Positions 1 to 64,000 of a stretch of DNA of 64,000 bases are shown here, one piece after another (positions within the stretch are counted from its first letter, which is position 1; the number at the start of each line of letters is the position of its first letter). The translations under genes and the position numbers were made by a program. This DNA comes from Yuukianura sp. NJ FZ-2021 (lineage: Eukaryota): contig CM102285.1 of assembly GCA_046563655.1 (NCBI GenBank), positions 8,618,001-8,682,000 of the forward strand, given 5' to 3'. Under the pieces are notes generated by a model. The model ran no database searches and had not been told where the DNA came from. It saw only the letters and a program-made list of their open reading frames with translations.

Positions 1-5
1 CTTAC

Positions 6-30
6 GTAGTTTCCATGCTCGCTTCGACAT
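6..30 (-). CDS. KATNB1: Probable first coding exon of katanin p80 WD40 subunit (gene continues left of the window)
   Basis: Minus strand reads ACC ATG TCG AAG CGA GCA TGG AAA CTA C|GTAAG, i.e. MSKRAWKL plus the first base of a codon compatible with Q, then a canonical donor at 1-5. This matches the recalled katanin p80 N-terminus (K[TR][AS]WKLQE). Only 8 codons are visible. Confidence 0.5.
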
Positions 31-1772
31 GGTTTTTCCAAATGGTTCCCTCATCCGGACATAACCCGTAACTTCAAACGAATCGAAAACGATGTTGTTG
101 TAGATCTCCTGGATATTACGGTGAAGTCACTGTGCCCTCAATGTAGAAATCCCGACGAAAACTTTCTCAGCTTAGTCGTCAAATACTATAAGAAGTGACC
201 AAAACAATTTTATCATCCAACTTAACAAAATGCACTGGCTGCTGGGCTGGGAGACTGATTAATTCAAAGACTTAAGATGGAGAAAACTGTATCTACTACT
301 ACAATAATTATCCAGAATCAAACTTATTTTGTGAATAAACTGGTTAATTTGTTGTTTGAATTGAATCGATTGACACAAACTCTCACCTCTATCAGCTTCA
401 GCTGATGAATGAGGACTGAGAAGAGGTTCTTGCAGCAACACGATGATAAGATTATTACATCCTATGCCTATCGTGTGAGGTGCAGGTTGCAGTAGAATTC
501 TTTTTATTTATCTCTTTCACCCAATATCTGTTCATAGCTGGCCATCTTATACCGTAAACTAAAAGTTGCATTAATTTGTTAAAGTTGATTTTATTTATTA
601 TTTTAATTATTGCGTTACTACTTATAAGCGTTTACAAATCAAAACTACAACAGAATTATTCTAATTTCAGCTTTTTTTAAGGAAACCCATAAAGTGGCCA
701 ACGAATCAACAAAATAGTTGAAGATAAAATCGCGCTTTTGCAATACCAAATAAACTTGGCAAAGTAGATGCGCATCTCTGCAAACACTCGTCGCCCTTGT
801 GTCGTTTGTGAAACCCGATCCAGAATTTGAGTTTGTGGAAGGTCGAAGTATAAGAGTTGTAATCACAGGTACACCCAGTAAGCACCCACCGCCTACTGGC
901 ATATAAACTGAATATGACTTAATTATGTGAGTAATTCATTAACATTTGGTGCTTCATTTTTAATTTTACAATTACTCACGTAATTGTTAACAATTAAAAA
1001 ACTTAATATAAATAACATGGTAAGAAAGGGAAAGAAAATTTGTGGGTTACAAACAATGCACTTTCGCCGTACTTATATAGGAATTGAGAACGAGCGGGAA
1101 AACATGAGAATTGAGTCTGACAACAACATGTGGTTGACGTTACCATAAACCAGCTTGTTGTAATTTCAATCCAACTTGAAACGACGTTTCAAATTTTCAA
1201 TTTACTATTTAATTCAATGAATAAAAATATCTGAAATTATGAAATTGTTAAAGTCCTTTTTCACTAAATTATGATCACAGTGAATGGTACTGCATAAGGT
1301 TCTACGTAAAAGTTGTTTGAGTGCTCAATAGTGTATGTGGAAACTGGAACGGCAGATTCGCAACGCCAAAACAATGTGTGGGTACTTGGTGTTCTCTCGT
1401 GTTTACGATAACTAAAATTTTCAATTTGTTAAGTTGTTTTTGTTTACATCTTTTTCAAAATAATTTTTCACAATTTATTGAAGAATTTACGAAAAATATT
1501 AAAAGATCATCGCAATATTTTGTTTGGAGTTTGGTCACGAGAGACGACTGGGGACTGGGGACCGAAACGTCATTAAGTTTGCAATTGCCCGAAGACGACT
1601 TAGACTAACTTACTGCAGTCGGTTCGGTACAGGTACCTTAAAGCCAAATATTCGATTTTCAAATAGTAGGAACAATCATCAATTCCCTGTTGAAGTTGAA
1701 TCCTAATTTTGAAAATAATTTGGTAACTTTATTTATTTTAAATAGTAAGTTGCTGTGCATCGACTTCATCTG

Positions 1773-3546
1773 ATGCGATTTATGATGATTTCTAACAAAA
1801 TGGCGCTGCGATGTTTCTTTCCTCATAGTCGTAGCTGGACTCACAAACTGTACACGAGCACGTGCTGTTGTATGTATTCAACGTCTCCGACTCCGAAACA
1901 AACGCCGAGTACAACTGTCGTAACCGGAAGTTCCAGCGAATTCGGAATCAATGAAAAGGAGGTGGTCATCGCTGGAGTTTCATACAAACGGGACGCTTGG
2001 ACCAATGTAACCAAGAAAATACTGGAACACTGCGTACGAAACCTCCATGTTCAAAAGCATCATCCCCTGTCACATATACGACAAAGAATCGTGGACTATA
2101 TGTACAGTCATTTTCCACGTCACGGCAAAAGTCCACTTTTCTCTGTTTTTGACAATATTTCGCCAGTTGTTACGACACAACAAAATTTTGATTCTCTTTT
2201 GGTTCGAAAAGATCACCCAAGCCGTGCTAAATCAGACTGCTATTACCTGAATAATGAACATCTATTCCGTGCTCATACAAGTGCTCATCAAGCGGAATTA
2301 ATTCGTATGGGCTTAACAAATTTTCTTGTCGTTGGTGATGTTTACCGAAGAGACGAGATAGATCGAACGCACTATCCGGTGTTTCATCAAATCGAAGCCG
2401 TACGACTTTGTGGTCAGCATGAAGTTTTTAAAGATGAAAAAGCATCGAAGTACTACTCACTCTTTGACAGTGCTGGTGCTGAGCACCAGAGAACTCCCGA
2501 AAAACAGGAATTTCATTCTCGTGACGCTGTGTTCATTATGTCTCAAGAACTGAAATCCTGTCTGAAAGGACTGGCTCAACACTTATTTGGGAAAGGTAAG
2601 CTTTTTTTTTTAATTTTATATAGTCTAGTCATGCTATTTGTATTTTTTAAATAATTTTGAATTCGAGTTTTTAACAATTCCTGAATTAGCACCCTTGTTT
2701 AATTTTTAGATGTAGAAATGCGGTGGGTGGACACATACTTTCCTTTCACTCATCCATCTTGGGAGCTTGAAATAAATCACAATGGTACTTGGCTGGAAGT
2801 TTTGGGCTGCGGAATCATGGAGCACCGACTTCTGCAAAATGGTAAGGTGGTACTCCTGGTCCAGCGGTTTCGGATGTTTGTGGGAAGTTTATTAAATACT
2901 AAATATTTTAATTGGTTTCTCAATACCAGTGGGAGCCGGAGATAAAATCGGTTGGGCTTTCGGTTTGGGATTGGAACGATTGGCTATGAAAGTGTATGAA
3001 ATTCCGGATATAAGACTGTTCTGGTCAACAGACTCTGGTGTTTTGCATCAGTTCCAAGTTGACGATCCGTACACCCCAATTCAGTTCAGGGTACGTTTAT
3101 TGAATTGATGAATGTTGAATTAATCAGGAATTCGTGTAATATGTTCACTGTGTGTCTTTTCTGCTCAGGCCGTGAGTCAATTTCCACCTTGTACAAATGA
3201 CATTAGTTTCTGGTTGCCAGCAGACGCCACTGCATTTGATAGCAATGATTTTTACGATCTGGTTCGTTCCATTGGCGGTGACCTCGTGGAACAAGTAAGT
3301 TTTAGTTATTGAGTGAAGGAAGTAAGCATCGAAAACGTTTAATGTTGAAGTTGATTTTATTTTCTATTTTCCGATTAGGTTGTGTTACTGGACAAGTTTC
3401 ATCATCCTAAAAAGAAATTGACTAGTCACTGTTACAAAATAGTTTACCGGGACATGACCAAAACATTGCTCCAGAGTGAAGTAAATCGCGTTCATAGTCT
3501 AATTGAGGAAGCTGCTGTCAAAGAACTTGGCGTTCAAATTCGATGA
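1773..3546 (+). CDS. FARS2: Mitochondrial phenylalanyl-tRNA synthetase; exons 1773-2595, 2710-2841, 2930-3090, 3169-3294, 3379-3546 (start ATG could be 1773, 1782 or 1800)
   Basis: Class II PheRS motifs [48 protein letters not shown] and [14 protein letters not shown]-terminal anticodon-binding domain ([16 protein letters not shown]). All four GT-AG introns are phase-compatible. Stop TGA at 3544-3546. Arg/Ser-rich presequence-like N-terminus. Confidence 0.95.
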
Positions 3547-3803
3547 CGAAATCGTTCGAAAACAAGGTTATTCAACTGTTTTACTTTTCCAAATGATGGT
3601 GACAATTACGAACAACAAGTTTATTTTTTAGTGAATTTTCAATTTGCATTAGTTAGTAAGCTTTAGACGTCGAGTAACTCTTACGTGAAATGTGTAAATG
3701 TAAATGAGCAAACCATCACCACTTTTTTCCTTTTCCCATTTTGCCATCTGGTACTACCCAGACAAAAAAAAATGACCAAAAGATTGTGATCCTAGGGTTG
3801 ACC

Positions 3804-4199
3804 TCTGTCAAGTTATGCGGGGTCAAAGTCGCCATTTTGGAATCTTGCCCCCTACGTATTTCCGACACCGCTCAACCGATTTGGGTCATCTCGGGGTCAA
3901 AGGCTAATTTAGTTGTAAATGTGTTTTTAAGCAAAAGCAGGTAAATTCTCATGGGCCCTTAATAAGGACCATCTTAAAAAACTGAATTTTCGCCCTTGTG
4001 TTTTAGTGCTTTCAAATCCGGTATGCGTTCCTTGCTGTCGCCCTTAAGGGTACCCTACCCTCCAGAGGCGTGAGGGTGCCCATTGTCAGAGCGTTAAGCG
4101 CCACCAGCTATGTACATACATAGTTAAAAATGTGAACATACATACTACCATATTACGTGATTTTGTCGTCGTAAAGTTAAATATCCGGTGTCTCTTAAC
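3804..4199. repeat. Dispersed non-coding repeat (MITE/Helitron-like family), copy 1
   Basis: Aligns by eye to 14010-14308 (same strand) and 33542-33836 (inverted). Shared core ttttcgcccttgtgttttagt...cccttaagggtaccct. Confidence 0.85.
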
Positions 4200-4666
4200 G
4201 TCAGTCAAAACCTGACCTGACAAAATTAGTCGGAACTTATTACAAGCTAAAGTCAAGTAAGCATTGAAAGACGCGGTTACAAGTAATTAATTTTTAGATA
4301 AGGTGGAGAATTTTTATTCACAGAAGCTTTTACAACTTAAAAACGTAAAATGTAATGTAAAATGTAATTAAAAATGTAAAGTAACATTGTTACTGTAAAG
4401 TCAAAATGAATGGAAGGGAAGTTCGCGACGAGTATTAAAAAATACTTGAAAGAGCTTTTCCGAAATTTCCACAACAAAAAGCAAAGAACCAGGAAATGTC
4501 GAAACCGAAGAAATTTACAAGTTCTAAGTTCAATTTAACGACCACCAAACGTTACTACAGTGCAGTACGCAGTACCAACCAATCATATCTTTGCGTCTTA
4601 CACTAAAGGATCAATCAGAGAAATTGTTGGGGTAAAAGTGATGTGGAAAACAATTAGCAAAATATA

Positions 4667-5072
4667 TGTTAGAAAGTCGACTGAAAACTAACCGTTAACA
4701 GCCACCATTTGAAATCCTGCAAACTGACTAGCCGGAGCAAACTGACTAACTGACGAAATGACTGACAGAAGGATTTTCAAACTACCAAACTGTAGTTAAT
4801 TGAAATTGAGTTACTTTAATTAATCCAAAAACCGTTTAATTCCTCACAAATCTTACAGATACTTAACTTCTTACTTGTTACTTCTTAACATGTTTCAACT
4901 TGTTCTCTGACTAAAACTTAGCACCTCGAGGTGGGAAACCTTGAGCGCAGGCGCAGAGCCTATTTTAAATTTAGAAATCGGAAAGAGAAAATCGTGCTGA
5001 AGCTTTCTCACTTCTTAAACTAACATTTCTAATTTTGAAAACACTAAAAGGAAGACGCTCAATTATCCTACA
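4667..5072 (-). repeat. 3' LTR of the BEL/Pao element
   Basis: Direct repeat of 7837-8230 with scattered substitutions and one indel of about 11-12 bp near 4931. Confidence 0.93.
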
Positions 5073-7836
5073 TTTCTTCCCACTTTCTGAGTTAAACAAT
5101 TACTGAAGAAACGCTAAACCATTATTTCGAAACTCTATTTGAAAATGAATTGAGAAAGTTAAATTCCTAAAATATAAACTTAACTTTAAACTCAAAATGA
5201 AAATGAAATTAACCATATCAAACTAAACTAAACTCTAACTTTGAAATGGAAATGAAAACGAAAAACTTAAATCTAATTGAAGGTGAATCGGTTCGGCTTC
5301 CTCACTTGTCTTCCACTTCGGGTTACAACGGGATCCGATTCCACCTCCATGTCCAGTTCTTCAACTGATGACTCCTGTTCCTCGAGTTTTCTTGGCTTTG
5401 TGATGATCTTCTTGACACCACTCTTCGGATCTGTACCAGTGACGATTTCTGTGACGTCATCTCGGATCTCCAGTGGAATCAAACGCTGTATCGGGCGGAG
5501 TTGACTGCCATTCTTAGTCCGAATTCTGGCCACACGAACTTTTCCGTCTTTTCCTGGAAGGAGTTCCACAATTTTCGCCATAGGCCAAAAGATCCGCTTC
5601 TGATTATCGACTTCGACAAGTACCACTTCTCCGACTTTGAATTCCCGGATCTTCTGTTCTTTTCCTCTCTGGATCAATTGTCCCAAATATTCGGAGCTAA
5701 AACGGTCTCTGATTTCCTGGTGGAGCTGTTGTATTGTCTTTTGCTCCTTCAGAGTTGACACGATGACAACGCTCGACTCTGGTACTTCACTGTAGGGAAT
5801 ATTGTGCATGAACATACCTAGCAGGCGTTAATGGCACAAAATCGTCCGGATCTTCCGTCACGTATGTCAATGGGCGATGATTAATGGCAGCTTCAACTTC
5901 ACAAAGTGCTGTCTCCAGTTGCCCCAATGACAATTTGCCAAATCCGAGTGACTTCCTGAGCAGATCCTTGGTACTTCTGACCAAACGTTTTTGGACACAA
6001 TTTCTTTTTGTTGTTTTCACACAAATGAAAATCATCAATTCAATAAATATGAAGTCTCTGATGATTAGGATGGATCATTGTTTGTTGAGAGTGGTTTTAT
6101 CCTTAGGAGAAATGACAAGTTAATTCTATTTTCAGACTTTAACTTCAAAGTACTATAAAGATTAAGTGCATGAACTTCTTAAACCTTTTCGGTTCTTGGA
6201 GTTTGACCAACTGGCACAAAATCGCTTCTTCGGTGTCGAAGTCCTTTTGTTGACCACAGAAGTATGTCTAGAAGTTTGCTTAAGAACTTTAGAAGATTAA
6301 TGGAAGGTTCCTGAAAGAAGAGAACGCGGAAGGAACGTGCTGTCTCCAGGGTCCCCCTCGCTCATAAACATTAACGCGTCGTTAAGATCCGAGTGACTCG
6401 CCTAAACTTTATGTGTGAAAAGGTCAAGTTTTTGGACCTCTACAATTTAACACTTTCTTCTCTTCTAACTTCATCTTCTGGGCTTTGAAACAATTGTTGG
6501 AGTCGTGGGGCTTCTCACACACACTTTTCCTGCCTTCCCACCTCCACTTGTTCCACTGAAAAGTCCAGCTGAAGGAAAATCTTCATCTTTCTGTTCTTGT
6601 CGATTTTGATGTTTTCGTTTCTCCGGAATGAAGCCGAATCCAGACCGGGCTAACTTCCGCTGTTCCTCATTCTCAATTTCAATCTTCAGAAACGACATCA
6701 GAAAATCCAGTTCCGATCTTCTCTTGTTCCGTCCTTCCCAAAATTCGGACTCCGCTGCCAGGCAAGAAGAACGTCTTCCGGCTGACTGGATTCTACCATT
6801 GGAAACAAAAATTCGACCATTTGTTCTATACTGACACCAAGTGATTCCAAGGAACGTAGTGAAGCCTCCAACTTGTCAAAAAGTGTAGCGAGTGGCGTCT
6901 TCTCCTTTGAGCGATTATCCAAAATCAACTTAATCAGCTCACGGACGTACACTTGCTTGAGCAACTTCTCCTTGCCGAATCGTTCCTTCAGTGCAGCAAG
7001 GGCTTTCGGGTAATTTTCAGAAGACTGGGATATCGCTTCACTTCTTCTTCTGCCCGTGAGCCCAACACCATGGACTGCACCAGGTAACTGAATTTGTCTG
7101 AATTGTGGAGCTCCTCATCTTCATCAATCTTCTTAAACTGGGCCCATCAACCCAACCAGTCCGTTAACTCTCCAGAAAATTTCATCAAATCGATTTTCGG
7201 TAGTTTGACACGACGACCGTAGGCATTGGATGACTCGCTTCTCGTTTGCCTGACTGGGCGTTGACTCTTCCACAGATTCTGGAGTTTCGTTTCTGCCTTC
7301 ACTTTGACTAGAGTTGCCTTCTTCCGAAACTCCCGACTTTCCGTCCGTTCTGAGGAAAGGACACCCCCATCGACATCTTCCATATCCAGGATGAACTCTT
7401 TTATCTTGTCATCCAGTTCTGACTATGTTTGCAGAGAAGAATCCAGTAACTGGAGTGACGTCACGATCTCATCTTGGTTCACTGGATCTTTCTGCAATTC
7501 ATCTTTGAGTGACTTGACCAAATCCTGTACGCCACTCCTCTCAGCAGCTCTTTCCCGTTTAGCTCTCTCCATAGCTCAAAAAGGTAAACAAACAGAAACA
7601 AAAGATCAGGATTCTGCTTTACGCAATTGATCTGAAACGATTTTCACCTCAGTAAGTGCCGTTCCGGTAGGCACGGACCACTATGTATTCGATCGTGGCA
7701 GTATCGGCTCCACACCCGGACGATACTCCAACTGACTCCTGTTGTCCAAAAGTATCCAACGAACGACGTCTGGAACTCTCCTTGTCAGGTTACTGCTCCA
7801 CCACTCCAGTAAATTTGAGGCCAAGGGTCACCAAAA

Positions 7837-8230
7837 TGTTAGAAAGTCGACCGAAAACTAACCGTTGACAGCCACCTTCTGAAATCCTGCAAACTGACTG
7901 GCCGGAGCAAACTGGCTAACTGACGAAATGACTGACAGAAGGACTTTGAAACTACCAAACTGTAGTTAATTGAAATTGAGTTACTTTAATTAATCCAAAA
8001 ACCGATTAATTCCTCACAAATCGTACAGATACTTAACTTCTTACTTGTTACTCTTAACATGTTCCAACTTGTTCTCTCACTAGAACTTAACACCTCGAGG
8101 AAGCGCAGGCGCAGAGCCTATTTTAAATTTAGAAATCGGAAAGAGAAAATCGCGCGTAAGCTTTCTCACTTCTTAAACTAACATTTCTAATTTTGAAAAC
8201 ACTAAAAGGAAGACGCCAAATTATCCTACA
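7837..8230 (-). repeat. 5' LTR of the BEL/Pao element
   Basis: Direct repeat of 4667-5072; PBS adjacent. Confidence 0.93.
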
Positions 8231-8389
8231 ATATATATGCAAATCCTACCCAAATTCAGCGTTGAGCAGAATCTGGATCAAACGTGTGGCAAGAAATTTT
8301 CCCCTTCAAATTTAGTTTAAGAAGTAATTGCTTGATGGCATTAATTCAGAAGTTTCGTCTCGTGATATTGGAATATGTAAAGCCGTAAA

Positions 8390-10140
8390 GAGCAGGATGA
8401 AATGTCGTCGTGACCCTTATTTCGAATGTGCCTTTCCGGTATCTCTTAAAAATACTGTTCTGAAAAATGATTGTTACGATTTCTGGGTCATAGAATGACC
8501 TAATGGCATATTTTAGTTCATTCCATTTTGTGTCGGCGTTATCAGGGGTCATCCCCTTAGAATTTTGGTCTGTGACCAACGCCACCATTCCAGTGCTTCG
8601 CCTTCCAACAATTGATGGAAGTGCAGGATCAGCGAATTGCTGTCCACAGCACCTGATGCCAATAATGCATCACACCTCAGGGTCAACAGGTCAACATTCG
8701 TCCTACCGTCAAACGGAGGAATCGAACGGACCACCGCCTTAAGGTCAAAACCCTTGGTCGACGCCGAAGCGGACCCGGTGGGTTTTGTATCGGTAACTGC
8801 ATTCATATTGGAAGCGGAGGTCGATTTTTCTTTCATACTCCCCTGAAAGTTGTTCAATTTTGATGGAAGAAAATTGGGATTTTTTTCAAATTTTTTGGAG
8901 AAGCCTATACCCATCCCCATTGTACTGTTCAGTGAGAAACCCGTGTATATGAAAAGTTTATATGTAAAACGTAATATCTAATTTTCACATGTGATTCTTA
9001 CAATATACAACTGGAGAAAACGGGGTTTACAATACAAAATGAGGGAAATTAATGAGTATCCCATAATCCTGGTATTAAACCACGCATTACTAGAATCTCC
9101 AACTGTTAATTTAACCTACTGTTTTCACAAAATGATTAACAAGTTAACACCAGCAATTGACGGCAATATTTCCACGTAGATCCAGTAAGATTTGAATAGT
9201 ATTGCAATTACAATTTCTTTTTTTTTTTACCATGGTTTCACATAAATTATGGATTGTTGACAATTGTAAAACTCGGGTTGTAAGAAAAATGGTACTATTA
9301 CAATTTTGTTTTACAATCATCACCATTCGAAAAGTATTCCTTCCAAAATAATTGCCAAATTGTCCAGGAAAAGCTTGACCACTTCCGAAAAAGTTGTCAA
9401 AGCAACTCGCAGCACCAAGCGAATGTCGACTATATTAGACGAACAGCTCAAAAATCTGAGAGATGAACATGGAGAGATGAAGGACTTCATCGGAGATGTA
9501 CTTGACACTTTTATTGCTCGTGGTTTCTGAAAGCATCACTGACTGTCGTGGAGAACTCAGTGACCTTGACCTCAACAGGTCAATATCACTTTCACGTTCA
9601 CTTGCACTTTCACTGTTTCACCGACAAACAACTCAAATACTACTAAAAATAAGGATTCTTGTCTTACCTTTTTGACGTTCAGATGTCGAGGTCAAACTTT
9701 CCTGGAATTGAAAGGTTGTGATGTGTAACGCCTCGACGTCAAGGTCAGCAAGTGTGTAACGCCTCGACGTCACGGTCAGCCACTGTGTAGCGTCTCGCAC
9801 CGCTACTCCTCTAGAAATATGGCCGCAGCCACGCCCTCAGACTCTCAATCACTGATCAGCAGATCCCACAACTGCCCAAAGACCAATAACTCACCAAAAC
9901 ACTAACAACAACGATCAGTGAATAAATGTATGAAAATATATTTATTCACTGGAATAAATCAACAACTGAAAAACACTGATGACTACATCATATATACAAC
10001 TGATCTCGTCCTCCTCTAACAACCAAAACCAAACTGCCCTCTCCTATATATAAACTCCTCTCCTCGCTCGCTCCTCGCCTCAACTCAAATCTACCGCGAG
10101 CCACATCATCATCTCAACCTGCCCCTAACCTAACACTACA
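8390..10140 (-). mobile_element. Truncated Ty3/Gypsy element: probable 5' LTR (9786-10140), leader and frameshifted gag (about 8390-8920)
   Basis: Gag segment DLKAVVRSIPPFDGRTNVDL...FHQLLEGEALEWW is clearly homologous to the gag at 26256-26921. LTR-like block bounded by TGTAG...CTACA with TATA and AATAAA; degenerate PBS-like TGGCTGACCGTGAC inside it. Confidence 0.7.
9722..9785. repeat. Two-copy 31-bp tandem repeat abutting the LTR
   Basis: tgtgtaacgcctcgacgtca(a/c)ggtcagc occurs twice. Confidence 0.85.
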
Positions 10141-12369
10141 CTAACGCTATGGACGAGCAGGCGTCTGAGGTGCGAGAGACCGCCAATACTGCCCAGCTAG
10201 AAAACTGGAAAGACAAGAACATTTGATAAGGCAGTCATTGAATCTCAGGAGAAACTGATACGAAATGTCATCAACCAAACCAACATTGCTCATCGCACAG
10301 AAATCCTAGGAGTAATTATAATCTTAACACTAAAGGATGAGTTGAATAATTACCTTCAGTGGCAACTTGATTTTTCCAGTCGAGACTTTCCGCTACATCG
10401 CCAGCAACTCCGACGCCGGAAACTGAAACTGAAAATGTTGTAAAGTGGAATTTTGCTGAAATAATTCCTTTGGATCGCTTGTTGGTCAGAGGTTATTGAG
10501 ATGCTATTTTATTGAAATGCAAAACGGAACTGATTTTACAAAATGTATTTTCTTACAGAGAAAGGCCAAAAATGCTAAGTAAAAATAGTGAAGAAGAGCC
10601 AAAGTTCAGTTTAGTTTTAGAAGTTGGTTTCTGAGTTTTGGGAAAAGAAACAATGGACTTTTTCATAAAAGTCCATGAGCATGTGAGTCATTGTGACTCA
10701 CGCTCAAAGTACAAGCTAAAAGTTGCTCTTCGAAGTGAGGTCAAGATTGACCTTTCAACAGAAAAGTCGGCCATTTGGAGATGGAAATCCTGGGATTCGT
10801 CAAGAATTTTGAAGCGGCAATCGAACGACATCCTGCGATTTATTCCGGACTTAAGGACGGCTCTTGTTAGAAGCAACACGTACGATTAATTAAACAAACT
10901 CTTGGAAATTAGTTTCAATTGATATTAAATTTCTAGCTGGTAAAAGGGTTATATAACGGAATTTTGTCAGCCGTACTAGCCAGACATAAACTCACGTTGT
11001 TGAAAGTTGACCCTTCGACCCCTTAAGGGGTCAAAAGGTCACTATGTAAAAATCAAGTCCACCTAGTGCCCTGAGTACAATTGTGAAGTCAAAATTTCAA
11101 ATTCCCAAAATATACTTAATGGTCCTTACCATTCTCATCGTCATACGGTTCGTAGACATTTCACCCAAGTTTCTTTTCCAGATTATGTAGCGTCACACAT
11201 GCGTAAATCACAATTGCTGCAACTTTTTGTTCCAGCCTAAGCAGGTTCAGGTAAGGGAACTTCATCGTCACTTGTGTCAGAATCACTTATCTTATCAGAC
11301 GATTAACCGCTCTGTAGCAGCTTAAGGCTTCCATTTTTAATATGAATACTAATCGTTTACTCCAAAATGACAAAGTTTTCTTCAAATTGTAAATTACCGA
11401 GGTTGTATAGAACAGGAAAGTAAGTTTCACTTTTACTTTCCCGTTTGCGAATTTGGTCATGACGTCATAGATGACGTCATATACAAAAGGAAACTAAAAG
11501 TTTACTTTCCACTTTCCACTCAAATCACCGATTTAGAGGAAAGTAAAAAGCTTCCTTTTAACTTGCCTTTTCGGTGGTTTCAGCATCATCAGTAGTGATG
11601 CAGTGATGGTTTTGAAGTCATTACACCTAGCCGCGAAGTGTATCGGCCTTCTGCATGTATCGTTCGATATCTGAAGTGCCAATGCGGGTCCTTCCTGCCG
11701 AATTACAAAGAAGCCGTCCCTCTTTATGAGTGCTTCTTGTCGCATTGAAAGACACTCAATCAAAGGAAACAGGGCGGAGACTCGGTAACCAGCGGCCACA
11801 CGGAAGATGAATGGATTTGACATCTTAAACTACATAACGGTAAATAGAAATGTATACAACATACGCAAGAGGTAAAGTTATAACGTTTACGTATAAACTC
11901 AGCTTATGTACCTCAGAGTCGTTAGAATTTGTAGCATTGGAAGCATTGCTGTTGCTTAGGTGTGCATGAGTTGAACCGTGAATTAATTGACGACTCCTGC
12001 ACCTTGTTTCCATGCTTTTTATTGAAGTATACGACTGTTCCTCGTACCAACGAGTCGATCTATAAATATTCAAAGCAAGTACGAAAAATCATATACTGCA
12101 AAAGTGTTGTCTCTCGACAATCAAATCACACCAAACAACATTTTCTTAATGTAGATTATGTCTATTTGTTGGAGTGAAGTTGGACCTCTTGCATGTACAC
12201 ACCCACCAGTTGAAAACTTTCACGCTGCTTCGAAATGGAAAACCGAAATACCAGCCAGATGAATTGCCTGATTTCTTTACTGTCTGATTCGCTAAATTGC
12301 ACTAGACGCGGTGGTGGTGTCCTGTTGAAAATACCAAACAAGATTAGTTTCTTATTATGATTCATGACT

Positions 12370-12776
12370 TGTTCTTAATGACTAATTAAGGTCTAGGACT
12401 TTTTGATAACGTCAGTAAGAATCACGAACAGGAATTGGCCGCCTACAATTAATTAGGCTATTAAGTCGAGGTTATTCATAGTGCAAATGGTTAGAACCAG
12501 GAACTAGGGAAATAGTTATAAGGTCAGTTCTGACGAATACACTAGGAAGAATAACGTTTTAGTTATTGTCACCAGGAAGTAACTAGTGTTGTTTCTAGGT
12601 TACTTGGTTAGTATAAATACTAGTTGCCTAGATTGTTAGAAGAAGTAGTGCCTCGTAGATTGTTGGACTAAACAGTTTATTGTGTAAAATAAAAACTCTC
12701 AGAAAATCCAATTCCAGTTGTTGCAGTTTGTGTGTGTTTATTCAATGATTTCATAATTTCAACAGTAATTTCAACA
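12370..12776 (+). mobile_element. Possible solo LTR
   Basis: TGTT...AACA ends, TATAAATA at about 12612 and AATAAA at about 12688. No partner LTR or TSD found. Confidence 0.4.
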
Positions 12777-12789
12777 TAATTTCAGTCCT

Positions 12790-13080
12790 CTCGCCTACAG
12801 ACGTTCGGGGGGTTCTGATCTTTCCGTAGAGAGTTGACATTTTCGGACTCCAAGTACTTCGTCACACATGTTGCGTTGTGACACGAAGCTAGGTCGGGCC
12901 AAAACAGTACATCTTCTAAATTATTTTGCTTTTTGATGAAACGGATGAGTATTTCCTGTGAAATTTGCACATACACCCTGATTCATCTTGTCTTCGCAAA
13001 GAAACGGTTTCGAAGTATTGCCCTTGGAATTGATTGCTTGCCAAATCATCCCTTCTTTGCAAATTTGGATTTTCCGATGA
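12790..13080 (-). pseudogene. IS630/Tc1/mariner transposase fragment (DD37E-like)
   Basis: MIWQAINSKGNTSKPF...VLFWPDLASCH...NPPNV catalytic-region motifs; frameshifted and truncated. Confidence 0.8.
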
Positions 13081-14009
13081 ACTTATTTTTGAGTTAAATT
13101 CTTTGATTTTTTGTCTTTTGTAATTTGTTTTTTGTTAATTTGAGTTATTTGTATGTGAAACTTCCGCAGTTAACGTTAATCCCATCAATGGATTATTTGT
13201 TCTTTGTAAGTAAACGTTAGGTCATTGATATTTGTTCCCATCAAGGGATTTGTTACTTGGATTGTGCCTGTACAAGGCCATTTTAGAAGAAAAAGTTTGC
13301 TGCAGAGACCATCAAGGTCGTACCATCAAAGTAGAAACATAAAGGCTGAGAAGATTTGTTTATGTGCTGGAGCTTATGTCCCGTTATGTTTGTAAGGTGA
13401 ATGGACGAAAAGAAAAGATAATTTGGTATGCAAATCCGCAGATTACGGTTTCTTGCTTTTTGAGTTACTTTTTTTTGTCCGTTATTCTTCTCTCTCTCTT
13501 TTTTTTTTTGCTTTATGGCTGACTCATCCCGTCGACATTTTGAAAATTTTAGAAAAAACGTTACGTTTTTAGGCTTTTTTTTAGAAAAATCGGGCATGAC
13601 CCGTGTAGGAATTTACGTTATAATGACCTGAAACCACTTACTCAACAGAAAACAGCAATAGCAAGCACAAGAAGTTGCAGTTTTGTTTGTTAGGGGGTAC
13701 CTGTTTTTTGAAGCATTGGTTTTTCGGTGTTTTCCCGTTTTCGGACCCTCGGATCCAGACTCGTCTTGAGTCACTAGTCGCCACGTGCAGCGGGAACGGA
13801 TGCGGAGTCTCCCTCGTGGCTGCTCGGTGGAGCCGAGGTCAGCCGGATGAGCAAGGTGAAATGAGTGAGCGGAAGACACAGGAAGAGCTGTTGCTCTGAA
13901 TACGGCTGTATTCAGACTGACTCCCTGACTCATACATCTCTATGTAATGTGTACATAACCTATCATATCCTATGGGGTAGCTGGGGTTTCGGTCATCCTC
14001 CGGCACACA

Positions 14010-14308
14010 GTGTCAAAAGAAAGGGCTCATTTAGTTCTAAATGCGTTTTTAAGCAATGCTCATGGGCCCTTAACAAGGCCTTCTTAAAAAACTCAATTTT
14101 CGCCCTTGTGTTTTAGTACTTTCCAATCCGTTACGAGTTCCTTGTTGTAGCCCTTAAGGGTACCCTCTAGAGGCGTGAGATGTCCCATTGTCAGGGCGTA
14201 TCGCCACCAGATATGTATTGTATTATAATAGGTAAAAATGTGAAGATTGCGTACTACCGTATTACGTGATTTGGTCGTCGTAAAGTTAAATACCCGGTGT
14301 CTCTTAAC
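14010..14308. repeat. Dispersed repeat copy 2, part of a local segmental duplication
   Basis: Aligns with about 3893-4199. Confidence 0.85.
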
Positions 14309-14356
14309 TTTTTCGTTTCTGAATCTGAATTCCATTTTTTTTCAATTTTCGTAATT

Positions 14357-15106
14357 CTAGAAGTTAGAGTTGTTCAATTTCGAACATACCGTCAACGGCT
14401 GCTTGTTTACATTGCTAGGGTTTGACTTTGGAGCAGCGGTAGCGTTGAAACTCAAAGAAGTTGGAGCGACCTGGGATTGAATAACCATCGTGAACAGTTC
14501 TTGTCCTTCGATTGGATCTGACTGTGTCGAGACCTCCTGATGGTTCTTCGACTGTGACACCACTGCGCTTTGCAGCTCTTTGGCTTCCATGGCTTCGATT
14601 TTATCTTTCAACGTTGTGTTTTCCAGCATAAATTCATCAATCTCTTGAACCATGCTCTCCTGTACTGCTTCCAACACTTCCAATTCTTTCTTGAGTTGGT
14701 ATTCTCTGGCTCGACTTTTCTTGACTTCTTTAGTCGCCTTCTTCAATTCATCTTCCAGCGCTCGGAAGTCGGCCTGACCTGGAAGGGACTGATTCTTCGT
14801 CTCAAGTAGTGTCTTCCCATGAAGGACCTTTGATGCGTTCTGGGAATCACCATAAAGAGCCGCTCGCATACACTTGTGGATCATCATATGCGTAATCGAG
14901 TTCGACAGACGATGCAGGCGATCACACTCACTGCAAATGGCAAAACCAGTCTCTTGTTTATCCACAAGTAGAATTTTGTAAACGATCCATCCAAGTGCCT
15001 TGTTCGAACGACCGTGCGTTACTGGCTCCCTACTCAAACGATGACTGTTTTCAGCCACCAATCGCAGCAGGTAGTCCCATTCAAACGGAGACTTCGCGTT
15101 AGGCAT
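14357..15106 (-). CDS. BED-type zinc finger plus coiled-coil protein (249 aa), probably hAT-derived
   Basis: Intact ORF with W...GFAICSECDRL...THMMIHKC (aromatic, Cx2C, Hx3H/C), a heptad-rich E/K segment and an S/T/Q tail. A ttgcag acceptor lies at about 15138 and the frame is open up to it. No transposase catalytic domain. Confidence 0.65.
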   Translation of the reverse strand: MPNAKSPFEWDYLLRLVAENSHRLSREPVTHGRSNKALGWIVYKILLVDKQETGFAICSECDRLHRLSNSITHMMIHKCMRAALYGDSQNASKVLHGKTLLETKNQSLPGQADFRALEDELKKATKEVKKSRAREYQLKKELEVLEAVQESMVQEIDEFMLENTTLKDKIEAMEAKELQSAVVSQSKNHQEVSTQSDPIEGQELFTMVIQSQVAPTSLSFNATAAPKSNPSNVNKQPLTVCSKLNNSNF

Positions 15107-15157
15107 ATTATCAGTAATCCCCAGAGTTTAGTTGTACCTGCAACAGAACATGATGGG

Positions 15158-15808
15158 TTAACGTCAAAACCTGACAAAATTAGTCTGAACTTATGACAAG
15201 CTAAAGTTAAGTAAGCATGTGAAAGACGCGGTTACAAGTAAATTAATTTTTAGATAAGGTGGACACTTTTTATTTCTCGACACTATATGTCGCACTATAT
15301 GTCGACACTATATGTATATGGCATGTATTTAAAGTTACAGAAGCTTTTACAACTTAAAAACGTAATGTAAAGTAACGTTGTTACTGTAAAGTCAAGGTGA
15401 CTGGAAAGAGAAGTAACGAAGTTTGGGACAGTATTAAAAAATACTTGGAGAAAGAGCTTTTCCGAAATTTCCAAACAACAAAAAGCAAAGAACCAGCAAA
15501 TATAGAAACCGACGAAATTCACAAGTTTTAGTTCAATTTAACGACCACCAAGCGTTGCTGCAGTGCAATAATAATAACCAATCACGTCTTTTCTTCTTAC
15601 ACTGATGGATCAATCAGAGAAATTGTTGGGGTAAACGTGATGTGGAAAACAATAGCAAAATATATGTGCAAATCCTACCAAAATTCAACGCTGAGCAGAA
15701 TCTGGATCAAAGGTGTGGCTGGAAAATTTTCCGCTCAAATTTAGTTTAAGAAGTGATTGTTTGATGGCATTAATTCAGAAATTTCGTCTCCTGATGGAAT
15801 ATGTAAAT
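15158..15808. repeat. Segmental duplicate of 4195-4666 plus 8231-8380; contains the empty BEL insertion site
   Basis: Colinear alignment by eye. gcaaaATATAtgtgcaaatcc at about 15655-15675 corresponds to the joined flanks of the BEL element. Confidence 0.9.
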
Positions 15809-15829
15809 CGCTACTATGAACTTTTAGCA

Positions 15830-16511
15830 CGGACATTTATTTGAACTGTATTCTAAGCCGGGAAACATTTTCTTAATACTTCCTTTTTGAGGAAGGAGCA
15901 GTTTCGGGCCGACTGTTTCGATCCAGAACTATTTTGTGTATTGACTGCAGATGTTTAAACAGGCAGGATGTTGTGCCACGATGTTTTAAAATTTTAAAGC
16001 ACTGGATACACTTTGCTGACATTAGATTCTTCACGTAAAAAATACTTCCAGACTGGGCTCTTCTTCCCATGAACGTACAGAAATCGTGGACCAGTTGAGC
16101 CTCCTGTAACAGATCCGCTGGGACCTTGATCAGACTCCAGGACCCTTTGCATTACAAATTCAATAAATATTTGTGTTGTTTTTTCAGTTTCAATTTTTGA
16201 TTTCCAAAATGCTTACCCTTGATTGGCTACAAGTAAACTTCAACAGATTTGAGTTAAGGTTGAAGGTTGATTATTGAACTCAAAAGTAAGATTGAACGGA
16301 ATGGGAAAGACAAGGAACAGAATTAAATTGTGTTTTCTAAAAACAGTTCGGAAACGAGGCTCCTTAAAATTTAAATTCGCGCTACTTTTATTTAAGTCTC
16401 AAATTCGTCTGGACCCGAATCCGCATGCTGCCAGATCCGAATCCCGAATTATTCGGATTCGTCAAAAATTAGGATTTGGATCCGAAGTCAAAATCTGAAT
16501 TTCGACCCCTA
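15830..16511 (-). mobile_element. Truncated hAT DNA transposon (one end plus BED finger)
   Basis: SAKCIQCFKILKHRGTTSCLFKHLQSIH BED finger at 15873-16070; TAGGG terminus at 16511 with (g)atccgaa/ttcggat subterminal repeats at 16400-16500. Confidence 0.7.
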
Positions 16512-16568
16512 ATTACGAACAACACTAAATTACATCTTATTGCTCCCACCATCGAGCCCCACTACAAA

Positions 16569-17495
16569 TCAGAAACGTCCACAATCGGGAGAAAAGTCCA
16601 CAATGTAGAGAGCCGTCTGGTAAGGTTGTTCAACATTTTGTGAAAGGCGAACAAGTTTATGTCCGTCACAGAATCGTTTTGTCGCCGTGAATGGAGTTGG
16701 CGGATCTATCAATGTCCGAATAAAGGTTCCTATACATTTTAAAAACATTGAAAAAGAAAGAGGTTGTGTTTAAATTAAAGGTTAACGTAAACTGAACTCC
16801 AGAATCTCCACATGCCATACTCAAAAACAATCTGCGCTGCGCAGACTTGTCCACGGACGGCTAGTGGCATATATTCCTCTTGTTCCAAATCCCAAATCCG
16901 CACATCATTTCCGCCAGACAGCAAGTATTTGGAATTGAAATCCAAAATGGTGGTGACTTTGGATCAATCTAGCAACAACTCGTTGCAAAATCCATCAGCC
17001 AAGTTCCACAATCGGATAGAATTATCAAAAGATCCGCCACATACAAAATTTCCGAAAATCTAAACAAAAATTAATGGTTTGTCCAACCAAAAATAAAACA
17101 GGTTTATAAAAGTAAAGCATACATTGAAGGAGTAAATGGGCTTCGTGTGACCAATGACGGTATGTAACGGCATCGAAAGATGCGGAAACAACAGTGTTTC
17201 CCTTGAGTGAGTCGCACGTCACAGTTCCTGAATCTACCTCGAGAACATGTACAAGTTCACTCAAAGCGAGATTCCAAAGTCGAACCGTGTGGTCGCAAGA
17301 ACCAGTGGCACACCCTGAATTTAAAAAGAATTCGACTACAAATTACAAAGTCATTTAATAGAAATGAGTATTTACGTATCATCATCGAGGGACAAACAGT
17401 GAATTGGCTCAGCTTGTCCGTCCAGCATGGCAAACCTCGCCCTTCCACCATCCTCGGTCCAAACCATGAGGATCTTGTCATGAACCACAGAAACA
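16569..17495 (-). pseudogene. Intron-containing WD40 pseudogene fragment resembling the C-terminal part of FBXW7/archipelago-type F-box/WD proteins
   Basis: Segments HDKILMVW...PIHCLSLD; CATGSCDHTVRLWNL...VVSASFD; FVCGGSFDNSIRLWNL...(TGA at 16964-16966)...YLLSGGNDVRIWDL; terminal exon GTFIRTLID...KLV...LYIVDFSPDCGRF*. Short AT-rich intron-like spacers separate them. Confidence 0.75.
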
Positions 17496-18720
17496 GTAGC
17501 CGACGGCCGATTAATTTGACGACGACCGTACTTAACAGTACTTTGGAGGTGGAGCAATGATTTGCTATTGTAGAAGTCTCCCGGTCATTTTGTTGTGACG
17601 TTGAGTGAGTCTTCGCTGTGTCAAAATGAAGTAAAGTGTTGTGTGGCTCTTGGGATGTCCGACATCTGTACTTCGATTGTCACTTTTCAACATTGTACTT
17701 GGAACTGAGACAGTTAGCGCACAAAATTTTCTTTTTGACAAAGCTAAATCTGTCCTTTACACTTAACTTTAGCCAGTTGTCACATTTGAACAGACCATGT
17801 TAATCTTGGCACATGGACAAGTGAACTTGTGTTTTGAGTCGTCTGACTTCCGTTCAGTAGAACTGGATTGAGCCTTACTTTGACTAGACGATCCGGCGGA
17901 GGATGACGATCCAGTGGATTTGAGTCCCCGGATGTAGTTTTCCAGTTCTTTTGTGTCGGAAAAGTTCGGAACGTCAGAGCCCTTTAGTTGCTTACCCCAG
18001 TCACGTCGGCAGTCAGGGTCCATCTTTTCCTTGAGGAGATAGGCGATTATGGAATCCCAGTGTTCTGTTGGTTCATTGAGTGTCTCCAACTGTGTCAGCG
18101 ATTCCTTGAAGCAATCAATCAGTTTCCTCAACTGAGTAGAATTTTCTTGTGTCAGTTTTGGAAAGCTGACTAGTTTTTCGATTAATGTAAAGACGAGTTC
18201 CCTTTTGTTGTGGTACCGTTCTTCCATCAGCTGCCATGCTCCTTGGAAGTTGTCATCAGAAATGGGAGTTCCCTTGATGACAGTATCTGCGTCACCCTTG
18301 AGAGCGGAGTGAAGATACCAGAATTTGACACAGTTAGGTAACGTGGTGTTGTTGATCACTGTGCTGCGGAATAGATCCCGAAATGTCAGCCAGTCTTCGT
18401 ACTTTCCATCGAAAGTTGGTAGAAACATCTTTCGAAAGTATGAATTGCCGTTATGGTGATGATGTGACCGTGCAGAAGTAGAAGGAACTGATGGACCTGG
18501 TACTGATACTGGCGCTGGCACTGGCTGAATTGTAATCAGCTTTTCGTTCATAGTGCCAATCATTGTGACAAACTCCATGTACGTCCTGGAATGATCTTCA
18601 ATCTCTTCATCAACTGACGTGGCTATGATGATTTTGTTATGAAGAGTGTCGAGGTCATTCCTGACTCTGATCAGTTCCCGTTCTGCAGTTTTGATTGTTG
18701 GATTTGGCGTTTGTTCCTTG
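17496..18720 (-). mobile_element. BEL/Pao gag fragment (second family)
   Basis: ORF 17769-18578 (LPTFDGKYEDWLTFRDLF...KFWYLHSALKGDA...AWQLMEERY), then frameshifted Cys/His knuckles (CANCLS...HNTLLH) and the start of the protease region (LLSTVVVKL). Confidence 0.88.
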
Positions 18721-20000
18721 TGTAGTGAAAAGTACGTTATCTAATTCTAAAATAAACGACTTCTCAAAACACGATGTAGAATTGCGTTCGCAATTGAGCT
18801 AAACTTTTATTTTTAAAAGTTCGATTGAAAAGAAGAAATCGAAGAGAGTTTTGACCTAGAGGTCAAGTAGAAATTTGACTGGAAAGAGTTCTGTTCGAAA
18901 TCGAGCAGATTAACGAAGTGAGTTGACATAGGACGACCTGGCCTCTTTTATAGGGTCATGGTCGGAGTTACACAAGGCAAAAATCTTACTTCTATGTAAA
19001 TTTGATGTGAATGACTTGTAAATTATGCATACAAGCTAAAAATAAGTCTATTCTTGAACTTTAACTTTGCAAATTGAAAGTTACAACAAACAAAAGACAA
19101 AACACATAAGACAGAAGTAGTAATTAGAAACTCTAACCAGAGTTCATTGACTTCGTCACAGTCCTCCCTTCTTAGGATGGCAACTCACCGGAGTTGCGGA
19201 AGACAGGACGATTTGGGCAGTGTTTTTGCTTATGTCCGTATAGTTTACAGACGAAACAAGGCTTGGATCGATGTCGTGTCTTCGGAGTCATTGCCGCAAG
19301 AGTAGCTCGAATTTCGCGGGGATCCGTCAAGGCGAGAATCGGTCTACCAGAAGATTTCGGTTGTTGCGGTTGAAGTTGTTGTTGCTGCTGATAGGGTCTT
19401 TGAGGTGGTGGCCTTGAACTACTCGCACGAGCGAAACTGTATAACGGCGATGTTGCGATGCATCGAAGTTGGCCAGTGGAGATTCCGGTGGAGATGAAGT
19501 TTCCTTCCGCTTTTCCGGGATCTTCCAGGCGGAAAAGTCGGTACGTCCGTCCGGCGGATTTGAATTTAGCAGTAACGGAATGTTTGAACACGAAGTACAG
19601 GATGGGCCTTTAATCTCCTTACCCTCTTTCTTTTCCTCTCACTATTGTCATAAGAAACTCATGTGAGAGTTTCTCTTTCTTTCACTTGCGCTAAAGTTAA
19701 CATTACTTTGCTAATATTTTACGGATTGCCGCAACCCTCGGATGTAAATAAGGTATTGGCTTGATATGCGTGAGCGAATACAGTCGCGTTAATCGCCCAC
19801 CGTCTTCGTCTTCATCGCTTGACGAATCTGAAGTCCTCTCATCTTCAGAAATTTCGCCCACCCGAACAAGCAGAGCACCAAACTGCAAAACTTTATGAGC
19901 TGGGTGGTTCTGTGCAAAGTTTTTGTGAAAGTTGGTGCTGTCAAAGTTGTGACAGTGTTCCAATCTCGCTACATCCATGTCAAAAAACTAAAGCAATATG
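18721..20000 (-). mobile_element. 3' end of a Gypsy-like LTR element: 3' LTR 18721-19160, PPT and extra zinc-knuckle ORF
   Basis: Minus strand LTR TGTGACG...CACTACA with TATAAAA and AATAAA. PPT GAAGGGAGGAC (19161-19171) directly follows the stop of ORF 19172-19591. Left-hand limit abuts BEL gag; right-hand limit is approximate. Confidence 0.7.
19172..19591 (-). CDS. LTR-element accessory ORF with Q/P-rich region and CCHC zinc knuckle (5' end uncertain)
   Basis: CFVCKLYGHKQKHC (Cx2Cx4Hx4C) near the C-terminus; the ORF ends at the PPT. An acidic in-frame ORF lies upstream (19703-19978). Confidence 0.55.
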   Translation of the reverse strand: MFKHSVTAKFKSAGRTYRLFRLEDPGKAEGNFISTGISTGQLRCIATSPLYSFARASSSRPPPQRPYQQQQQLQPQQPKSSGRPILALTDPREIRATLAAMTPKTRHRSKPCFVCKLYGHKQKHCPNRPVFRNSGELPS

Positions 20001-20696
20001 TTTGACTTTTTTGGAACTGAATATTTCCGCCAAACAAAAAACGATTCCTTAATTAGACATTTCCTGTCTCGAAATGTCCTAAGTGACACTCAATTAATAC
20101 GATGTTTCAAAAGTTTCCAAAATAATAAACTACAAAACCTTTTCTGAGTCGACCTTCATTTTTCGCCTCGGAACGTTTTTTTCTCTAAACAATTTAAAAC
20201 AGGTTTAATTATGATTTAAATGTGATTGAAATAAATTTATTCCTTAATAATGCTTTAATTATTACTATGATCTTAAAAATATGGAGTGAAAGCCACATTA
20301 TAGTTAAATTTGTCTGCGCGCTATTTTCAGCAAAATTCAAAAAAACAAAAACTTTCCCGCCAAATTTGAGAAAAAAAATAAACAAAATTACAAAAGGAAA
20401 ATGTTTGAATGCACATATCAGTTGTTATATGTCAAAATCTAATGTTGAAACTGGACTTTTTTCTTAAGATTTCAAAGATGATTTATTTGTTTTCATTTAT
20501 AATTGCAATTTCATCCAGTATTCAGACAGCCCTCACCTAAGTGGTTTTACGCTATTCTAAATCTAATTTGTAATTGGTTGTGGTTTTACTTATAATTACT
20601 AACTAAATACTAACTACCTAAACACTAATCTATATACACTAGTTAACTTAAACCTATAACTTTAAATTCAGTTTTAAATTTAAAATATTAATTCTT

Positions 20697-23530
20697 TCAA
20701 ATATATTTCGCTAGTTGCTTCTTAATTAGGTCATTTTTTAGTAAACGTTTAAATTGCATCACATTTTTTGCTTCCCTAATTTCCTGATCAAGCTCATTCC
20801 AGAATTGTATTGACCTTGCTTGGAAGGTTACGCTTCCGAACTTTCCCCTAGTGTTATAATTACCGAAGCTAATTCTAGTATTATTGCATGCATTTGACGT
20901 TGGATACCTATGGATTTCATTAGCTTTTATATAATAATTCTTAAATACCTCTACAATATTTACATTCATTAATTTGTACATAAATACCAATACTTTATAC
21001 CTAAATAATGACTCCGGGTATAACCAATTTAATTTTTCTGTCATGTCTTCAGAAACTTGGTCAAATTTTATTTTATCTAGTGCCATCCTAGCCATTGTTC
21101 TCAAAACTTTTTCCACTTTCTTCATATTTTTTATTGTTGTTTCACCCCATACCACAATCATATACTGGATTACCGACAAAACCAAAGCTTCCAGTACAAT
21201 TCGTCTGGACTGTAGTGGTAAGTATTCTTTGTACTTGTAAATACATCCCATTACACAATAGCATTTTTTTACAACACAATTTACTTGATCATCCCACTTT
21301 AAGTTTGAGTTTACTATGAGACCCAGCATTTTCACACTCTCACTCTGTCCCACGGACGTTGCATTAAGCAAAATTTTCTTCTTAATTGAGCCAGATTTAT
21401 TACCAAAAAATAAAAGCTTTGTTTTTTCTTCATTAATCATCAATTTGTTCATTTTTATCCACTCCATTAGTCTGAACATATCCTGGTTTATTTTTTCCAC
21501 CATACCATCAATTTCTTTTTTGTCACATACAAATATGGTACTCGTGTCCAACACAAAAATAATAAGTTTCCCATTATGTATCACCAGTTTAAGATCATTT
21601 ATGAAATACGTGAAGAAAATCGGTCCTAGGACACTTCCTTGAATTAATCCCGTGGGATTTTTAATTAATCTTGACTTTTTATTTAATAACTCCACAAACT
21701 GAAATCGATTACCAAAGTAATCACGAAGCCAAAAATCAGAAATCCGAAATTGTTCATTCAGTTTTTTCAAAAGTATATCCCTGTGAACGCTTGGGAAAGC
21801 ATTTCGAAGGCCAATATTGACCATCGCACATACTTTACCCAAACTCACCTCTTTTTTTATATAATCAATTCCATAAATCATAGCATGTTCAGTAGAATGT
21901 TTTTTCCTACAACCAAACTGATAATTACTCAGAAAATTGTTTGAATTTATGTGCTCCATCACTCTTTTCACATATATTTTTTCAAGAAAAATCATTATAA
22001 AGTATGAAATTCCAATAGGTCTTAGATCTTTTGGCTTTTTTGGCTGCTTTATTTTTGGTATTGGGATAATTTTTGTCACTTTAAGTTGGGGCGGTATATT
22101 GCCTTTTTTAAAAATGATTTCACGAAAATTTCTAAAAAATTCTACAAAATTATGAAAGTTCATTAAAACGTTAAACATTTTCTTACTGACACCCAGTATT
22201 TCCAATTCTGAATTTTTTTTCTTCATATTTTTCCAAGTCTTTTTAATATCTTCAGTTGAGATTTCTTTAACAAAAAACAATTCATCAGACTTTATACATT
22301 TTGTTATACTTTCCAGTGTCGTATGGTACAACATCAACTTCAAAAGAATTTTTCACATAAAACTCATTTAATTCATCGGGATCAAAAACATTTTCATTAT
22401 CGCCTTTAAATTTGTTCTCAACATCAAATTGAAATTCAGTTTTTAAAACATCCCAAACGTTATTCGTTTTAAGCTTCCTTAAGACTTTCTCCGAAATGTG
22501 TTTTTTTAATTTTAGTTTAATCCCCTTCTTTATTTTCTTTAATTCCAACTTTAAGCAATCAACTTTCGTTGCACAGAACTTCTTTCTCAAGTCATTCGCC
22601 TTTTTATACAAAGACTCCATTTCAGGATTAAGGTCAACATTGCGATTTAAACTTTCTTTAACTTTTTTTTTCCTTTTCGCCGCAACTTTATTAAAAATGT
22701 CTTTAATTTGTTTTGTGAAATTGTTAAACAACATTTCACTTGATTCTTCGTTTTCAAAGATAAGGACTTCTTTTTCCATTATTAGATTCAGCTCAATTAA
22801 ATCACTTTCCGAAAAATTTCTTTTCTCTTCAAATTTCATTTTCTGTTTGACCTTTTTATATTTGTACTCAATACTACTAAGAACGTGATCAGAAATTCCA
22901 AATTCATTTACTTGAGCATCATTTACTGTCTCATCATTAGTTACAACATAGTCTAACAACGCCAAACTTCTCGTTTGCTCTTTCACTAATTGACGTAAAG
23001 ATAATTTTTCAAAAAGTCTTTTCATTTGCTTCGTGTATTTATCCGTCTTGAAAAAATCCCGATTTAGATCTCCCAAGACAAAAAATACTCGATTTGAGCG
23101 AATCGAATTTGAGAAATCAGCTCTAAATTGTACACACCAGCACAATTCAATTTTTTGTCTGGAATGTAGACAACACAAACAACAATAGTTTTGAGAAATT
23201 TGAGTTGGACTTTTTTGCACATATATTCTAACGAGCAAGGTAATTTAAACTCCTTTTCATCTATGTAAAACTCGTTCACTTTTAAGGTTTTCTTGCATAA
23301 AATTCCAACTCCCCCTCCTCTTTTTTGTATTCTATCTTTTCTGTAGAAATGAAAACCATTTGGAACAATGGCTCCTGCACCTTCTTTCAACCAAGTTTCC
23401 GACAGACATAAAATATCTACATGTTCTAAATTTATCATATTTTCTAATTGTTTTACCTTTTTATCATAGGAACATACATTCTGGTGAGCTAATTTTATTT
23501 TTTGACTTACATTTTTTGTGTTAGTGTTAA
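20697..23530 (-). pseudogene. LINE ORF2 (endonuclease plus reverse transcriptase), frameshifted
   Basis: Endonuclease motifs LAHQNV, DILCLSETWL, RGGGVGI, VLGDLN, LLDYV and ISDH; RT motifs DLRPIG, QFGCRKKHST and QGSVLGPIFF. Catalytic F/YADD is degraded to FVLD. Frameshifts near 23100-23230 and 22330. Confidence 0.92.
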
Positions 23531-24034
23531 ATACTGTTACGGTGAATTATTCCTCGGACGAATAACCGCACCGGAAAACGCTCGAATGTCCTCCCAGAAC
23601 CTGGAGACTCCTAAAGAAATGACCTCTGACCTCTTGACCTCGTTCGGACCGCGTTTGGTCTTAAAGTCAAATCTTTATTGAAATGTAAAAGACAGCTTTT
23701 ACAAGAAAGTACTGAGCTCACTGAGAGCTAATCAATGAATGATTTCTGAATTCCAGAACAACTCTGGAGCAAACATTTACAGTTAGCGTGTGTGGGTGGA
23801 ACGGCAATTCCAACCCAACACACAAATCAAATACCTAACGGTAAACGCAAATTTGGATTAGCCTAAATTCCTACGACTAGGGGGAGACAACAAAACACAC
23901 AAACAGCTTGGCCTTGAGGGGTCAAAATACTACATTTTACATTTCTAGACTTTGAAAATGTAACTAAAAACTGTGCAAAACCTTACTACATAACAATACT
24001 CCGGGGGATCTTCAAGTCACGTCCACGTGACTGC

Positions 24035-24649
24035 TCAGTTGTTGTTGTTGTGGACGGCAGCAACGACGTTCACCCGGGGATTGGGGATGTACTGGGGATT
24101 CGGTGGGGCTCCAGGAGGGGGACGAAGACGAAGCGGTCGCTGGACAAGGTAATCTGCTGCTACATGACCTTGGGCCCTGCATGTATAACAAATGCGACGT
24201 CGTTCAGCTTGTCCGTTTCGTTGTCCGCGAGCATTCCCGCGTCCACGAGCATTCCCACATCCACGAGCATTCCCACGTCCACGAGCATTCCCACGTCGAG
24301 CGAGCCCGCCTCCTCTCTCCCTCACTATGATGACGAGTTCTCGCCCGTTCCGAAATTCTCGCCATTGCGGCATTCCGCGTACTGGGGGTGGCCGGACGCG
24401 CATGAGCGCAACTTGACGTTGACCTCCACGACGTCACTGAGCATTTCCATTTGCTGGGGCGAAGACCGGAACTGGAATAACCGGAGCTGGAATAACCGGA
24501 ACTGGAATAACCGGAGCTGGAAGAACGGGAGGCACATTTTCCACTTCTTCCTCCTCGTCGTCTGTCAACACAATCTCAGGAATTCCTTCCGCCGGCTGGT
24601 CAACGGCCATCGGCTCATCCTCTCCGAGCAATTCCCTCTCTCGATCCAT
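24035..24649 (-). pseudogene. Accessory third ORF of the Gypsy element: acidic/Pro-rich, RG-repeat and zinc-knuckle protein with one in-frame stop
   Basis: Track ORFs 24434-24721 and 24035-24403 are in the same frame, split by one TGA (24434-24436). It reads MDRERE...DDEEEE, PVIP repeats, RGRGNA repeats and CYTCRAQGHVAADY. A branch point and acceptor lie just before the ATG. Confidence 0.7.
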
Positions 24650-24887
24650 GTTTTCTGAAACATGACAGAAAGTTAGCAAAACTTTCAAGCACAAAGTTAA
24701 AAAAACAATGATCTTAGACACAAAGTCTAAACAAACAAACTTTGAAAATTCATTTCAAAACTCAAAATGAAAACTAATTTTTAAAAAAAAAACACTAAGT
24801 TTTAACGAAAACTTCCACATAGGAAATTCCTAATGATTAAAATTCACTAAGAATTTACAAAAAGTCAAACCTACCAGCCATGTTCCT

Positions 24888-26255
24888 TCACTCAGAAGAA
24901 CAACGGTACCTTATTGGTTTCCGAATGGTTCGGGCTGACCTTCGCACTGGTACTGCAGTTTGCTGGACTTCCTTCTTCTTGGCCTTCTTCACCACAACTG
25001 ACCGACTTGGCTGCTGGACATGGACCATTTTACCAATGTCCCCTTCGTCAGTGGCAGAATCTGAGTCAACGTGGACACTAAGTCTAACGGGACTTTTCAT
25101 TGATTCTGAGGAATTAACATTCCTCTTCTTTCCAGACTGAGTCTGATTCGGAAGTTCTAATTCTGATAGCGACGAGCTAGATGAACTAATCTTTCTAGTG
25201 CGCTTAATTTTCTTAACTTTTGAAGAAACAAATTCTTCATCTGAACTCGAATTGAATTCACTACGAAAGTGAAACAAATCCCTAACATGCACAATAATCG
25301 GCTTCCTACTACTACCAATCAATTTGATTTGGTAATTAACTGCCGATGTTTTCTTAGTCACCACATAGGGACCTTTGGTTTGTGCAAGTAAGCATTGGGA
25401 CAAACCTTTCTTACGTACTGGCACTGAGCGCAGTACCTTATCTCCAATGTTAAAATTAACATTTTCCTTATTCCTGTCAAAACGAACTTTTGACTTTTCA
25501 TGAACTCTCATAGAGTTCAAGGCAGCGCGAAAGCGAGCAGCTTCCAGCTCTCTAGGGAACTCATCCCTACGATCATTTTCAGAGCAACTAGGCAAATCCA
25601 TGTCAAATGGAAGTCTAGCCTCTCGCCCATGCACGAAGTAAAATGGCGAATATTCTGTTGTCTCTTGCCTACTCACATTATAGGCAAATGTTGCCGATGC
25701 TAAACAATCATCCCAGTTGTCCTGACTAGGATTAGCATATTTGGCAATTATTTTCTTCAAGGTCTGATTACATCGCTCGGTCATTCCGTTAGACTGAGGA
25801 TGAAAAGGAGACGTGAACTTGACCTTGAACTTCAGCTCCTCTTTTGCCTGTTTCACTAAGTCGGCAATGAACTGACGACCTTGGTCACAAACAAATTCTT
25901 TCGGCAACGAATGCCTAAGAATTACCTTATCTTTTATATTAGCTACAACGCACTCAGCGGTAGCGTGTGTGACTGCTACGGACTCAAAGTAGTGGGAGAA
26001 GTGATCAATAAATATGAGCGCATATTTATTCTCCCTGTCCTTGGACTTTACAAATGGGCCAATAAAGTCAATGCCCACTCTCTCAAATGGGGTCGTGACC
26101 TCGTCAAAGTCTTGCATAGCCCTCTGCGCACTCTATGTATCTGACAAACTTTGCATCCTAGAACAAATCTACGGACGTCACGATACATTCCGTTCCAGAA
26201 AAAGCGAGATTTCACACAGCTCCATGTTCTCGTCACGCCAAAATGTCCACTTAGG
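24888..26255 (-). CDS. Gypsy integrase (zinc-binding domain separated by a frameshift near 26120)
   Basis: GHFGVTRT...FWNGMYRDV...CKVCQ; PFERVGIDFIGP, DQGRQF and PFHPQSNGMTERCN (D,D,E triad); GPY module. Confidence 0.92.
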
Positions 26256-26921
26256 TCACCTGCGTGTACCGTCTGTTTTTTTACCGGTCTGTTTTACCGG
26301 ATTTTTGTTACAGACCCACTTAGGTTTGTCAGGCTTATCCGGCTTGTCCATTTTTCGCAACTTCTGCAAAAATTCAGTCGGATTTTTCGGTTCTGCGCAG
26401 TACATAATGTTGCGCAGCGTGTCGGGAAGCCCTTTGGTCAACTTTTCGACCTGCTTCTTGTCCGACGTCCGATTGGGATCCAGCATCACAAAGATACTCA
26501 ACTTTTTGCTGACGTACTCCCCAGCGGAGCTACAATCAACAAACTTAGTGGCACTGGCAGCCTTTTTCGCTTCCTTACGAACCGACTCAGGTTCGTAAAA
26601 CGATTTTAATTGTTGTTTCAACAATTCCCACTTCTGATCCTTGTTAGCGTCACTAAGATCGCTAATGTACTTGATCTGCGCAAATTTCCACCAATCCTGT
26701 GCTTCACCTTCCAGAAGCAGATGAAAATTTAGTAACAATAACCTGGAGTCAACTTGCTTTGTCTCCAGCGCAACATCACATCTCACACAAAAAAGGTCTA
26801 CATTCGATTTCCCATCGAATTTAGGAATTGACCTAATGACACTTTTCACATCGCTGGACATGGCAGTCGCAACGTTAGTGCCTTTACTCGAACTGTTACC
26901 AGTTGCCATCACAAAGTGCAA
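26256..26921 (-). CDS. Gypsy gag (capsid-like), C-terminally truncated
   Basis: First ORF after the PBS; IPKFDG...LLEGEAQDWW...WELLKQQL...GLP retrotransposon gag pattern. No zinc knuckle in the retained part. Confidence 0.85.
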   Translation of the reverse strand: MHFVMATGNSSSKGTNVATAMSSDVKSVIRSIPKFDGKSNVDLFCVRCDVALETKQVDSRLLLLNFHLLLEGEAQDWWKFAQIKYISDLSDANKDQKWELLKQQLKSFYEPESVRKEAKKAASATKFVDCSSAGEYVSKKLSIFVMLDPNRTSDKKQVEKLTKGLPDTLRNIMYCAEPKNPTEFLQKLRKMDKPDKPDKPKWVCNKNPVKQTGKKTDGTRR

Positions 26922-27494
26922 CTTCCCTATTGGTACTCAACTGAAATTTTAGCACAATAACCTTACGTGAGTTCCTGAACGTATGCCCCCAATCACGAAG
27001 TTTGAAGACTAGTTCCGTTGCTCGTTCCACCAAATGTTACGGTGCGTTATTCCTCGGACGAATAACCGCACCGGAAAACGCTCGAATCTCCTCCCAGAAC
27101 CTGGAGACTCCTAAAGAAATGACCTCTGACCTCTTGACCTCGTTCGGACCGCGTTTGGTCTTAAAGTCAAATCTTTATTGAAATGTAAAAGACAGCTTTT
27201 ACAAGAAAGTACTGAGCTCACTGAGAGCTAATCAATGAATGATTTCTGAATTCCAGAACAACTCTGGAGCAAACATTTACAGTTAGCGTGTGTGGGTGGA
27301 ACGGCAATTCCAACCCAACACACAAATCAAATACCTAACGGTAAACGCTAATTGGATTAGCCTAAATTCCTACGACTAGGGGGAGACAACAAAACACACA
27401 AACAACTTGGCCTTGAGGGGTCAAAATACTACATTTTACATTTCTAGACTTTGAAAATGTAACTAAAAACTGTGCAAAACCTTACTACATAACA

Positions 27495-28408
27495 ATACGT
27501 TGAGATGATCCAGTGGCTTGCACGCGACTCCCTTCTCCTTCTTCCAACTCCATTGTTGCAGGTTGTTGACCGATTCGATTTGTTGTAAAATTTGCCGGAC
27601 GAATTAATGGGGATGAACTTCCTGTTGTAAATCTTCGCCTGGTAGACGCCATTTGCACCAAAATTGAATGACGTGGTTGCCACTCTTTCAGTGCTCCATT
27701 TGATCCCAATACGAAAAAGACTCCATTAACGACAATCCTATCTCCCATGACCTTGACGACCTTCCCCAGTTGTCTCGCTTTGGCCGCTTCCGCTCTAAGT
27801 TTCTTCCTTTTTGTTTGAATTGAGGCTGGCAGATCTTCATTGATGTAGATTTTCATTTTCTTTTTATGTAACATCGATCCTCTGCTCAGTACAAGATTTC
27901 GGTGATTTTCTGTGCAAAATCTAACTTTGACGACTCTCGGGCGATTTGGTAGTGGCTTTCCAAGTCGGATACATGTGTCTACTGGTACTGTACCCACTTC
28001 TAGTTCCAATGGTCCTTCAAAAAGTCGGTAGATTTCACTTCGCAGATCCGATTCAGTTTCATTCATTTTTTCACTCAAGCCGAAGATGACAAGATTTTGT
28101 TTTCTGGCTAAGATTTCCACACTTTCAAGCGTTTCTTCCACTTTGGATATAATGTCATCAATCCCCTCCTGATGGTTTTCAATTTTAGACACTCTTTCAG
28201 ACATGCACTTTAACTCACTTTTTACTTCTTCAACACTAGCTTGGATTCCACCAATGTCATTTCTAATTCCTTCAATTTCGTGTTTGATGTCACTCAAATT
28301 TGCTTTCATTAAGCGTTCAATTCCCTTCATGGAAACGGGTTCTTCCTCCACTTCCTCTTCTGCCTTCCTCTTCTTGTTTCCATTTTTGGTCATTTTCAAT
28401 ACAAACAA
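27495..28408 (-). CDS. LINE ORF1 (coiled coil plus RRM-type L1-like ORF1)
   Basis: Heptad repeats followed by RKQNLVIFGLSE, RLGK...RPRVVKVRF and IYINEDLP. The natural stop is reconstituted as CGT ATT TAA when the Gypsy insert is removed. Confidence 0.88.
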
Positions 28409-28524
28409 CCAGTCGTTGACAACACACTCTTTACTGTTTTAAAGAGTTTTTTTTCTCCTTATTTTTAGAGAAAAAGGTGCACAACCAAGGTCAGTGACAG
28501 ACAAAAGGGAACTGATCATGATCT

Positions 28525-28920
28525 TTTTTTTATCATGTATGAATTTTTAAAACAATACGTGTCAAAGGTCAAGTGAAACACACGGTTAGGTTAGGTTATT
28601 GCTCGTGTAGTTTGCTCGTGTAACCATTTTCTGCAAAATTCAAAACCGAAAATTTTCCCGATAAAGAAGGCGATGCTCACCAATGAATATACTGGATTTT
28701 TTTTATCATGTGTTAATTTTAAAAAATGTTTGTCAGTGTCAAGTGAAACACAAGATTGGAGCAGCTTCGCTTTAGCATTAATTGGTCATTTCCGGAGTTT
28801 TGTCATCCCATTGCTTCAAGGCAAAATTAGTCATTTCCTAATGAACACTTTCTTAACTATTTTCAGCAAAATTTAAAAACAAAAAACTTTTCCCGCCAAA
28901 TTTGAAAAAAAAATGAAAAA
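28525..28920. repeat. Degenerate ~170-230 bp tandem units; a related unit lies at about 20320-20380
   Basis: tttttttatcatgt...gtcaagtgaaacaca occurs twice; ttttc(a/t)gcaaaatt...tttcccg occurs at about 28626, 28860 and 20324. Confidence 0.7.
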
Positions 28921-29569
28921 ATGCAATGCGTACCAAAAACTTTGCTTAAAAATTACAAAGATTTAACATATGCCATTTCGTTTGACACAGATGAGATTGT
29001 TATGAAGTAACCATTTCCAAAAATCTAGCAAGTAATTCATGCAAATAATCTTTTGTCTCTTTTGTTGCAAATTAGTTAGTTTTGCAAAGACTCATGTTAC
29101 AATCAGTTCTACATTGTATGTCTAACATAGAGTTCATTGCCTTATTAGTCTTTTGTTCAAACTCAAGTCTAAATTTAGAATTGCATATTGTTAACTCGGC
29201 GCGTGTCGAGTCCTTTAGAAATTGCTCGGCCGTGACCTCGATTCTCACTTCAATTCCAAATCTTAAAGTGAACAGAACTCTGCCGGTTTGCAACCGGCAC
29301 GAGTTCAACAACCGTCAAACTTACTTTCTGAATAAAAGTCTATTCAACTCCGCAATTCGCGAGTCAAGTTAGAAATAGGCCTTATTTCAGAACAAGATTA
29401 TAATCTATCCAAATGTCAACTGCACTTTCGTTACTTCGGCACATCCGGTTTACCAACGGTTTATTTTCATTACAACTTGTGAAAGTGTCCAGTTAGAAAA
29501 CGTATTGATCGAGTTAGCACACGAAATAACAATGTAGTTTTTACCAGTAATACAAGAATTGACACTGTC

Positions 29570-30805
29570 AATTCTGTAAGCAACTTTAATCAGTAGACAC
29601 TTCTTAAAACAATTAACAATTGTAGCAGATGCAATTTTGTTCCACGCCTCACAAATCATTTCCACACCGTCAGCAAGGCTAACTTGACTTAAATTTTTGC
29701 CACTATCTAAAGAATTTACGATTTTCTGAGAATATTTAAGCAGTTAATTATACCTGAGTCAAGTGACTGAGTCTTACTTGTAGAATTTGGTGGCAAGAAG
29801 AGCAGTTCAATATTAGAAAATTCTTCTTCCAAAACATGTAAAACATGTCTAAAACATTGCAAATAGAATTTTAAATTTTAATGTTAATTGTAAAAAAGGA
29901 GATACTCAGCCCAATTTTATGTTCTTTAGAAAAACTTACCATTTAAGTCATATGTCTTGGTGGGAACTTTTTCCTAAAAAAAAAGTGCAGACTCGTCGCA
30001 GTTCCAAATTTCGTCTGGCGAGAATTTTGGCAATTTTTTTTCTAAAACAGAATTCCTCCATTCATTTGTTTTGGCGACATCCTCGGAGTTCTCCTCTCCG
30101 CAAATCCTTTTCCTTGTGTAGTTGATTCTGGCAAAAAAAAAACGACGAAGCCACCCTCTAGAAAATGTTTTCGGATCAGACGGGAACAGAAGCTGAGCCT
30201 TGTTTTGGATAAAAACGCCTGAAACTGGAATTCCTCGTTTTCTTAATCCTTCGATCCATTCTAACAACAGTTCATCTTGCGCCAGTACTTTCTCAGAAAC
30301 AATTTTTTTCCGGATCTAAAAAAAACAAAGCAACACAGAATCAAAAAACAACTTGCCAGAGACCTTGGCCTAGTTACAATTCAATTACAACTTAATTCAT
30401 TTTATTTACCTTTGCGTTCCCATTGAAGCTTGTAATTTGGTTTTCTTTTTGGCTTATTTTGCTCCCTGTTGATTTTGTAATTGAATATCGAGCACAGATG
30501 TCTTTTCATGTAGTATTCGTTAATTCCGATAGGATATTACGTTTAGTTTCTAAAGTAATAAAGCACTTCGAATTTGGCATTGTTAAAAAGTAGCCGAACA
30601 AATATTAATTAACTCTAACTTCATTAATAATAATAAGGAACAATGGGACTAAACATGGTTCAGAGCAAGTCAACAAAAGATAAATGTAAACTTTTGGAGT
30701 TGTTGACGAGTTCTCTTCCCGCCATCCCCCCACTTGTTGGAAATACGCGGTATAAGAGGAAGGAGAAAAAGGGATAGCGTGGTTTCCACAAGAGGTCCTA
30801 TACTG
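29570..30805 (-). mobile_element. Degenerate pogo/Tigger (CENP-B-like) transposon
   Basis: WIEGLRKRGIPVSG...FSRGWLRRF (CENP-B HTH), IWNCDESALF, LFLPPNSTSKTQSLDSGI and EAWNKIASATIVNCFKK. TA|CAGTATAGGACCTC terminus at 30805; apparent GT-AG intron at about 30316-30409. Confidence 0.85.
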
Positions 30806-31028
30806 TATTTGTACATATCGTTTTGTTAATCTGTAGTGGGAATACAGGATTGAGAAAATTGTTCTTTGCCTGAGTGATTACAGCTAACAATTACCAATGT
30901 TTGCCTTTACGGAGGTACACGATACAGCAACCAGAAAGTCAAAGAATCAGGATTTAAGAATTACGGGCGTCTGACTCAATACCAAAGAAACTTCAATTCG
31001 GACATACATCAGGTATCAGGTTTACGGG

Positions 31029-32112
31029 TTAGCGTTGAATACGGGTTTGGTAAAATTGTACAACAGTTCGCTTTTCTTGACTACAAGAAAACCCAAAAAC
31101 TCTACCTTCAGCATTTAAGGGCTCAGTATCCTGTTTCGGCTCTTCTTGTAAATTCTCAAACGTGTTTGAGAAGTAATGAAGTTTCGCAGTACTTTGGTTG
31201 CTTGTCACCATCATCATTTGAATTTTTAGTTGTAATAGTGCAGTCAATTCATCCCTCCGTTTGTTTTCCTCTGCCAATCGTTCCGTCACTTTGACCTTAA
31301 CAAGCTCATCTTCCGCAGACAAAACGACGTCTTTTGGTTCCGGTTGCATTGGGTGACGGCGGCTCCTCTATTCAGAACAGCTAAATTGATTAAAAATCGT
31401 TGACTGACTTCGTTTACCGGCTGGTTAACTGCTCAGCTTGTACTTCGTTTTAAGTAGTTGAAATCGGTCCCGAATGGTTCTAACAGTTAATCTTCGTCTT
31501 AAATTTATCGCCCGCAGGTCGGTGAGCACTCCGTTCCATTTGTCCTTTCCTAGTTGGAATGTGTTTTGTTAGGGGTTTGTTGGGTTTTGTTAACCTAACC
31601 TAATGCAACTTTTTAACAGTGGAATATCGTCCTGAATCGTGAAAGCAAACTTCCTTGCCTAAACCAAAGATTTTTAATGTTAAGATAGGCTTGTTACTTA
31701 GTTAACGGTTTTGCGGAACCCTACCTTCCAATTTGAAGGATCGTCTCCAATTTGACCTGCCCGCTTGACCTTTGATATGCTGGACTGCTAAAAAAATAAC
31801 TTAATTGCTCAATGTTTTTGACAAAAAGTTAATCACAAACAAAAACAAATCTGTCTGGCTTTACCAAAAAAAGATAGACAGAAAGTGACTTTCAAATTGC
31901 ACCTCTTACAGATACAAAACATACTTCTAAACGGATTCACACTTTGAACCGAGTGTGATTTGGAATTTAAGATACGTTTACGTCTCCCGTATCTCTTACG
32001 TATCTTTTCGATTTTTACGTTGACATAGTAGATACGTTTACGTATCTCGAGCTCTTCATGTATCTTTTTCGAAAAGATACGTGTTACGTTTACGTTTTCA
32101 AGATACGTGGGC
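31029..32112 (-). mobile_element. Harbinger/PIF-like remnant: decayed Myb/SANT-like ORF plus palindromic subterminal repeats
   Basis: KFAFTIQDDIPLLK...KWNGV...TVRTIRDRFQLL then a coiled-coil tail (31029-31660); clustered AGATACGT/ACGTATCT inverted motifs at 31970-32110. Confidence 0.5.
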
Positions 32113-33541
32113 TGCAGATAACTCTCTAAAACGGCTATTTAACCTTACACTTTTAGAAATGAATGACGCAAAACTTAGTATAAGAATTAAAGTGGCGAAA
32201 GTCACCACAAGTCACCAAAAGTCGGAATTTCCAGCGAGTAGGCCTAATAAAATTCTGGAAGTTAGTCCGCTGAACTGTTATATGATGACGACCGTGACGA
32301 CGAAGCCAAATCTCCAATGCACGTGAGCAGCTGAATGTTATTCGCATGCAAGTTCACCGGCAAAGGAAATTTCCCGTGTGCGTTGTGTTGAAGAGCGCAT
32401 GGAAATCTTGGACAAACGATAAATGCATCTCTCATCATTCCTTGAAGTTCAGCATGGACCTACGAGGGCGTTTTCTCGTTCAGGTGCCAAATTCCCCGTC
32501 AACGTCTTGAACTGGACATCTGCGTTGCGAATTGTTTTTGCTGTAACGTTTTCATTTATATGCCGCATCCTCATCCCAGACCACGTGCTTGGATACACAT
32601 TCCGTTTTGTCGAGATGCACGGTAGTGCATTTGTTAGCCTAATCCTGACTTTTTCCAAAAGTCCTTCCTAGAAAGTTAGAAGGTGTGATGGTGTTTTTAA
32701 AAAAACAATCTTTCGGAATTTTTGAAATTTCCATAAAAAAGGAAAATGCAGAAGGTTGAGGCAGAAACGTTGATCTTTCAGTGACCTTGACCTGACTAAT
32801 GCTCTCTTCCTAAACAAATGACTCAAAGACTGAAAATGACTTGAGAGCTGCAACAGAGAAGATGTTAGCAGGTTGAGGTCTTTAATGAGACTACTTAGGT
32901 ATATCTATGTACAGAGGCTTTTAAAATGACTGTCTCAAGGTCATAGCGATAGCGCTCAGCTTAGGTAACCACCTTTTGGGAGAAAACTCAACTCCTCTTT
33001 TCCCTCCAGGAATTGCGCGGTCTTTTGCTAAACAATGACAGATCCTAAACTTGACAAGTAAAGCAAAGTTTCCAAAAATCAATCACTTTTGAACTACCTT
33101 GTCATTGTTTAAACATTAAATTACTATTAATTACGCCTGAGATTGAACCTAATCGAAGAGCCCAATTGATTCTGAGGGACTGCAATCATCTTAGCTCCGC
33201 TGTTATGGATAACTTTGGCATTAAAAAATACAAGTAATTTCAGTATGAATGAATGGTATAAATTTTAATTTGCTCAAAATAGCCGCAGAGGGCGGCCATT
33301 TTCAGCACTTTAAGAAATAAAAACTTCTAAAAGTAAAGTTTTTACTGAAAAATAAAACTGTTTAGTTAAAATTTTAATATTTCTCCCTTTTGTTATTCCT
33401 TCTTTTTGTGCAAAACTCGCGGGAGAGTAGTAGAGTTTCACAAAACCCAGAAGCGTCACACTCAAATTTCTTGTGACAATAGGCAGTCATTTTAAACACT
33501 TGTGCATTTCCTAGGTTTTGAATCTTGTTTCCCGTGTGTGC

Positions 33542-33836
33542 CTTAACGTCCTGACAGTGGGCCGTTCACGCCCTTGGAGGGTACCCTTAAGGGCTAGAGC
33601 AGGAAACACTTATACCCGAGTTTACAGTACTAAAACACAAGAGCGAAAATTGACTTTTTAATATGCCCTTATTATGGACCTATGAGCCTTTACTTGCTTT
33701 TGTTTAAAAGTATATTTAGAGCTAAGTGAGCCCTTTCTTTTGACACCGAGATGATCTAAGTCGGTTGAGCCGTTTCGGAAATACGTAGGGGGCAAGATTT
33801 CCAAAATGGCGACTTTGCCCCGCATATCTCGACAGA
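33542..33836. repeat. Dispersed repeat copy 3 (inverted relative to 3804-4098)
   Basis: Reverse complement aligns with 3804-4098. Confidence 0.85.
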
Positions 33837-33949
33837 CGTAAACGAAAGGGTTACGATTTTTTGCACACGTTCTTTGTCTTTCTTTCGTTCGTTTCTTATC
33901 TTGTTCTTTCATAATACAATTACTACGTAAAGTTTCATGCATTTTAAAA

Positions 33950-34125
33950 CGGTTTCATGTGATTTGGTCAGAAAGTGAAAAGATCAAAAGTGAAATGGTC
34001 AGAAAAAAAGGTCAGAAAACGAATGAACTTAACCAAACCTAACCTGAGATCTTTTGAATTCTGACCTTCTCACTTCTGATCATTTCACTTCTGACCAAAG
34101 ATTTCTGACCATTTCACCTGCTACG
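33950..34125. mobile_element. Foldback MITE with 8-bp flanking duplication
   Basis: tggtcagaa repeats on the left, ttctgacca repeats on the right, central aacctaacct; TTTTAAAA at 33942-33949 and 34126-34133. Confidence 0.7.
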
Positions 34126-34574
34126 TTTTAAAACATGATGTGTGTGACTTTTTCAAAAATTTACACATTTCGCTTAGAGTTACTCCAAAACGTCTTTTCG
34201 AAGTAGGTCGTATTTGTCTGCATCAAAAATATTATACATTCACATAAAATTATGTATAACTAGGTTAGGTTGTAACTGATTTAATTATAATCATAACTGT
34301 ATAACTTATTTGTTGTAACTGTAAAGCTTCTGAGTAAAGTTTAAAATGTTTTTTCTAATACTCCTACGTAGGCCTAATCTTAGAGCAAACCGTAAGGAAA
34401 CTGGCTTATTGTATACGTTCAACATGGTGAAGTCAACATATAGCTTGTTTTGTTTGATTTCATTTTAAGTTTTATTGAATTAGTAATAATAGTAGTTCTC
34501 TAAACAGGAGGTTAGATTTAAGCATTGGCATTGACTTGCAAACTACACATTGACAGTGCACACAGTGCAAACAT

Positions 34575-35270
34575 CATTTAAAAAAATAAAGTTCAAAAAT
34601 GCCAAAGTCCAAAAACATGATCTAGCGGAGACCCAAAAGTCGGGGAAAATTTTTTTCTTTAATCGATCCGAACAATTCTAATTCTAGATCCAGTATGAAA
34701 TTTTACGTTTCTTTGCTTTACTTTACGTTTTATTGTATAAAAATAAGTTTTAAGTGGGTTTGGGACAAAACTGTGAAACAATTTTTCTTGACAGGAAGAG
34801 CCCCCTTCCCGCTTCCCTTCATTTCCAAAAAAGCTCAAGAACACCAAGTTCCAAAAACATGGAAAGGGGTACCCTTATTTCCACCAAAAAAAAATTATTT
34901 TTTTTTGCGGAAAAGGACTGGAAATGAATCAAAGCGTCTTAAAAAGTGATCAGGAAAAAGTAATAAAATTTTCGAAAAAGTTTGCAAGAAAAAAGCTTTT
35001 TTCCTTGAAAAAAAAAATGGCCATGAAAAAAAATGTTTCGCTGAAACAACGTTTTACAGTGTTCAAATAAGTTTTAACTGCGTTTGGGGCAAAAGTGAAA
35101 AAAAATTCTTGATGGGATGATGGGAAGGGTCCTCCTTCCCTTCATTTTCAAAAAAAAACTCAGAAACACCAAAATCCAAAAACATGTATAGCCTTCCCAC
35201 CAAAAAGAAATTTTTTTCGAAAAACGATTGGAAACTGTTCGAAATGTCATGAAAGGGAAGAAAAAAAATA
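34575..35270. repeat. Degenerate tandem duplication (about 325-bp period)
   Basis: 34741-34950 aligns with 35065-35260 (aaataagttttaa...cttcccttcattt...ccaaaaacatg); a partial third copy lies near 34575-34620. Confidence 0.7.
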
Positions 35271-35634
35271 TTTTCGATAACGTTGAAGAATTTTTAATTA
35301 TTATATTGGCTAAAAAATATTTTTAAGTAAAGCGCTATGGTTGGTTAGGTATTGAAGCTAAGCGGCAATGCGCCTGCTTTTCTTCTGCACAGAAAAGTTA
35401 CTTTCTCTCCTAGAAAAAGCGAGAGACAACAAATGGAAACATCCAGTTGTGAACTGCTCACGGTCTAGACATTTTCACTCGCTTACATTCCAAATCCAAA
35501 CGTGAAAATTAGGTTTACACTAACCTACTTCGACATTTTTTATCTCAGATACTTTGGTTTCGTCTTTCGTGCCATAGTGACACTAGTGCAAGGTCGCCAT
35601 GCGGAGAAAGGTAGGGAATGTGTGAGGAGGCGGC

Positions 35635-36687
35635 ATGTCGCGGTCGAGGGCCGCTTCAGCTATTGAAAAGCAAAAGGACGACGACGACGCTCTCCCGAGT
35701 GTTAACAATGGCAAAGGGACCGGAAAGGGGTTCCATGCGACGCTTAAGCGATTTCAGACTATGGACGTTAGCACTGGAAATGAGGAGTCACTGGGAAGCT
35801 TTAATTCGAAACCGAATGGGAACAGGAGTAGTGGCGGAAGTGAAAGTGATGGTAGCGGAATGTCATCACAAATGTCGCTTCCGAAGAATGCGGGAATTGG
35901 GAAAGTGGAGCGACGACCTGGTGTGCACTCCAACAGCGTTACATTTATGGAGCCCCCGCAAGAATGGATTCCGATCAAGGGTTCCGATCAGGACGTCGGT
36001 TCTGATCAGGACTGTTGTCGATCCGCCGATAATGACATTTTGGACTTGCGAACCCTACCTCCTGGCGTGCCCACTAACTTGCCGAAGTGGAATGGACCTG
36101 AGACTGCCTGTGGGTCAACGTATGGAGCTGACAGTGCCAAAAATGAGCAGGCGTCTGCTGCTGTGCCCAAGTTCTGTAGTCACCCGGTTGCGCCTGGATC
36201 CATTTTGATTCTAGGTCAACACCAGTGTCAGTCACATGTCACGACATCCTCTGACGAAAGTGACATTACTCCGCATTCTGTGATCTTCAATGTCCTCAGT
36301 GCCTCTCCTCCCAAATTCCAGCCCACAAGAACTTCAGATACTGTAAATACTGGAGGTCAAAATCAGCAAACAGCAGTAGAACTTCCTCCAGGCCATTCGG
36401 CAGCAAAGAAACGTATCACTCCAGCCCCACCGCCCCGTCAGTGGTTTCCAGCTCAAGTAAACAAGCCTTTATACTTTTTTGTAGAAACTAGTCAGTTTTG
36501 GACGGTAACTTATGGACCAGAATTTTTTTGTAAACCAGATATTGGCCATTTCAGACTATGTTCCGTCCAGAAGAGTATTGTCTATGAAGTGGCTGTCCAG
36601 AAAAGCCCGGGAATATTTTTTGTAGTACCCAAAGATGAATGGCGTGTTTACTTTGTTCAAAGAGAACGAGACCGGCTCTTAATCTGA
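35635..36687 (+). CDS. Uncharacterised 350-aa protein
   Basis: 1053-bp uninterrupted ATG-TGA ORF, GC-richer than its flanks. Disordered S/G/P-rich N-terminal part and an aromatic-rich ~80-aa C-terminal segment. No family recognised. Confidence 0.55.
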   Translation: MSRSRAASAIEKQKDDDDALPSVNNGKGTGKGFHATLKRFQTMDVSTGNEESLGSFNSKPNGNRSSGGSESDGSGMSSQMSLPKNAGIGKVERRPGVHSNSVTFMEPPQEWIPIKGSDQDVGSDQDCCRSADNDILDLRTLPPGVPTNLPKWNGPETACGSTYGADSAKNEQASAAVPKFCSHPVAPGSILILGQHQCQSHVTTSSDESDITPHSVIFNVLSASPPKFQPTRTSDTVNTGGQNQQTAVELPPGHSAAKKRITPAPPPRQWFPAQVNKPLYFFVETSQFWTVTYGPEFFCKPDIGHFRLCSVQKSIVYEVAVQKSPGIFFVVPKDEWRVYFVQRERDRLLI

Positions 36688-38623
36688 GGCTCCAAATAAT
36701 CCTTGGCATGAGATGAGCCTTTCTCTCCAACTTTCTCCATCTTCCTAATGGAAAAATCCACCAATTTTGAAACGGGTTTTCAGTTAACTGGATATTTTTC
36801 ATACAATAGACAAACATAGGCATTCTTTCGTAGTTTCTAGTCCAGAGTTGTGGTTCGGACATGGAGTATAAAATGACTAGAAATACTTTTAGTACTAGAC
36901 AGACGAATTCCATTAAACATGTGCAAACCCCTTTGAGATTTAGGACGATTCCAAACTTCAGAGCTAGCTTAGCCAAATCTAGAAGCTTTCAGCGCTCGAA
37001 TGACCAGAGGCGGTTCACATGCTTGCCTAAATTAAAAGAAAATACTGCCCAAAACGATGCGTAGGATTGACTAACTGAACCAACACAGTTAGGTCTATTT
37101 TTAAACAAGAAATTATTTCAGTATTTCCAAATTATTATTCGTTTTGTCTAAAATGTCAATTTCCGGTTTGGGAATTAGTTTGGCACAGTACGGAAGCTGC
37201 CATCGGTCGTATCTCGTGCGAATACTGGCAGCTGGAAAATGCATGTCTATGTCTACACAGTTCTGGTTAATGATTTGATAGGAAGTCTCAGGAGTCTCAT
37301 CAGCAGCGGCTGTAGCCCACCTCACGCCCAAAGCCACTCCACTTGTCTCGAAGGCAAAGCAGTGGGAAAGCGGTGCTGGGGGTGGGGCCGACTCCATCGT
37401 GCCTCTGGTGGAAACAGATCCATCCTCATGGGCCCACCAAAGTGGGTCTCTGCTCCATCAACATCTACGTGCCACCACGCCAGGGCCCTTCATCCATCAT
37501 GATCAAGTCTCCTCTGCTCTCCCGCCCTCCAGAACCCTTCCGCACCAAGTCAAGGTAACACAATCTACAACTAAACTAAACTTCAGACACAGGTTGCCAC
37601 AAAGTGTAAAACAAAGGGGATGTTGTTGTAGTAAAACTATACATGTAGACTCTACCATAAGTCAAAACATTTTGAAGGGTTAGGTTAAGCTAGCCTAGAG
37701 TTAGGGTAGGTTAGACGTTGTTTGGAGAGAGATGCTTCCGTTACGGAAGAAGAAGCATTCCTGGAAAACTACAATTTCCAGGGCACTATTCTGTACTAGA
37801 GAGAAAGTCCTTGCTGACGGAGAAAATTCGTTTTTTGGAAAGTAAGTTAAGGTAAGCAGAGTTTTTGGGGTGCTGTCACACGTCAGCAGAACAAACGCTC
37901 CTTAATGGATTACTTTTTCTCCTCACTTGCAAGAAGACTTGAGTCTAATCAAATCTAAAGCCTCACTAGAACTAGTATCATCCGTCGTCCAGCAATGGTA
38001 GAAGTTAGCAAGCATCCAGGGTATTCCAGTAGATTAGGTTGCTAGACAAAGTGGCAATGATTTGACGTAGATTACTTTCCCAGGAAGGTCAACATAGGCA
38101 AAAATGTTCCATGGAGAAAAGTTTCCGACGAAGTGGCAGTGAAAGTTAGTTCAAACTTTCAACTTGAAAGGGGAGTTGAAACAAAGTTCTTGCTAATCTT
38201 TCACTGGAGGTTGCAGTAATGACAGTTTAGACATTACACTTTAAGACTCAAGTCTCCCAGTCAAGCAACTAAGAATAATTAATAACGTACTGTTTAAGAA
38301 ATATTTCGCAGCTTTAGTCTGAATATGAAAGCGGTTCTTCACTAACTTTAGAATAACTATGCTAGTAATTAATATGGAGCAAGAAAAAATTCATAACTGA
38401 TTGTGAGTAGGCAAATTAAAGGTTTTGGTTCAAACTTTTATTTTCAAATTTTGATCAGTGAGCAATTAAGTCTGCTGCAATAATTTCGGCTTATTAATTT
38501 AGCACCAGAACTTATTTTTAAGATTATCCCGACTAGGATTTTAGTCGAACAATATTTGCTACAATGCTTTCAGTTGACTTGTTTATTCTGTATTCTTGAT
38601 GGATCCAGTGATTTGTTCGATGC

Positions 38624-38920
38624 TCAGAATCGTCGTTGGGAAGGCGGGTATCCAGTGACGTGTGGTTGGGGAGGCGGGTATCCAGTGACGTGTGGTTGAG
38701 GAGGGTACCCAGTGACGGGTGAAGGGTAGGTACCCGGCATCGGAGGGCGGGGAGGGGGCGGCATGCTCATGTTGTTTGTAAATGGTGGACCAGGTGCATG
38801 CAGCTTAGCGACGGTATTGTCATGAAGTGACTTAATGATGCACCAAGCGATTCCCCACGAGCCCACACTGATGACAACAATTACCACTATAAAGATCACG
38901 ACGATCATCAACACGTCCAT
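38624..38920 (-). CDS. Small single-pass membrane protein with Pro-rich tail, paralog 1 (98 aa)
   Basis: Hydrophobic helix, WGIAWCIIKSLHDNTVAKL, GPPFTNN, VTGYPP repeats and QRRF end; homologous to the next two ORFs. Confidence 0.8.
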   Translation of the reverse strand: MDVLMIVVIFIVVIVVISVGSWGIAWCIIKSLHDNTVAKLHAPGPPFTNNMSMPPPPRPPMPGTYPSPVTGYPPQPHVTGYPPPQPHVTGYPPSQRRF

Positions 38921-38952
38921 CCTTGTTCAATTTTTTTGCGCGTACTAGTTCC

Positions 38953-38971
38953 TCGACCTTGACCTTTGACC
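38953..38971 (-). promoter_or_regulatory. AGGTCA direct-repeat motif (nuclear-receptor-like) upstream of paralog 1; equivalents at about 39717-39736 and 40545-40561
   Basis: AAGGTCAAGGTCG is present about 25-35 bp upstream of each of the three ATGs while surrounding sequence diverges. Confidence 0.5.
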
Positions 38972-39347
38972 GGTTAATCCTTTTTTTTTTGGATTTGCGG
39001 AAATTAAAAATTTAGTACCAAACGCTAAACGGAATGAAAAAATTAAAAATCTTCCTCTTGGGATCGGATCGGACGTCGCAAACGTTTCGGTTAAGCTAGC
39101 GCACGACTGTTAGCAACATTAAATTAACTAATGTGGTTTCGATAACAACAAAGTTTTCTAAATTGACACTCTTATGCACGAATTTGGTGGAAGATTGCTT
39201 ATTACAATACAAACCGATGGACCTTGGACATTTTTTAAGTCTGTTTTTTTATTTTCAAGTTTTAGTCAATGAATAATATTTGCTACAATGATTTCAGTTG
39301 ACTCGTTTATTCTGGATTCTTGATTGATCCATCGATTTGTTCCATGC

Positions 39348-39692
39348 TCAGAATCGTCGTTGGGGAGGAGGGTACCCAGTGACGGGTGGAGGGTAGGTAC
39401 CCGGCATCGGAGGACCGGAAGGTGGTGGCATGGCCATGTGGTTTGTAAACGTTGGACCACGGTCACGCAGTTGAGCGACTGTTTTGTCATGGAGTGACTT
39501 GATGATGCACCAAGTGATTCCCCAGATCGCTAAAGTCAAGCCGAAGATTACCCCAAAGATGATCAAGCCCAACGTGAAGGCGTCCGGGTAACTACTAGGA
39601 CTAGTACTAGTACTCCGCCGTCTCTCGGTCTCCACAGTATCGTCCCCAGCACTTCCGGAATATTTGCTCTTGTACCTGTCGTCGCTACTCAT
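39348..39692 (-). CDS. Small single-pass membrane protein with Pro-rich tail, paralog 2 (114 aa)
   Basis: TM helix then WGITWCIIKSLHDKTVAQLRDRGPTFTN...PGTYPPPVTGYPPPQRRF; downstream sequence aligns with that of paralog 1. Confidence 0.82.
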   Translation of the reverse strand: MSSDDRYKSKYSGSAGDDTVETERRRSTSTSPSSYPDAFTLGLIIFGVIFGLTLAIWGITWCIIKSLHDKTVAQLRDRGPTFTNHMAMPPPSGPPMPGTYPPPVTGYPPPQRRF

Positions 39693-40203
39693 TCTTTTTT
39701 CTATTTCGCGTATTCGTCCGACCTTGACCTTGGACCGATAACTTCTTTCGCACCAGATATCAAAACAGATTTAATCGGAATCAAAATACCTCGGGGATTC
39801 ACGTTCTTCAGGTTCACTGCTCCTTTAGCGCACCGCACCACGCGCTTTGATTGCACCACTCTAGGTTGTTGGAAATATTCTAGCGTAGTTTTAGTTGATT
39901 GTTGCCATCATTTCAGCAACAGAAGTTTCTATACCAACTAGGGTTTCTAAATTCTCATTCTAAAATTATTATAGGATAAAAGAGAAATGTCACAGAGTGG
40001 AAGTCAAATGGAGTGAAAGGAACAAATTCCAGATTCAAAGGAACGCGTTTAAATTCGTTGCCAGATTTAGTTGGTATGAACAATTTAATTGGTCAACAAT
40101 TACAATTACATCAAATTTCGGTGTAACGATTAACATTTCCGTACAGGAGCTAGCTACATAATACTATCTGTATTACTTTTACGTTCGTTTGTTTTGGAGA
40201 AGA

Positions 40204-40518
40204 TCAAACTCGTTGTGCAGGAATGTTTCCGACAGTCGGTGGACGATTCGTACCTGCCGTCGGTGGACCAGTAGATGGTTGCATGACCACGTTGTTCGTA
40301 AATGGTGGACCACGGTCGCGGAGTCGAGCGACGGTTTTCTTATGAAGTGACCTAATAATGCACCAAGTGATTCCCCATCCCACTACGAATAGGCAGTAAC
40401 ACACCGTAGCAACGATACAGATGATGGTGAAGGTGTCCATGCCCTTTGGACTGGTTTGCGTTTCAGTGGATCCAGCGTTGTGTCCGCTGCTGTTATTGTC
40501 GTTGTTGGTCAAACTCAT
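40204..40518 (-). CDS. Small single-pass membrane protein, paralog 3 (104 aa from ATG 40518)
   Basis: TM helix then WGITWCIIRSLHKKTVARLRDRGPPFTNN; tail diverged with the Tyr residues lost. Confidence 0.8.
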   Translation of the reverse strand: MSLTNNDNNSSGHNAGSTETQTSPKGMDTFTIICIVATVCYCLFVVGWGITWCIIRSLHKKTVARLRDRGPPFTNNVVMQPSTGPPTAGTNRPPTVGNIPAQRV

Positions 40519-43500
40519 TGTTCTTAGCTTCTTTTGCGTATTTCTTCGACCTTGACCTTGCACTTCTCTTGCTTCAGAAATCTAAGCTCAGTGAGCCAGA
40601 ATGAAAATATTCTCGGGTATGGCGTCCTGTGAAGTGAACACGTCGGCCTACCTTTTGACCTAATGTGCTGATGTACCTGGATTTTGCAGTGCGCAACGTT
40701 CGCTGATGCGAATCCCAATCGCCACACTAATAACAAAATTTAAGAAACCGACGTTTCCATAACTTCAGTAAAGTTAAGTTTCATTGATATTTTCCTTTCA
40801 AAATTTCATGAGCAATGGGTTTAGCTGAACATCTCTCATGTCTGGAGGGATGTTGCCACAAAGATCCTCCATAGTAGTATGTAGTATGCTTGGAAATGGG
40901 AATTTGTACAAAAGGAAATGTCAGAGAGTGAAAGTCAAGCTTTTGGACATAAGGGAGGAAGATATGGAATTTTTAAGAAATTAGAAAACTGGCGGATACT
41001 TCCCTCGACTCCGTCTCATTACCATTCTTATCTCCCACTTCAAAAGCTTTTCCCGAACTTTCTCCAAAGGGCTTTGCCTCTGGAGCAGTATTAAACCTAA
41101 GTGATACTCCGCCTGAATAAATAAAACGTCCCAGATTCCATTGTCGTGTTAGCATAACCTTTGGAAGTCAACCCAAGCTTATGTGCAACACTTCTAAGTA
41201 AGTTCTAGTTCCAACTTTTAATTATTCCCCCTTAAAAAAGCTGGAATGGGTGTATATTAGGCTGCTTATTTAAGTTTTTAGGAACTTGGAACTCTCTCAA
41301 CAGCCTAAGTGAATTCTGAAATGGAGCACAATTATTTTCCTTTCTCTCAGTTGGATGATTTTCAACAAATTTCAAGATTTGAATCTGAATTGAATTTCTT
41401 TTGGTTAGAGATTTGAATAGGGAAGGAGTGTAGAAAATCTCCCAAGTGGAGACATTGAGACAATTGCTTCCTTTCCTTTTTCTAAGGCTTTTCCTCTCTT
41501 CATTTTGTAACTTCTTGCTTTCACCATAAGCCAACCAGTGAAAGTCACTTCTTTTCAAAATTTAGACTAAAATTTTATGTGATTAGGTTGGGTGGAAATA
41601 TTATTATGTTATTTAAATCACCAACTAATGGTTTATACTGACTACTTGTAGCTGTAGTGCTTATGCAAGAAAAGTAACTATTGTCTTCCGATTATTCGAT
41701 TATTTTGAAGTTTTGCGGCCTAGATCAAAATTTTAATGGATTTTCAAAATTATTTATGACAGATTTATACCTAATTTTATGAAAACCAACTTCTAGTGCA
41801 TAAAAATGTTTTCATCTAAACTATCCTCATCTTATTTGTCGATAACAATATCTCGAAAACTATGTGGATGACCATGGGCTGGGTTTGAGATAATGTTTGT
41901 ATAGTAGATATTTTGATTAGAGATATTTTCTGACGAGAAACTGACTTCTGAAGGTAATACGCATGATTTTTTCTTCTCTTTAATCGTAAGTTTGAACTCT
42001 CAACTTTTTTTCTGTTCGTTTTTCTAAAAAAAAAGAAAGTGAATTCGAACGTTTGACTTCTCTTCTGGAGTTGTGCTAAATTCTCTCGTGAGGGGGGTAA
42101 TCATCTGTCAGCTACGTAATAAAAGTTTCCTCTTCCTTTTCTTCTTGTCAGTTAAATTAATTAATTCTTTAGATCCACCAACTTCTTTTCTTTTCCACTT
42201 TTACAACATCTCAACCCAGTCAAAATTTCAATTTCAATTTTGAAACTAAAAGAACAAAATCATCTCATTTTTCAACTTTCTTTTCTAAAGAAAATCTTCA
42301 AATGAAGTGACAACCTTCAACACCAGTCACCATTTTTTCAGGATTTGACTAGATTCAAAGAGGTGTCAAAAGTTTGAGTTGGCCTAATCCGAAGCATTAA
42401 CTTTGATAAAAAATGTTTGCCTTCCATTTACAAATCAATTTTTCTCTTCCTGGAGTAATAAAAGTACTAAAGAGCAATCCTTTAGTGTTTTTTTTTAGAA
42501 AGAAGCTGCAATAAGGAGAAAGTTAATTAAAAAAGAAAGTAGTTAGGCGACTACTTTGTAAGTAAATTCCTTTGGTGGATTATAAAATAAGAAAGTTTAA
42601 GAAGTTGTTCAAAGGGAAATCGAATTGGACCCTCGTTACCTCCTTCCAGTTAACTCAACTTTCACTTTTCATTTTCCCTGTTACGCCGTTCTAGCTTTCT
42701 GCTACTGGACTTGTCTTTAGAAAGTACACTTGGAGAAAAAGTGCTTAATGTTTAATGGGTAAAATGGGCAATATCTTCTTACAAAAATTGTGCTTTGAAG
42801 GAACGGGACGGAAACTCATTTGGTTCTGGTTTCTGAGCGCCTAAGCACCGCATGTTATCTCCTTTCGTCGCTTTTGAAATGTAAATTAGCCAATTTTTAC
42901 TAGACTTTTCCCTCTCTCTTCCTCTGCTGCTTTCTACAAAGTAGTTTTATGCCGCTTCCTCATGTGAATTATGCTACACCGAAAGTTCTTTACGGAGTTG
43001 TGGAAAACGGTGCTAGTTCAACTGGAAGGAAAAGTCTTCTTTTTTCACTGATTTTTAGCTTCTAGCCTCCTCTTTTCCCGCCCTGACTGTTTCTCTCTTT
43101 CTTCCTTAAGATTAGGTTAGGTTCGTTTGGGGGGAAGTGCACTAGCAGAATATTTGCATACACAGTATGAAAGTGGTAAGGCTGTCGTAGCATTGCGAAA
43201 GGAGAAAGCAGATTATGGGAACTTAGAAGCTATTTCGCCGATTTGTGGAATGTTAGCTGGAGAAAGTCTTTGGTTCAGGAGTCGAAAGAGATAAAATGGC
43301 CATTGGGCCGTATAAGATTTATGTCCACTGTGGTTTGCTTGGCTAATTCTCTCGAATCTCTTCGTCTGTGGTAAGCAGGGGAGAAAGGGGAGTAGGATAC
43401 ACTTATTGATAAAAATCGAAATTCGGTGGGCTTGGTCTTCTGAAAGATCTTGGCCAAAACAAGCCGAGAGAGTCTTGGAAAGTTTGACTTTTGGTTTTAT

Positions 43501-46216
43501 AGGTTCCTTCCTCTGAAAAGGACTAAAGGACTAAGGTTGGAAGTAGAAACCAAGATCAGTGACAGTATTTGTGTGTGTATTGTGTAGTAGGACACAGTTT
43601 CCAGTGCACTTGGTATTCATTGCTTCCAGGCACTTTCTCCCCTTTCGAATTCCAATGTTTCAATATTCCAAGGCAAAGCGAGAGTGGCGGAAGAGACTTT
43701 GAAATCAGGAGTTTATGGGCTGGTAGCCCCGAGAGACTCTCCTTTCTTCTTTCCATGCTAAAAAGCGTGTCTAAGAAGAAAGTGAGAAAGCTAGAGGCCA
43801 AAGGTAAAGTTCAAATTGACTCAGAGGTTGAGTTCAAATGCAAATTTTTTGAATCCAAAAAGTGGCTGGAGACCATGTACGGAGGAGTAAAGAGAGATGA
43901 GTTCTGTCTTCAATTTTATTCCCATTAGAACGAACCCTGAGGTTGAAACAGCCAGGATTTAGCCGCAATTTAATTCCGAAATTTCCAAATCAGTTACATG
44001 TAAGGCTTTTGTTGTATGTCGTACAGGGGCTCATAGTAAGCGACCTTGGGGGCTTGGGGTTTTGTGGTGAATTTAATACAAGGTGTATCATTTTGCTTTT
44101 AGAAGTTTTCGTGTCACTGCTTCAGAAGAAGCGTTTCGATTTTTAAGATAATTTTGAACGTTGATGGATGATCTTAAAATTTCATTGAGGGTTGTTGAGT
44201 CGATTCAAATTTTGAAAGGAAGTTGAATGAGGGAGGCTTGAATGAAGATTAATAATGATCTTTGAGCAAGGACATTTAAGAAGGAGACGCGCGACGCAAG
44301 ATTGATGTTGTGAAGTGTCCGATTCAATTTCCTTCTAAATACTGACTTTCTTCGGTCACATTTTAGTAAGAAATTTAGTAAAAATCTTTTGGAAATTCTT
44401 TTTTCAAACTCACCTCAAAGTTCTCTGTTAATTTGCTTTTAACTTGTACTACTTTCGTGCGTCGGTGGGTAACGGACATGGATAACCAAGAGATACATTT
44501 TTCCACAACGTTTTTTTTCATTTCCTTGATCCTGGGTGATCCAATTTCGAACAGCCGAGCGCCAGTGCTTAAAACTTATTTGAAACTCCACACGATTTTC
44601 CCACCATTTAGCCACCATGACGCAGTTCGAGCTACTAAATGGACTCCTTCTAGAAGAAGGGAGCCATTTAACACACTTGACAATTCTTTCATGAACGTCA
44701 ATTCAAGTTTAGCTCCAATGTCTATATTCTCGTTGTAACTAAGTTCATCCAAAGTTAGAGCAGAAGGGAAAGAGACATTACAGTAGCTCACGGCCATTTT
44801 GTTGTCCAAGTAGCCTCTCTAAGAAGCCTTCTCAATTTCAAACTGACCTGGAGGCGACATTTAGTGTCACTTTCTTGCTCAAAGTGTCAATTTGGCAGTC
44901 CAAGTCCAGAGACAATTGAAACGGATGGAAGATGCGTTGTTTGCTCAAACTGTATTAGACTGAGGAAGATAGTGTTAGAATCTGTGCCAAATTAAAGTAA
45001 ATGAGGGGATGGGAGTGACAGTTGTGGGTCCTCGTGCTTTACGACAATCCTAAACGTAAATGTCTCAATTTCTTGGTATAAAATTTGGAGTGTAGGAGGG
45101 TGAGAAAATTCAAGGAAGTTTTAAAATATGCAAAAGGAGGAAGGACCTCTTCAATTATGTACTTGTACACTGCTGAAATTGTCTCCTTGGTTAGGATCTT
45201 TTGAAACTTTAAAGTCTCGCTTCAAGACAAGGACAAAGTTGGTGAGAGTACATTTGAATAACTTATAAATGCAACAAGATCTCACTGGTGCGTGGCCGTA
45301 GAGGAGAAAGTGTTTTTAGTAGAAAGTTCTTTACACTAAAACCCAGCTGCTACCCACCCTCCGGGGTCAGAGGTTGCTCCGTTAAGAGTCAATTATGTGG
45401 AAGTGTCTTTGGAGAGTGCTGGAAGAAACTGCTTAGTTGTTGTGAGCACTGCGGAAACAGCACGCTCCTGACTTTGAATCATCGACTGCGACAATGGACA
45501 AAGGAGGAGGCGGAGGGAGGTGAAAGTTGAAGCAATTCTCTACTTTTCACCAAAAACCTCAATTTGGAAGAGATTTCGAGCGCAGAAACCGAGAAGTGGA
45601 GGTTGAAATAATTGCAGGCATAAATTCTTGTTCCAAAAGTAAAACACATTTAATTTCTAAACGAATCAAAATTTAATCTCTCTAATTGCTTACACACTGA
45701 GAGTTCCACACTTTCTCTTTTGTAAGGCAGGGCAGAGGCAGGGAAGTTCCAACTTTTCCTTTCATGTCCTCGTCTTTTTGCATTTTCAAAAACTTGGCGG
45801 AAAAAAATATATTTTAAACTTTCTCTTTAAATTAAACTATTTTTGCCCATGGGCGGTTTGTCCTTCTGCTTAAACTGAAACTTTCTTTAAGCCTATAAAA
45901 TAATGATGGGTTTATCTCTATAATAACATCACAGTATTTTAGTCGTTGAAAGAATAACGAACAAAGTTCTAACAAAATATAGTGTGAAAAATTTAATGCA
46001 TATTTGATGTACCGACAAACGACGAGTAAAAGTGTCCTAGCATGTACTAATTGTAACAGCTTTCCTTGTTAGGATAATGTATTGTTCAGGAACGGAAGCG
46101 TCCGTTTCATCTTTCATACTTCTGATCTTTGATGAGTTTTTGAAATAAATGGTGAACATTAATTTTGATTTGTAACGAGAAGTTTTGTCTGGTGTGAACA
46201 GGGCCCAATCAAAGAA

Positions 46217-49200
46217 ATGGAGTCGAGGGGTGACAGAGTCGTCCAGCAGAAGACTGGTAACCACTGTGAGGCTCTTCATCAAAGTCAAGTGGCGGCAGTG
46301 ATGGTTCGAGTGCCGTCCGAATCCTCGCTTACACCTGAGTCACGGACAGGCTCCAGTACGCGCATCTCTGGACTCACGCAGACGACGAAGCGATCCAGAA
46401 GAAAAAGACTTCTGTGCGAAGGCAAGCAACTATTTTACTTTTCAAATCTACTCAATCATATACTGGACGAAAGTTCCCAAATTCTCAGAGTTCAAGTTCA
46501 AATTATGTATAATGCTTAGAAAATTTTTAATTAAAAAAAGGTAAATTGCACAAGAAGAAGTTCATAGACCTTGCCGAGTCTTGAAACAAAATACAATTGC
46601 GTTTCAAAAGCAGTTTCGACACACAACGTGTAGCATGAAATTGTAAAATTTCCCAGTGAATAGATGTTTGCTGCTTCTTTCCAAAAAGTACGTACGTGTA
46701 TACAGAATATGAAATTCGCCTTAGAGTTCTACCAACTATGAGAGAGGTGTGTTGTTGGTTGAATGTAAAAGTTTTGGAAAAAAAAAAGTGATTAGAGAGG
46801 TCCAGATTTCAAACTGATTCTGACTCTAGTAGAATCAGAATCAGAGTAAAATGGTGCTTAGTTCCAGTTTTTTCTGATTCTGACTGTAGTTCACCCCGGG
46901 AAATTCAAAATTTGAATGTGGCTAAGTAGAGCACAATCAGAATCAGGTTCGGAGTTATGTTTTTAGAAAGGGAGAAATTGATTCTAGAAAATATTGTAAC
47001 CGCCCCTTTTGGGCCTAGAATCAGCTTTTAGAATCAGAATCAGCAAATCTGGACCTCTCTATTGAGTTATCCTCAGTTGCTGTTTTGCGGACAGACCAAT
47101 TTAGCTATCGGAAATTGGTTACGCTGGTACTCCAGTATTTCATTTTTTGTTGGTTATAAGTTTTTAGACTCGCAGTGGGTAAGGATATTGGTGAGCTTGA
47201 TGCAGTGGGCTGAAGTGACTTGCGTGCTATTTTTGAAAGTGATCCATCTTGAGGAAAATAAAGTGTAAGCAGGGGTTATTCAGAGATGAGTTCTCGATGA
47301 CAAGGAGAAAGTCCGCGTGGAAAGCAGTCTTTCTTGTGGAAGAGGCTGCAGCTGATCTTCGCAGGACTCCTCCCAGAACTTGTGTACCGTATTTTCCCAA
47401 ATAATACACCCGGTGTACTAATTTTGTTTTCGACTTCTGGGGGTGGTGTACTATTAGGGACCTGGTGTACTATTAGGGACGGTGTATTAATTCTTTTTTC
47501 CAAAAAGCATTTTATTTTTTACTAACCTCTCATTGAAATTACGCAAGAAATATTCGAATTTTGCTTGCAAAAATTTTAAAGAAGCCTCTAAATGATGTGT
47601 ATTTTGTAGAATTACTTGTGTAGGAACAAGATAGAAAGAACATTAATGTTTTTGTTGTATTTAGTTGGTGGATATTCACTTTTTGAGCATTTCGTCCAGG
47701 ATATATCCACTGGATAAATGGATAAATCCGGATGAAATCCAGTTTCAGATGGACGAAGTTGAGTTTCGTCCGGAAGAAACCAAGAAAATCCGGATATATC
47801 CACCACTTTCGAGGGAAGTGGAAGAAGTATTTTATCCATCCACCAACACTAATTTAATTAATAGCTAAACTTTTCCAGTAGGCATATACTCAGAGTTGCT
47901 GGAAATCCACTTTTTCGATATTTCGTCAATGGGTGCGCATATCAAGAGACGGTTTAAAATGCAAATAAATTATTTTATAATAATTAACTTAAATTTATTT
48001 AAACTCCGCTGAATTTTTAATTTGTTGCATTCACCGTCCACTACAACCCCATTTATTCTACTGGATATCCGGATGGATTAAGCCACTGGATGTTTAAGCA
48101 TACAGCAACACTGGGCATACTCCAAATACCCGGTGTAATTGGAGACCCGGTGTACTATTTGGGACGGTGTACTAATTAATTTTTGGGGCCCCGACCCCGG
48201 TGTACTATTAGGGACCCGGTGTACTATTAAAGTATGGTGTACTATTAGGGAAAATACGGTATGCTAAACTAGGATAATGTAGGATCAAGACGGAACAAAT
48301 TGTATGCTACTCACAGCGGTTACCCGCCGCAACCCTCAGCCGCCTTATAAACTCTGCCTTTCACTTTCTCATACAAAATGAACTGCCAAAGGAACCGTAT
48401 GCCCACAAAGGTACACAAAGTCCAAATGTTTCAAAAGAAAAAGAGAAAGCGAAAAGTGTGCCGCCACAAAACTAGTTTTCCTTTCTTCTTTTTGAAATCA
48501 ACCTTTACCAGCAGAAACTTTGTGTGTATGTCCCTCTGACCAAATTTCCAATTTCAGAACTCCAAAAATTGTTTCCACTACTGTTTTGGGCGGGAAAAAA
48601 ACTTAGTATGGGAAGTATAACGTTGAAAGACTATTCTCCTAAGGTCTCCACGTCCTGGAAGGCAATTTACCTCCTCTTTGTAACAAAAATACTTTCCTAT
48701 TTTCTCTCCCTCCTCCAAGTATACTTTCACTTTTGGTCCAAAAACCTTGTTTGCACCCCTCCTTCCGCTCTCTCCGTCACGCATCAACTTCAACTTCAAC
48801 TTTCAGAAATCGTCTTTTCCTTCATTTTTTTTTAAAAAGTGCGCTTTTTTGAACTTAGTCAAGCTCAAAATACTTCTAAATTTTTCGGATGCATTTTTAT
48901 GCCTTTACAACCACCGAGAGATGAAATTTAGTATGCCTGGATTGGCCAACACAGTAAAAAAAAACGAGGCAATGTGTAAACTTTTGTGGTTGTAAGTCAA
49001 TTTCCACACGAAAAGTTTTGCTATGCTTTCTTTCTTTTTTCTAAAAAATCTTTCTCATTTTTTTTTTGTTTTTGGGTAGAACACATTTTTATGGCGGAAG
49101 TTTCACATGTGGCTTCCATTGTCTTGTGTGGGATTGAAGGAAGAAGCTGTGGAACTTTCTCCACTTCCTCTCTCCCATGAGCTGAATGATGATCTCTGTG

Positions 49201-52200
49201 TATTAAATTATGTGTGGCACTGTTTGCTACTTGGAGTGCAAAAGTCATTGGGAAATTGCTTTTCTTCTTTCTTTTTTTCTCGAAAAAAACTAAAAGAAGG
49301 CGAAAATCCAAGAAATAAACGAAAAGTTTACCATCTTCCTCCTCCTACTTCAGTATCTTACCAGCAGAGATGAAAATAGAAGCACAGTACGACTACCATG
49401 TAATTCCGCCAGTTTTTTTTTCTAGCAGCTCAGAATATGCTGCTTCCTCCGTATGAAAACTTTCACTTGCATGTAATTGTGTGGTCATTCTTGAGTTTTT
49501 GTCGGCGTTCCCAGTTGCCTCATAAAAGTTGCGCCGTTTCCGAAATGGAAAAATACGAACAGGAAACAGCGGCTTCTGCTGGTGCTGCTGTCTTATTCTT
49601 GGGATTATAAAAGTGGAATCTGCAATTTGGTCTTTCCATTGTGTTATTTTTGGGCCCACCTATTATTCATAACGTCTCGTCTCTGCTCCATTACGCGTAG
49701 TAGCCGAGAAAGGAGTCTTGGTGGAATAGAAATGCAGTCTGATGAGCCAGGGATGCGAGGTTATGAGTATCACAATAGAAGAGACCATTTTGTAGTGAGA
49801 TCACGTCCACTTCATATAAAATGTCTTCCTGGAATCACGTTGTGTGTCTGCTTTCACTAGAGTAAAGGTAGAACCCAACCAGACCCTGGAAAACAAGCTT
49901 TCACTGATTATTTGGCATTTGACAAACCACGGAGACTAGGCTCGTCCTTAAGAACTGCCAGATTCATCCAACTGCTCAATTCCCCAATAGAATTCGGGCA
50001 ATAGAATCCTTACTGCGGGGGAAAGACCAGCCACGGTGCGGTTTCGCGGTGCCACTTCGGTGGCAAATCTGATTTACACACTAAACTGAGAGTGCTTCTC
50101 ATTCCGAATGCTAAGTTAACCATAACCTTCGACACTGGCTCCACCAAAACACAAAACAGTAACGTATTCTGAAACAAAGACTTCTGATACAAAGCGGGTT
50201 TGAATTGGCACAAGTTGGAGTCATTTCTCTTGGCAACGTTATCTTTTCGGAAATTTTTGGCATAAAGTGCATGTTACGCACCGTGGACACCAGCTACACT
50301 GGTCTTCGCCGCGAAAGCCTCCAGAATTTCCTGTATTGACTCTGTCCCAACCTGTTACAGCTTCCGGTCTCACTTTCTCCCTGAACCTTGCGTTAGACCG
50401 AAACCTAACCGTCGTCCCCATGTACTTTTAACGGTGTATACCTCCGATTCCACAACTCCTCGTGTTATCGTGTTGAGAATCTTGATTGTGTCCATTAAAC
50501 CTAAGCCTTCAGGATCAGTTGGCTGGAATGGTCACATTGGCAATTGGCCTCTTTTGGGAGCTAGATTTGAAGCTACGGGTGGGATCCCCTGGTCACATTA
50601 CGGGAAATTGTTATTACTGGAGGATGGACCGAAGCGAAACGACGCTTTGGTCCAAAGGGAACAGAATTTGAAGCTCAATGTCAAGCCTATTCAAAAGGAG
50701 AGACAAATGGGACCATGTTGGCAATATAGTAGTACAGAACGTTCCAAAATGTAACACAAGGAGGGTACAGAGGAAATCATAAGACACTTCCCAGCTAAGG
50801 CAACATCCATGACACTTCATTTCCGCTTGTCGTCATCTAAACAACTCCAAAAGTATCATACACTCTTACATTTCCTAGACTTTTATCCATTTTACTTGCA
50901 AAAATCCACCAACAAAATGTTTAACCCAACAACACTAACACTAAAATGTTTGGAATCGATCCGAATCCTTTGAACCATGAAACTCCTGCTGCCATTTCTG
51001 TTTTGATAGAATCCAACCGCTTTCACTGAAGCGCAATTGAACCAAAAACGGACCAGGAAGCAGGATGACTTGCTAATAAAGTAGAAACGAGCGGGTGCTT
51101 ATGATTGGTTGTTAGACGGAGACTGTCGGTGCAACTTCCACTTTCATTTAAATACACGCAAAACCACAGGGGATCTAGTACAACGATTGCAGAGTAAATA
51201 TTGATCCTCAGCGAAGTTATTAACGATCTGTCGTCTTTATGACAAGCGACGTAAGGTGTATCATAACATCCCCGAAATGTCAGCTAGAGAAAGTTGACGA
51301 TGTCATTTGGTTCATTTTGGCTATAAAACTTATGTCGACCGAGTTATGACCTCTTATGGAACAGAGGTCACCATTAGGACTTCTCGAGATCATTACAGAA
51401 GTTGGTAGAAAGTGCAACATAAGTTGAAATAAGCTCAAGTGGTCTTAAGTTGACTAAAAGTAAAGTGGCTGAGTTCCCTCGAAGTGCTGGAATTGTTGAC
51501 ATTTGCGGAGAAAGTCCGAAAAGCATTTTGACATTTTTACTTGAAAACAATCTGTTGCCATTTTGTTGACATTTGTCCACTTCGCTGTTAGAAACTCCAA
51601 GTAATTTAAGTTTCCTCTCAAACTTAACTAAAGTTTAGTTTAGTTTAATTAACTCGTGCTGGATGTTAAAACTTAATTTCTTTTCCTAATTTCTAGGATT
51701 TGAACTGGATCTTCGCCAAATTTGTGTCGTGTGTGGTTTCCTGATTGTGGCTTGTGCACTGGGCGTTGGAGTTGGAGTGCCGATTGCTCTCCAGATGCAG
51801 ACTCAAGCAATTTCTGGTCAGAAGACGAACCTGGTCCGAAAGCTGTTGTCGGAAGTGCCTCTGATAGACGGGTGAGGGCAGTTTGGCCATGTTGACTTAG
51901 TTGAAGTGCCACTTCCCAATAATTGGCAAACATTCCAAGTACTTCCCCACGCCACCACCAGTACACACTGGACTATCCATATGTCAATCCCACTCTTGGG
52001 ATACAGTCAAACGCACAAAAAGTGAAAGTGACTTTCACTTATCCCAATCCCAACACAATTCATAGTTCTTCCATATCAAAAGCATCAACGACAAACTTTG
52101 TTAATGGACATTCAAACCTAGCCAAACTATTAGAAATCGCTCAAAAACTACCGAATTTTTGTATATGAAGCTTTTGTTTAATTTTTTGTAATGTTGACAG

Positions 52201-55200
52201 TTTGTAGTTCTAATTTGATTTGCGAACAACCTTGGCCATATTCATTTTTATCGTGTTCGCTTGAGGTACAGCGATTTCGGCTTGTGAAATTAGCAGAGCA
52301 AATCAATTTGTTTCGGACAGACTTGTTTGAACAAGGGAAAGTCTGTTTTAATGGTCCAAGTACTTTCATATGCTTGCTGCGGCGCGTTTATATAAGATAT
52401 TGGTGTCTGTTGGCAAACTGACACGCATTTCTTGCACTTGGTTAGCCTAGGCTTAGTTCTTCTTACGCGTAATGTTGTTTTCTCCACTTCATCTTCCTTC
52501 CGTCACTTCCTCTCTGAGTTCTATTGAGGCTTTCCTTCACTTTCTCTCTGTCACACCCTTTTGCAGTTTGAATTTTGCATGTCTGGACTTTAGTTTATTT
52601 GTTGTTGTTTAGATCACAATTGCCTCTGACATTAATCTTCATACGTTCTACCCTGGTTTCTCAACGTTAAGGCACAAAAAGCCTTTCTTGGTAGTAGATT
52701 TCGGAAGGCATAAAATGTCAACTTGCTTTCACCGACACAGAGTAGGAGTGTTACCTATGGTCTCTCACCCAGACAAGACACAAAAGCTCCAGTAGGATCC
52801 ATTTCCGTCTTTGTTATGGGATAGAAGGGGGCTTTCCACCCGTCTTTTTGAAGAAAAAAAATACTAAGCGGTTGGGAGTGGTAGGATTTGAAACCAAAAT
52901 CCATATGGATTCCATCCTCTCTGTCTCCTTCTGCCTTCGAAGCTCTCACGATCAGAATCTAATGGAATGAATTGAGACTTATGCCAAAGATTTGGTTCTC
53001 GGAGGGAGATGGATATCGTCTTAAATTTGTAATGCCAAGGGAGCTTTTTCTCTTTGTGACAAAACCCGAAAGTGTAAAAAATTGGAAAAAAAAGAGTAAA
53101 AAGTCACCCGCTGTTTCAGAAGGGGAAAACGTAATGGAGTGTCCGGCAAGGGGAAAGTGGCCAAGTACGCTCTGTTTCCGGAGTGGGATAAGAAGAAGTA
53201 GCTCTCCAACATTTCTTGTGTAGGAAATTGATTCCATTTGAGTTCCGTCTGGGACGTAGAAAGTTAGGTTGAGTTAGGCTAACCTAGAAAGTTGTAGATC
53301 GCCTTGGAACAGTATTATTTTTTGGAAGGAGAGAAATTGAACAGGATTATTTTGAAGAGAGAGGCGGATGTATGTCTGATTTCTACCTCGGAGGCAAAAG
53401 GCAACCTTACTTTCACTACCATAATCGTTCCCAATAACTTTCCCTCGCTTTCATTTTTCCACAAGATTTCACACAGTCCGTCACTTTAGGACTTTCTACC
53501 TTTTCTTACTTCTTTTGTAAAGTCCAACTGATCCGCAGAGACTTAGAAAACCAAAAAAGTTCCTTTTCTCAACTACTTCTTTTGGAAGAGAGAATATTTT
53601 TTGAGTCAATGTGTTGACCATGGCAGTTTGAGAAAATGTCCAAAAGAGGAACTTGGGATTTGGAATTCTGTCGCTGACTTATGGTTTGTGACTGACTTTT
53701 CTCCACGGTGGATTAGGTTGGACGCTCCTTTGGTTCAATGGACCTCAACAGAAGAAGAGAAAAGTTAGTTTTGCAATGGAAATAAAATTGAAAAAGGAAA
53801 CATAGTTTCTTTCTTTCGTTTCTCTTGTTCAATTTAAAATGGGAAAACATTAACACGGACTCTAAATCAAAGGGAGAGAAAGCAATTTGGATTTTTTTTT
53901 TGGAAAGATTGACAAAAACTAACGATCAGAACTTTGGTACTTTTGAGAACTTTTGGAAATGAAGTTTGGGCCATGAGCCAGAGCCTGTAAATTCTGTTGA
54001 AATGGGACTTGAGCAACTTTGACAATTGTGCAATGTCAAAGTTCACGCTAACTGTTATTGGTTTTTTTAACTTTAATTTCATTCAGTTCGTTGTGAGATT
54101 GAATTCCATGGAAGGTTCAGTGCGTCATGAGGTTTTTTGGTATCCTGGCATTTCAGTTTAAATTTTTCGAGCGCAGTTTTGCATATTTCATGTGTCGCGT
54201 TCCTTTCATACTTACCTTTACAATATCAAAATGCTGTAAATTTTGAAACCAGCGCTCCAAGTGTAAACGTTTTTGGAAATAGTGCACTACAGTTCGTATG
54301 TTAGGCAGATCCAAGTGCTTCACTTATTCAGTGTATTTGATTTATACATGCAAGCTTTCCCACATGTTCAAAAGTTTTGCTTTAATTATTGTTCATCAAT
54401 TTTTATTATTTTAAATATTGCTTTCTTAATAATTTATACTTTATGAATTTTGATGTTATAAAAACGAGATGACAACTTGAAAAGTGAAATTTATTCAAAT
54501 GTGATTTTGAAATTCACTAGAGAGAAACTTGTCTTTAAAAAAAATACTGAAATGGTTAAGACGTGAGGACTGTCGACGAAAGAAGAAAAACACGAACCCA
54601 CCTTTTGATTTTGAAAATATTTAGCAATTGAAAATTTGAAATTATTCCCCAGAGCATTATCATTTCCTTCCTTCCGAGTAAGTCTCAGATGTGGATGCTC
54701 CGGTTATTCGGTGGGGAGCAAAGAGGGGGACTTCGGGACTTGTGGGAATTGAATTTTATTGAATTCATTTCGATATAAAATGTCTTTGAGTAAAAGGCTG
54801 CGGTGGGGTTGGAACTCCATCGAACCAAAAGCACAATACCCACCAAAAAACGCACATTCTTCGGATATTATGAAAAAGGAAACATTGAAATGCTCTCAAG
54901 TTGTGGAGGCAAGTCAAACCTACTGTGACGGATATTGAAAAAATTCAGACGCTCGGCTTTTAAATTCTCTTCAGCAGCGAAGCTTCCCTCCATTTGCTAC
55001 CCGCTTTTTAATCCACAAAACTTTCAATTTCTACTAGCAGCAGCATGTTCCATTTTGCCAAATTCCTTCGATTCCATGTTTTCACAGCCTTTCTGTAGTA
55101 TCTTGCTGCACTTCATTTCAGCCTCCAGCGAACATACACGAATCATGTGATTTACAACCGAACCATCCAGCTTTATAGTCAATTTTCTGCATTCCTAACT

Positions 55201-58200
55201 TCCTAAATGTCTTTTTAGAACAAAATTTGGTTTTGTTAATCAAAATTTTCAGAATTTTGAAATGAAATTAATAAGGTTTCGTCGAGGGCTTCCTCTAACG
55301 GTTGTCACTTGAAAAAAGTATGAATGAAGATGAAAACGATTTTTATGACTGGAACAGCGTGTCTATCACTCTTTCATTAATTCATGTTTTAATTCCTTTC
55401 AACAAGACTTGTTTCAAACTCTTCAACTTTTTTTAAGTCCCAAGACGTTGTTCTTATAAGATTTGAGGGAAAGTGGGAAGCGTGTAGTGGCAGTGAAACG
55501 TATCTTTTGAGTTAGCAACTCCAGAATCTGTGAATAATGCAATGATACTTTATACCCTCCAACATAAATTACACTTTCCCCACTCCTTCAGTCTCAAAAA
55601 AAGTACTAGATAAAATACAAGAAGTTGAAAACTGGCATCCCCATAAGTCACAAAACTCCTCGGAATCCCTCTGACACAATGGATGAGAAAATCTCAAAGC
55701 AGAAAAAATAGGAAAACTTTTTTCTTCCACTTTCTCTGTTTTCCATTTTAACATCTTCAGCCTTCCTCCTTCTTACAACTTAGCAGAAGCCGAAACCACA
55801 GTTTTCGAAAGTTCTTTTCTAAAAACGCCTTGGTTTTTTCAAGTTTTTAAGCAAGTAGAGACAAAGGATGAAAGGCAAAGGGGAGAGGCTTTGTTTCAAG
55901 AATTTTAATTAGACAGCTTACAGTTCCTTTCTCCGTCACTTTCACTTCTTCCTTTGTTCAACCAAAACCGAACTAAGGCAAAGCGCTATTCAACCTTAGA
56001 AAACGCAGCCATTTTCTTCGTTCGTTTTTTGAACCTGGTTTTGTTTGTGGTTTTTGCAAAGTCTCGTTCAGGTTAAAGTTGAGTTAAAGGCTTAAATTTT
56101 TTGAATAACAAGTTCGTAATGGGCAGAGTTTAAAGGAGTCAGCAGAGCCAAAATTTCAATTTTCTCTTTTTGTTACAGTCACAATGATCTGGCCTGGAAT
56201 CTTCGAAAGTTCCTTCAAAATCAGTTACGTGAAGTCAATTTTGATGCAGATTTGAGACAAGTAAGTGACTAACTTTTTTGAATTTTCTTTCAAAATCGCA
56301 CATTCAGCAAAAGTAAATTGACTCTTTTTCAGTTGGAGCCGTTTTCTTCCAGTCCTTGGTCACATACGGATCTGATTCGCCTACAAGAAGGAGGCGTCGG
56401 TGCTCAGGTGAATTTTAGAACATAATTCGTTTAGAGCAATTCGTAAGTAATTACGTGTGCGTTTACTTTTGCAGACTAGATTAGGTTATATGGAACAGTA
56501 AAAAAAACTGAAATGTTGGAGGAAATTGGTCAATTTATGAGGAAATTGGAGTAAAATGTGTTTCCTTTAGTTTTTTTTTCTTTAGTCGAAATGACTACTT
56601 TGATCTGTACTTGTTTATGATTTATTGCCATAAAACGATGTGCAACGCAAAGGAGGCATGGAAAGTGTCGTTCCATTTCCCATTCTTAACGATTCTTTTT
56701 CCTCTGTGCAGTTTCTCCCCTAAGGAAATGTCAACTTTCTCCAGTTTCGTATTCGAAACATACGGATTTAAAGGTCGGAAGAATGGAAGAGGCCAAGAGT
56801 CTTGTAACTGCCAACTGTCACAAGATTTATATTTACCCCTTGGACCAGTTACAATTTTATGCCTCAAGATTAAAATTTTCATAGACTCAATTCTGTTGGG
56901 GAATTGTTCAATTTCTATTTTATTTCCATTTTACGAATACTAGGAGGAGAAGAGAGACCATTTCACTTTGAATTTAAATTTAAATTTTATGTTTTGAAAT
57001 TTTCAGTTATGGTCAGCCTATGTTCCGTGCTCAGCTCAACACTTGGATGCAGTACAAATTGCAGTGGAACAAATTGACGTAATCAAGAGACTGGTGCAGA
57101 AGTATCCACATGATCTTCAGTTGGTTTCCTCTGTCAGTGGTAAGATACATTTTAAAACAGAGATTGATTCCAAACTGAAAAAATTGAATATTATTTTTTC
57201 GAAAGAAGTGAAAGTTGGCAATAAAACAGAAAAGAAATTTTCAGTTTAAATCGTTTGTTGTGATCGTGCACAAACTGCACAATTCAAACATCGGAATGCT
57301 TGTAGTAGGTTTTTCAGTGTCGTGCTTGAGGTCACGGGAACGGGGTCATTGGGTTTGATAAATCGCTGTCTCGCTCCAGTGCCAAGCCACGTAGTCCATG
57401 TACTTACTAGAGTAGAGGGAGTAATAATGCATGTACGGAGTGTGTGAATTAAAATTCAAATCAGGTTAGGGGTGTAAGAGAGCGGCGGCTGTTGGAAATG
57501 TTTGCAAATCCTACTTTGTCTCCTGAGATTGGATTGGAGAGGGAAAGCGATTTGGCTTGTAGGCTGAAACAAAGTGGCCTTTCACCAGAGTCGCCTTGTC
57601 ACTGTGATCAGCCTAGCAGAAACAGAAGCTTTCACCTTGCCTTTCTAACTGTAGCTTAAAAATGATGGCAAAGTTGCTGTTGCGAAATTGCCGGATTCGG
57701 TCTCTGGGAACGCGATACGAACGATGGCTTAAAAGCAGAGCGGAAAGTACGTTCAAATCTCTATCCAATTTATCCAGTTCCTCTTTCAACCTAAAGCTCA
57801 AGGCTTAAAACCATTAGCTTTGGAAAATGACACTTTATTTTGAATTCACGAAAGCCGAAAAGTCGTTATTCGTTAACAGAAAAAATTGCCAGCCGTAAGT
57901 TAATGGCCAACATGTTTAGCATCAACTTCACAAGGCTCCAGATATTTTTTAATTTGTTCAGGAATTGTTCATTTTTGAACTAGACGCTAAGTTCCAGAAG
58001 GTTGGGTGTATGATGACGTAAGGGTGAAAGTGTTGTTTTGAGGAGAGGATTCATGGGACACTTCCGTGTCACATTTCTCCATTTGGGTGGCTCTAAAATC
58101 CTCATCATCTGACACTTTTATGAGCCTAATAACTCTCAGACGGCTGACAGGACTCGGAATCTTTTCCTCGGAAGTATGGGAACAAAATGGTTTATGGAAA

Positions 58201-61200
58201 CTCAAATGGAATTTACACTAGGCCCATAACTTACTGACTCTCTCCATTAGGCTTTCCCGGTGGGACAATTACAGGGCAATTGAGCAAAACACATGCTAAG
58301 GACCATGGGAGCCTGAAAAAACCACCGGCCAGAACGCAATCTGAGCTAAAAAATTTTGTTTCGCTGTTTTGAACATTTAATTTTTGAAAATTCTCATTGG
58401 CCATTGTGTACCATGAAAGAATAACGCAAATATTTTGAAAATTGTAAAGTCATAAGGCGTTAATTTATATTTGCAGTTACAGTTACACTGTATCGTTTAG
58501 TCACAGCTGGATCTGGAGCATCTTAATTACATGATTAGCTTCTTTCTGTAAATAAATCAAATAATAAAATGAACAAATAAGAACAAAATTTACCAAAATA
58601 AACCACGTAATTCCCAAAACAGTTAGGCAAAACTGTGATTTGCAGAAAGGATTTTGTAATGTTTAACATTTTCGAACTAAAGAAACACAATCTCCATTTA
58701 CTTTTATTTTCAGCAAACAAAAAAAGAGAAAGTAAAGGAAATAAATAAATCCAAAATCAGAGCAAAGGATCTCCTGCCATTTCTTTTGGCCAAAAAGTCC
58801 TTGTCACCATTGTGCCGAACTTTCCTTGTTGATCTTTTCCTTTGACTTTTACCTTTTCCCTTTAACTTTTCCCCAGAGCCTTGTTCAATCGGATTAGAAA
58901 GCAGGGACAGGATCCGCTTCTAAGAATTTCTAATGTCCATCCCTGTCCCCTCAAGACCCAAATTCTCAATGGGAGGGACAACACTAGTAACTTCCAATTC
59001 AAAAACTTACAATTTCTTCTACACAGTGGAAGTACGTGTTTGAAACAGTGAAAGTAATTCTGTGAGAGGCATATGGAGAGATCCACACTTTGTCTCCTCG
59101 TTCAACTTCCAAGTCTCAAATGGAAATAAAACCGAACTGGGATCGAAAACGACCATAAAAGGAAACTCAGTTTTCTCTTGTCAAGTATCGAGTTTTTGTC
59201 AAATCGAATCACTGAAACGGAGACTCAAAAACTAGAAGAAAGTCTAAAAAGTTAGGATTTGAAGAATAAAAAACCATATTCCAAAAAAGAAATGAAAGTA
59301 GAAACGAAATCAATGATGTTCGAAATAGGAAATAAGGGCAATTTAGGAGCTTTCTTTTGTTTCTCAACTTTCACCGCTTACGATACCACAGAAAGCTCAA
59401 TATTCTCGCTTTGTATTTTTTCTCTAAACCAATTTCTAGCATTTCAACTTTTTTAAAGCTCTTTTAATAATACTTCAGATGAACTGCATTTTGAATTTTC
59501 AAAACACAATTATTTCAAAGGACAATTTTTAGTTCGCTAACTTTTGTTGTGAAGACTCAAGTTAAGCTCGTTAGAAAATGAAACAGATCCTCTTTGAAAA
59601 AAGAAAAAAATGTTTGAAAACTTAGAGAATTCGAAGAGTTAATAATCTAGGTAGTAAGAAAACTTTTTTTTGACTTTTGTAAATAGAAAAGGAAACGCCG
59701 GGAGGCGGTTGTTCCTACTGGAAAAAATTACGTTAAGAGCATTAGGTCGTAAGCTTCTTTTTATGTGGAGAAAGTACTTTCCTTGTAAGATGGTTTTGAT
59801 GAAAATTTAAGTAGTGGAGCGTAATAAAGGTTGATTTAAGGCTAAAGCACGAGGAGAAAGCAAGTAAACAAACAAGCCAACATCAAACTTTGTTTTCCTT
59901 TTCAAAGAAACTGTACGGTAGTGCACTTATTTGTTCACAAAAAAATTTAATTTCATCTGGAAAACTTTTCCCGTTTCTCATTTGGCAATAATTCTTGCTT
60001 TCTTTTTTTAATTTCAGAGGTGGAGAAAGCACATCGTGATAGGCGAATCGCCAGTCTGATTGGTGTAGAAGGAGGTAATTGGACATTATTAGCGCAAGTT
60101 ACTGTTGTTTGTGCTTGTTTTAACTAACTTAATTTGTTAATTTACTTAATTATTGTTCGGTAGGCCATGCAATTGGAAACAGCTTGGCGGTGCTTCGGAT
60201 GCTGTACGACTTGGGCACTCGGTACCTCACCCTTACACACAACTGTCACAATCCGTGGTAAGTTTTCACTGATGGACGATTAGGCTATGATAGATGCTGG
60301 ATGCATTTGTGCGAAATGAGGATTTTGAAATACATGCGTAGTGCAATTTTCAAATTTGCACCCGTTTTTGACGTAGAAGTTATTATGAAAATTTTGAAAA
60401 AGAAAGATAGTTATGTGCTGTGACTTTTGACTTCCTCAGCCTTTAGCCGAGGTTGTTGAGAACACCTTGACTCCTGAGTTCAATTTGGAAAAAATTAAGG
60501 TCCTTGAGTTGAAATTCATTAGGGGCGTAAACAGCAGAGTGATGGGGAAGTGGGATCAGTCTCTGCGGATGCTTTTGAATTCATGGGCAGTTGTTAAGGA
60601 GGTGCACATTACAATTAGGCTGTTAGGGAGGCTCACTTTCTTTGAAAAGATGAAGACAAGGGGAAGGACTCGAGGGAAATTAAGCCCTTCACTCCCTTCC
60701 CTGTCACTTTCTCTCCCTTCTTCCGACGGACGAGGGAAAATGCTTACTTGTAAGGACTCGCCCAGCCGTAAAGGCTCTTTACGACTTTTTAATTTTCAAG
60801 GGACCCAGGCCCTTCAGTTTGAATCCAAATGCTGTAACGCTTCCTTTCAATCTCAGCTCCAATGCATAATTTAATTCACACGAGTGTTTTCGGATCGGCG
60901 ATCCGGGCTAATCCAATCCAATTCGTGAATGGATCAGAAGTGCCTTGTAGCGTTGCTTCAAAAGCGAATCGGTCACGGCTTTACGTTGCAGGAGAAAGCC
61001 AAAGCTTAACGAAATAGAGAATTACAATTTCGTGCAATTCTACGCTCATATGCTACGTATTTTCAGTTCCAAATTTAGAAAACCACAAAGCTTTGAATTA
61101 AACTTTCATTGTACAACACAGCTAGAAATCATCCTACCAAAGTTAATTTGCGACTACAAAATCAGGAAGAAGCAAACGTTGTGCATAACTGCACTTCGTT

Positions 61201-61858
61201 GTTGTAACTGGAGTTTTGCAAAGCAACTACACTGCTTAGCTCGAACTAAAGTATACACGATGTTGAATTCCAGTATAGTTGACTTCACTTATATACAGGA
61301 AAACAACAACCATGAACTTTTGTAAACATCTAACAAGGCTTTATGATCAAAGAAGACGTGTAACCTCAATTAAGCCAACTTTAACTTCAAAAAGATTTAC
61401 ATCTCGGATGTTTTCTTCTTTTTACCTCGGGCAGAGAAAGCTATGCAGCAGTAATGCCTTGGATGAACCGTAAATTATTTTCATGAAAGGAAACTTTTTA
61501 AGGCGCTCTATTTATTAAGGATGTGGAGCGGAGTTTATATGCGGATAAACCGGATTTTCATAGCATGTTTTTAAAATTTCACTGACTCAGCTTCTTTGCA
61601 AAAAGCTAAAAAGCAGCGCTCTGATGATCTCTTTTCTCCCACTTCCTCTTTCCCTTTAGTACCTTTCGTCTAAAAATAGAAAAGTTTTAGACTAAAAAAG
61701 CTCCAGTCTTAGTTTTTTTTTTGAAGGTAATGAATAAAGAATAGGATGGATATTGGATGAAGAATGTGATTGTGATGTTTTATCCATATTTCAGGGCAGA
61801 CGCAGCCTCATCAGAGAACTACTTGCCGGAGCGTGGCGGCCTCACGGAGTTTGGCAAG
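46217..61858 (+). CDS. Membrane dipeptidase (peptidase M19, DPEP-like), 5' part; exons 46217-46421, 51697-51871, 56179-56260, 56333-56407, 57007-57139, 60018-60074, 60164-60257, 61795-61858; continues past the window
   Basis: Spliced translation gives a TM anchor ([24 protein letters not shown]), [75 protein letters not shown] and GLTEFGK. All junctions are phase-compatible. Exon 1 is less certain (GC donor). Confidence 0.92.
46793..47061. mobile_element. MITE with 17-bp TIRs (hAT-like) in dipeptidase intron 1
   Basis: TAGAGAGGTCCAGATTT ... AAATCTGGACCTCTCTA with internal agaatc/gattct repeats; no TSD seen. Confidence 0.8.
47387..48259. mobile_element. pogo/Tigger-type MITE containing a nested MITE
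   Basis: TA|CCGTATTTTCCC ... GGGAAAATACGG|TA; internal cggtgtacta repeats at both ends. Confidence 0.85.
47891..48113. mobile_element. Nested hAT-type MITE
   Basis: CAGAGTTGCTG ... CAGCAACACTG TIRs; flanks ggcatatact and ggcatact form a near-perfect 8-bp TSD. Confidence 0.7.
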
Positions 61859-64000
61859 GTGAGACTCCCACTTTCACTTTGGCCTAACTAGATTCTTATG
61901 GAAATTTTAATAAGTTTCTCCCTTCTACCCGGCTTTTCTCTTGTCTTTGTACTCTAAGGGCACTTCTTTTTAAAGAAAACGAGCTCTAAAACCTGCGTCT
62001 CCCGGATGCCTAATTCAGTTTGAATAGAACTCGGAAATGACTTTATAAAGTCGAGGTCTCGTGGCAAGGAAGTGGCCGTTGCCAACCAAGGAGGTTTACT
62101 TTTAACAAAAGTTTACAATGCCCTTTGAACCTACTCCAAACACTTCAAGGCTAAGTTCAACTATAAGTTGTCTCCCACTCTGCTTATGGGCGAACTGGGA
62201 AATGGTTCCATTTAAATTGAGAGAAAAAGTTGTCGAGGTTCCATAAAATATTTGTGGTTGGTGGTGTTGCTTTTTCTGTCTTTGTAAAGAGGAAGATGTA
62301 AAATTTGGTAAGGGTGCTCCTACTGCGTTCTTTAAAAGAAGGGGAAGTGACAATAAAGATGTAAATTGTTGGTAAGAAAGTGTGAAAATGTTCAGTAAAA
62401 AGACATATGGAGCAAAGTACTTTGAAGAAGTAAGCCTTCACTGGAAGACCGGTTACTCCTCCATCATTAAAAACCCACAGGGATGAAATGTATATGACCT
62501 TCCAAATGGAAACATTACTCACCTATAAACTTCTGTTCTTATTCTCATCTTTTTTCTAACAAAGAGCTAAAAAAGGAAGAAGAGAGTTGAATAGTAATGA
62601 GATAGGCTGGAAAGCTCCGTGGACCATAATCGTGCCGCTGAAAACTTATTCTAACCTAAATAAATTCAAAGTGTGCTTTTCAAAAAAGACTTAAAAAAGT
62701 GTAGAGAAAACTTTGAACTTTTTGCGGACTAAGCTCATGGTATGACCATAATTTTGGATCATGCAAAATGTGCTCACTTTTTTCTTTTGAGGAAAAAGTC
62801 AAGGGAGAGATCAGGAGAAAGTGCGGGCGACTGTAAATAGAGTTTCTGGAAAGTAGCAAACGGGGTCTAATGCAATGTAAACTCCTTCGGCGTGGCTTTC
62901 CAGCCTGTCACTTTCATGCATTCTGCAAATAGTCAGTTCAGTTCGTTGGCTTGATTCCTTTAAGGGCATCGAGAGCCCATACCCTAAGTTTTCCCGCCTT
63001 CTCTTCAAAATGAAATGGAGTGAAAAGGAACAGAGAAGAAAAAGCCTTTCAGATTCAAAAAAGTTCAGTTTTTGTAAGATTTTGAAAAAAGATCAATAGG
63101 GACGGATTAGCAAAAGGAGAAGGAGGTGGCTGCTGGTGAAAGCAGCGTGGGAGGGGAAATTGTAATGGTAGGAAATTAAAATACAAAGCGGCATGTAGCG
63201 AATAGGGCTTAAGGGCTTACACCTACCTCAGGACTTGAAACAACGGAGGCATATGGTAGTCCACCAGCAGAGAGAAAGTTCTGACCAGTGGAGAAAGTTA
63301 GGAACTTACATCCAAAGCAATTAGTTTGTACAGTATTAGGAACTGTAGGTATTGCTAAACCCTACTAGTACACTGATTTCCCACTAATCACAACTAAATG
63401 CGTTTCCACCAGGGAACGATTACTTCCACTTGTAATTGAATCCCCAAGTTCGTCACATCTAAAACGAGAGACCATACAGGATCAGATTCCATACAAAAAC
63501 AACGCTTACATTCATTCACAGCAGATTTTATTTAAAAAACTGTAAATGCTTTTCACAAATTTTTTGAAATTTTTCATTTTGAAATTTGTAAATTAAAAGA
63601 ACATTGTGAAGGAAGATCGCTGAGGATCATTTCCATTCGACTCTGGAAATTATGGCGACAGGATTCTAAAATGTGAAATCTAAACATCAACCTACCCTAA
63701 TAACTTTACCTAGCATGCTCAGAATTGTTTAGTTTGCGGATTATTTTTGAGACGTTGGGTAACATAACCTGAGTAGCTGTGTAAGTTAAAATATAGCACT
63801 GTTGAAAGCAAAAGTTACTTGAAAGCAATGATGTGGGTGAAAGTTATTTGCCTGAATGTGGGTTTTGTTGAAAGTGGAAATTGAGGAAATGGATAAAAGG
63901 GAAAAGAAGCCTGGAGACAGAAGACAAACTTTGACTTTGTAGAGAAAGTAGAGAACGAGAGCGTAAGAAGATTTATCAAAATCAGTACTTCCAGTCCTTG

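Follow-up and report, generated by a model that had tools for sequence, protein, structure and literature searches.

Downstream of a FARS2-type gene, the analyzed window (a 64,000-nucleotide stretch of genomic DNA) carries a block of transposable element (TE) remnants about 27–30 kb long, in which the coding sequence lies overwhelmingly on the minus strand. Eight tool-supported independent TE coding remnants were found on this strand (two BEL elements, a Gypsy gag fragment, a Tc1/IS630-type transposase, a zf-BED fragment, a LINE, a young Gypsy, and a Tigger), against a single one, a Harbinger fragment, on the plus strand. This strand skew is real, and it is weaker than first claimed. We tentatively interpret the block as an ordinary TE nest whose skew arose by chance, a reading to which we give somewhat short of an even chance.

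The left border of the block is the FARS2-type gene (1749..3546, plus strand), which has the architecture of a mitochondrial Phe-tRNA synthetase with short introns. Pfam searches detected tRNA-synt_2d in the ORFs at 1749–2651, 2703–2942, and 2896–3105 and FDX-ACB in 3124–3309 and 3379–3543; the end of the latter profile was reached, and the stop codon, read directly in the sequence, ends at 3546. The other flank is a dipeptidase-like gene, represented by a Peptidase_M19 exon (56998–57246; Pfam) on the same, plus strand. Using stop-to-stop ORFs as Pfam queries, we performed a strand-symmetric scan of all 494 ORFs of at least 50 aa in the window (E ≤ 0.01) and a finer scan of all 385 ORFs of at least 38 aa in 3503–34465 (204 plus and 181 minus; E ≤ 0.1–0.3). 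The TE pile-up that a first-pass annotation had placed downstream of FARS2 proved real: tool-supported coding remnants were distributed over 4.7–31.3 kb, all of them within these limits, and no TE family was found among the 150 ORFs of at least 56 aa in 34,466–56,500 (Pfam, E ≤ 0.1). Within the TE block, no tRNA genes or Rfam families were detected, and tandem repeats were minor. An Atlas search with the ORF 35626–36684 (plus) returned no score of 0.9 or above.

The repeat nearest to FARS2, here called R1, was detected in three copies using self-blastn. Copy A (3777–4669 and 8230–8381, minus), which owes its strand assignment solely to its homology with copy B, is split by a BEL element (BEL#1); copy B (14010..15807, minus) bears an ORF of 256 aa; and copy C (33542..33863, plus) is inverted with respect to both. 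Copies A and B aligned at 3899–4199/14021–14308 (81%), 4215–4669/15169–15667 (78%), and 8230–8381/15659–15807 (88%), copies C and A at 3777–4098/33863–33542 (78.6%), and copies C and B at 14010–14199/33746–33546 (75.9%). Identity among the copies was thus 76–81% in the longer matches and 88% in one 152-nt stretch. The 860-bp segment that holds the ORF in copy B is missing from copy A. The ORF (14360–15127, minus), in which a coiled coil and a motif resembling a zinc finger are apparent, had been annotated as a BED ORF at 14357; the reading frame is genuine, but its family could not be assigned, as Pfam returned coiled-coil noise only and the best Atlas score, 0.86, was below the usable level.

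BEL#1 is an internally deleted BEL/Pao LTR retrotransposon of 3.56 kb (4666..8230, minus) that was inserted into R1 copy A, the empty site being kept in R1 copy B. Its LTRs (4666–5072 and 7836–8230) were 92.4% identical in self-blastn, its target-site duplication (TSD) is approximately 5 bp, and Pfam detected DUF5641 at 5276–5827 (minus, E = 6e-20) and DUF1759 at 6701–7114 (minus, E = 2.6e-9). The second BEL/Pao element (17260..18740, minus) is truncated, comprising gag and the start of pol, and was recognized by Pfam through DUF1759 (E = 2e-38) in the ORF 17772–18740 (minus). No LTR pair was found for it. Since it showed no cross-match to BEL#1, it belongs to a different family.

The young Gypsy-type element (23535..27498, minus) is likewise internally deleted. 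Its LTRs (23535–23999 and 27035–27498) were 98.7% identical in self-blastn and are accompanied by a 4-bp TSD, ATAC; Pfam identified rve (E = 1.5e-11), Integrase_H2C2 (E = 2e-16), and Retrotrans_gag (E = 8e-5), the last in the ORF 26259–26936 (minus). In this element, gag is followed directly by integrase, and PR, RT, and RNase H were not found by Pfam. The element splits a LINE (20700..28438, minus), whose reading frames run up to the insertion on either side. The LINE consists of a coiled-coil ORF1-like region (27488–28438), an endonuclease region (23067–23546; Exo_endo_phos, E = 1e-6), and an RT region (20700–22352; RVT_1, E = 3e-22), with 66-nt direct repeats on its two sides (20321–20386 and 28857–28921). 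An old Gypsy-type gag fragment (8349..8977, minus) gave no direct Pfam match; in tblastn, its ORF (8552–8977, minus) matched the young Gypsy's gag ORF with 51% identity across 73 aa (E = 2e-18), bearing out the minus-strand Gypsy earlier reported near 8390. A Gypsy 3′ end had also been called at 18721. A minus-strand ORF with a CCHC knuckle visible in its translation does exist at 19175–19609, but as a possible retroelement gag tail it is weak (zf-CCHC_4, E = 0.06). Among the 385 ORFs of 3503–34465, Pfam detected no env domain, and a gag-like ORF had no meaningful match among PDB sequences.

The Tc1/IS630-type fragment (12809..13073, minus) retains only the C-terminal third of a DDE transposase and contains in-frame stops. 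When the region 12785–13102 (minus) was used in phmmer with stops read as X, 166 proteins matched at E ≤ 0.001 (best, 3e-10); among the best 150 of these, the fragment aligned at about residues 180–280, many of the matches being about 350 aa long. In a domain scan of 10 matches, DDE_3 was detected in two and HTH_Tnp_IS630 in one. A tblastn search with the fragment gave 12809–13073 on the minus strand as its only place, in agreement with the Tc1/mariner remnant previously noted near 12790. The 66-aa ORF alone had yielded no homologue in a less exhaustive search than that which gave the 166 matches, and no meaningful match was obtained among PDB sequences. Farther on, a minus-strand zf-BED fragment (15876..16151; PF02892, E = 8e-6) may represent the N terminus of a hAT element. 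The hAT reported at 15830 is upheld to this extent, but no hAT transposase domain was found beside it by Pfam. A Tigger/pogo-type remnant (29453..30315, minus) was identified by HTH_Tnp_Tc5 (E = 7e-13) and DDE_1 (E = 5e-5 and 0.006).

The Harbinger-like ORF had been assigned to the minus strand; it lies instead on the plus strand (30878–31291). It encodes a C-terminal fragment of a PIF/Harbinger (DDE_Tnp_4) transposase, with a Pfam match at E = 0.034 and 53% identity to a DDE_Tnp_4 protein (E = 3e-21), and tblastn placed the fragment at 30893–31231, plus strand. A doubtful solo LTR at 12370 showed no second copy within the window in self-blastn. The block also contains an isolated, pseudogene-like WD40-repeat fragment (16859..17321, minus), with WD40-type Pfam matches below the cut-offs (E = 0.0016–0.005) and resemblance to generic WD40 proteins only (E = 2.5e-5 and 1.3e-4). 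The fragment is present as the earlier tally listed it, but it is not a TE and carries no weight in the count. Weak Utp21-type matches at 13286–13612 and 17028–17342 had raised the idea of a minus-strand WDR36/UTP21-like gene across the block; this was ruled out, as the homologues were generic WD40 proteins and tblastn detected WD40 similarity only at 16859–17321.

Eight of the 12 items named in the first-pass annotation were therefore confirmed as minus-strand TEs, one was contradicted, and three were weak or non-TE. Among those confirmed, the BEL at 4667, the second BEL, the LINE, the young Gypsy at 23535, and the Tigger have Pfam domains, with LTR pairs in addition for BEL#1 and the young Gypsy. 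Nothing interrupts the succession of the eight minus-strand remnants, a run that grows to 9–11 once the weak gag tail is counted along with the R1 copies. The uniform minus orientation originally described survives as a weakened skew, broken by two plus-strand exceptions, the Harbinger fragment (30.9 kb) and R1 copy C (33.5 kb), both of which lie beyond 30.8 kb at the distal end. In coding length, 15,314 bp were minus and 339 bp plus; 97.8% of the orientable coding TE sequence is thus on the minus strand. For minus:plus ratios of 8:1, 9:1, and 11:2, two-sided binomial tests gave p = 0.039, 0.021, and 0.022, respectively, and longest-run tests gave 0.012 (8 of 9), 0.006 (9 of 10), and 0.002 (11 of 13), all of these values describing a single region picked after looking and being uncorrected for that choice. 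The previous figure of 11 out of 11, with a probability of about 0.001, is consequently replaced by 8:1 among supported remnants and p of about 0.002–0.04 depending on treatment. The case has cautionary value: tallying orientation by eye overcounted agreement, through one wrong strand and three weak items.

TEs of many classes, some of them nested, have landed between the FARS2-type and dipeptidase-like genes and have undergone long decay; according to our preferred interpretation, the skew, real as it is, would be a sampling outcome, and the block would have no function as a unit. We regard the skew as a sampling outcome because the region was noticed for its skew and because a single animal genome, we assume, contains many runs this long in its TE-dense parts. 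Anatomy, nesting, age range, and strand counts are direct observations; on this reading, no selective force would lie behind the orientation. The composition of the block agrees with a TE nest: unrelated families representing at least seven TE superfamilies are present, the classes are mixed (BEL, Gypsy, LINE, Tc1, BED, Tigger, and Harbinger), and younger elements sit within older ones (BEL#1 in R1 copy A, the Gypsy in the LINE). Ages are widely spread, judging from the LTR identities (98.7% and 92.4%) and those of R1 (76–81%, and 88% over 152 nt). The corrected skew is modest (p = 0.039 and 0.021; run tests, 0.002–0.012), and the block has neither the size nor the Gypsy-driven bias of flam-type loci. 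Plus-strand poly(A) signals have not been purged: 35 canonical hexamers (A[AT]TAAA) were counted on the plus strand versus 54 on the minus strand, much of the minus excess being inside the LINE. Against an ordinary nest with a chance skew stand the unbroken minus-strand run, the confinement of exceptions to one end, the 97.8% share of coding sequence, and the like orientation of the DNA transposons. DNA transposons are not known to be under strong intronic orientation selection.

The directions of the flanking genes bear on a second explanation, antisense selection within a plus-strand transcription unit unrelated to piRNAs, which we consider possible but rather unlikely. The unit might belong to FARS2 (a long 3′ UTR, or read-through), to the dipeptidase-like gene (as a long first intron), or to an lncRNA; sense TEs, bringing terminators and splice sites, would be removed from it, and antisense copies would stay. 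The plus orientation of both FARS2 (1749–3546) and the Peptidase_M19 exon (56998–57246), to whose direction the skew runs antisense, is consistent with such selection. However, FARS2 ends cleanly at 3546 with its FDX-ACB profile complete, and no exon-like Pfam match joins the TE block to the downstream dipeptidase-like gene. The intronic antisense bias of retroelements is usually about 2:1, whereas the ratio here is 8:1 with DNA transposons included. A bias acting at integration rather than at retention, with replication direction or chromatin state favoring one orientation, would also generate a skew, and among retroelements there are some whose integration favors one orientation relative to replication. 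The skew itself is the one observation that speaks for this mechanism. The elements involved differ in the chemistry of integration, for which LTR integrases, an endonuclease of the LINE, and DDE transposases from three unrelated superfamilies are used; one shared mechanistic bias is therefore very improbable.

The unbroken run starting next to FARS2 also fits the uni-strand piRNA cluster proposed in the first-pass annotation, in which a plus-strand Pol II transcript, starting from the FARS2 3′ end or from its own promoter, would pass through the block and yield antisense piRNAs against BEL, Gypsy, LINE, and DNA transposons, sense insertions being purged near the 5′ end. We judge this unlikely. 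The first repeat of the run begins only 230 bp past the FARS2 stop, and the first canonical plus-strand poly(A) hexamer lies 820 nt downstream of the stop, at 4367, inside that repeat; the two sense exceptions are distal (30.9 and 33.5 kb), where unistrand clusters reportedly tolerate them according to part of PMC10643416; and the block contains a recently inserted element (LTRs 98.7% identical). FlaHMM, as partially described in PMC11400887, is a precedent for prediction from strand-specific TE coverage alone, yet the false-positive rate it gives for itself is about 1.1%. Further points weigh against a cluster: the skew is not specific to Gypsy and is accompanied by no env domain in the scanned ORFs, canonical poly(A) hexamers number 35 on the plus strand, and the statistics are modest and post hoc. 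Where a region was chosen afterwards, its orientation bias alone is not enough to identify it as a piRNA cluster.

Compared with the TE nests or graveyards of animal intergenic and heterochromatic DNA, the FARS2 block has the same decayed mixture of classes, the same nesting, and the same spread of ages, and differs in being unusually one-sided (8 to 1, 97.8% of bp). Its skew is also stronger than the intronic antisense bias given above and includes DNA transposons, and the spanning transcript is hypothetical. It resembles the antisense TE bias of transcription units (PMC1794541 and PMC3517506, each drawn on in part) in running antisense to both flanking genes; such bias is an established finding for ERVs and TEs in introns and, in the portion of PMC1391917 used here, serves to predict transcribed regions.

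With flamenco and the flam-like clusters of Drosophila (PMC10643416 and PMC11400887, as excerpted), the block shares an orientation common to its elements from a gene edge onward, distal sense exceptions, and a young LTR element. Clusters of the flamenco type are further characterized by abundant 23–32-nt, 1U-biased piRNAs from a single strand, by a long single-stranded Pol II precursor with a discrete promoter, and by a syntenic position that is conserved in related species. If the plus strand is transcribed, its TE content would be predominantly antisense (8 vs. 1; 15,314 vs. 339 bp). In contrast, flam-like clusters are enriched in Gypsy-family (ERV) elements, and these alone account for their strand bias, and flam-syntenic clusters span 227–1,085 kb, according to the relevant part of PMC10643416; the FARS2 block, known here from sequence alone, is about ten times smaller (about 27–30 kb), only two of its eight minus-strand remnants are Gypsy-type (three of nine with the weak gag tail), its skew is common to BEL, LINE, and DNA transposons, and an env-bearing element was not found. 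Antisense retroviral insertion in a host 3′ UTR is reportedly enough to give rise to piRNAs, as outlined in part of PMC13226689, and FARS2 transcripts could similarly carry antisense TE sequence because the first repeat begins so close to the stop, with no canonical plus-strand hexamer before 4367. The mechanism outlined there concerns single insertions in an annotated 3′ UTR, whereas a 27-kb read-through past 35 hexamers would be a much stronger demand. A compact, mixed-class counterpart of flamenco at the FARS2 3′ end of this non-model animal, probably an arthropod, fed by read-through from a housekeeping gene and tolerating sense insertions only distally, seems to us quite unlikely. If it did exist, it would open no new question; it would join, as one compact, mixed-class, gene-anchored example, a class of loci that flies, mosquitoes, and other animals are already known to possess, and would aid comparative work on the origin of such clusters.

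The TE-dense block lies between two plus-strand genes. A FARS2-type gene (1749–3546) precedes it, with tRNA-synt_2d and a complete FDX-ACB domain in ORFs split by short introns, the domain architecture of mitochondrial Phe-tRNA synthetase; a plus-strand Peptidase_M19 exon (56998–57246) was found beyond it by an ORF search against Pfam. Strands were tallied with an ORF scan identical for both strands, using Pfam at E≤0.01 on all 494 stop-to-stop ORFs of at least 50 aa in the window and at E≤0.1–0.3 on all 385 ORFs of at least 38 aa in 3503–34465 (204 plus, 181 minus). Doubtful items were followed up by homology searches and by mapping TE ORFs from the window back onto it with tblastn, and repeats were located by self-blastn. 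All recognisable TE coding remnants between the two genes fell within 4.7–31.3 kb; in 34,466–56,500, TE families were matched by none of the 150 ORFs of at least 56 aa at E≤0.1 and by no ORF of at least 50 aa at E≤0.01. Just past the block, a locally GC-richer stretch carries a 353-aa plus-strand open frame (35626–36684; best Atlas score 0.76, no Pfam match) that may be a chance ORF or an uncharacterised gene, followed by about three diverged tandem copies (38539–40438; unit ~670–850 bp, 62–90% identical) in which a coding signal was not found.

The block opens with a local repeat, R1, whose copy A (3777–4669 and 8230–8381) is split by a minus-strand BEL/Pao element (BEL#1, 4666–8230; DUF5641, DUF1759; LTRs 92.4% identical; target-site duplication (TSD) ~5 bp), the empty site of which is kept in the direct copy B (14010–15807). 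Copy A was placed on the minus strand by homology to copy B, and the R1 strand call depends on a single ORF in copy B (14360–15127, minus, 256 aa) without a family assignment. This ORF combines a zinc-finger-like C-x2-C...H-x3-H motif with a coiled coil after it; it matched no Pfam family, its best Atlas score was 0.86, and its segment is deleted in copy A. R1 also closes the block, as an inverted copy C (33542–33863) that is 78.6% identical over ~320 nt to 3777–4098, 29.4 kb away. The three copies are most likely old insertions of one family rather than the ends of a giant element, because the third, direct copy sits mid-block.

Between these repeats, the minus strand carries an old Gypsy gag fragment (8349–8977; along 73 aa it shares 51% identity with gag in the young Gypsy described below, E 2e-18) and, after ~3.8 kb of unclassified sequence, a Tc1/IS630-type transposase fragment (12809–13073) with 166 matches at E≤0.001 (among 10 scanned, DDE_3 in two and HTH_Tnp_IS630 in one). 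A zf-BED fragment (15876–16151, E 8e-6), a second BEL/Pao gag (BEL#2, 17260–18740; DUF1759, E 2e-38) and a weak CCHC gag tail (19175–19609, E 0.06) follow on the same strand. Separating the BED fragment from BEL#2 is an isolated minus-strand WD40 fragment (16859–17321) of two to three repeats with a frameshift, detected by Pfam, homology and tblastn; it has no further exons in the window and looks like a gene fragment or pseudogene. A minus-strand LINE (20700–28438 overall; ORF1-like ORF, endonuclease, RT) is interrupted by the young, internally deleted Gypsy-type element in the same orientation (23535–27498), in which gag directly abuts integrase and protease, RT and RNase H domains were not detected. 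Since its LTRs are 98.7% identical and its 4-bp TSD (ATAC) is intact, this element resembles a deletion derivative that is non-autonomous yet transposed recently. The LINE and its nested Gypsy are bracketed by 66-nt direct repeats (20321–20386 and 28857–28921, 88% identical), whose length and divergence exceed those of a usual TSD. A Tigger/pogo remnant (29453–30315, Pfam) is the last on the minus strand.

The first-pass annotation had named 12 items as minus-strand coding remnants, of which eight were confirmed, one is on the plus strand and three are weak or non-TE. Its Harbinger-like ORF is a plus-strand DDE_Tnp_4 C-terminal fragment (30893–31231; 53% identical to a DDE_Tnp_4 protein, E 3e-21), the overlapping minus ORF apparently used (31032–31367) giving noise matches only; no family was found for its BED ORF, its WD40 pseudogene is not a TE, and its "Gypsy 3' end" amounts to a weak zinc knuckle. 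Missing from that list was R1 copy C, an element inverted relative to copies A and B. The source name of the best Harbinger match, together with a weak Atlas match, gives a tentative lead towards an arthropod. Thus, the skew is real (8:1), whereas a common orientation of 11 of 11 (P ~0.001) is not upheld. Tallies of 8:1, 9:1 and 11:2 gave two-sided binomial p values of 0.039, 0.021 and 0.022, and longest-run values of 0.012 (8 in 9), 0.006 (9 in 10) and 0.002 (11 in 13), all for one region singled out for its skew; with the exceptions at one end, the run tests come out more significant. Coding length is 97.8% minus (15,314 bp vs 339 bp plus), and the unclassified stretches at ~9–12.8, 16.2–16.9, 28.5–29.4 and 31.3–33.5 kb could contain TEs in either orientation that are non-coding or heavily degraded, beyond coding-based orienting.

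Given how many TE-dense stretches an animal genome contains, runs this long would be expected by chance, and the skew could well be a chance outcome in a region chosen post hoc, a reading to which we give slightly less than an even chance. A common mechanistic insertion bias is highly improbable because the integration enzymes are unrelated. Selection against sense-oriented TEs within some plus-strand transcription unit would fit the plus-strand orientation of both flanking genes, but a linking exon was not found, and 8:1 including DNA transposons exceeds the antisense bias usual in introns. Although antisense bias within transcripts is established in the parts of PMC1794541, PMC3517506 and PMC1391917 drawn on here, we regard such selection as a rather unlikely source of the skew.

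The block might also be a putative uni-strand piRNA cluster, as initially proposed. Consistent with this, the minus-strand run is unbroken from 230 bp past the FARS2 stop, a canonical plus-strand poly(A) hexamer is first encountered beyond that stop at 4367, within the first repeat, a young LTR element is present, and the opposite-orientation exceptions are at the distal end, where unistrand clusters reportedly tolerate sense insertions (passages of PMC10643416). According to the abstract of PMC13226689, retroviral insertions lying antisense in the 3' UTRs of host genes suffice for piRNA production, and prediction of such clusters from sequence alone has precedent (passages of PMC11400887). 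Conversely, canonical poly(A) hexamers are retained on the plus strand (35 vs 54 minus, much of the minus-strand excess lying within the LINE), and no env domain was found among the 385 ORFs of at least 38 aa in 3503–34465. Judged from the DNA, we consider this reading unlikely; together, the four explanations take up nearly all of our probability.

Because its elements are nested, mix at least seven superfamilies and spread in age, the block is most likely a long-lived TE accumulation zone; it falls within the definition of a TE nest and, as best explained, represents a type of feature already known. It differs from flam-syntenic clusters, the Drosophila flamenco-type loci, in size (27–30 kb vs 227–1,085 kb) and in that the bias of flam-like clusters is carried by Gypsy elements alone, whereas Gypsy-type elements make up only two of the eight supported remnants here (both cluster properties from passages of PMC10643416); each difference also counts against a piRNA cluster. 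With two of the flamenco-type defining features tested lacking and one, the antisense orientation of most TE fragments, present only if transcription runs on the plus strand, the block cannot be classed among flamenco-like clusters, which weakens that claim more than the claim of a putative uni-strand piRNA source. If the latter were true, the block would be one more locus of an already known kind.

Follow-up and report, generated by a model that had tools for sequence, protein, structure and literature searches.

The small open reading frame that follows pol in the element described here, called ORF3, is a true accessory gene, found throughout the deep lineage of Ty3/Gypsy elements to which it belongs. 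That it is a separate gene is almost certain; its position is conserved, it is under purifying selection, its splice signals are conserved, and gag has a knuckle of its own.

The element lies in the window, the whole stretch of 64,000 nucleotides that was analysed, and its parts are collected in Table 1. It is a Ty3/Gypsy LTR retrotransposon, not an errantivirus, with TG...CA-ended LTRs and a target duplication. It sits inside a LINE, between that LINE's first ORF and its endonuclease. The insertion must be young, as its two LTRs differ by only 5 mismatches and 1 gap over 463 aligned bases. The copy is dead. About 2.9 kb of gag-pol is missing; protease, reverse transcriptase, and RNase H are deleted, the C-terminus of gag is gone, and gag ends ahead of its knuckle and then runs into integrase. 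In a full-length copy of the same family (L010), pol carries RVT_1 (451-611), RNase H (674-800), H2C2 (906-963), and rve (982-1079), with no protease match in Pfam.

Table 1. Features of the window element, read on the minus strand (positions are those of the window)
Feature	Position	Strand	Remarks
Ty3/Gypsy LTR element	27494 to 23535	-	3,960 bp, 4-bp target duplication
5' LTR, TG...CA	27035..27494	-	preceded by target duplication GTAT (27498-27495)
Primer-binding-site-like TGGTGG stretch	27021..27032	-	sequence; motif also in relatives
Leader splice donor candidate CAC/GTAAGG, GT at 26966	26961..26969	-	in 4/4 family copies with leader
gag, cut before its knuckle by internal deletion	26256..26909	-	Retrotrans_gag E 8e-5
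Integrase remnant: H2C2, rve, p58_C/SH3, long Ser-rich tail; two frames	24888..26293	-	
Integrase stop	24890-24888	-	
Small upstream coding exon ATG GCT G	24875..24881	-	in frame with ORF3 once local intron is removed
Local GT-AG intron, 220 nt, 25% GC	24655..24874	-	branch-point-like GCTAAC 24677-24672, acceptor TTTCAG
ORF3, 204 codons, broken in window copy	24035..24649	-	between integrase stop and 3' LTR
ORF3 layout from the N-terminus: acidic first third, then Pro/Val repeats and a basic middle, a CCHC-type knuckle at 24190-24149, and a Pro/Asn tail			
Inverted repeat, 7-bp arms, 4-nt variable loop, candidate cis element	24015..24032	-	ORF3 stop to LTR
3' LTR	23535..23995	-	then target duplication GTAT (23534-23531)

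The family is low-copy, with at least 4 copies that include ORF3 and at least 12 LTR matches in the genome. Between the ORF3 stop and the LTR, the arms of the inverted repeat are identical in all five family loci, and the minimum-energy fold forms the hairpin in two of the five. No clean polypurine tract was seen ahead of the 3' LTR (24032-23996 in the window) in the window copy or in L010, L011, L012, and L027. The target duplications of four family insertions (window, L010, L011, L012) are all 4 bp long and end in TAT, a possible site preference.

ORF3 was noticed from the letters of the window alone, and much of its description in the initial annotation stands. The frame of about 204 codons opens with an ATG at 24649 and closes with a TGA at 24037-24035 on the minus strand. 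It has the acidic N-terminus that had been claimed and a Pro/Asn tail, as well as 15-nt PVIP repeats (24465-24539) and 18-nt RGRGNA repeats (24206-24313). Ahead of its ATG lie GCTAAC, a pyrimidine tract, and TTTCAG (AG at 24656-24655), the last ending 5 nt short of the start codon. The knuckle of this copy lacks its fourth ligand and matches zf-CCHC at E 0.013. ORF3 has a GC content of 57%, against 25% in the local intron.

Other parts of that description need adjustment. The internal TGA, at codon 72, is real; its proposed origin from CGA by a single base change is unconfirmed, because the open copies differ there over several neighbouring codons. The absence of a signal peptide fits an N-terminus that is acidic and, by inspection, not signal-like. 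The absence of a membrane segment is less simply stated. The 19-residue hydropathy maximum is 1.84 in the window copy and 1.7-2.4 in the family, values that reflect Pro/Ala/Val repeats, and it is at most 1.2 in 18 relatives; the spacing of the prolines and the low values in the relatives argue against such a segment. An antisense frame of 246 codons (23918-24658) was considered and rejected as a gene; it runs in codon register with ORF3, and the selection observed fits the sense frame.

A DNA search of the 98.7 Mb animal-type genome found the family copies, three of which, besides the window's, cover ORF3. The frame is open in all three, and all three have a complete CX2CX4HX4C knuckle with basic flanks, which is the form of a gag nucleocapsid knuckle; their zf-CCHC matches have E values near 6e-4 and bit scores of 20.1-20.3, against a cut-off of 20.8. 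In all six family pairs dN/dS lies between 0.09 and 0.20 (Nei-Gojobori, away from gaps). In nine close pairs from sister families it lies between 0.07 and 0.35, with gag controls at 0.04-0.27; in three of four distant pairs dS is saturated. Length differences within ORF3 preserve the frame, while indels in the spacer and intron are mostly not multiples of three. The suspicion that the segment is a rearranged gag C-terminus peculiar to the window copy was not borne out; ORF3 is distinct from gag and present in other copies. Two family copies with full-length structure encode a 273-aa gag with a CCHC knuckle of its own.

The weight placed earlier on RG repeats and condensates did not hold up. 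The RG repeats differ from one copy to the next and do not occur in the sister and metagenome proteins, and the PVIP repeats also change freely between family copies. ORF3 diverges faster than the genes before it. Between family copies it is 63-69% identical and the LTR 67-85%, while gag-pol is 90-99% identical; in pairs that include L010, dS in ORF3 is about ten times that in gag. This joint divergence of ORF3 and LTR fits a protein that has a cis target near the 3' end of the element, as judged from sequence, although linkage and template switching also predict it.

How might such a gene be expressed? The window has a local splice donor that the initial annotation had missed, a GT at 24874, 16 nt past the pol stop. 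Donor and acceptor are both kept in 19 of 20 copies in this genome, the donor as GTA(A/G)G 15-59 nt after the pol stop and the acceptor as a tract-YAG 113-277 nt beyond it. In the sister families the join is in phase 1, and the ATG-bearing exon is open in 9/9 copies tested. That first exon adds an acidic peptide with its own ATG, and even across families with saturated synonymous sites the peptide stays similar. In the window family, the acceptor stands 5 nt before the ORF3 ATG, and the upstream exon is two codons long or non-coding. The ATG of this exon occurs in L010 but not in L011, and is therefore dispensable in this family.

The acceptor that had been pointed out before ORF3 is thus conserved, and the evidence for a splice junction is genomic. 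It comes from the twentieth copy (L012/L174), whose LTRs are 99.3% identical, whose target duplication is ATAT, and which holds three nested insertions. The 312 nt missing from it begin with a GT in the pol tail, 19 nt ahead of the pol stop, and end precisely at the predicted AG. Random deletions have GT...AG ends in 1.1% of trials and GT...tract-YAG ends in 0.05%, and three other deletions inspected in the family are not GT-AG. The simplest reading of this gap is that a spliced genomic RNA was reverse-transcribed. It is a single event, with a cryptic donor and 3 nt of microhomology at the junction, and a DNA deletion could also have made it. Taken with the conservation of the site, we consider it quite probable that the acceptor before ORF3 is used in splicing.

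Outside this genome the signals are arranged differently. Among metagenome relatives, a pyrimidine tract and YAG stand 0-7 nt before the ATG in 11 of 15 loci inspected, against 51 of 1267 ATGs (4%) in a background that is lenient, being uncorrected for T-rich spacers and for the choice among one to three ATGs. No GTRAG donor was seen right after the pol stop in these relatives. Donor-like sites follow the primer site in all four that have a visible leader, one of them without the G at +5. The short leader of the sister families has no GTRAG donor. A route from a leader donor to the ORF3 acceptor is plausible from these motifs. Because relatives have the acceptor 0-7 nt before the ATG, donor-like sites in the leader, and no local donor after pol, the ancestral state looks env-like, with the local intron added in some branches. 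Five loci of this genome (L014, L015, L016, L021, L023) have no sense-strand GTRAG in their first 4.9 kb and several in the last 1.7 kb. An apparent depletion of GTRAG from sister pol (none in about 3.5 kb) was set aside as not significant against codon shuffles (P 0.06-0.14).

The gene extends well beyond the window family. Five sister families, with integrases about 50-60% identical to that of the window family, have a frame of 160-190 codons that closes with a knuckle and lies after pol, ahead of the polypurine tract. From metagenomes, 80 loci were fetched with an integrase profile, and 40 of them, picked by identity or by downstream length, were examined. A knuckle ORF directly follows pol in 14 of the 40; two further knuckles were discarded as part of a neighbouring element's gag. 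An integrase tree was built with FastTree from 95 rows and rooted at its midpoint, leaving out L011, L131, and P0174, whose integrase matches were short or missing. The window family, its sister families, and all 14 metagenome loci fall in one clade of it, with support 0.988. The named database matches are about 50% identical and fall outside that clade.

Within this clade of the 95-row tree there is no member with an env or an exonuclease gene. The earlier statement that ORF3 stands in place of env holds for position only; no env-bearing member was seen in the clade. The clade also includes five elements with a disordered, knuckle-less ORF3, one in which no ORF was seen, and five cut or broken loci. 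The knuckle-less ORF3s (L166, L167, L168, L169, L172) are Pro/Ser-rich and 200-420 aa long, and four of the five start with an EGIAxxDLA acidic motif, like the ORF3 of the window family. Among 40 Gypsy loci of the genome that are more distant, a short knuckle ORF3 occurs in two, which lie in a separate clade. The knuckle ORF3 of L154 and L160 is independent, with a start that resembles the N-terminus of the gag capsid, and three close relatives have no such ORF.

What unites the proteins of the clade is a layout rather than an alignable sequence. An acidic N-terminal third and a basic remainder are seen in 19 of 22 ORF3 proteins, which are 97-213 residues long and carry one or two knuckles. 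Short E/D-x-L-L and hydrophobic-acidic motifs recur among them. Some sister variants (L041/L180, L047) have the middle replaced by a second knuckle. Profiles of the window family and of the sister families align at the knuckle only (79.9%), and in profile alignments no full-length similarity was detectable between the ORF3s of different sub-lineages. With alignment limited to the knuckle, common descent of the whole ORF3 rests on position and short motifs. One of nine database proteins examined (P0038) looks like a true relative of the sister-type ORF3; it is encoded on a 5,320-base contig, and a pol 67% identical to the pol analysed here is recorded on a contig of equal length. A second knuckle ORF3, broken and belonging to a sister family (closest to L015), lies in the window itself at 19172-19609 on the minus strand, 4 kb from the element, accompanied by a purine tract and LTR-like sequence starting near 19160.

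The only domain match of ORF3 is zf-CCHC, with no env fusion glycoprotein or enzyme domain, and outside the knuckle the searches linked it, by sequence or by profile, to no protein that has a name. The family ORF3 had no match at E 0.01 among 2343 candidates, and the Atlas gave no usable match, or generic knuckle clusters under 0.9. A sister profile had 170 matches, and among the 150 listed nearly all were to the knuckle only. A metagenome profile matched seven unnamed proteins, four of which were the query set itself or near-identical to it. Viral contigs gave no ORF3 match. The predicted model of exon 2 of a sister ORF3 is disordered save for one helix and the knuckle (pLDDT 60, pTM 0.19).

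Where, then, did the knuckle come from? Across 13 elements, the ORF3 knuckles score best against gag knuckles from within the same sub-lineage (permutation P 0.0006), a signal that comes mainly from three metagenome elements, the 13 not being independent. The knuckles of the sister families do not resemble those of their own gag (mean -4.6). Comparison of ORF3 and gag profiles is weak (2.5% and 53%); it aligns nothing outside the knuckle, and the ORF3 of this clade has no capsid domain. On these scores, it is likely that in part of the clade the knuckle derives from gag. We lean toward the fuller statement, that the knuckle is a copy of the one in the gag nucleocapsid of the element itself and that the protein would hence bind the element's own RNA. 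Two short look-alike peptides had suggested that the body of ORF3 came from the gag N-terminus, which the profile comparison does not support.

Errantivirus env is expressed from spliced mRNA. Like the env of gypsy, ZAM, and Idefix, ORF3 is a third ORF at that position, with an acceptor just before it and a donor candidate in the leader; it has no fusion glycoprotein, signal peptide, or membrane anchor, unlike the env genes that these sources describe (PMC3383448, PMC13524379, PMC13486581), the second of which deals with env. Errantiviral gag is described as lacking a CCHC finger (PMC3383448), whereas the gag of the window family has one. Other accessory ORFs offer partial likenesses. Bdelloid rotifer LTR elements are reported to carry ORF3s that are not env (DEDDy exonuclease, GDSL esterase, transmembrane, coiled coil), typically made from spliced messages (PMC5408684). 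These too are lineage-specific genes after pol. The ORF3 studied here, by contrast, lacks any enzyme domain, and the main text of that paper contains none of the words zinc, CCHC, and intron. The sORF2 of Drosophila mdg1-clade elements is described as a FAST-like membrane fusogen (PMC13486581), and additional ORFs of plant Gypsy elements as env-like or antisense (PMC7264820). Both are, like ORF3, small conserved accessory ORFs under purifying selection, and neither, as those papers present them, is a knuckle protein.

The closest functional parallel is CERV. According to the published accounts, Cer1, a Ty3/Gypsy element of C. elegans, exports its unspliced genomic RNA with the help of CERV, itself made from spliced RNA (PMC10309623, PMC3315495). 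CERV has 517 aa, three folded domains (H, M, G-like), a C4-type loop, and exons in common with gag (PMC10309623). ORF3 likewise lies after pol and before the 3' LTR, and its splicing is supported from DNA; it is far shorter and predicted to be disordered, with a gag-type CCHC knuckle, and no sequence link between the two was found. By size and predicted fold, ORF3 is not a CERV homolog, CERV being compared by its description. The same accounts present Rev as a small basic accessory protein, made from spliced RNA, that licenses the export of unspliced RNA (PMC10309623, PMC3315495). Proteins of this type work through Arg-rich helices and a Leu-rich export signal, whereas ORF3 would use its knuckle, and there is no homology. 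Rex and Rec are further export regulators of the Rev type.

These parallels frame a tentative proposal, the likeliest of the roles considered here, that ORF3 might work as Rev, Rec, or CERV do, as an adaptor for genomic RNA. The rationale is that a genomic RNA with strong splice sites must leave the nucleus unspliced, and a small basic knuckle protein made only after splicing fits such a feedback. Here, the ORF3 protein would be made from a spliced subgenomic RNA, which would leave the nucleus by default; a second donor, close behind the pol stop, would in this genome add a short first exon. The protein would then re-enter the nucleus and use its basic region and knuckle to bind genomic RNA that is still unspliced, while the acidic-hydrophobic motifs of its N-terminus would recruit a host export or anti-retention factor. 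The gag-pol RNA could then be exported, translated, and packaged. The window copy, being broken, can perform none of these steps.

Other roles must be weighed against this one. The initial annotation suggested a second nucleocapsid or condensate scaffold; such a protein would be a cytoplasmic RNA chaperone serving primer annealing, dimerisation, or particle assembly beside Gag. A CCHC knuckle with basic flanks, the disordered model, two knuckles in several relatives, and a gag-like knuckle context in some sub-lineages would all suit such a chaperone. Gag, however, already carries a knuckle, the RG repeats are not conserved, and chaperoning needs no conserved acidic N-terminus; we regard this role as unlikely. 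Alternatively, the protein may counter silencing, with the knuckle tethering it to nascent element RNA and SUMO-interacting-like motifs engaging or titrating the SUMO-dependent co-transcriptional silencing machinery, a host pathway. Hydrophobic-then-acidic motifs (IVLTDDEEE in the window, IVVLSD in the sisters) do occur in 13 of 22 proteins, where shuffles predict 2.0, an enrichment inflated because the pattern was defined after the sequences had been seen and the proteins are related. ORF3 also turns over fast relative to gag-pol, and other lineages of the genome have exonuclease-plus-knuckle ORF3s. Yet nine of the 22 proteins lack the motif, the low dN/dS gives no hint of positive selection, and no such case was found in the literature searched, which leaves the idea decidedly unlikely.

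Copy-number control has a precedent in Ty1, where p22 limits transposition by a competition of this type; here, a free nucleocapsid-like protein would compete with Gag for the packaging signal. The resemblance of the knuckle to that of the element's own gag in some sub-lineages and the low copy numbers (lower bounds) would agree with it. The ORF3 of this clade, however, has no capsid domain, and it is harder to see why a gene that limits its own element should stay under purifying selection in the long term, so this role is improbable. No better is the prospect of a transactivator like Tat or Tas, whose acidic activation region and nucleic-acid-binding C-terminus would act on the LTR. That would account for the acidic N-terminus with E/D-x-L-L motifs across the clade and for the joint divergence of ORF3 and LTR; but CCHC knuckles mostly bind single-stranded nucleic acid, and linkage explains the co-divergence, so that it is, if anything, slightly more improbable. 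Hardly credible is the view that no separate gene exists, and that the frame is a gag fragment or low-complexity filler of the window copy with chance splice motifs. The window copy is indeed broken, and low-complexity GC-rich frames easily stay open, as the in-register antisense frame illustrates. Against this stand dN/dS values of 0.07-0.35 in 15 close pairs, a layout that recurs within one clade in six families and in 14 metagenome loci, and an alignment with gag that is confined to the knuckle.

The adaptor proposal can be extended. A deep, unnamed Gypsy lineage might have reused its nucleocapsid knuckle as an RNA address label on a disordered, acidic, host-binding region, arriving at a Rev-like switch with env-type splicing independently of retroviruses and of CERV; on balance this larger scenario is somewhat unlikely. 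Since other lineages of the genome join a knuckle to an exonuclease, the sequences suggest that an effector plus a knuckle for self-RNA may be a general design of retrotransposon accessory genes.

For only a few LTR retrotransposons is it known how an unspliced genome with good splice sites is exported, CERV being the main Gypsy case in the literature searched. With a small gene that persists in a lineage despite integrase differences of up to 70%, the export question becomes testable in a new system, and a natural splice-loss copy and several variants co-existing in one genome add to that testability. If the mechanism is true, ORF3 would point to a class of retrotransposon regulators about which little is known. 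The literature searched, Repbase reports and supplements aside, yielded no description of an ORF3 with a knuckle following pol, and an earlier one is possible. New here are the link to the divergent family of the window, the integrated copy that has lost the intron, the acceptor found across the clade, and the likeness of the knuckle to that of gag. More broadly, the env position appears as a general accessory slot, as one genome holds env, exonuclease, F-box-like, disordered, and knuckle genes there. Short, low-complexity genes of this kind escape annotation.

Several of these other occupants were recognised by eye. One Gypsy lineage has a 3'-5' exonuclease-like ORF3 (L140, L141, L143, L145, L146, L151, L155, L157, L159, L164, L165, L171, L173); nine of the 13 have a CCHC knuckle in frame, one has it in a split frame, and three have none. 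Env-like ORF3s are found in L134-L136, L138, L139, L142, L148-L150, and L152, and nested among the env-bearing elements in the tree are L144 and L147, which have two tandem ORFs with F-box-like segments at the env position. In L136, a long, basic leader of Cys/His type stands before the signal-like stretch; the small membrane ORF of L137 has this leader too. Behind the env-like frame of another element lies the L027 array (G000:C4:11493400-11495250), a tandem of LTR, primer site, 3' end of ORF3, and LTR with a 660-bp period.

The rest of the window is rich in remnants of mobile elements. The LINE split by the Gypsy insertion, with an ORF1-like frame, endonuclease, and reverse transcriptase, occupies 20697-23546 and 27485-28438 on the minus strand. 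A BEL/Pao-type gag (DUF1759; 17769-18740) and an integrase-tail-like frame (5273-5827), both on the same strand, are further LTR remnants. On the plus strand, 1749-2654 is a host phenylalanyl-tRNA synthetase exon (tRNA-synt_2d, E 4e-17).
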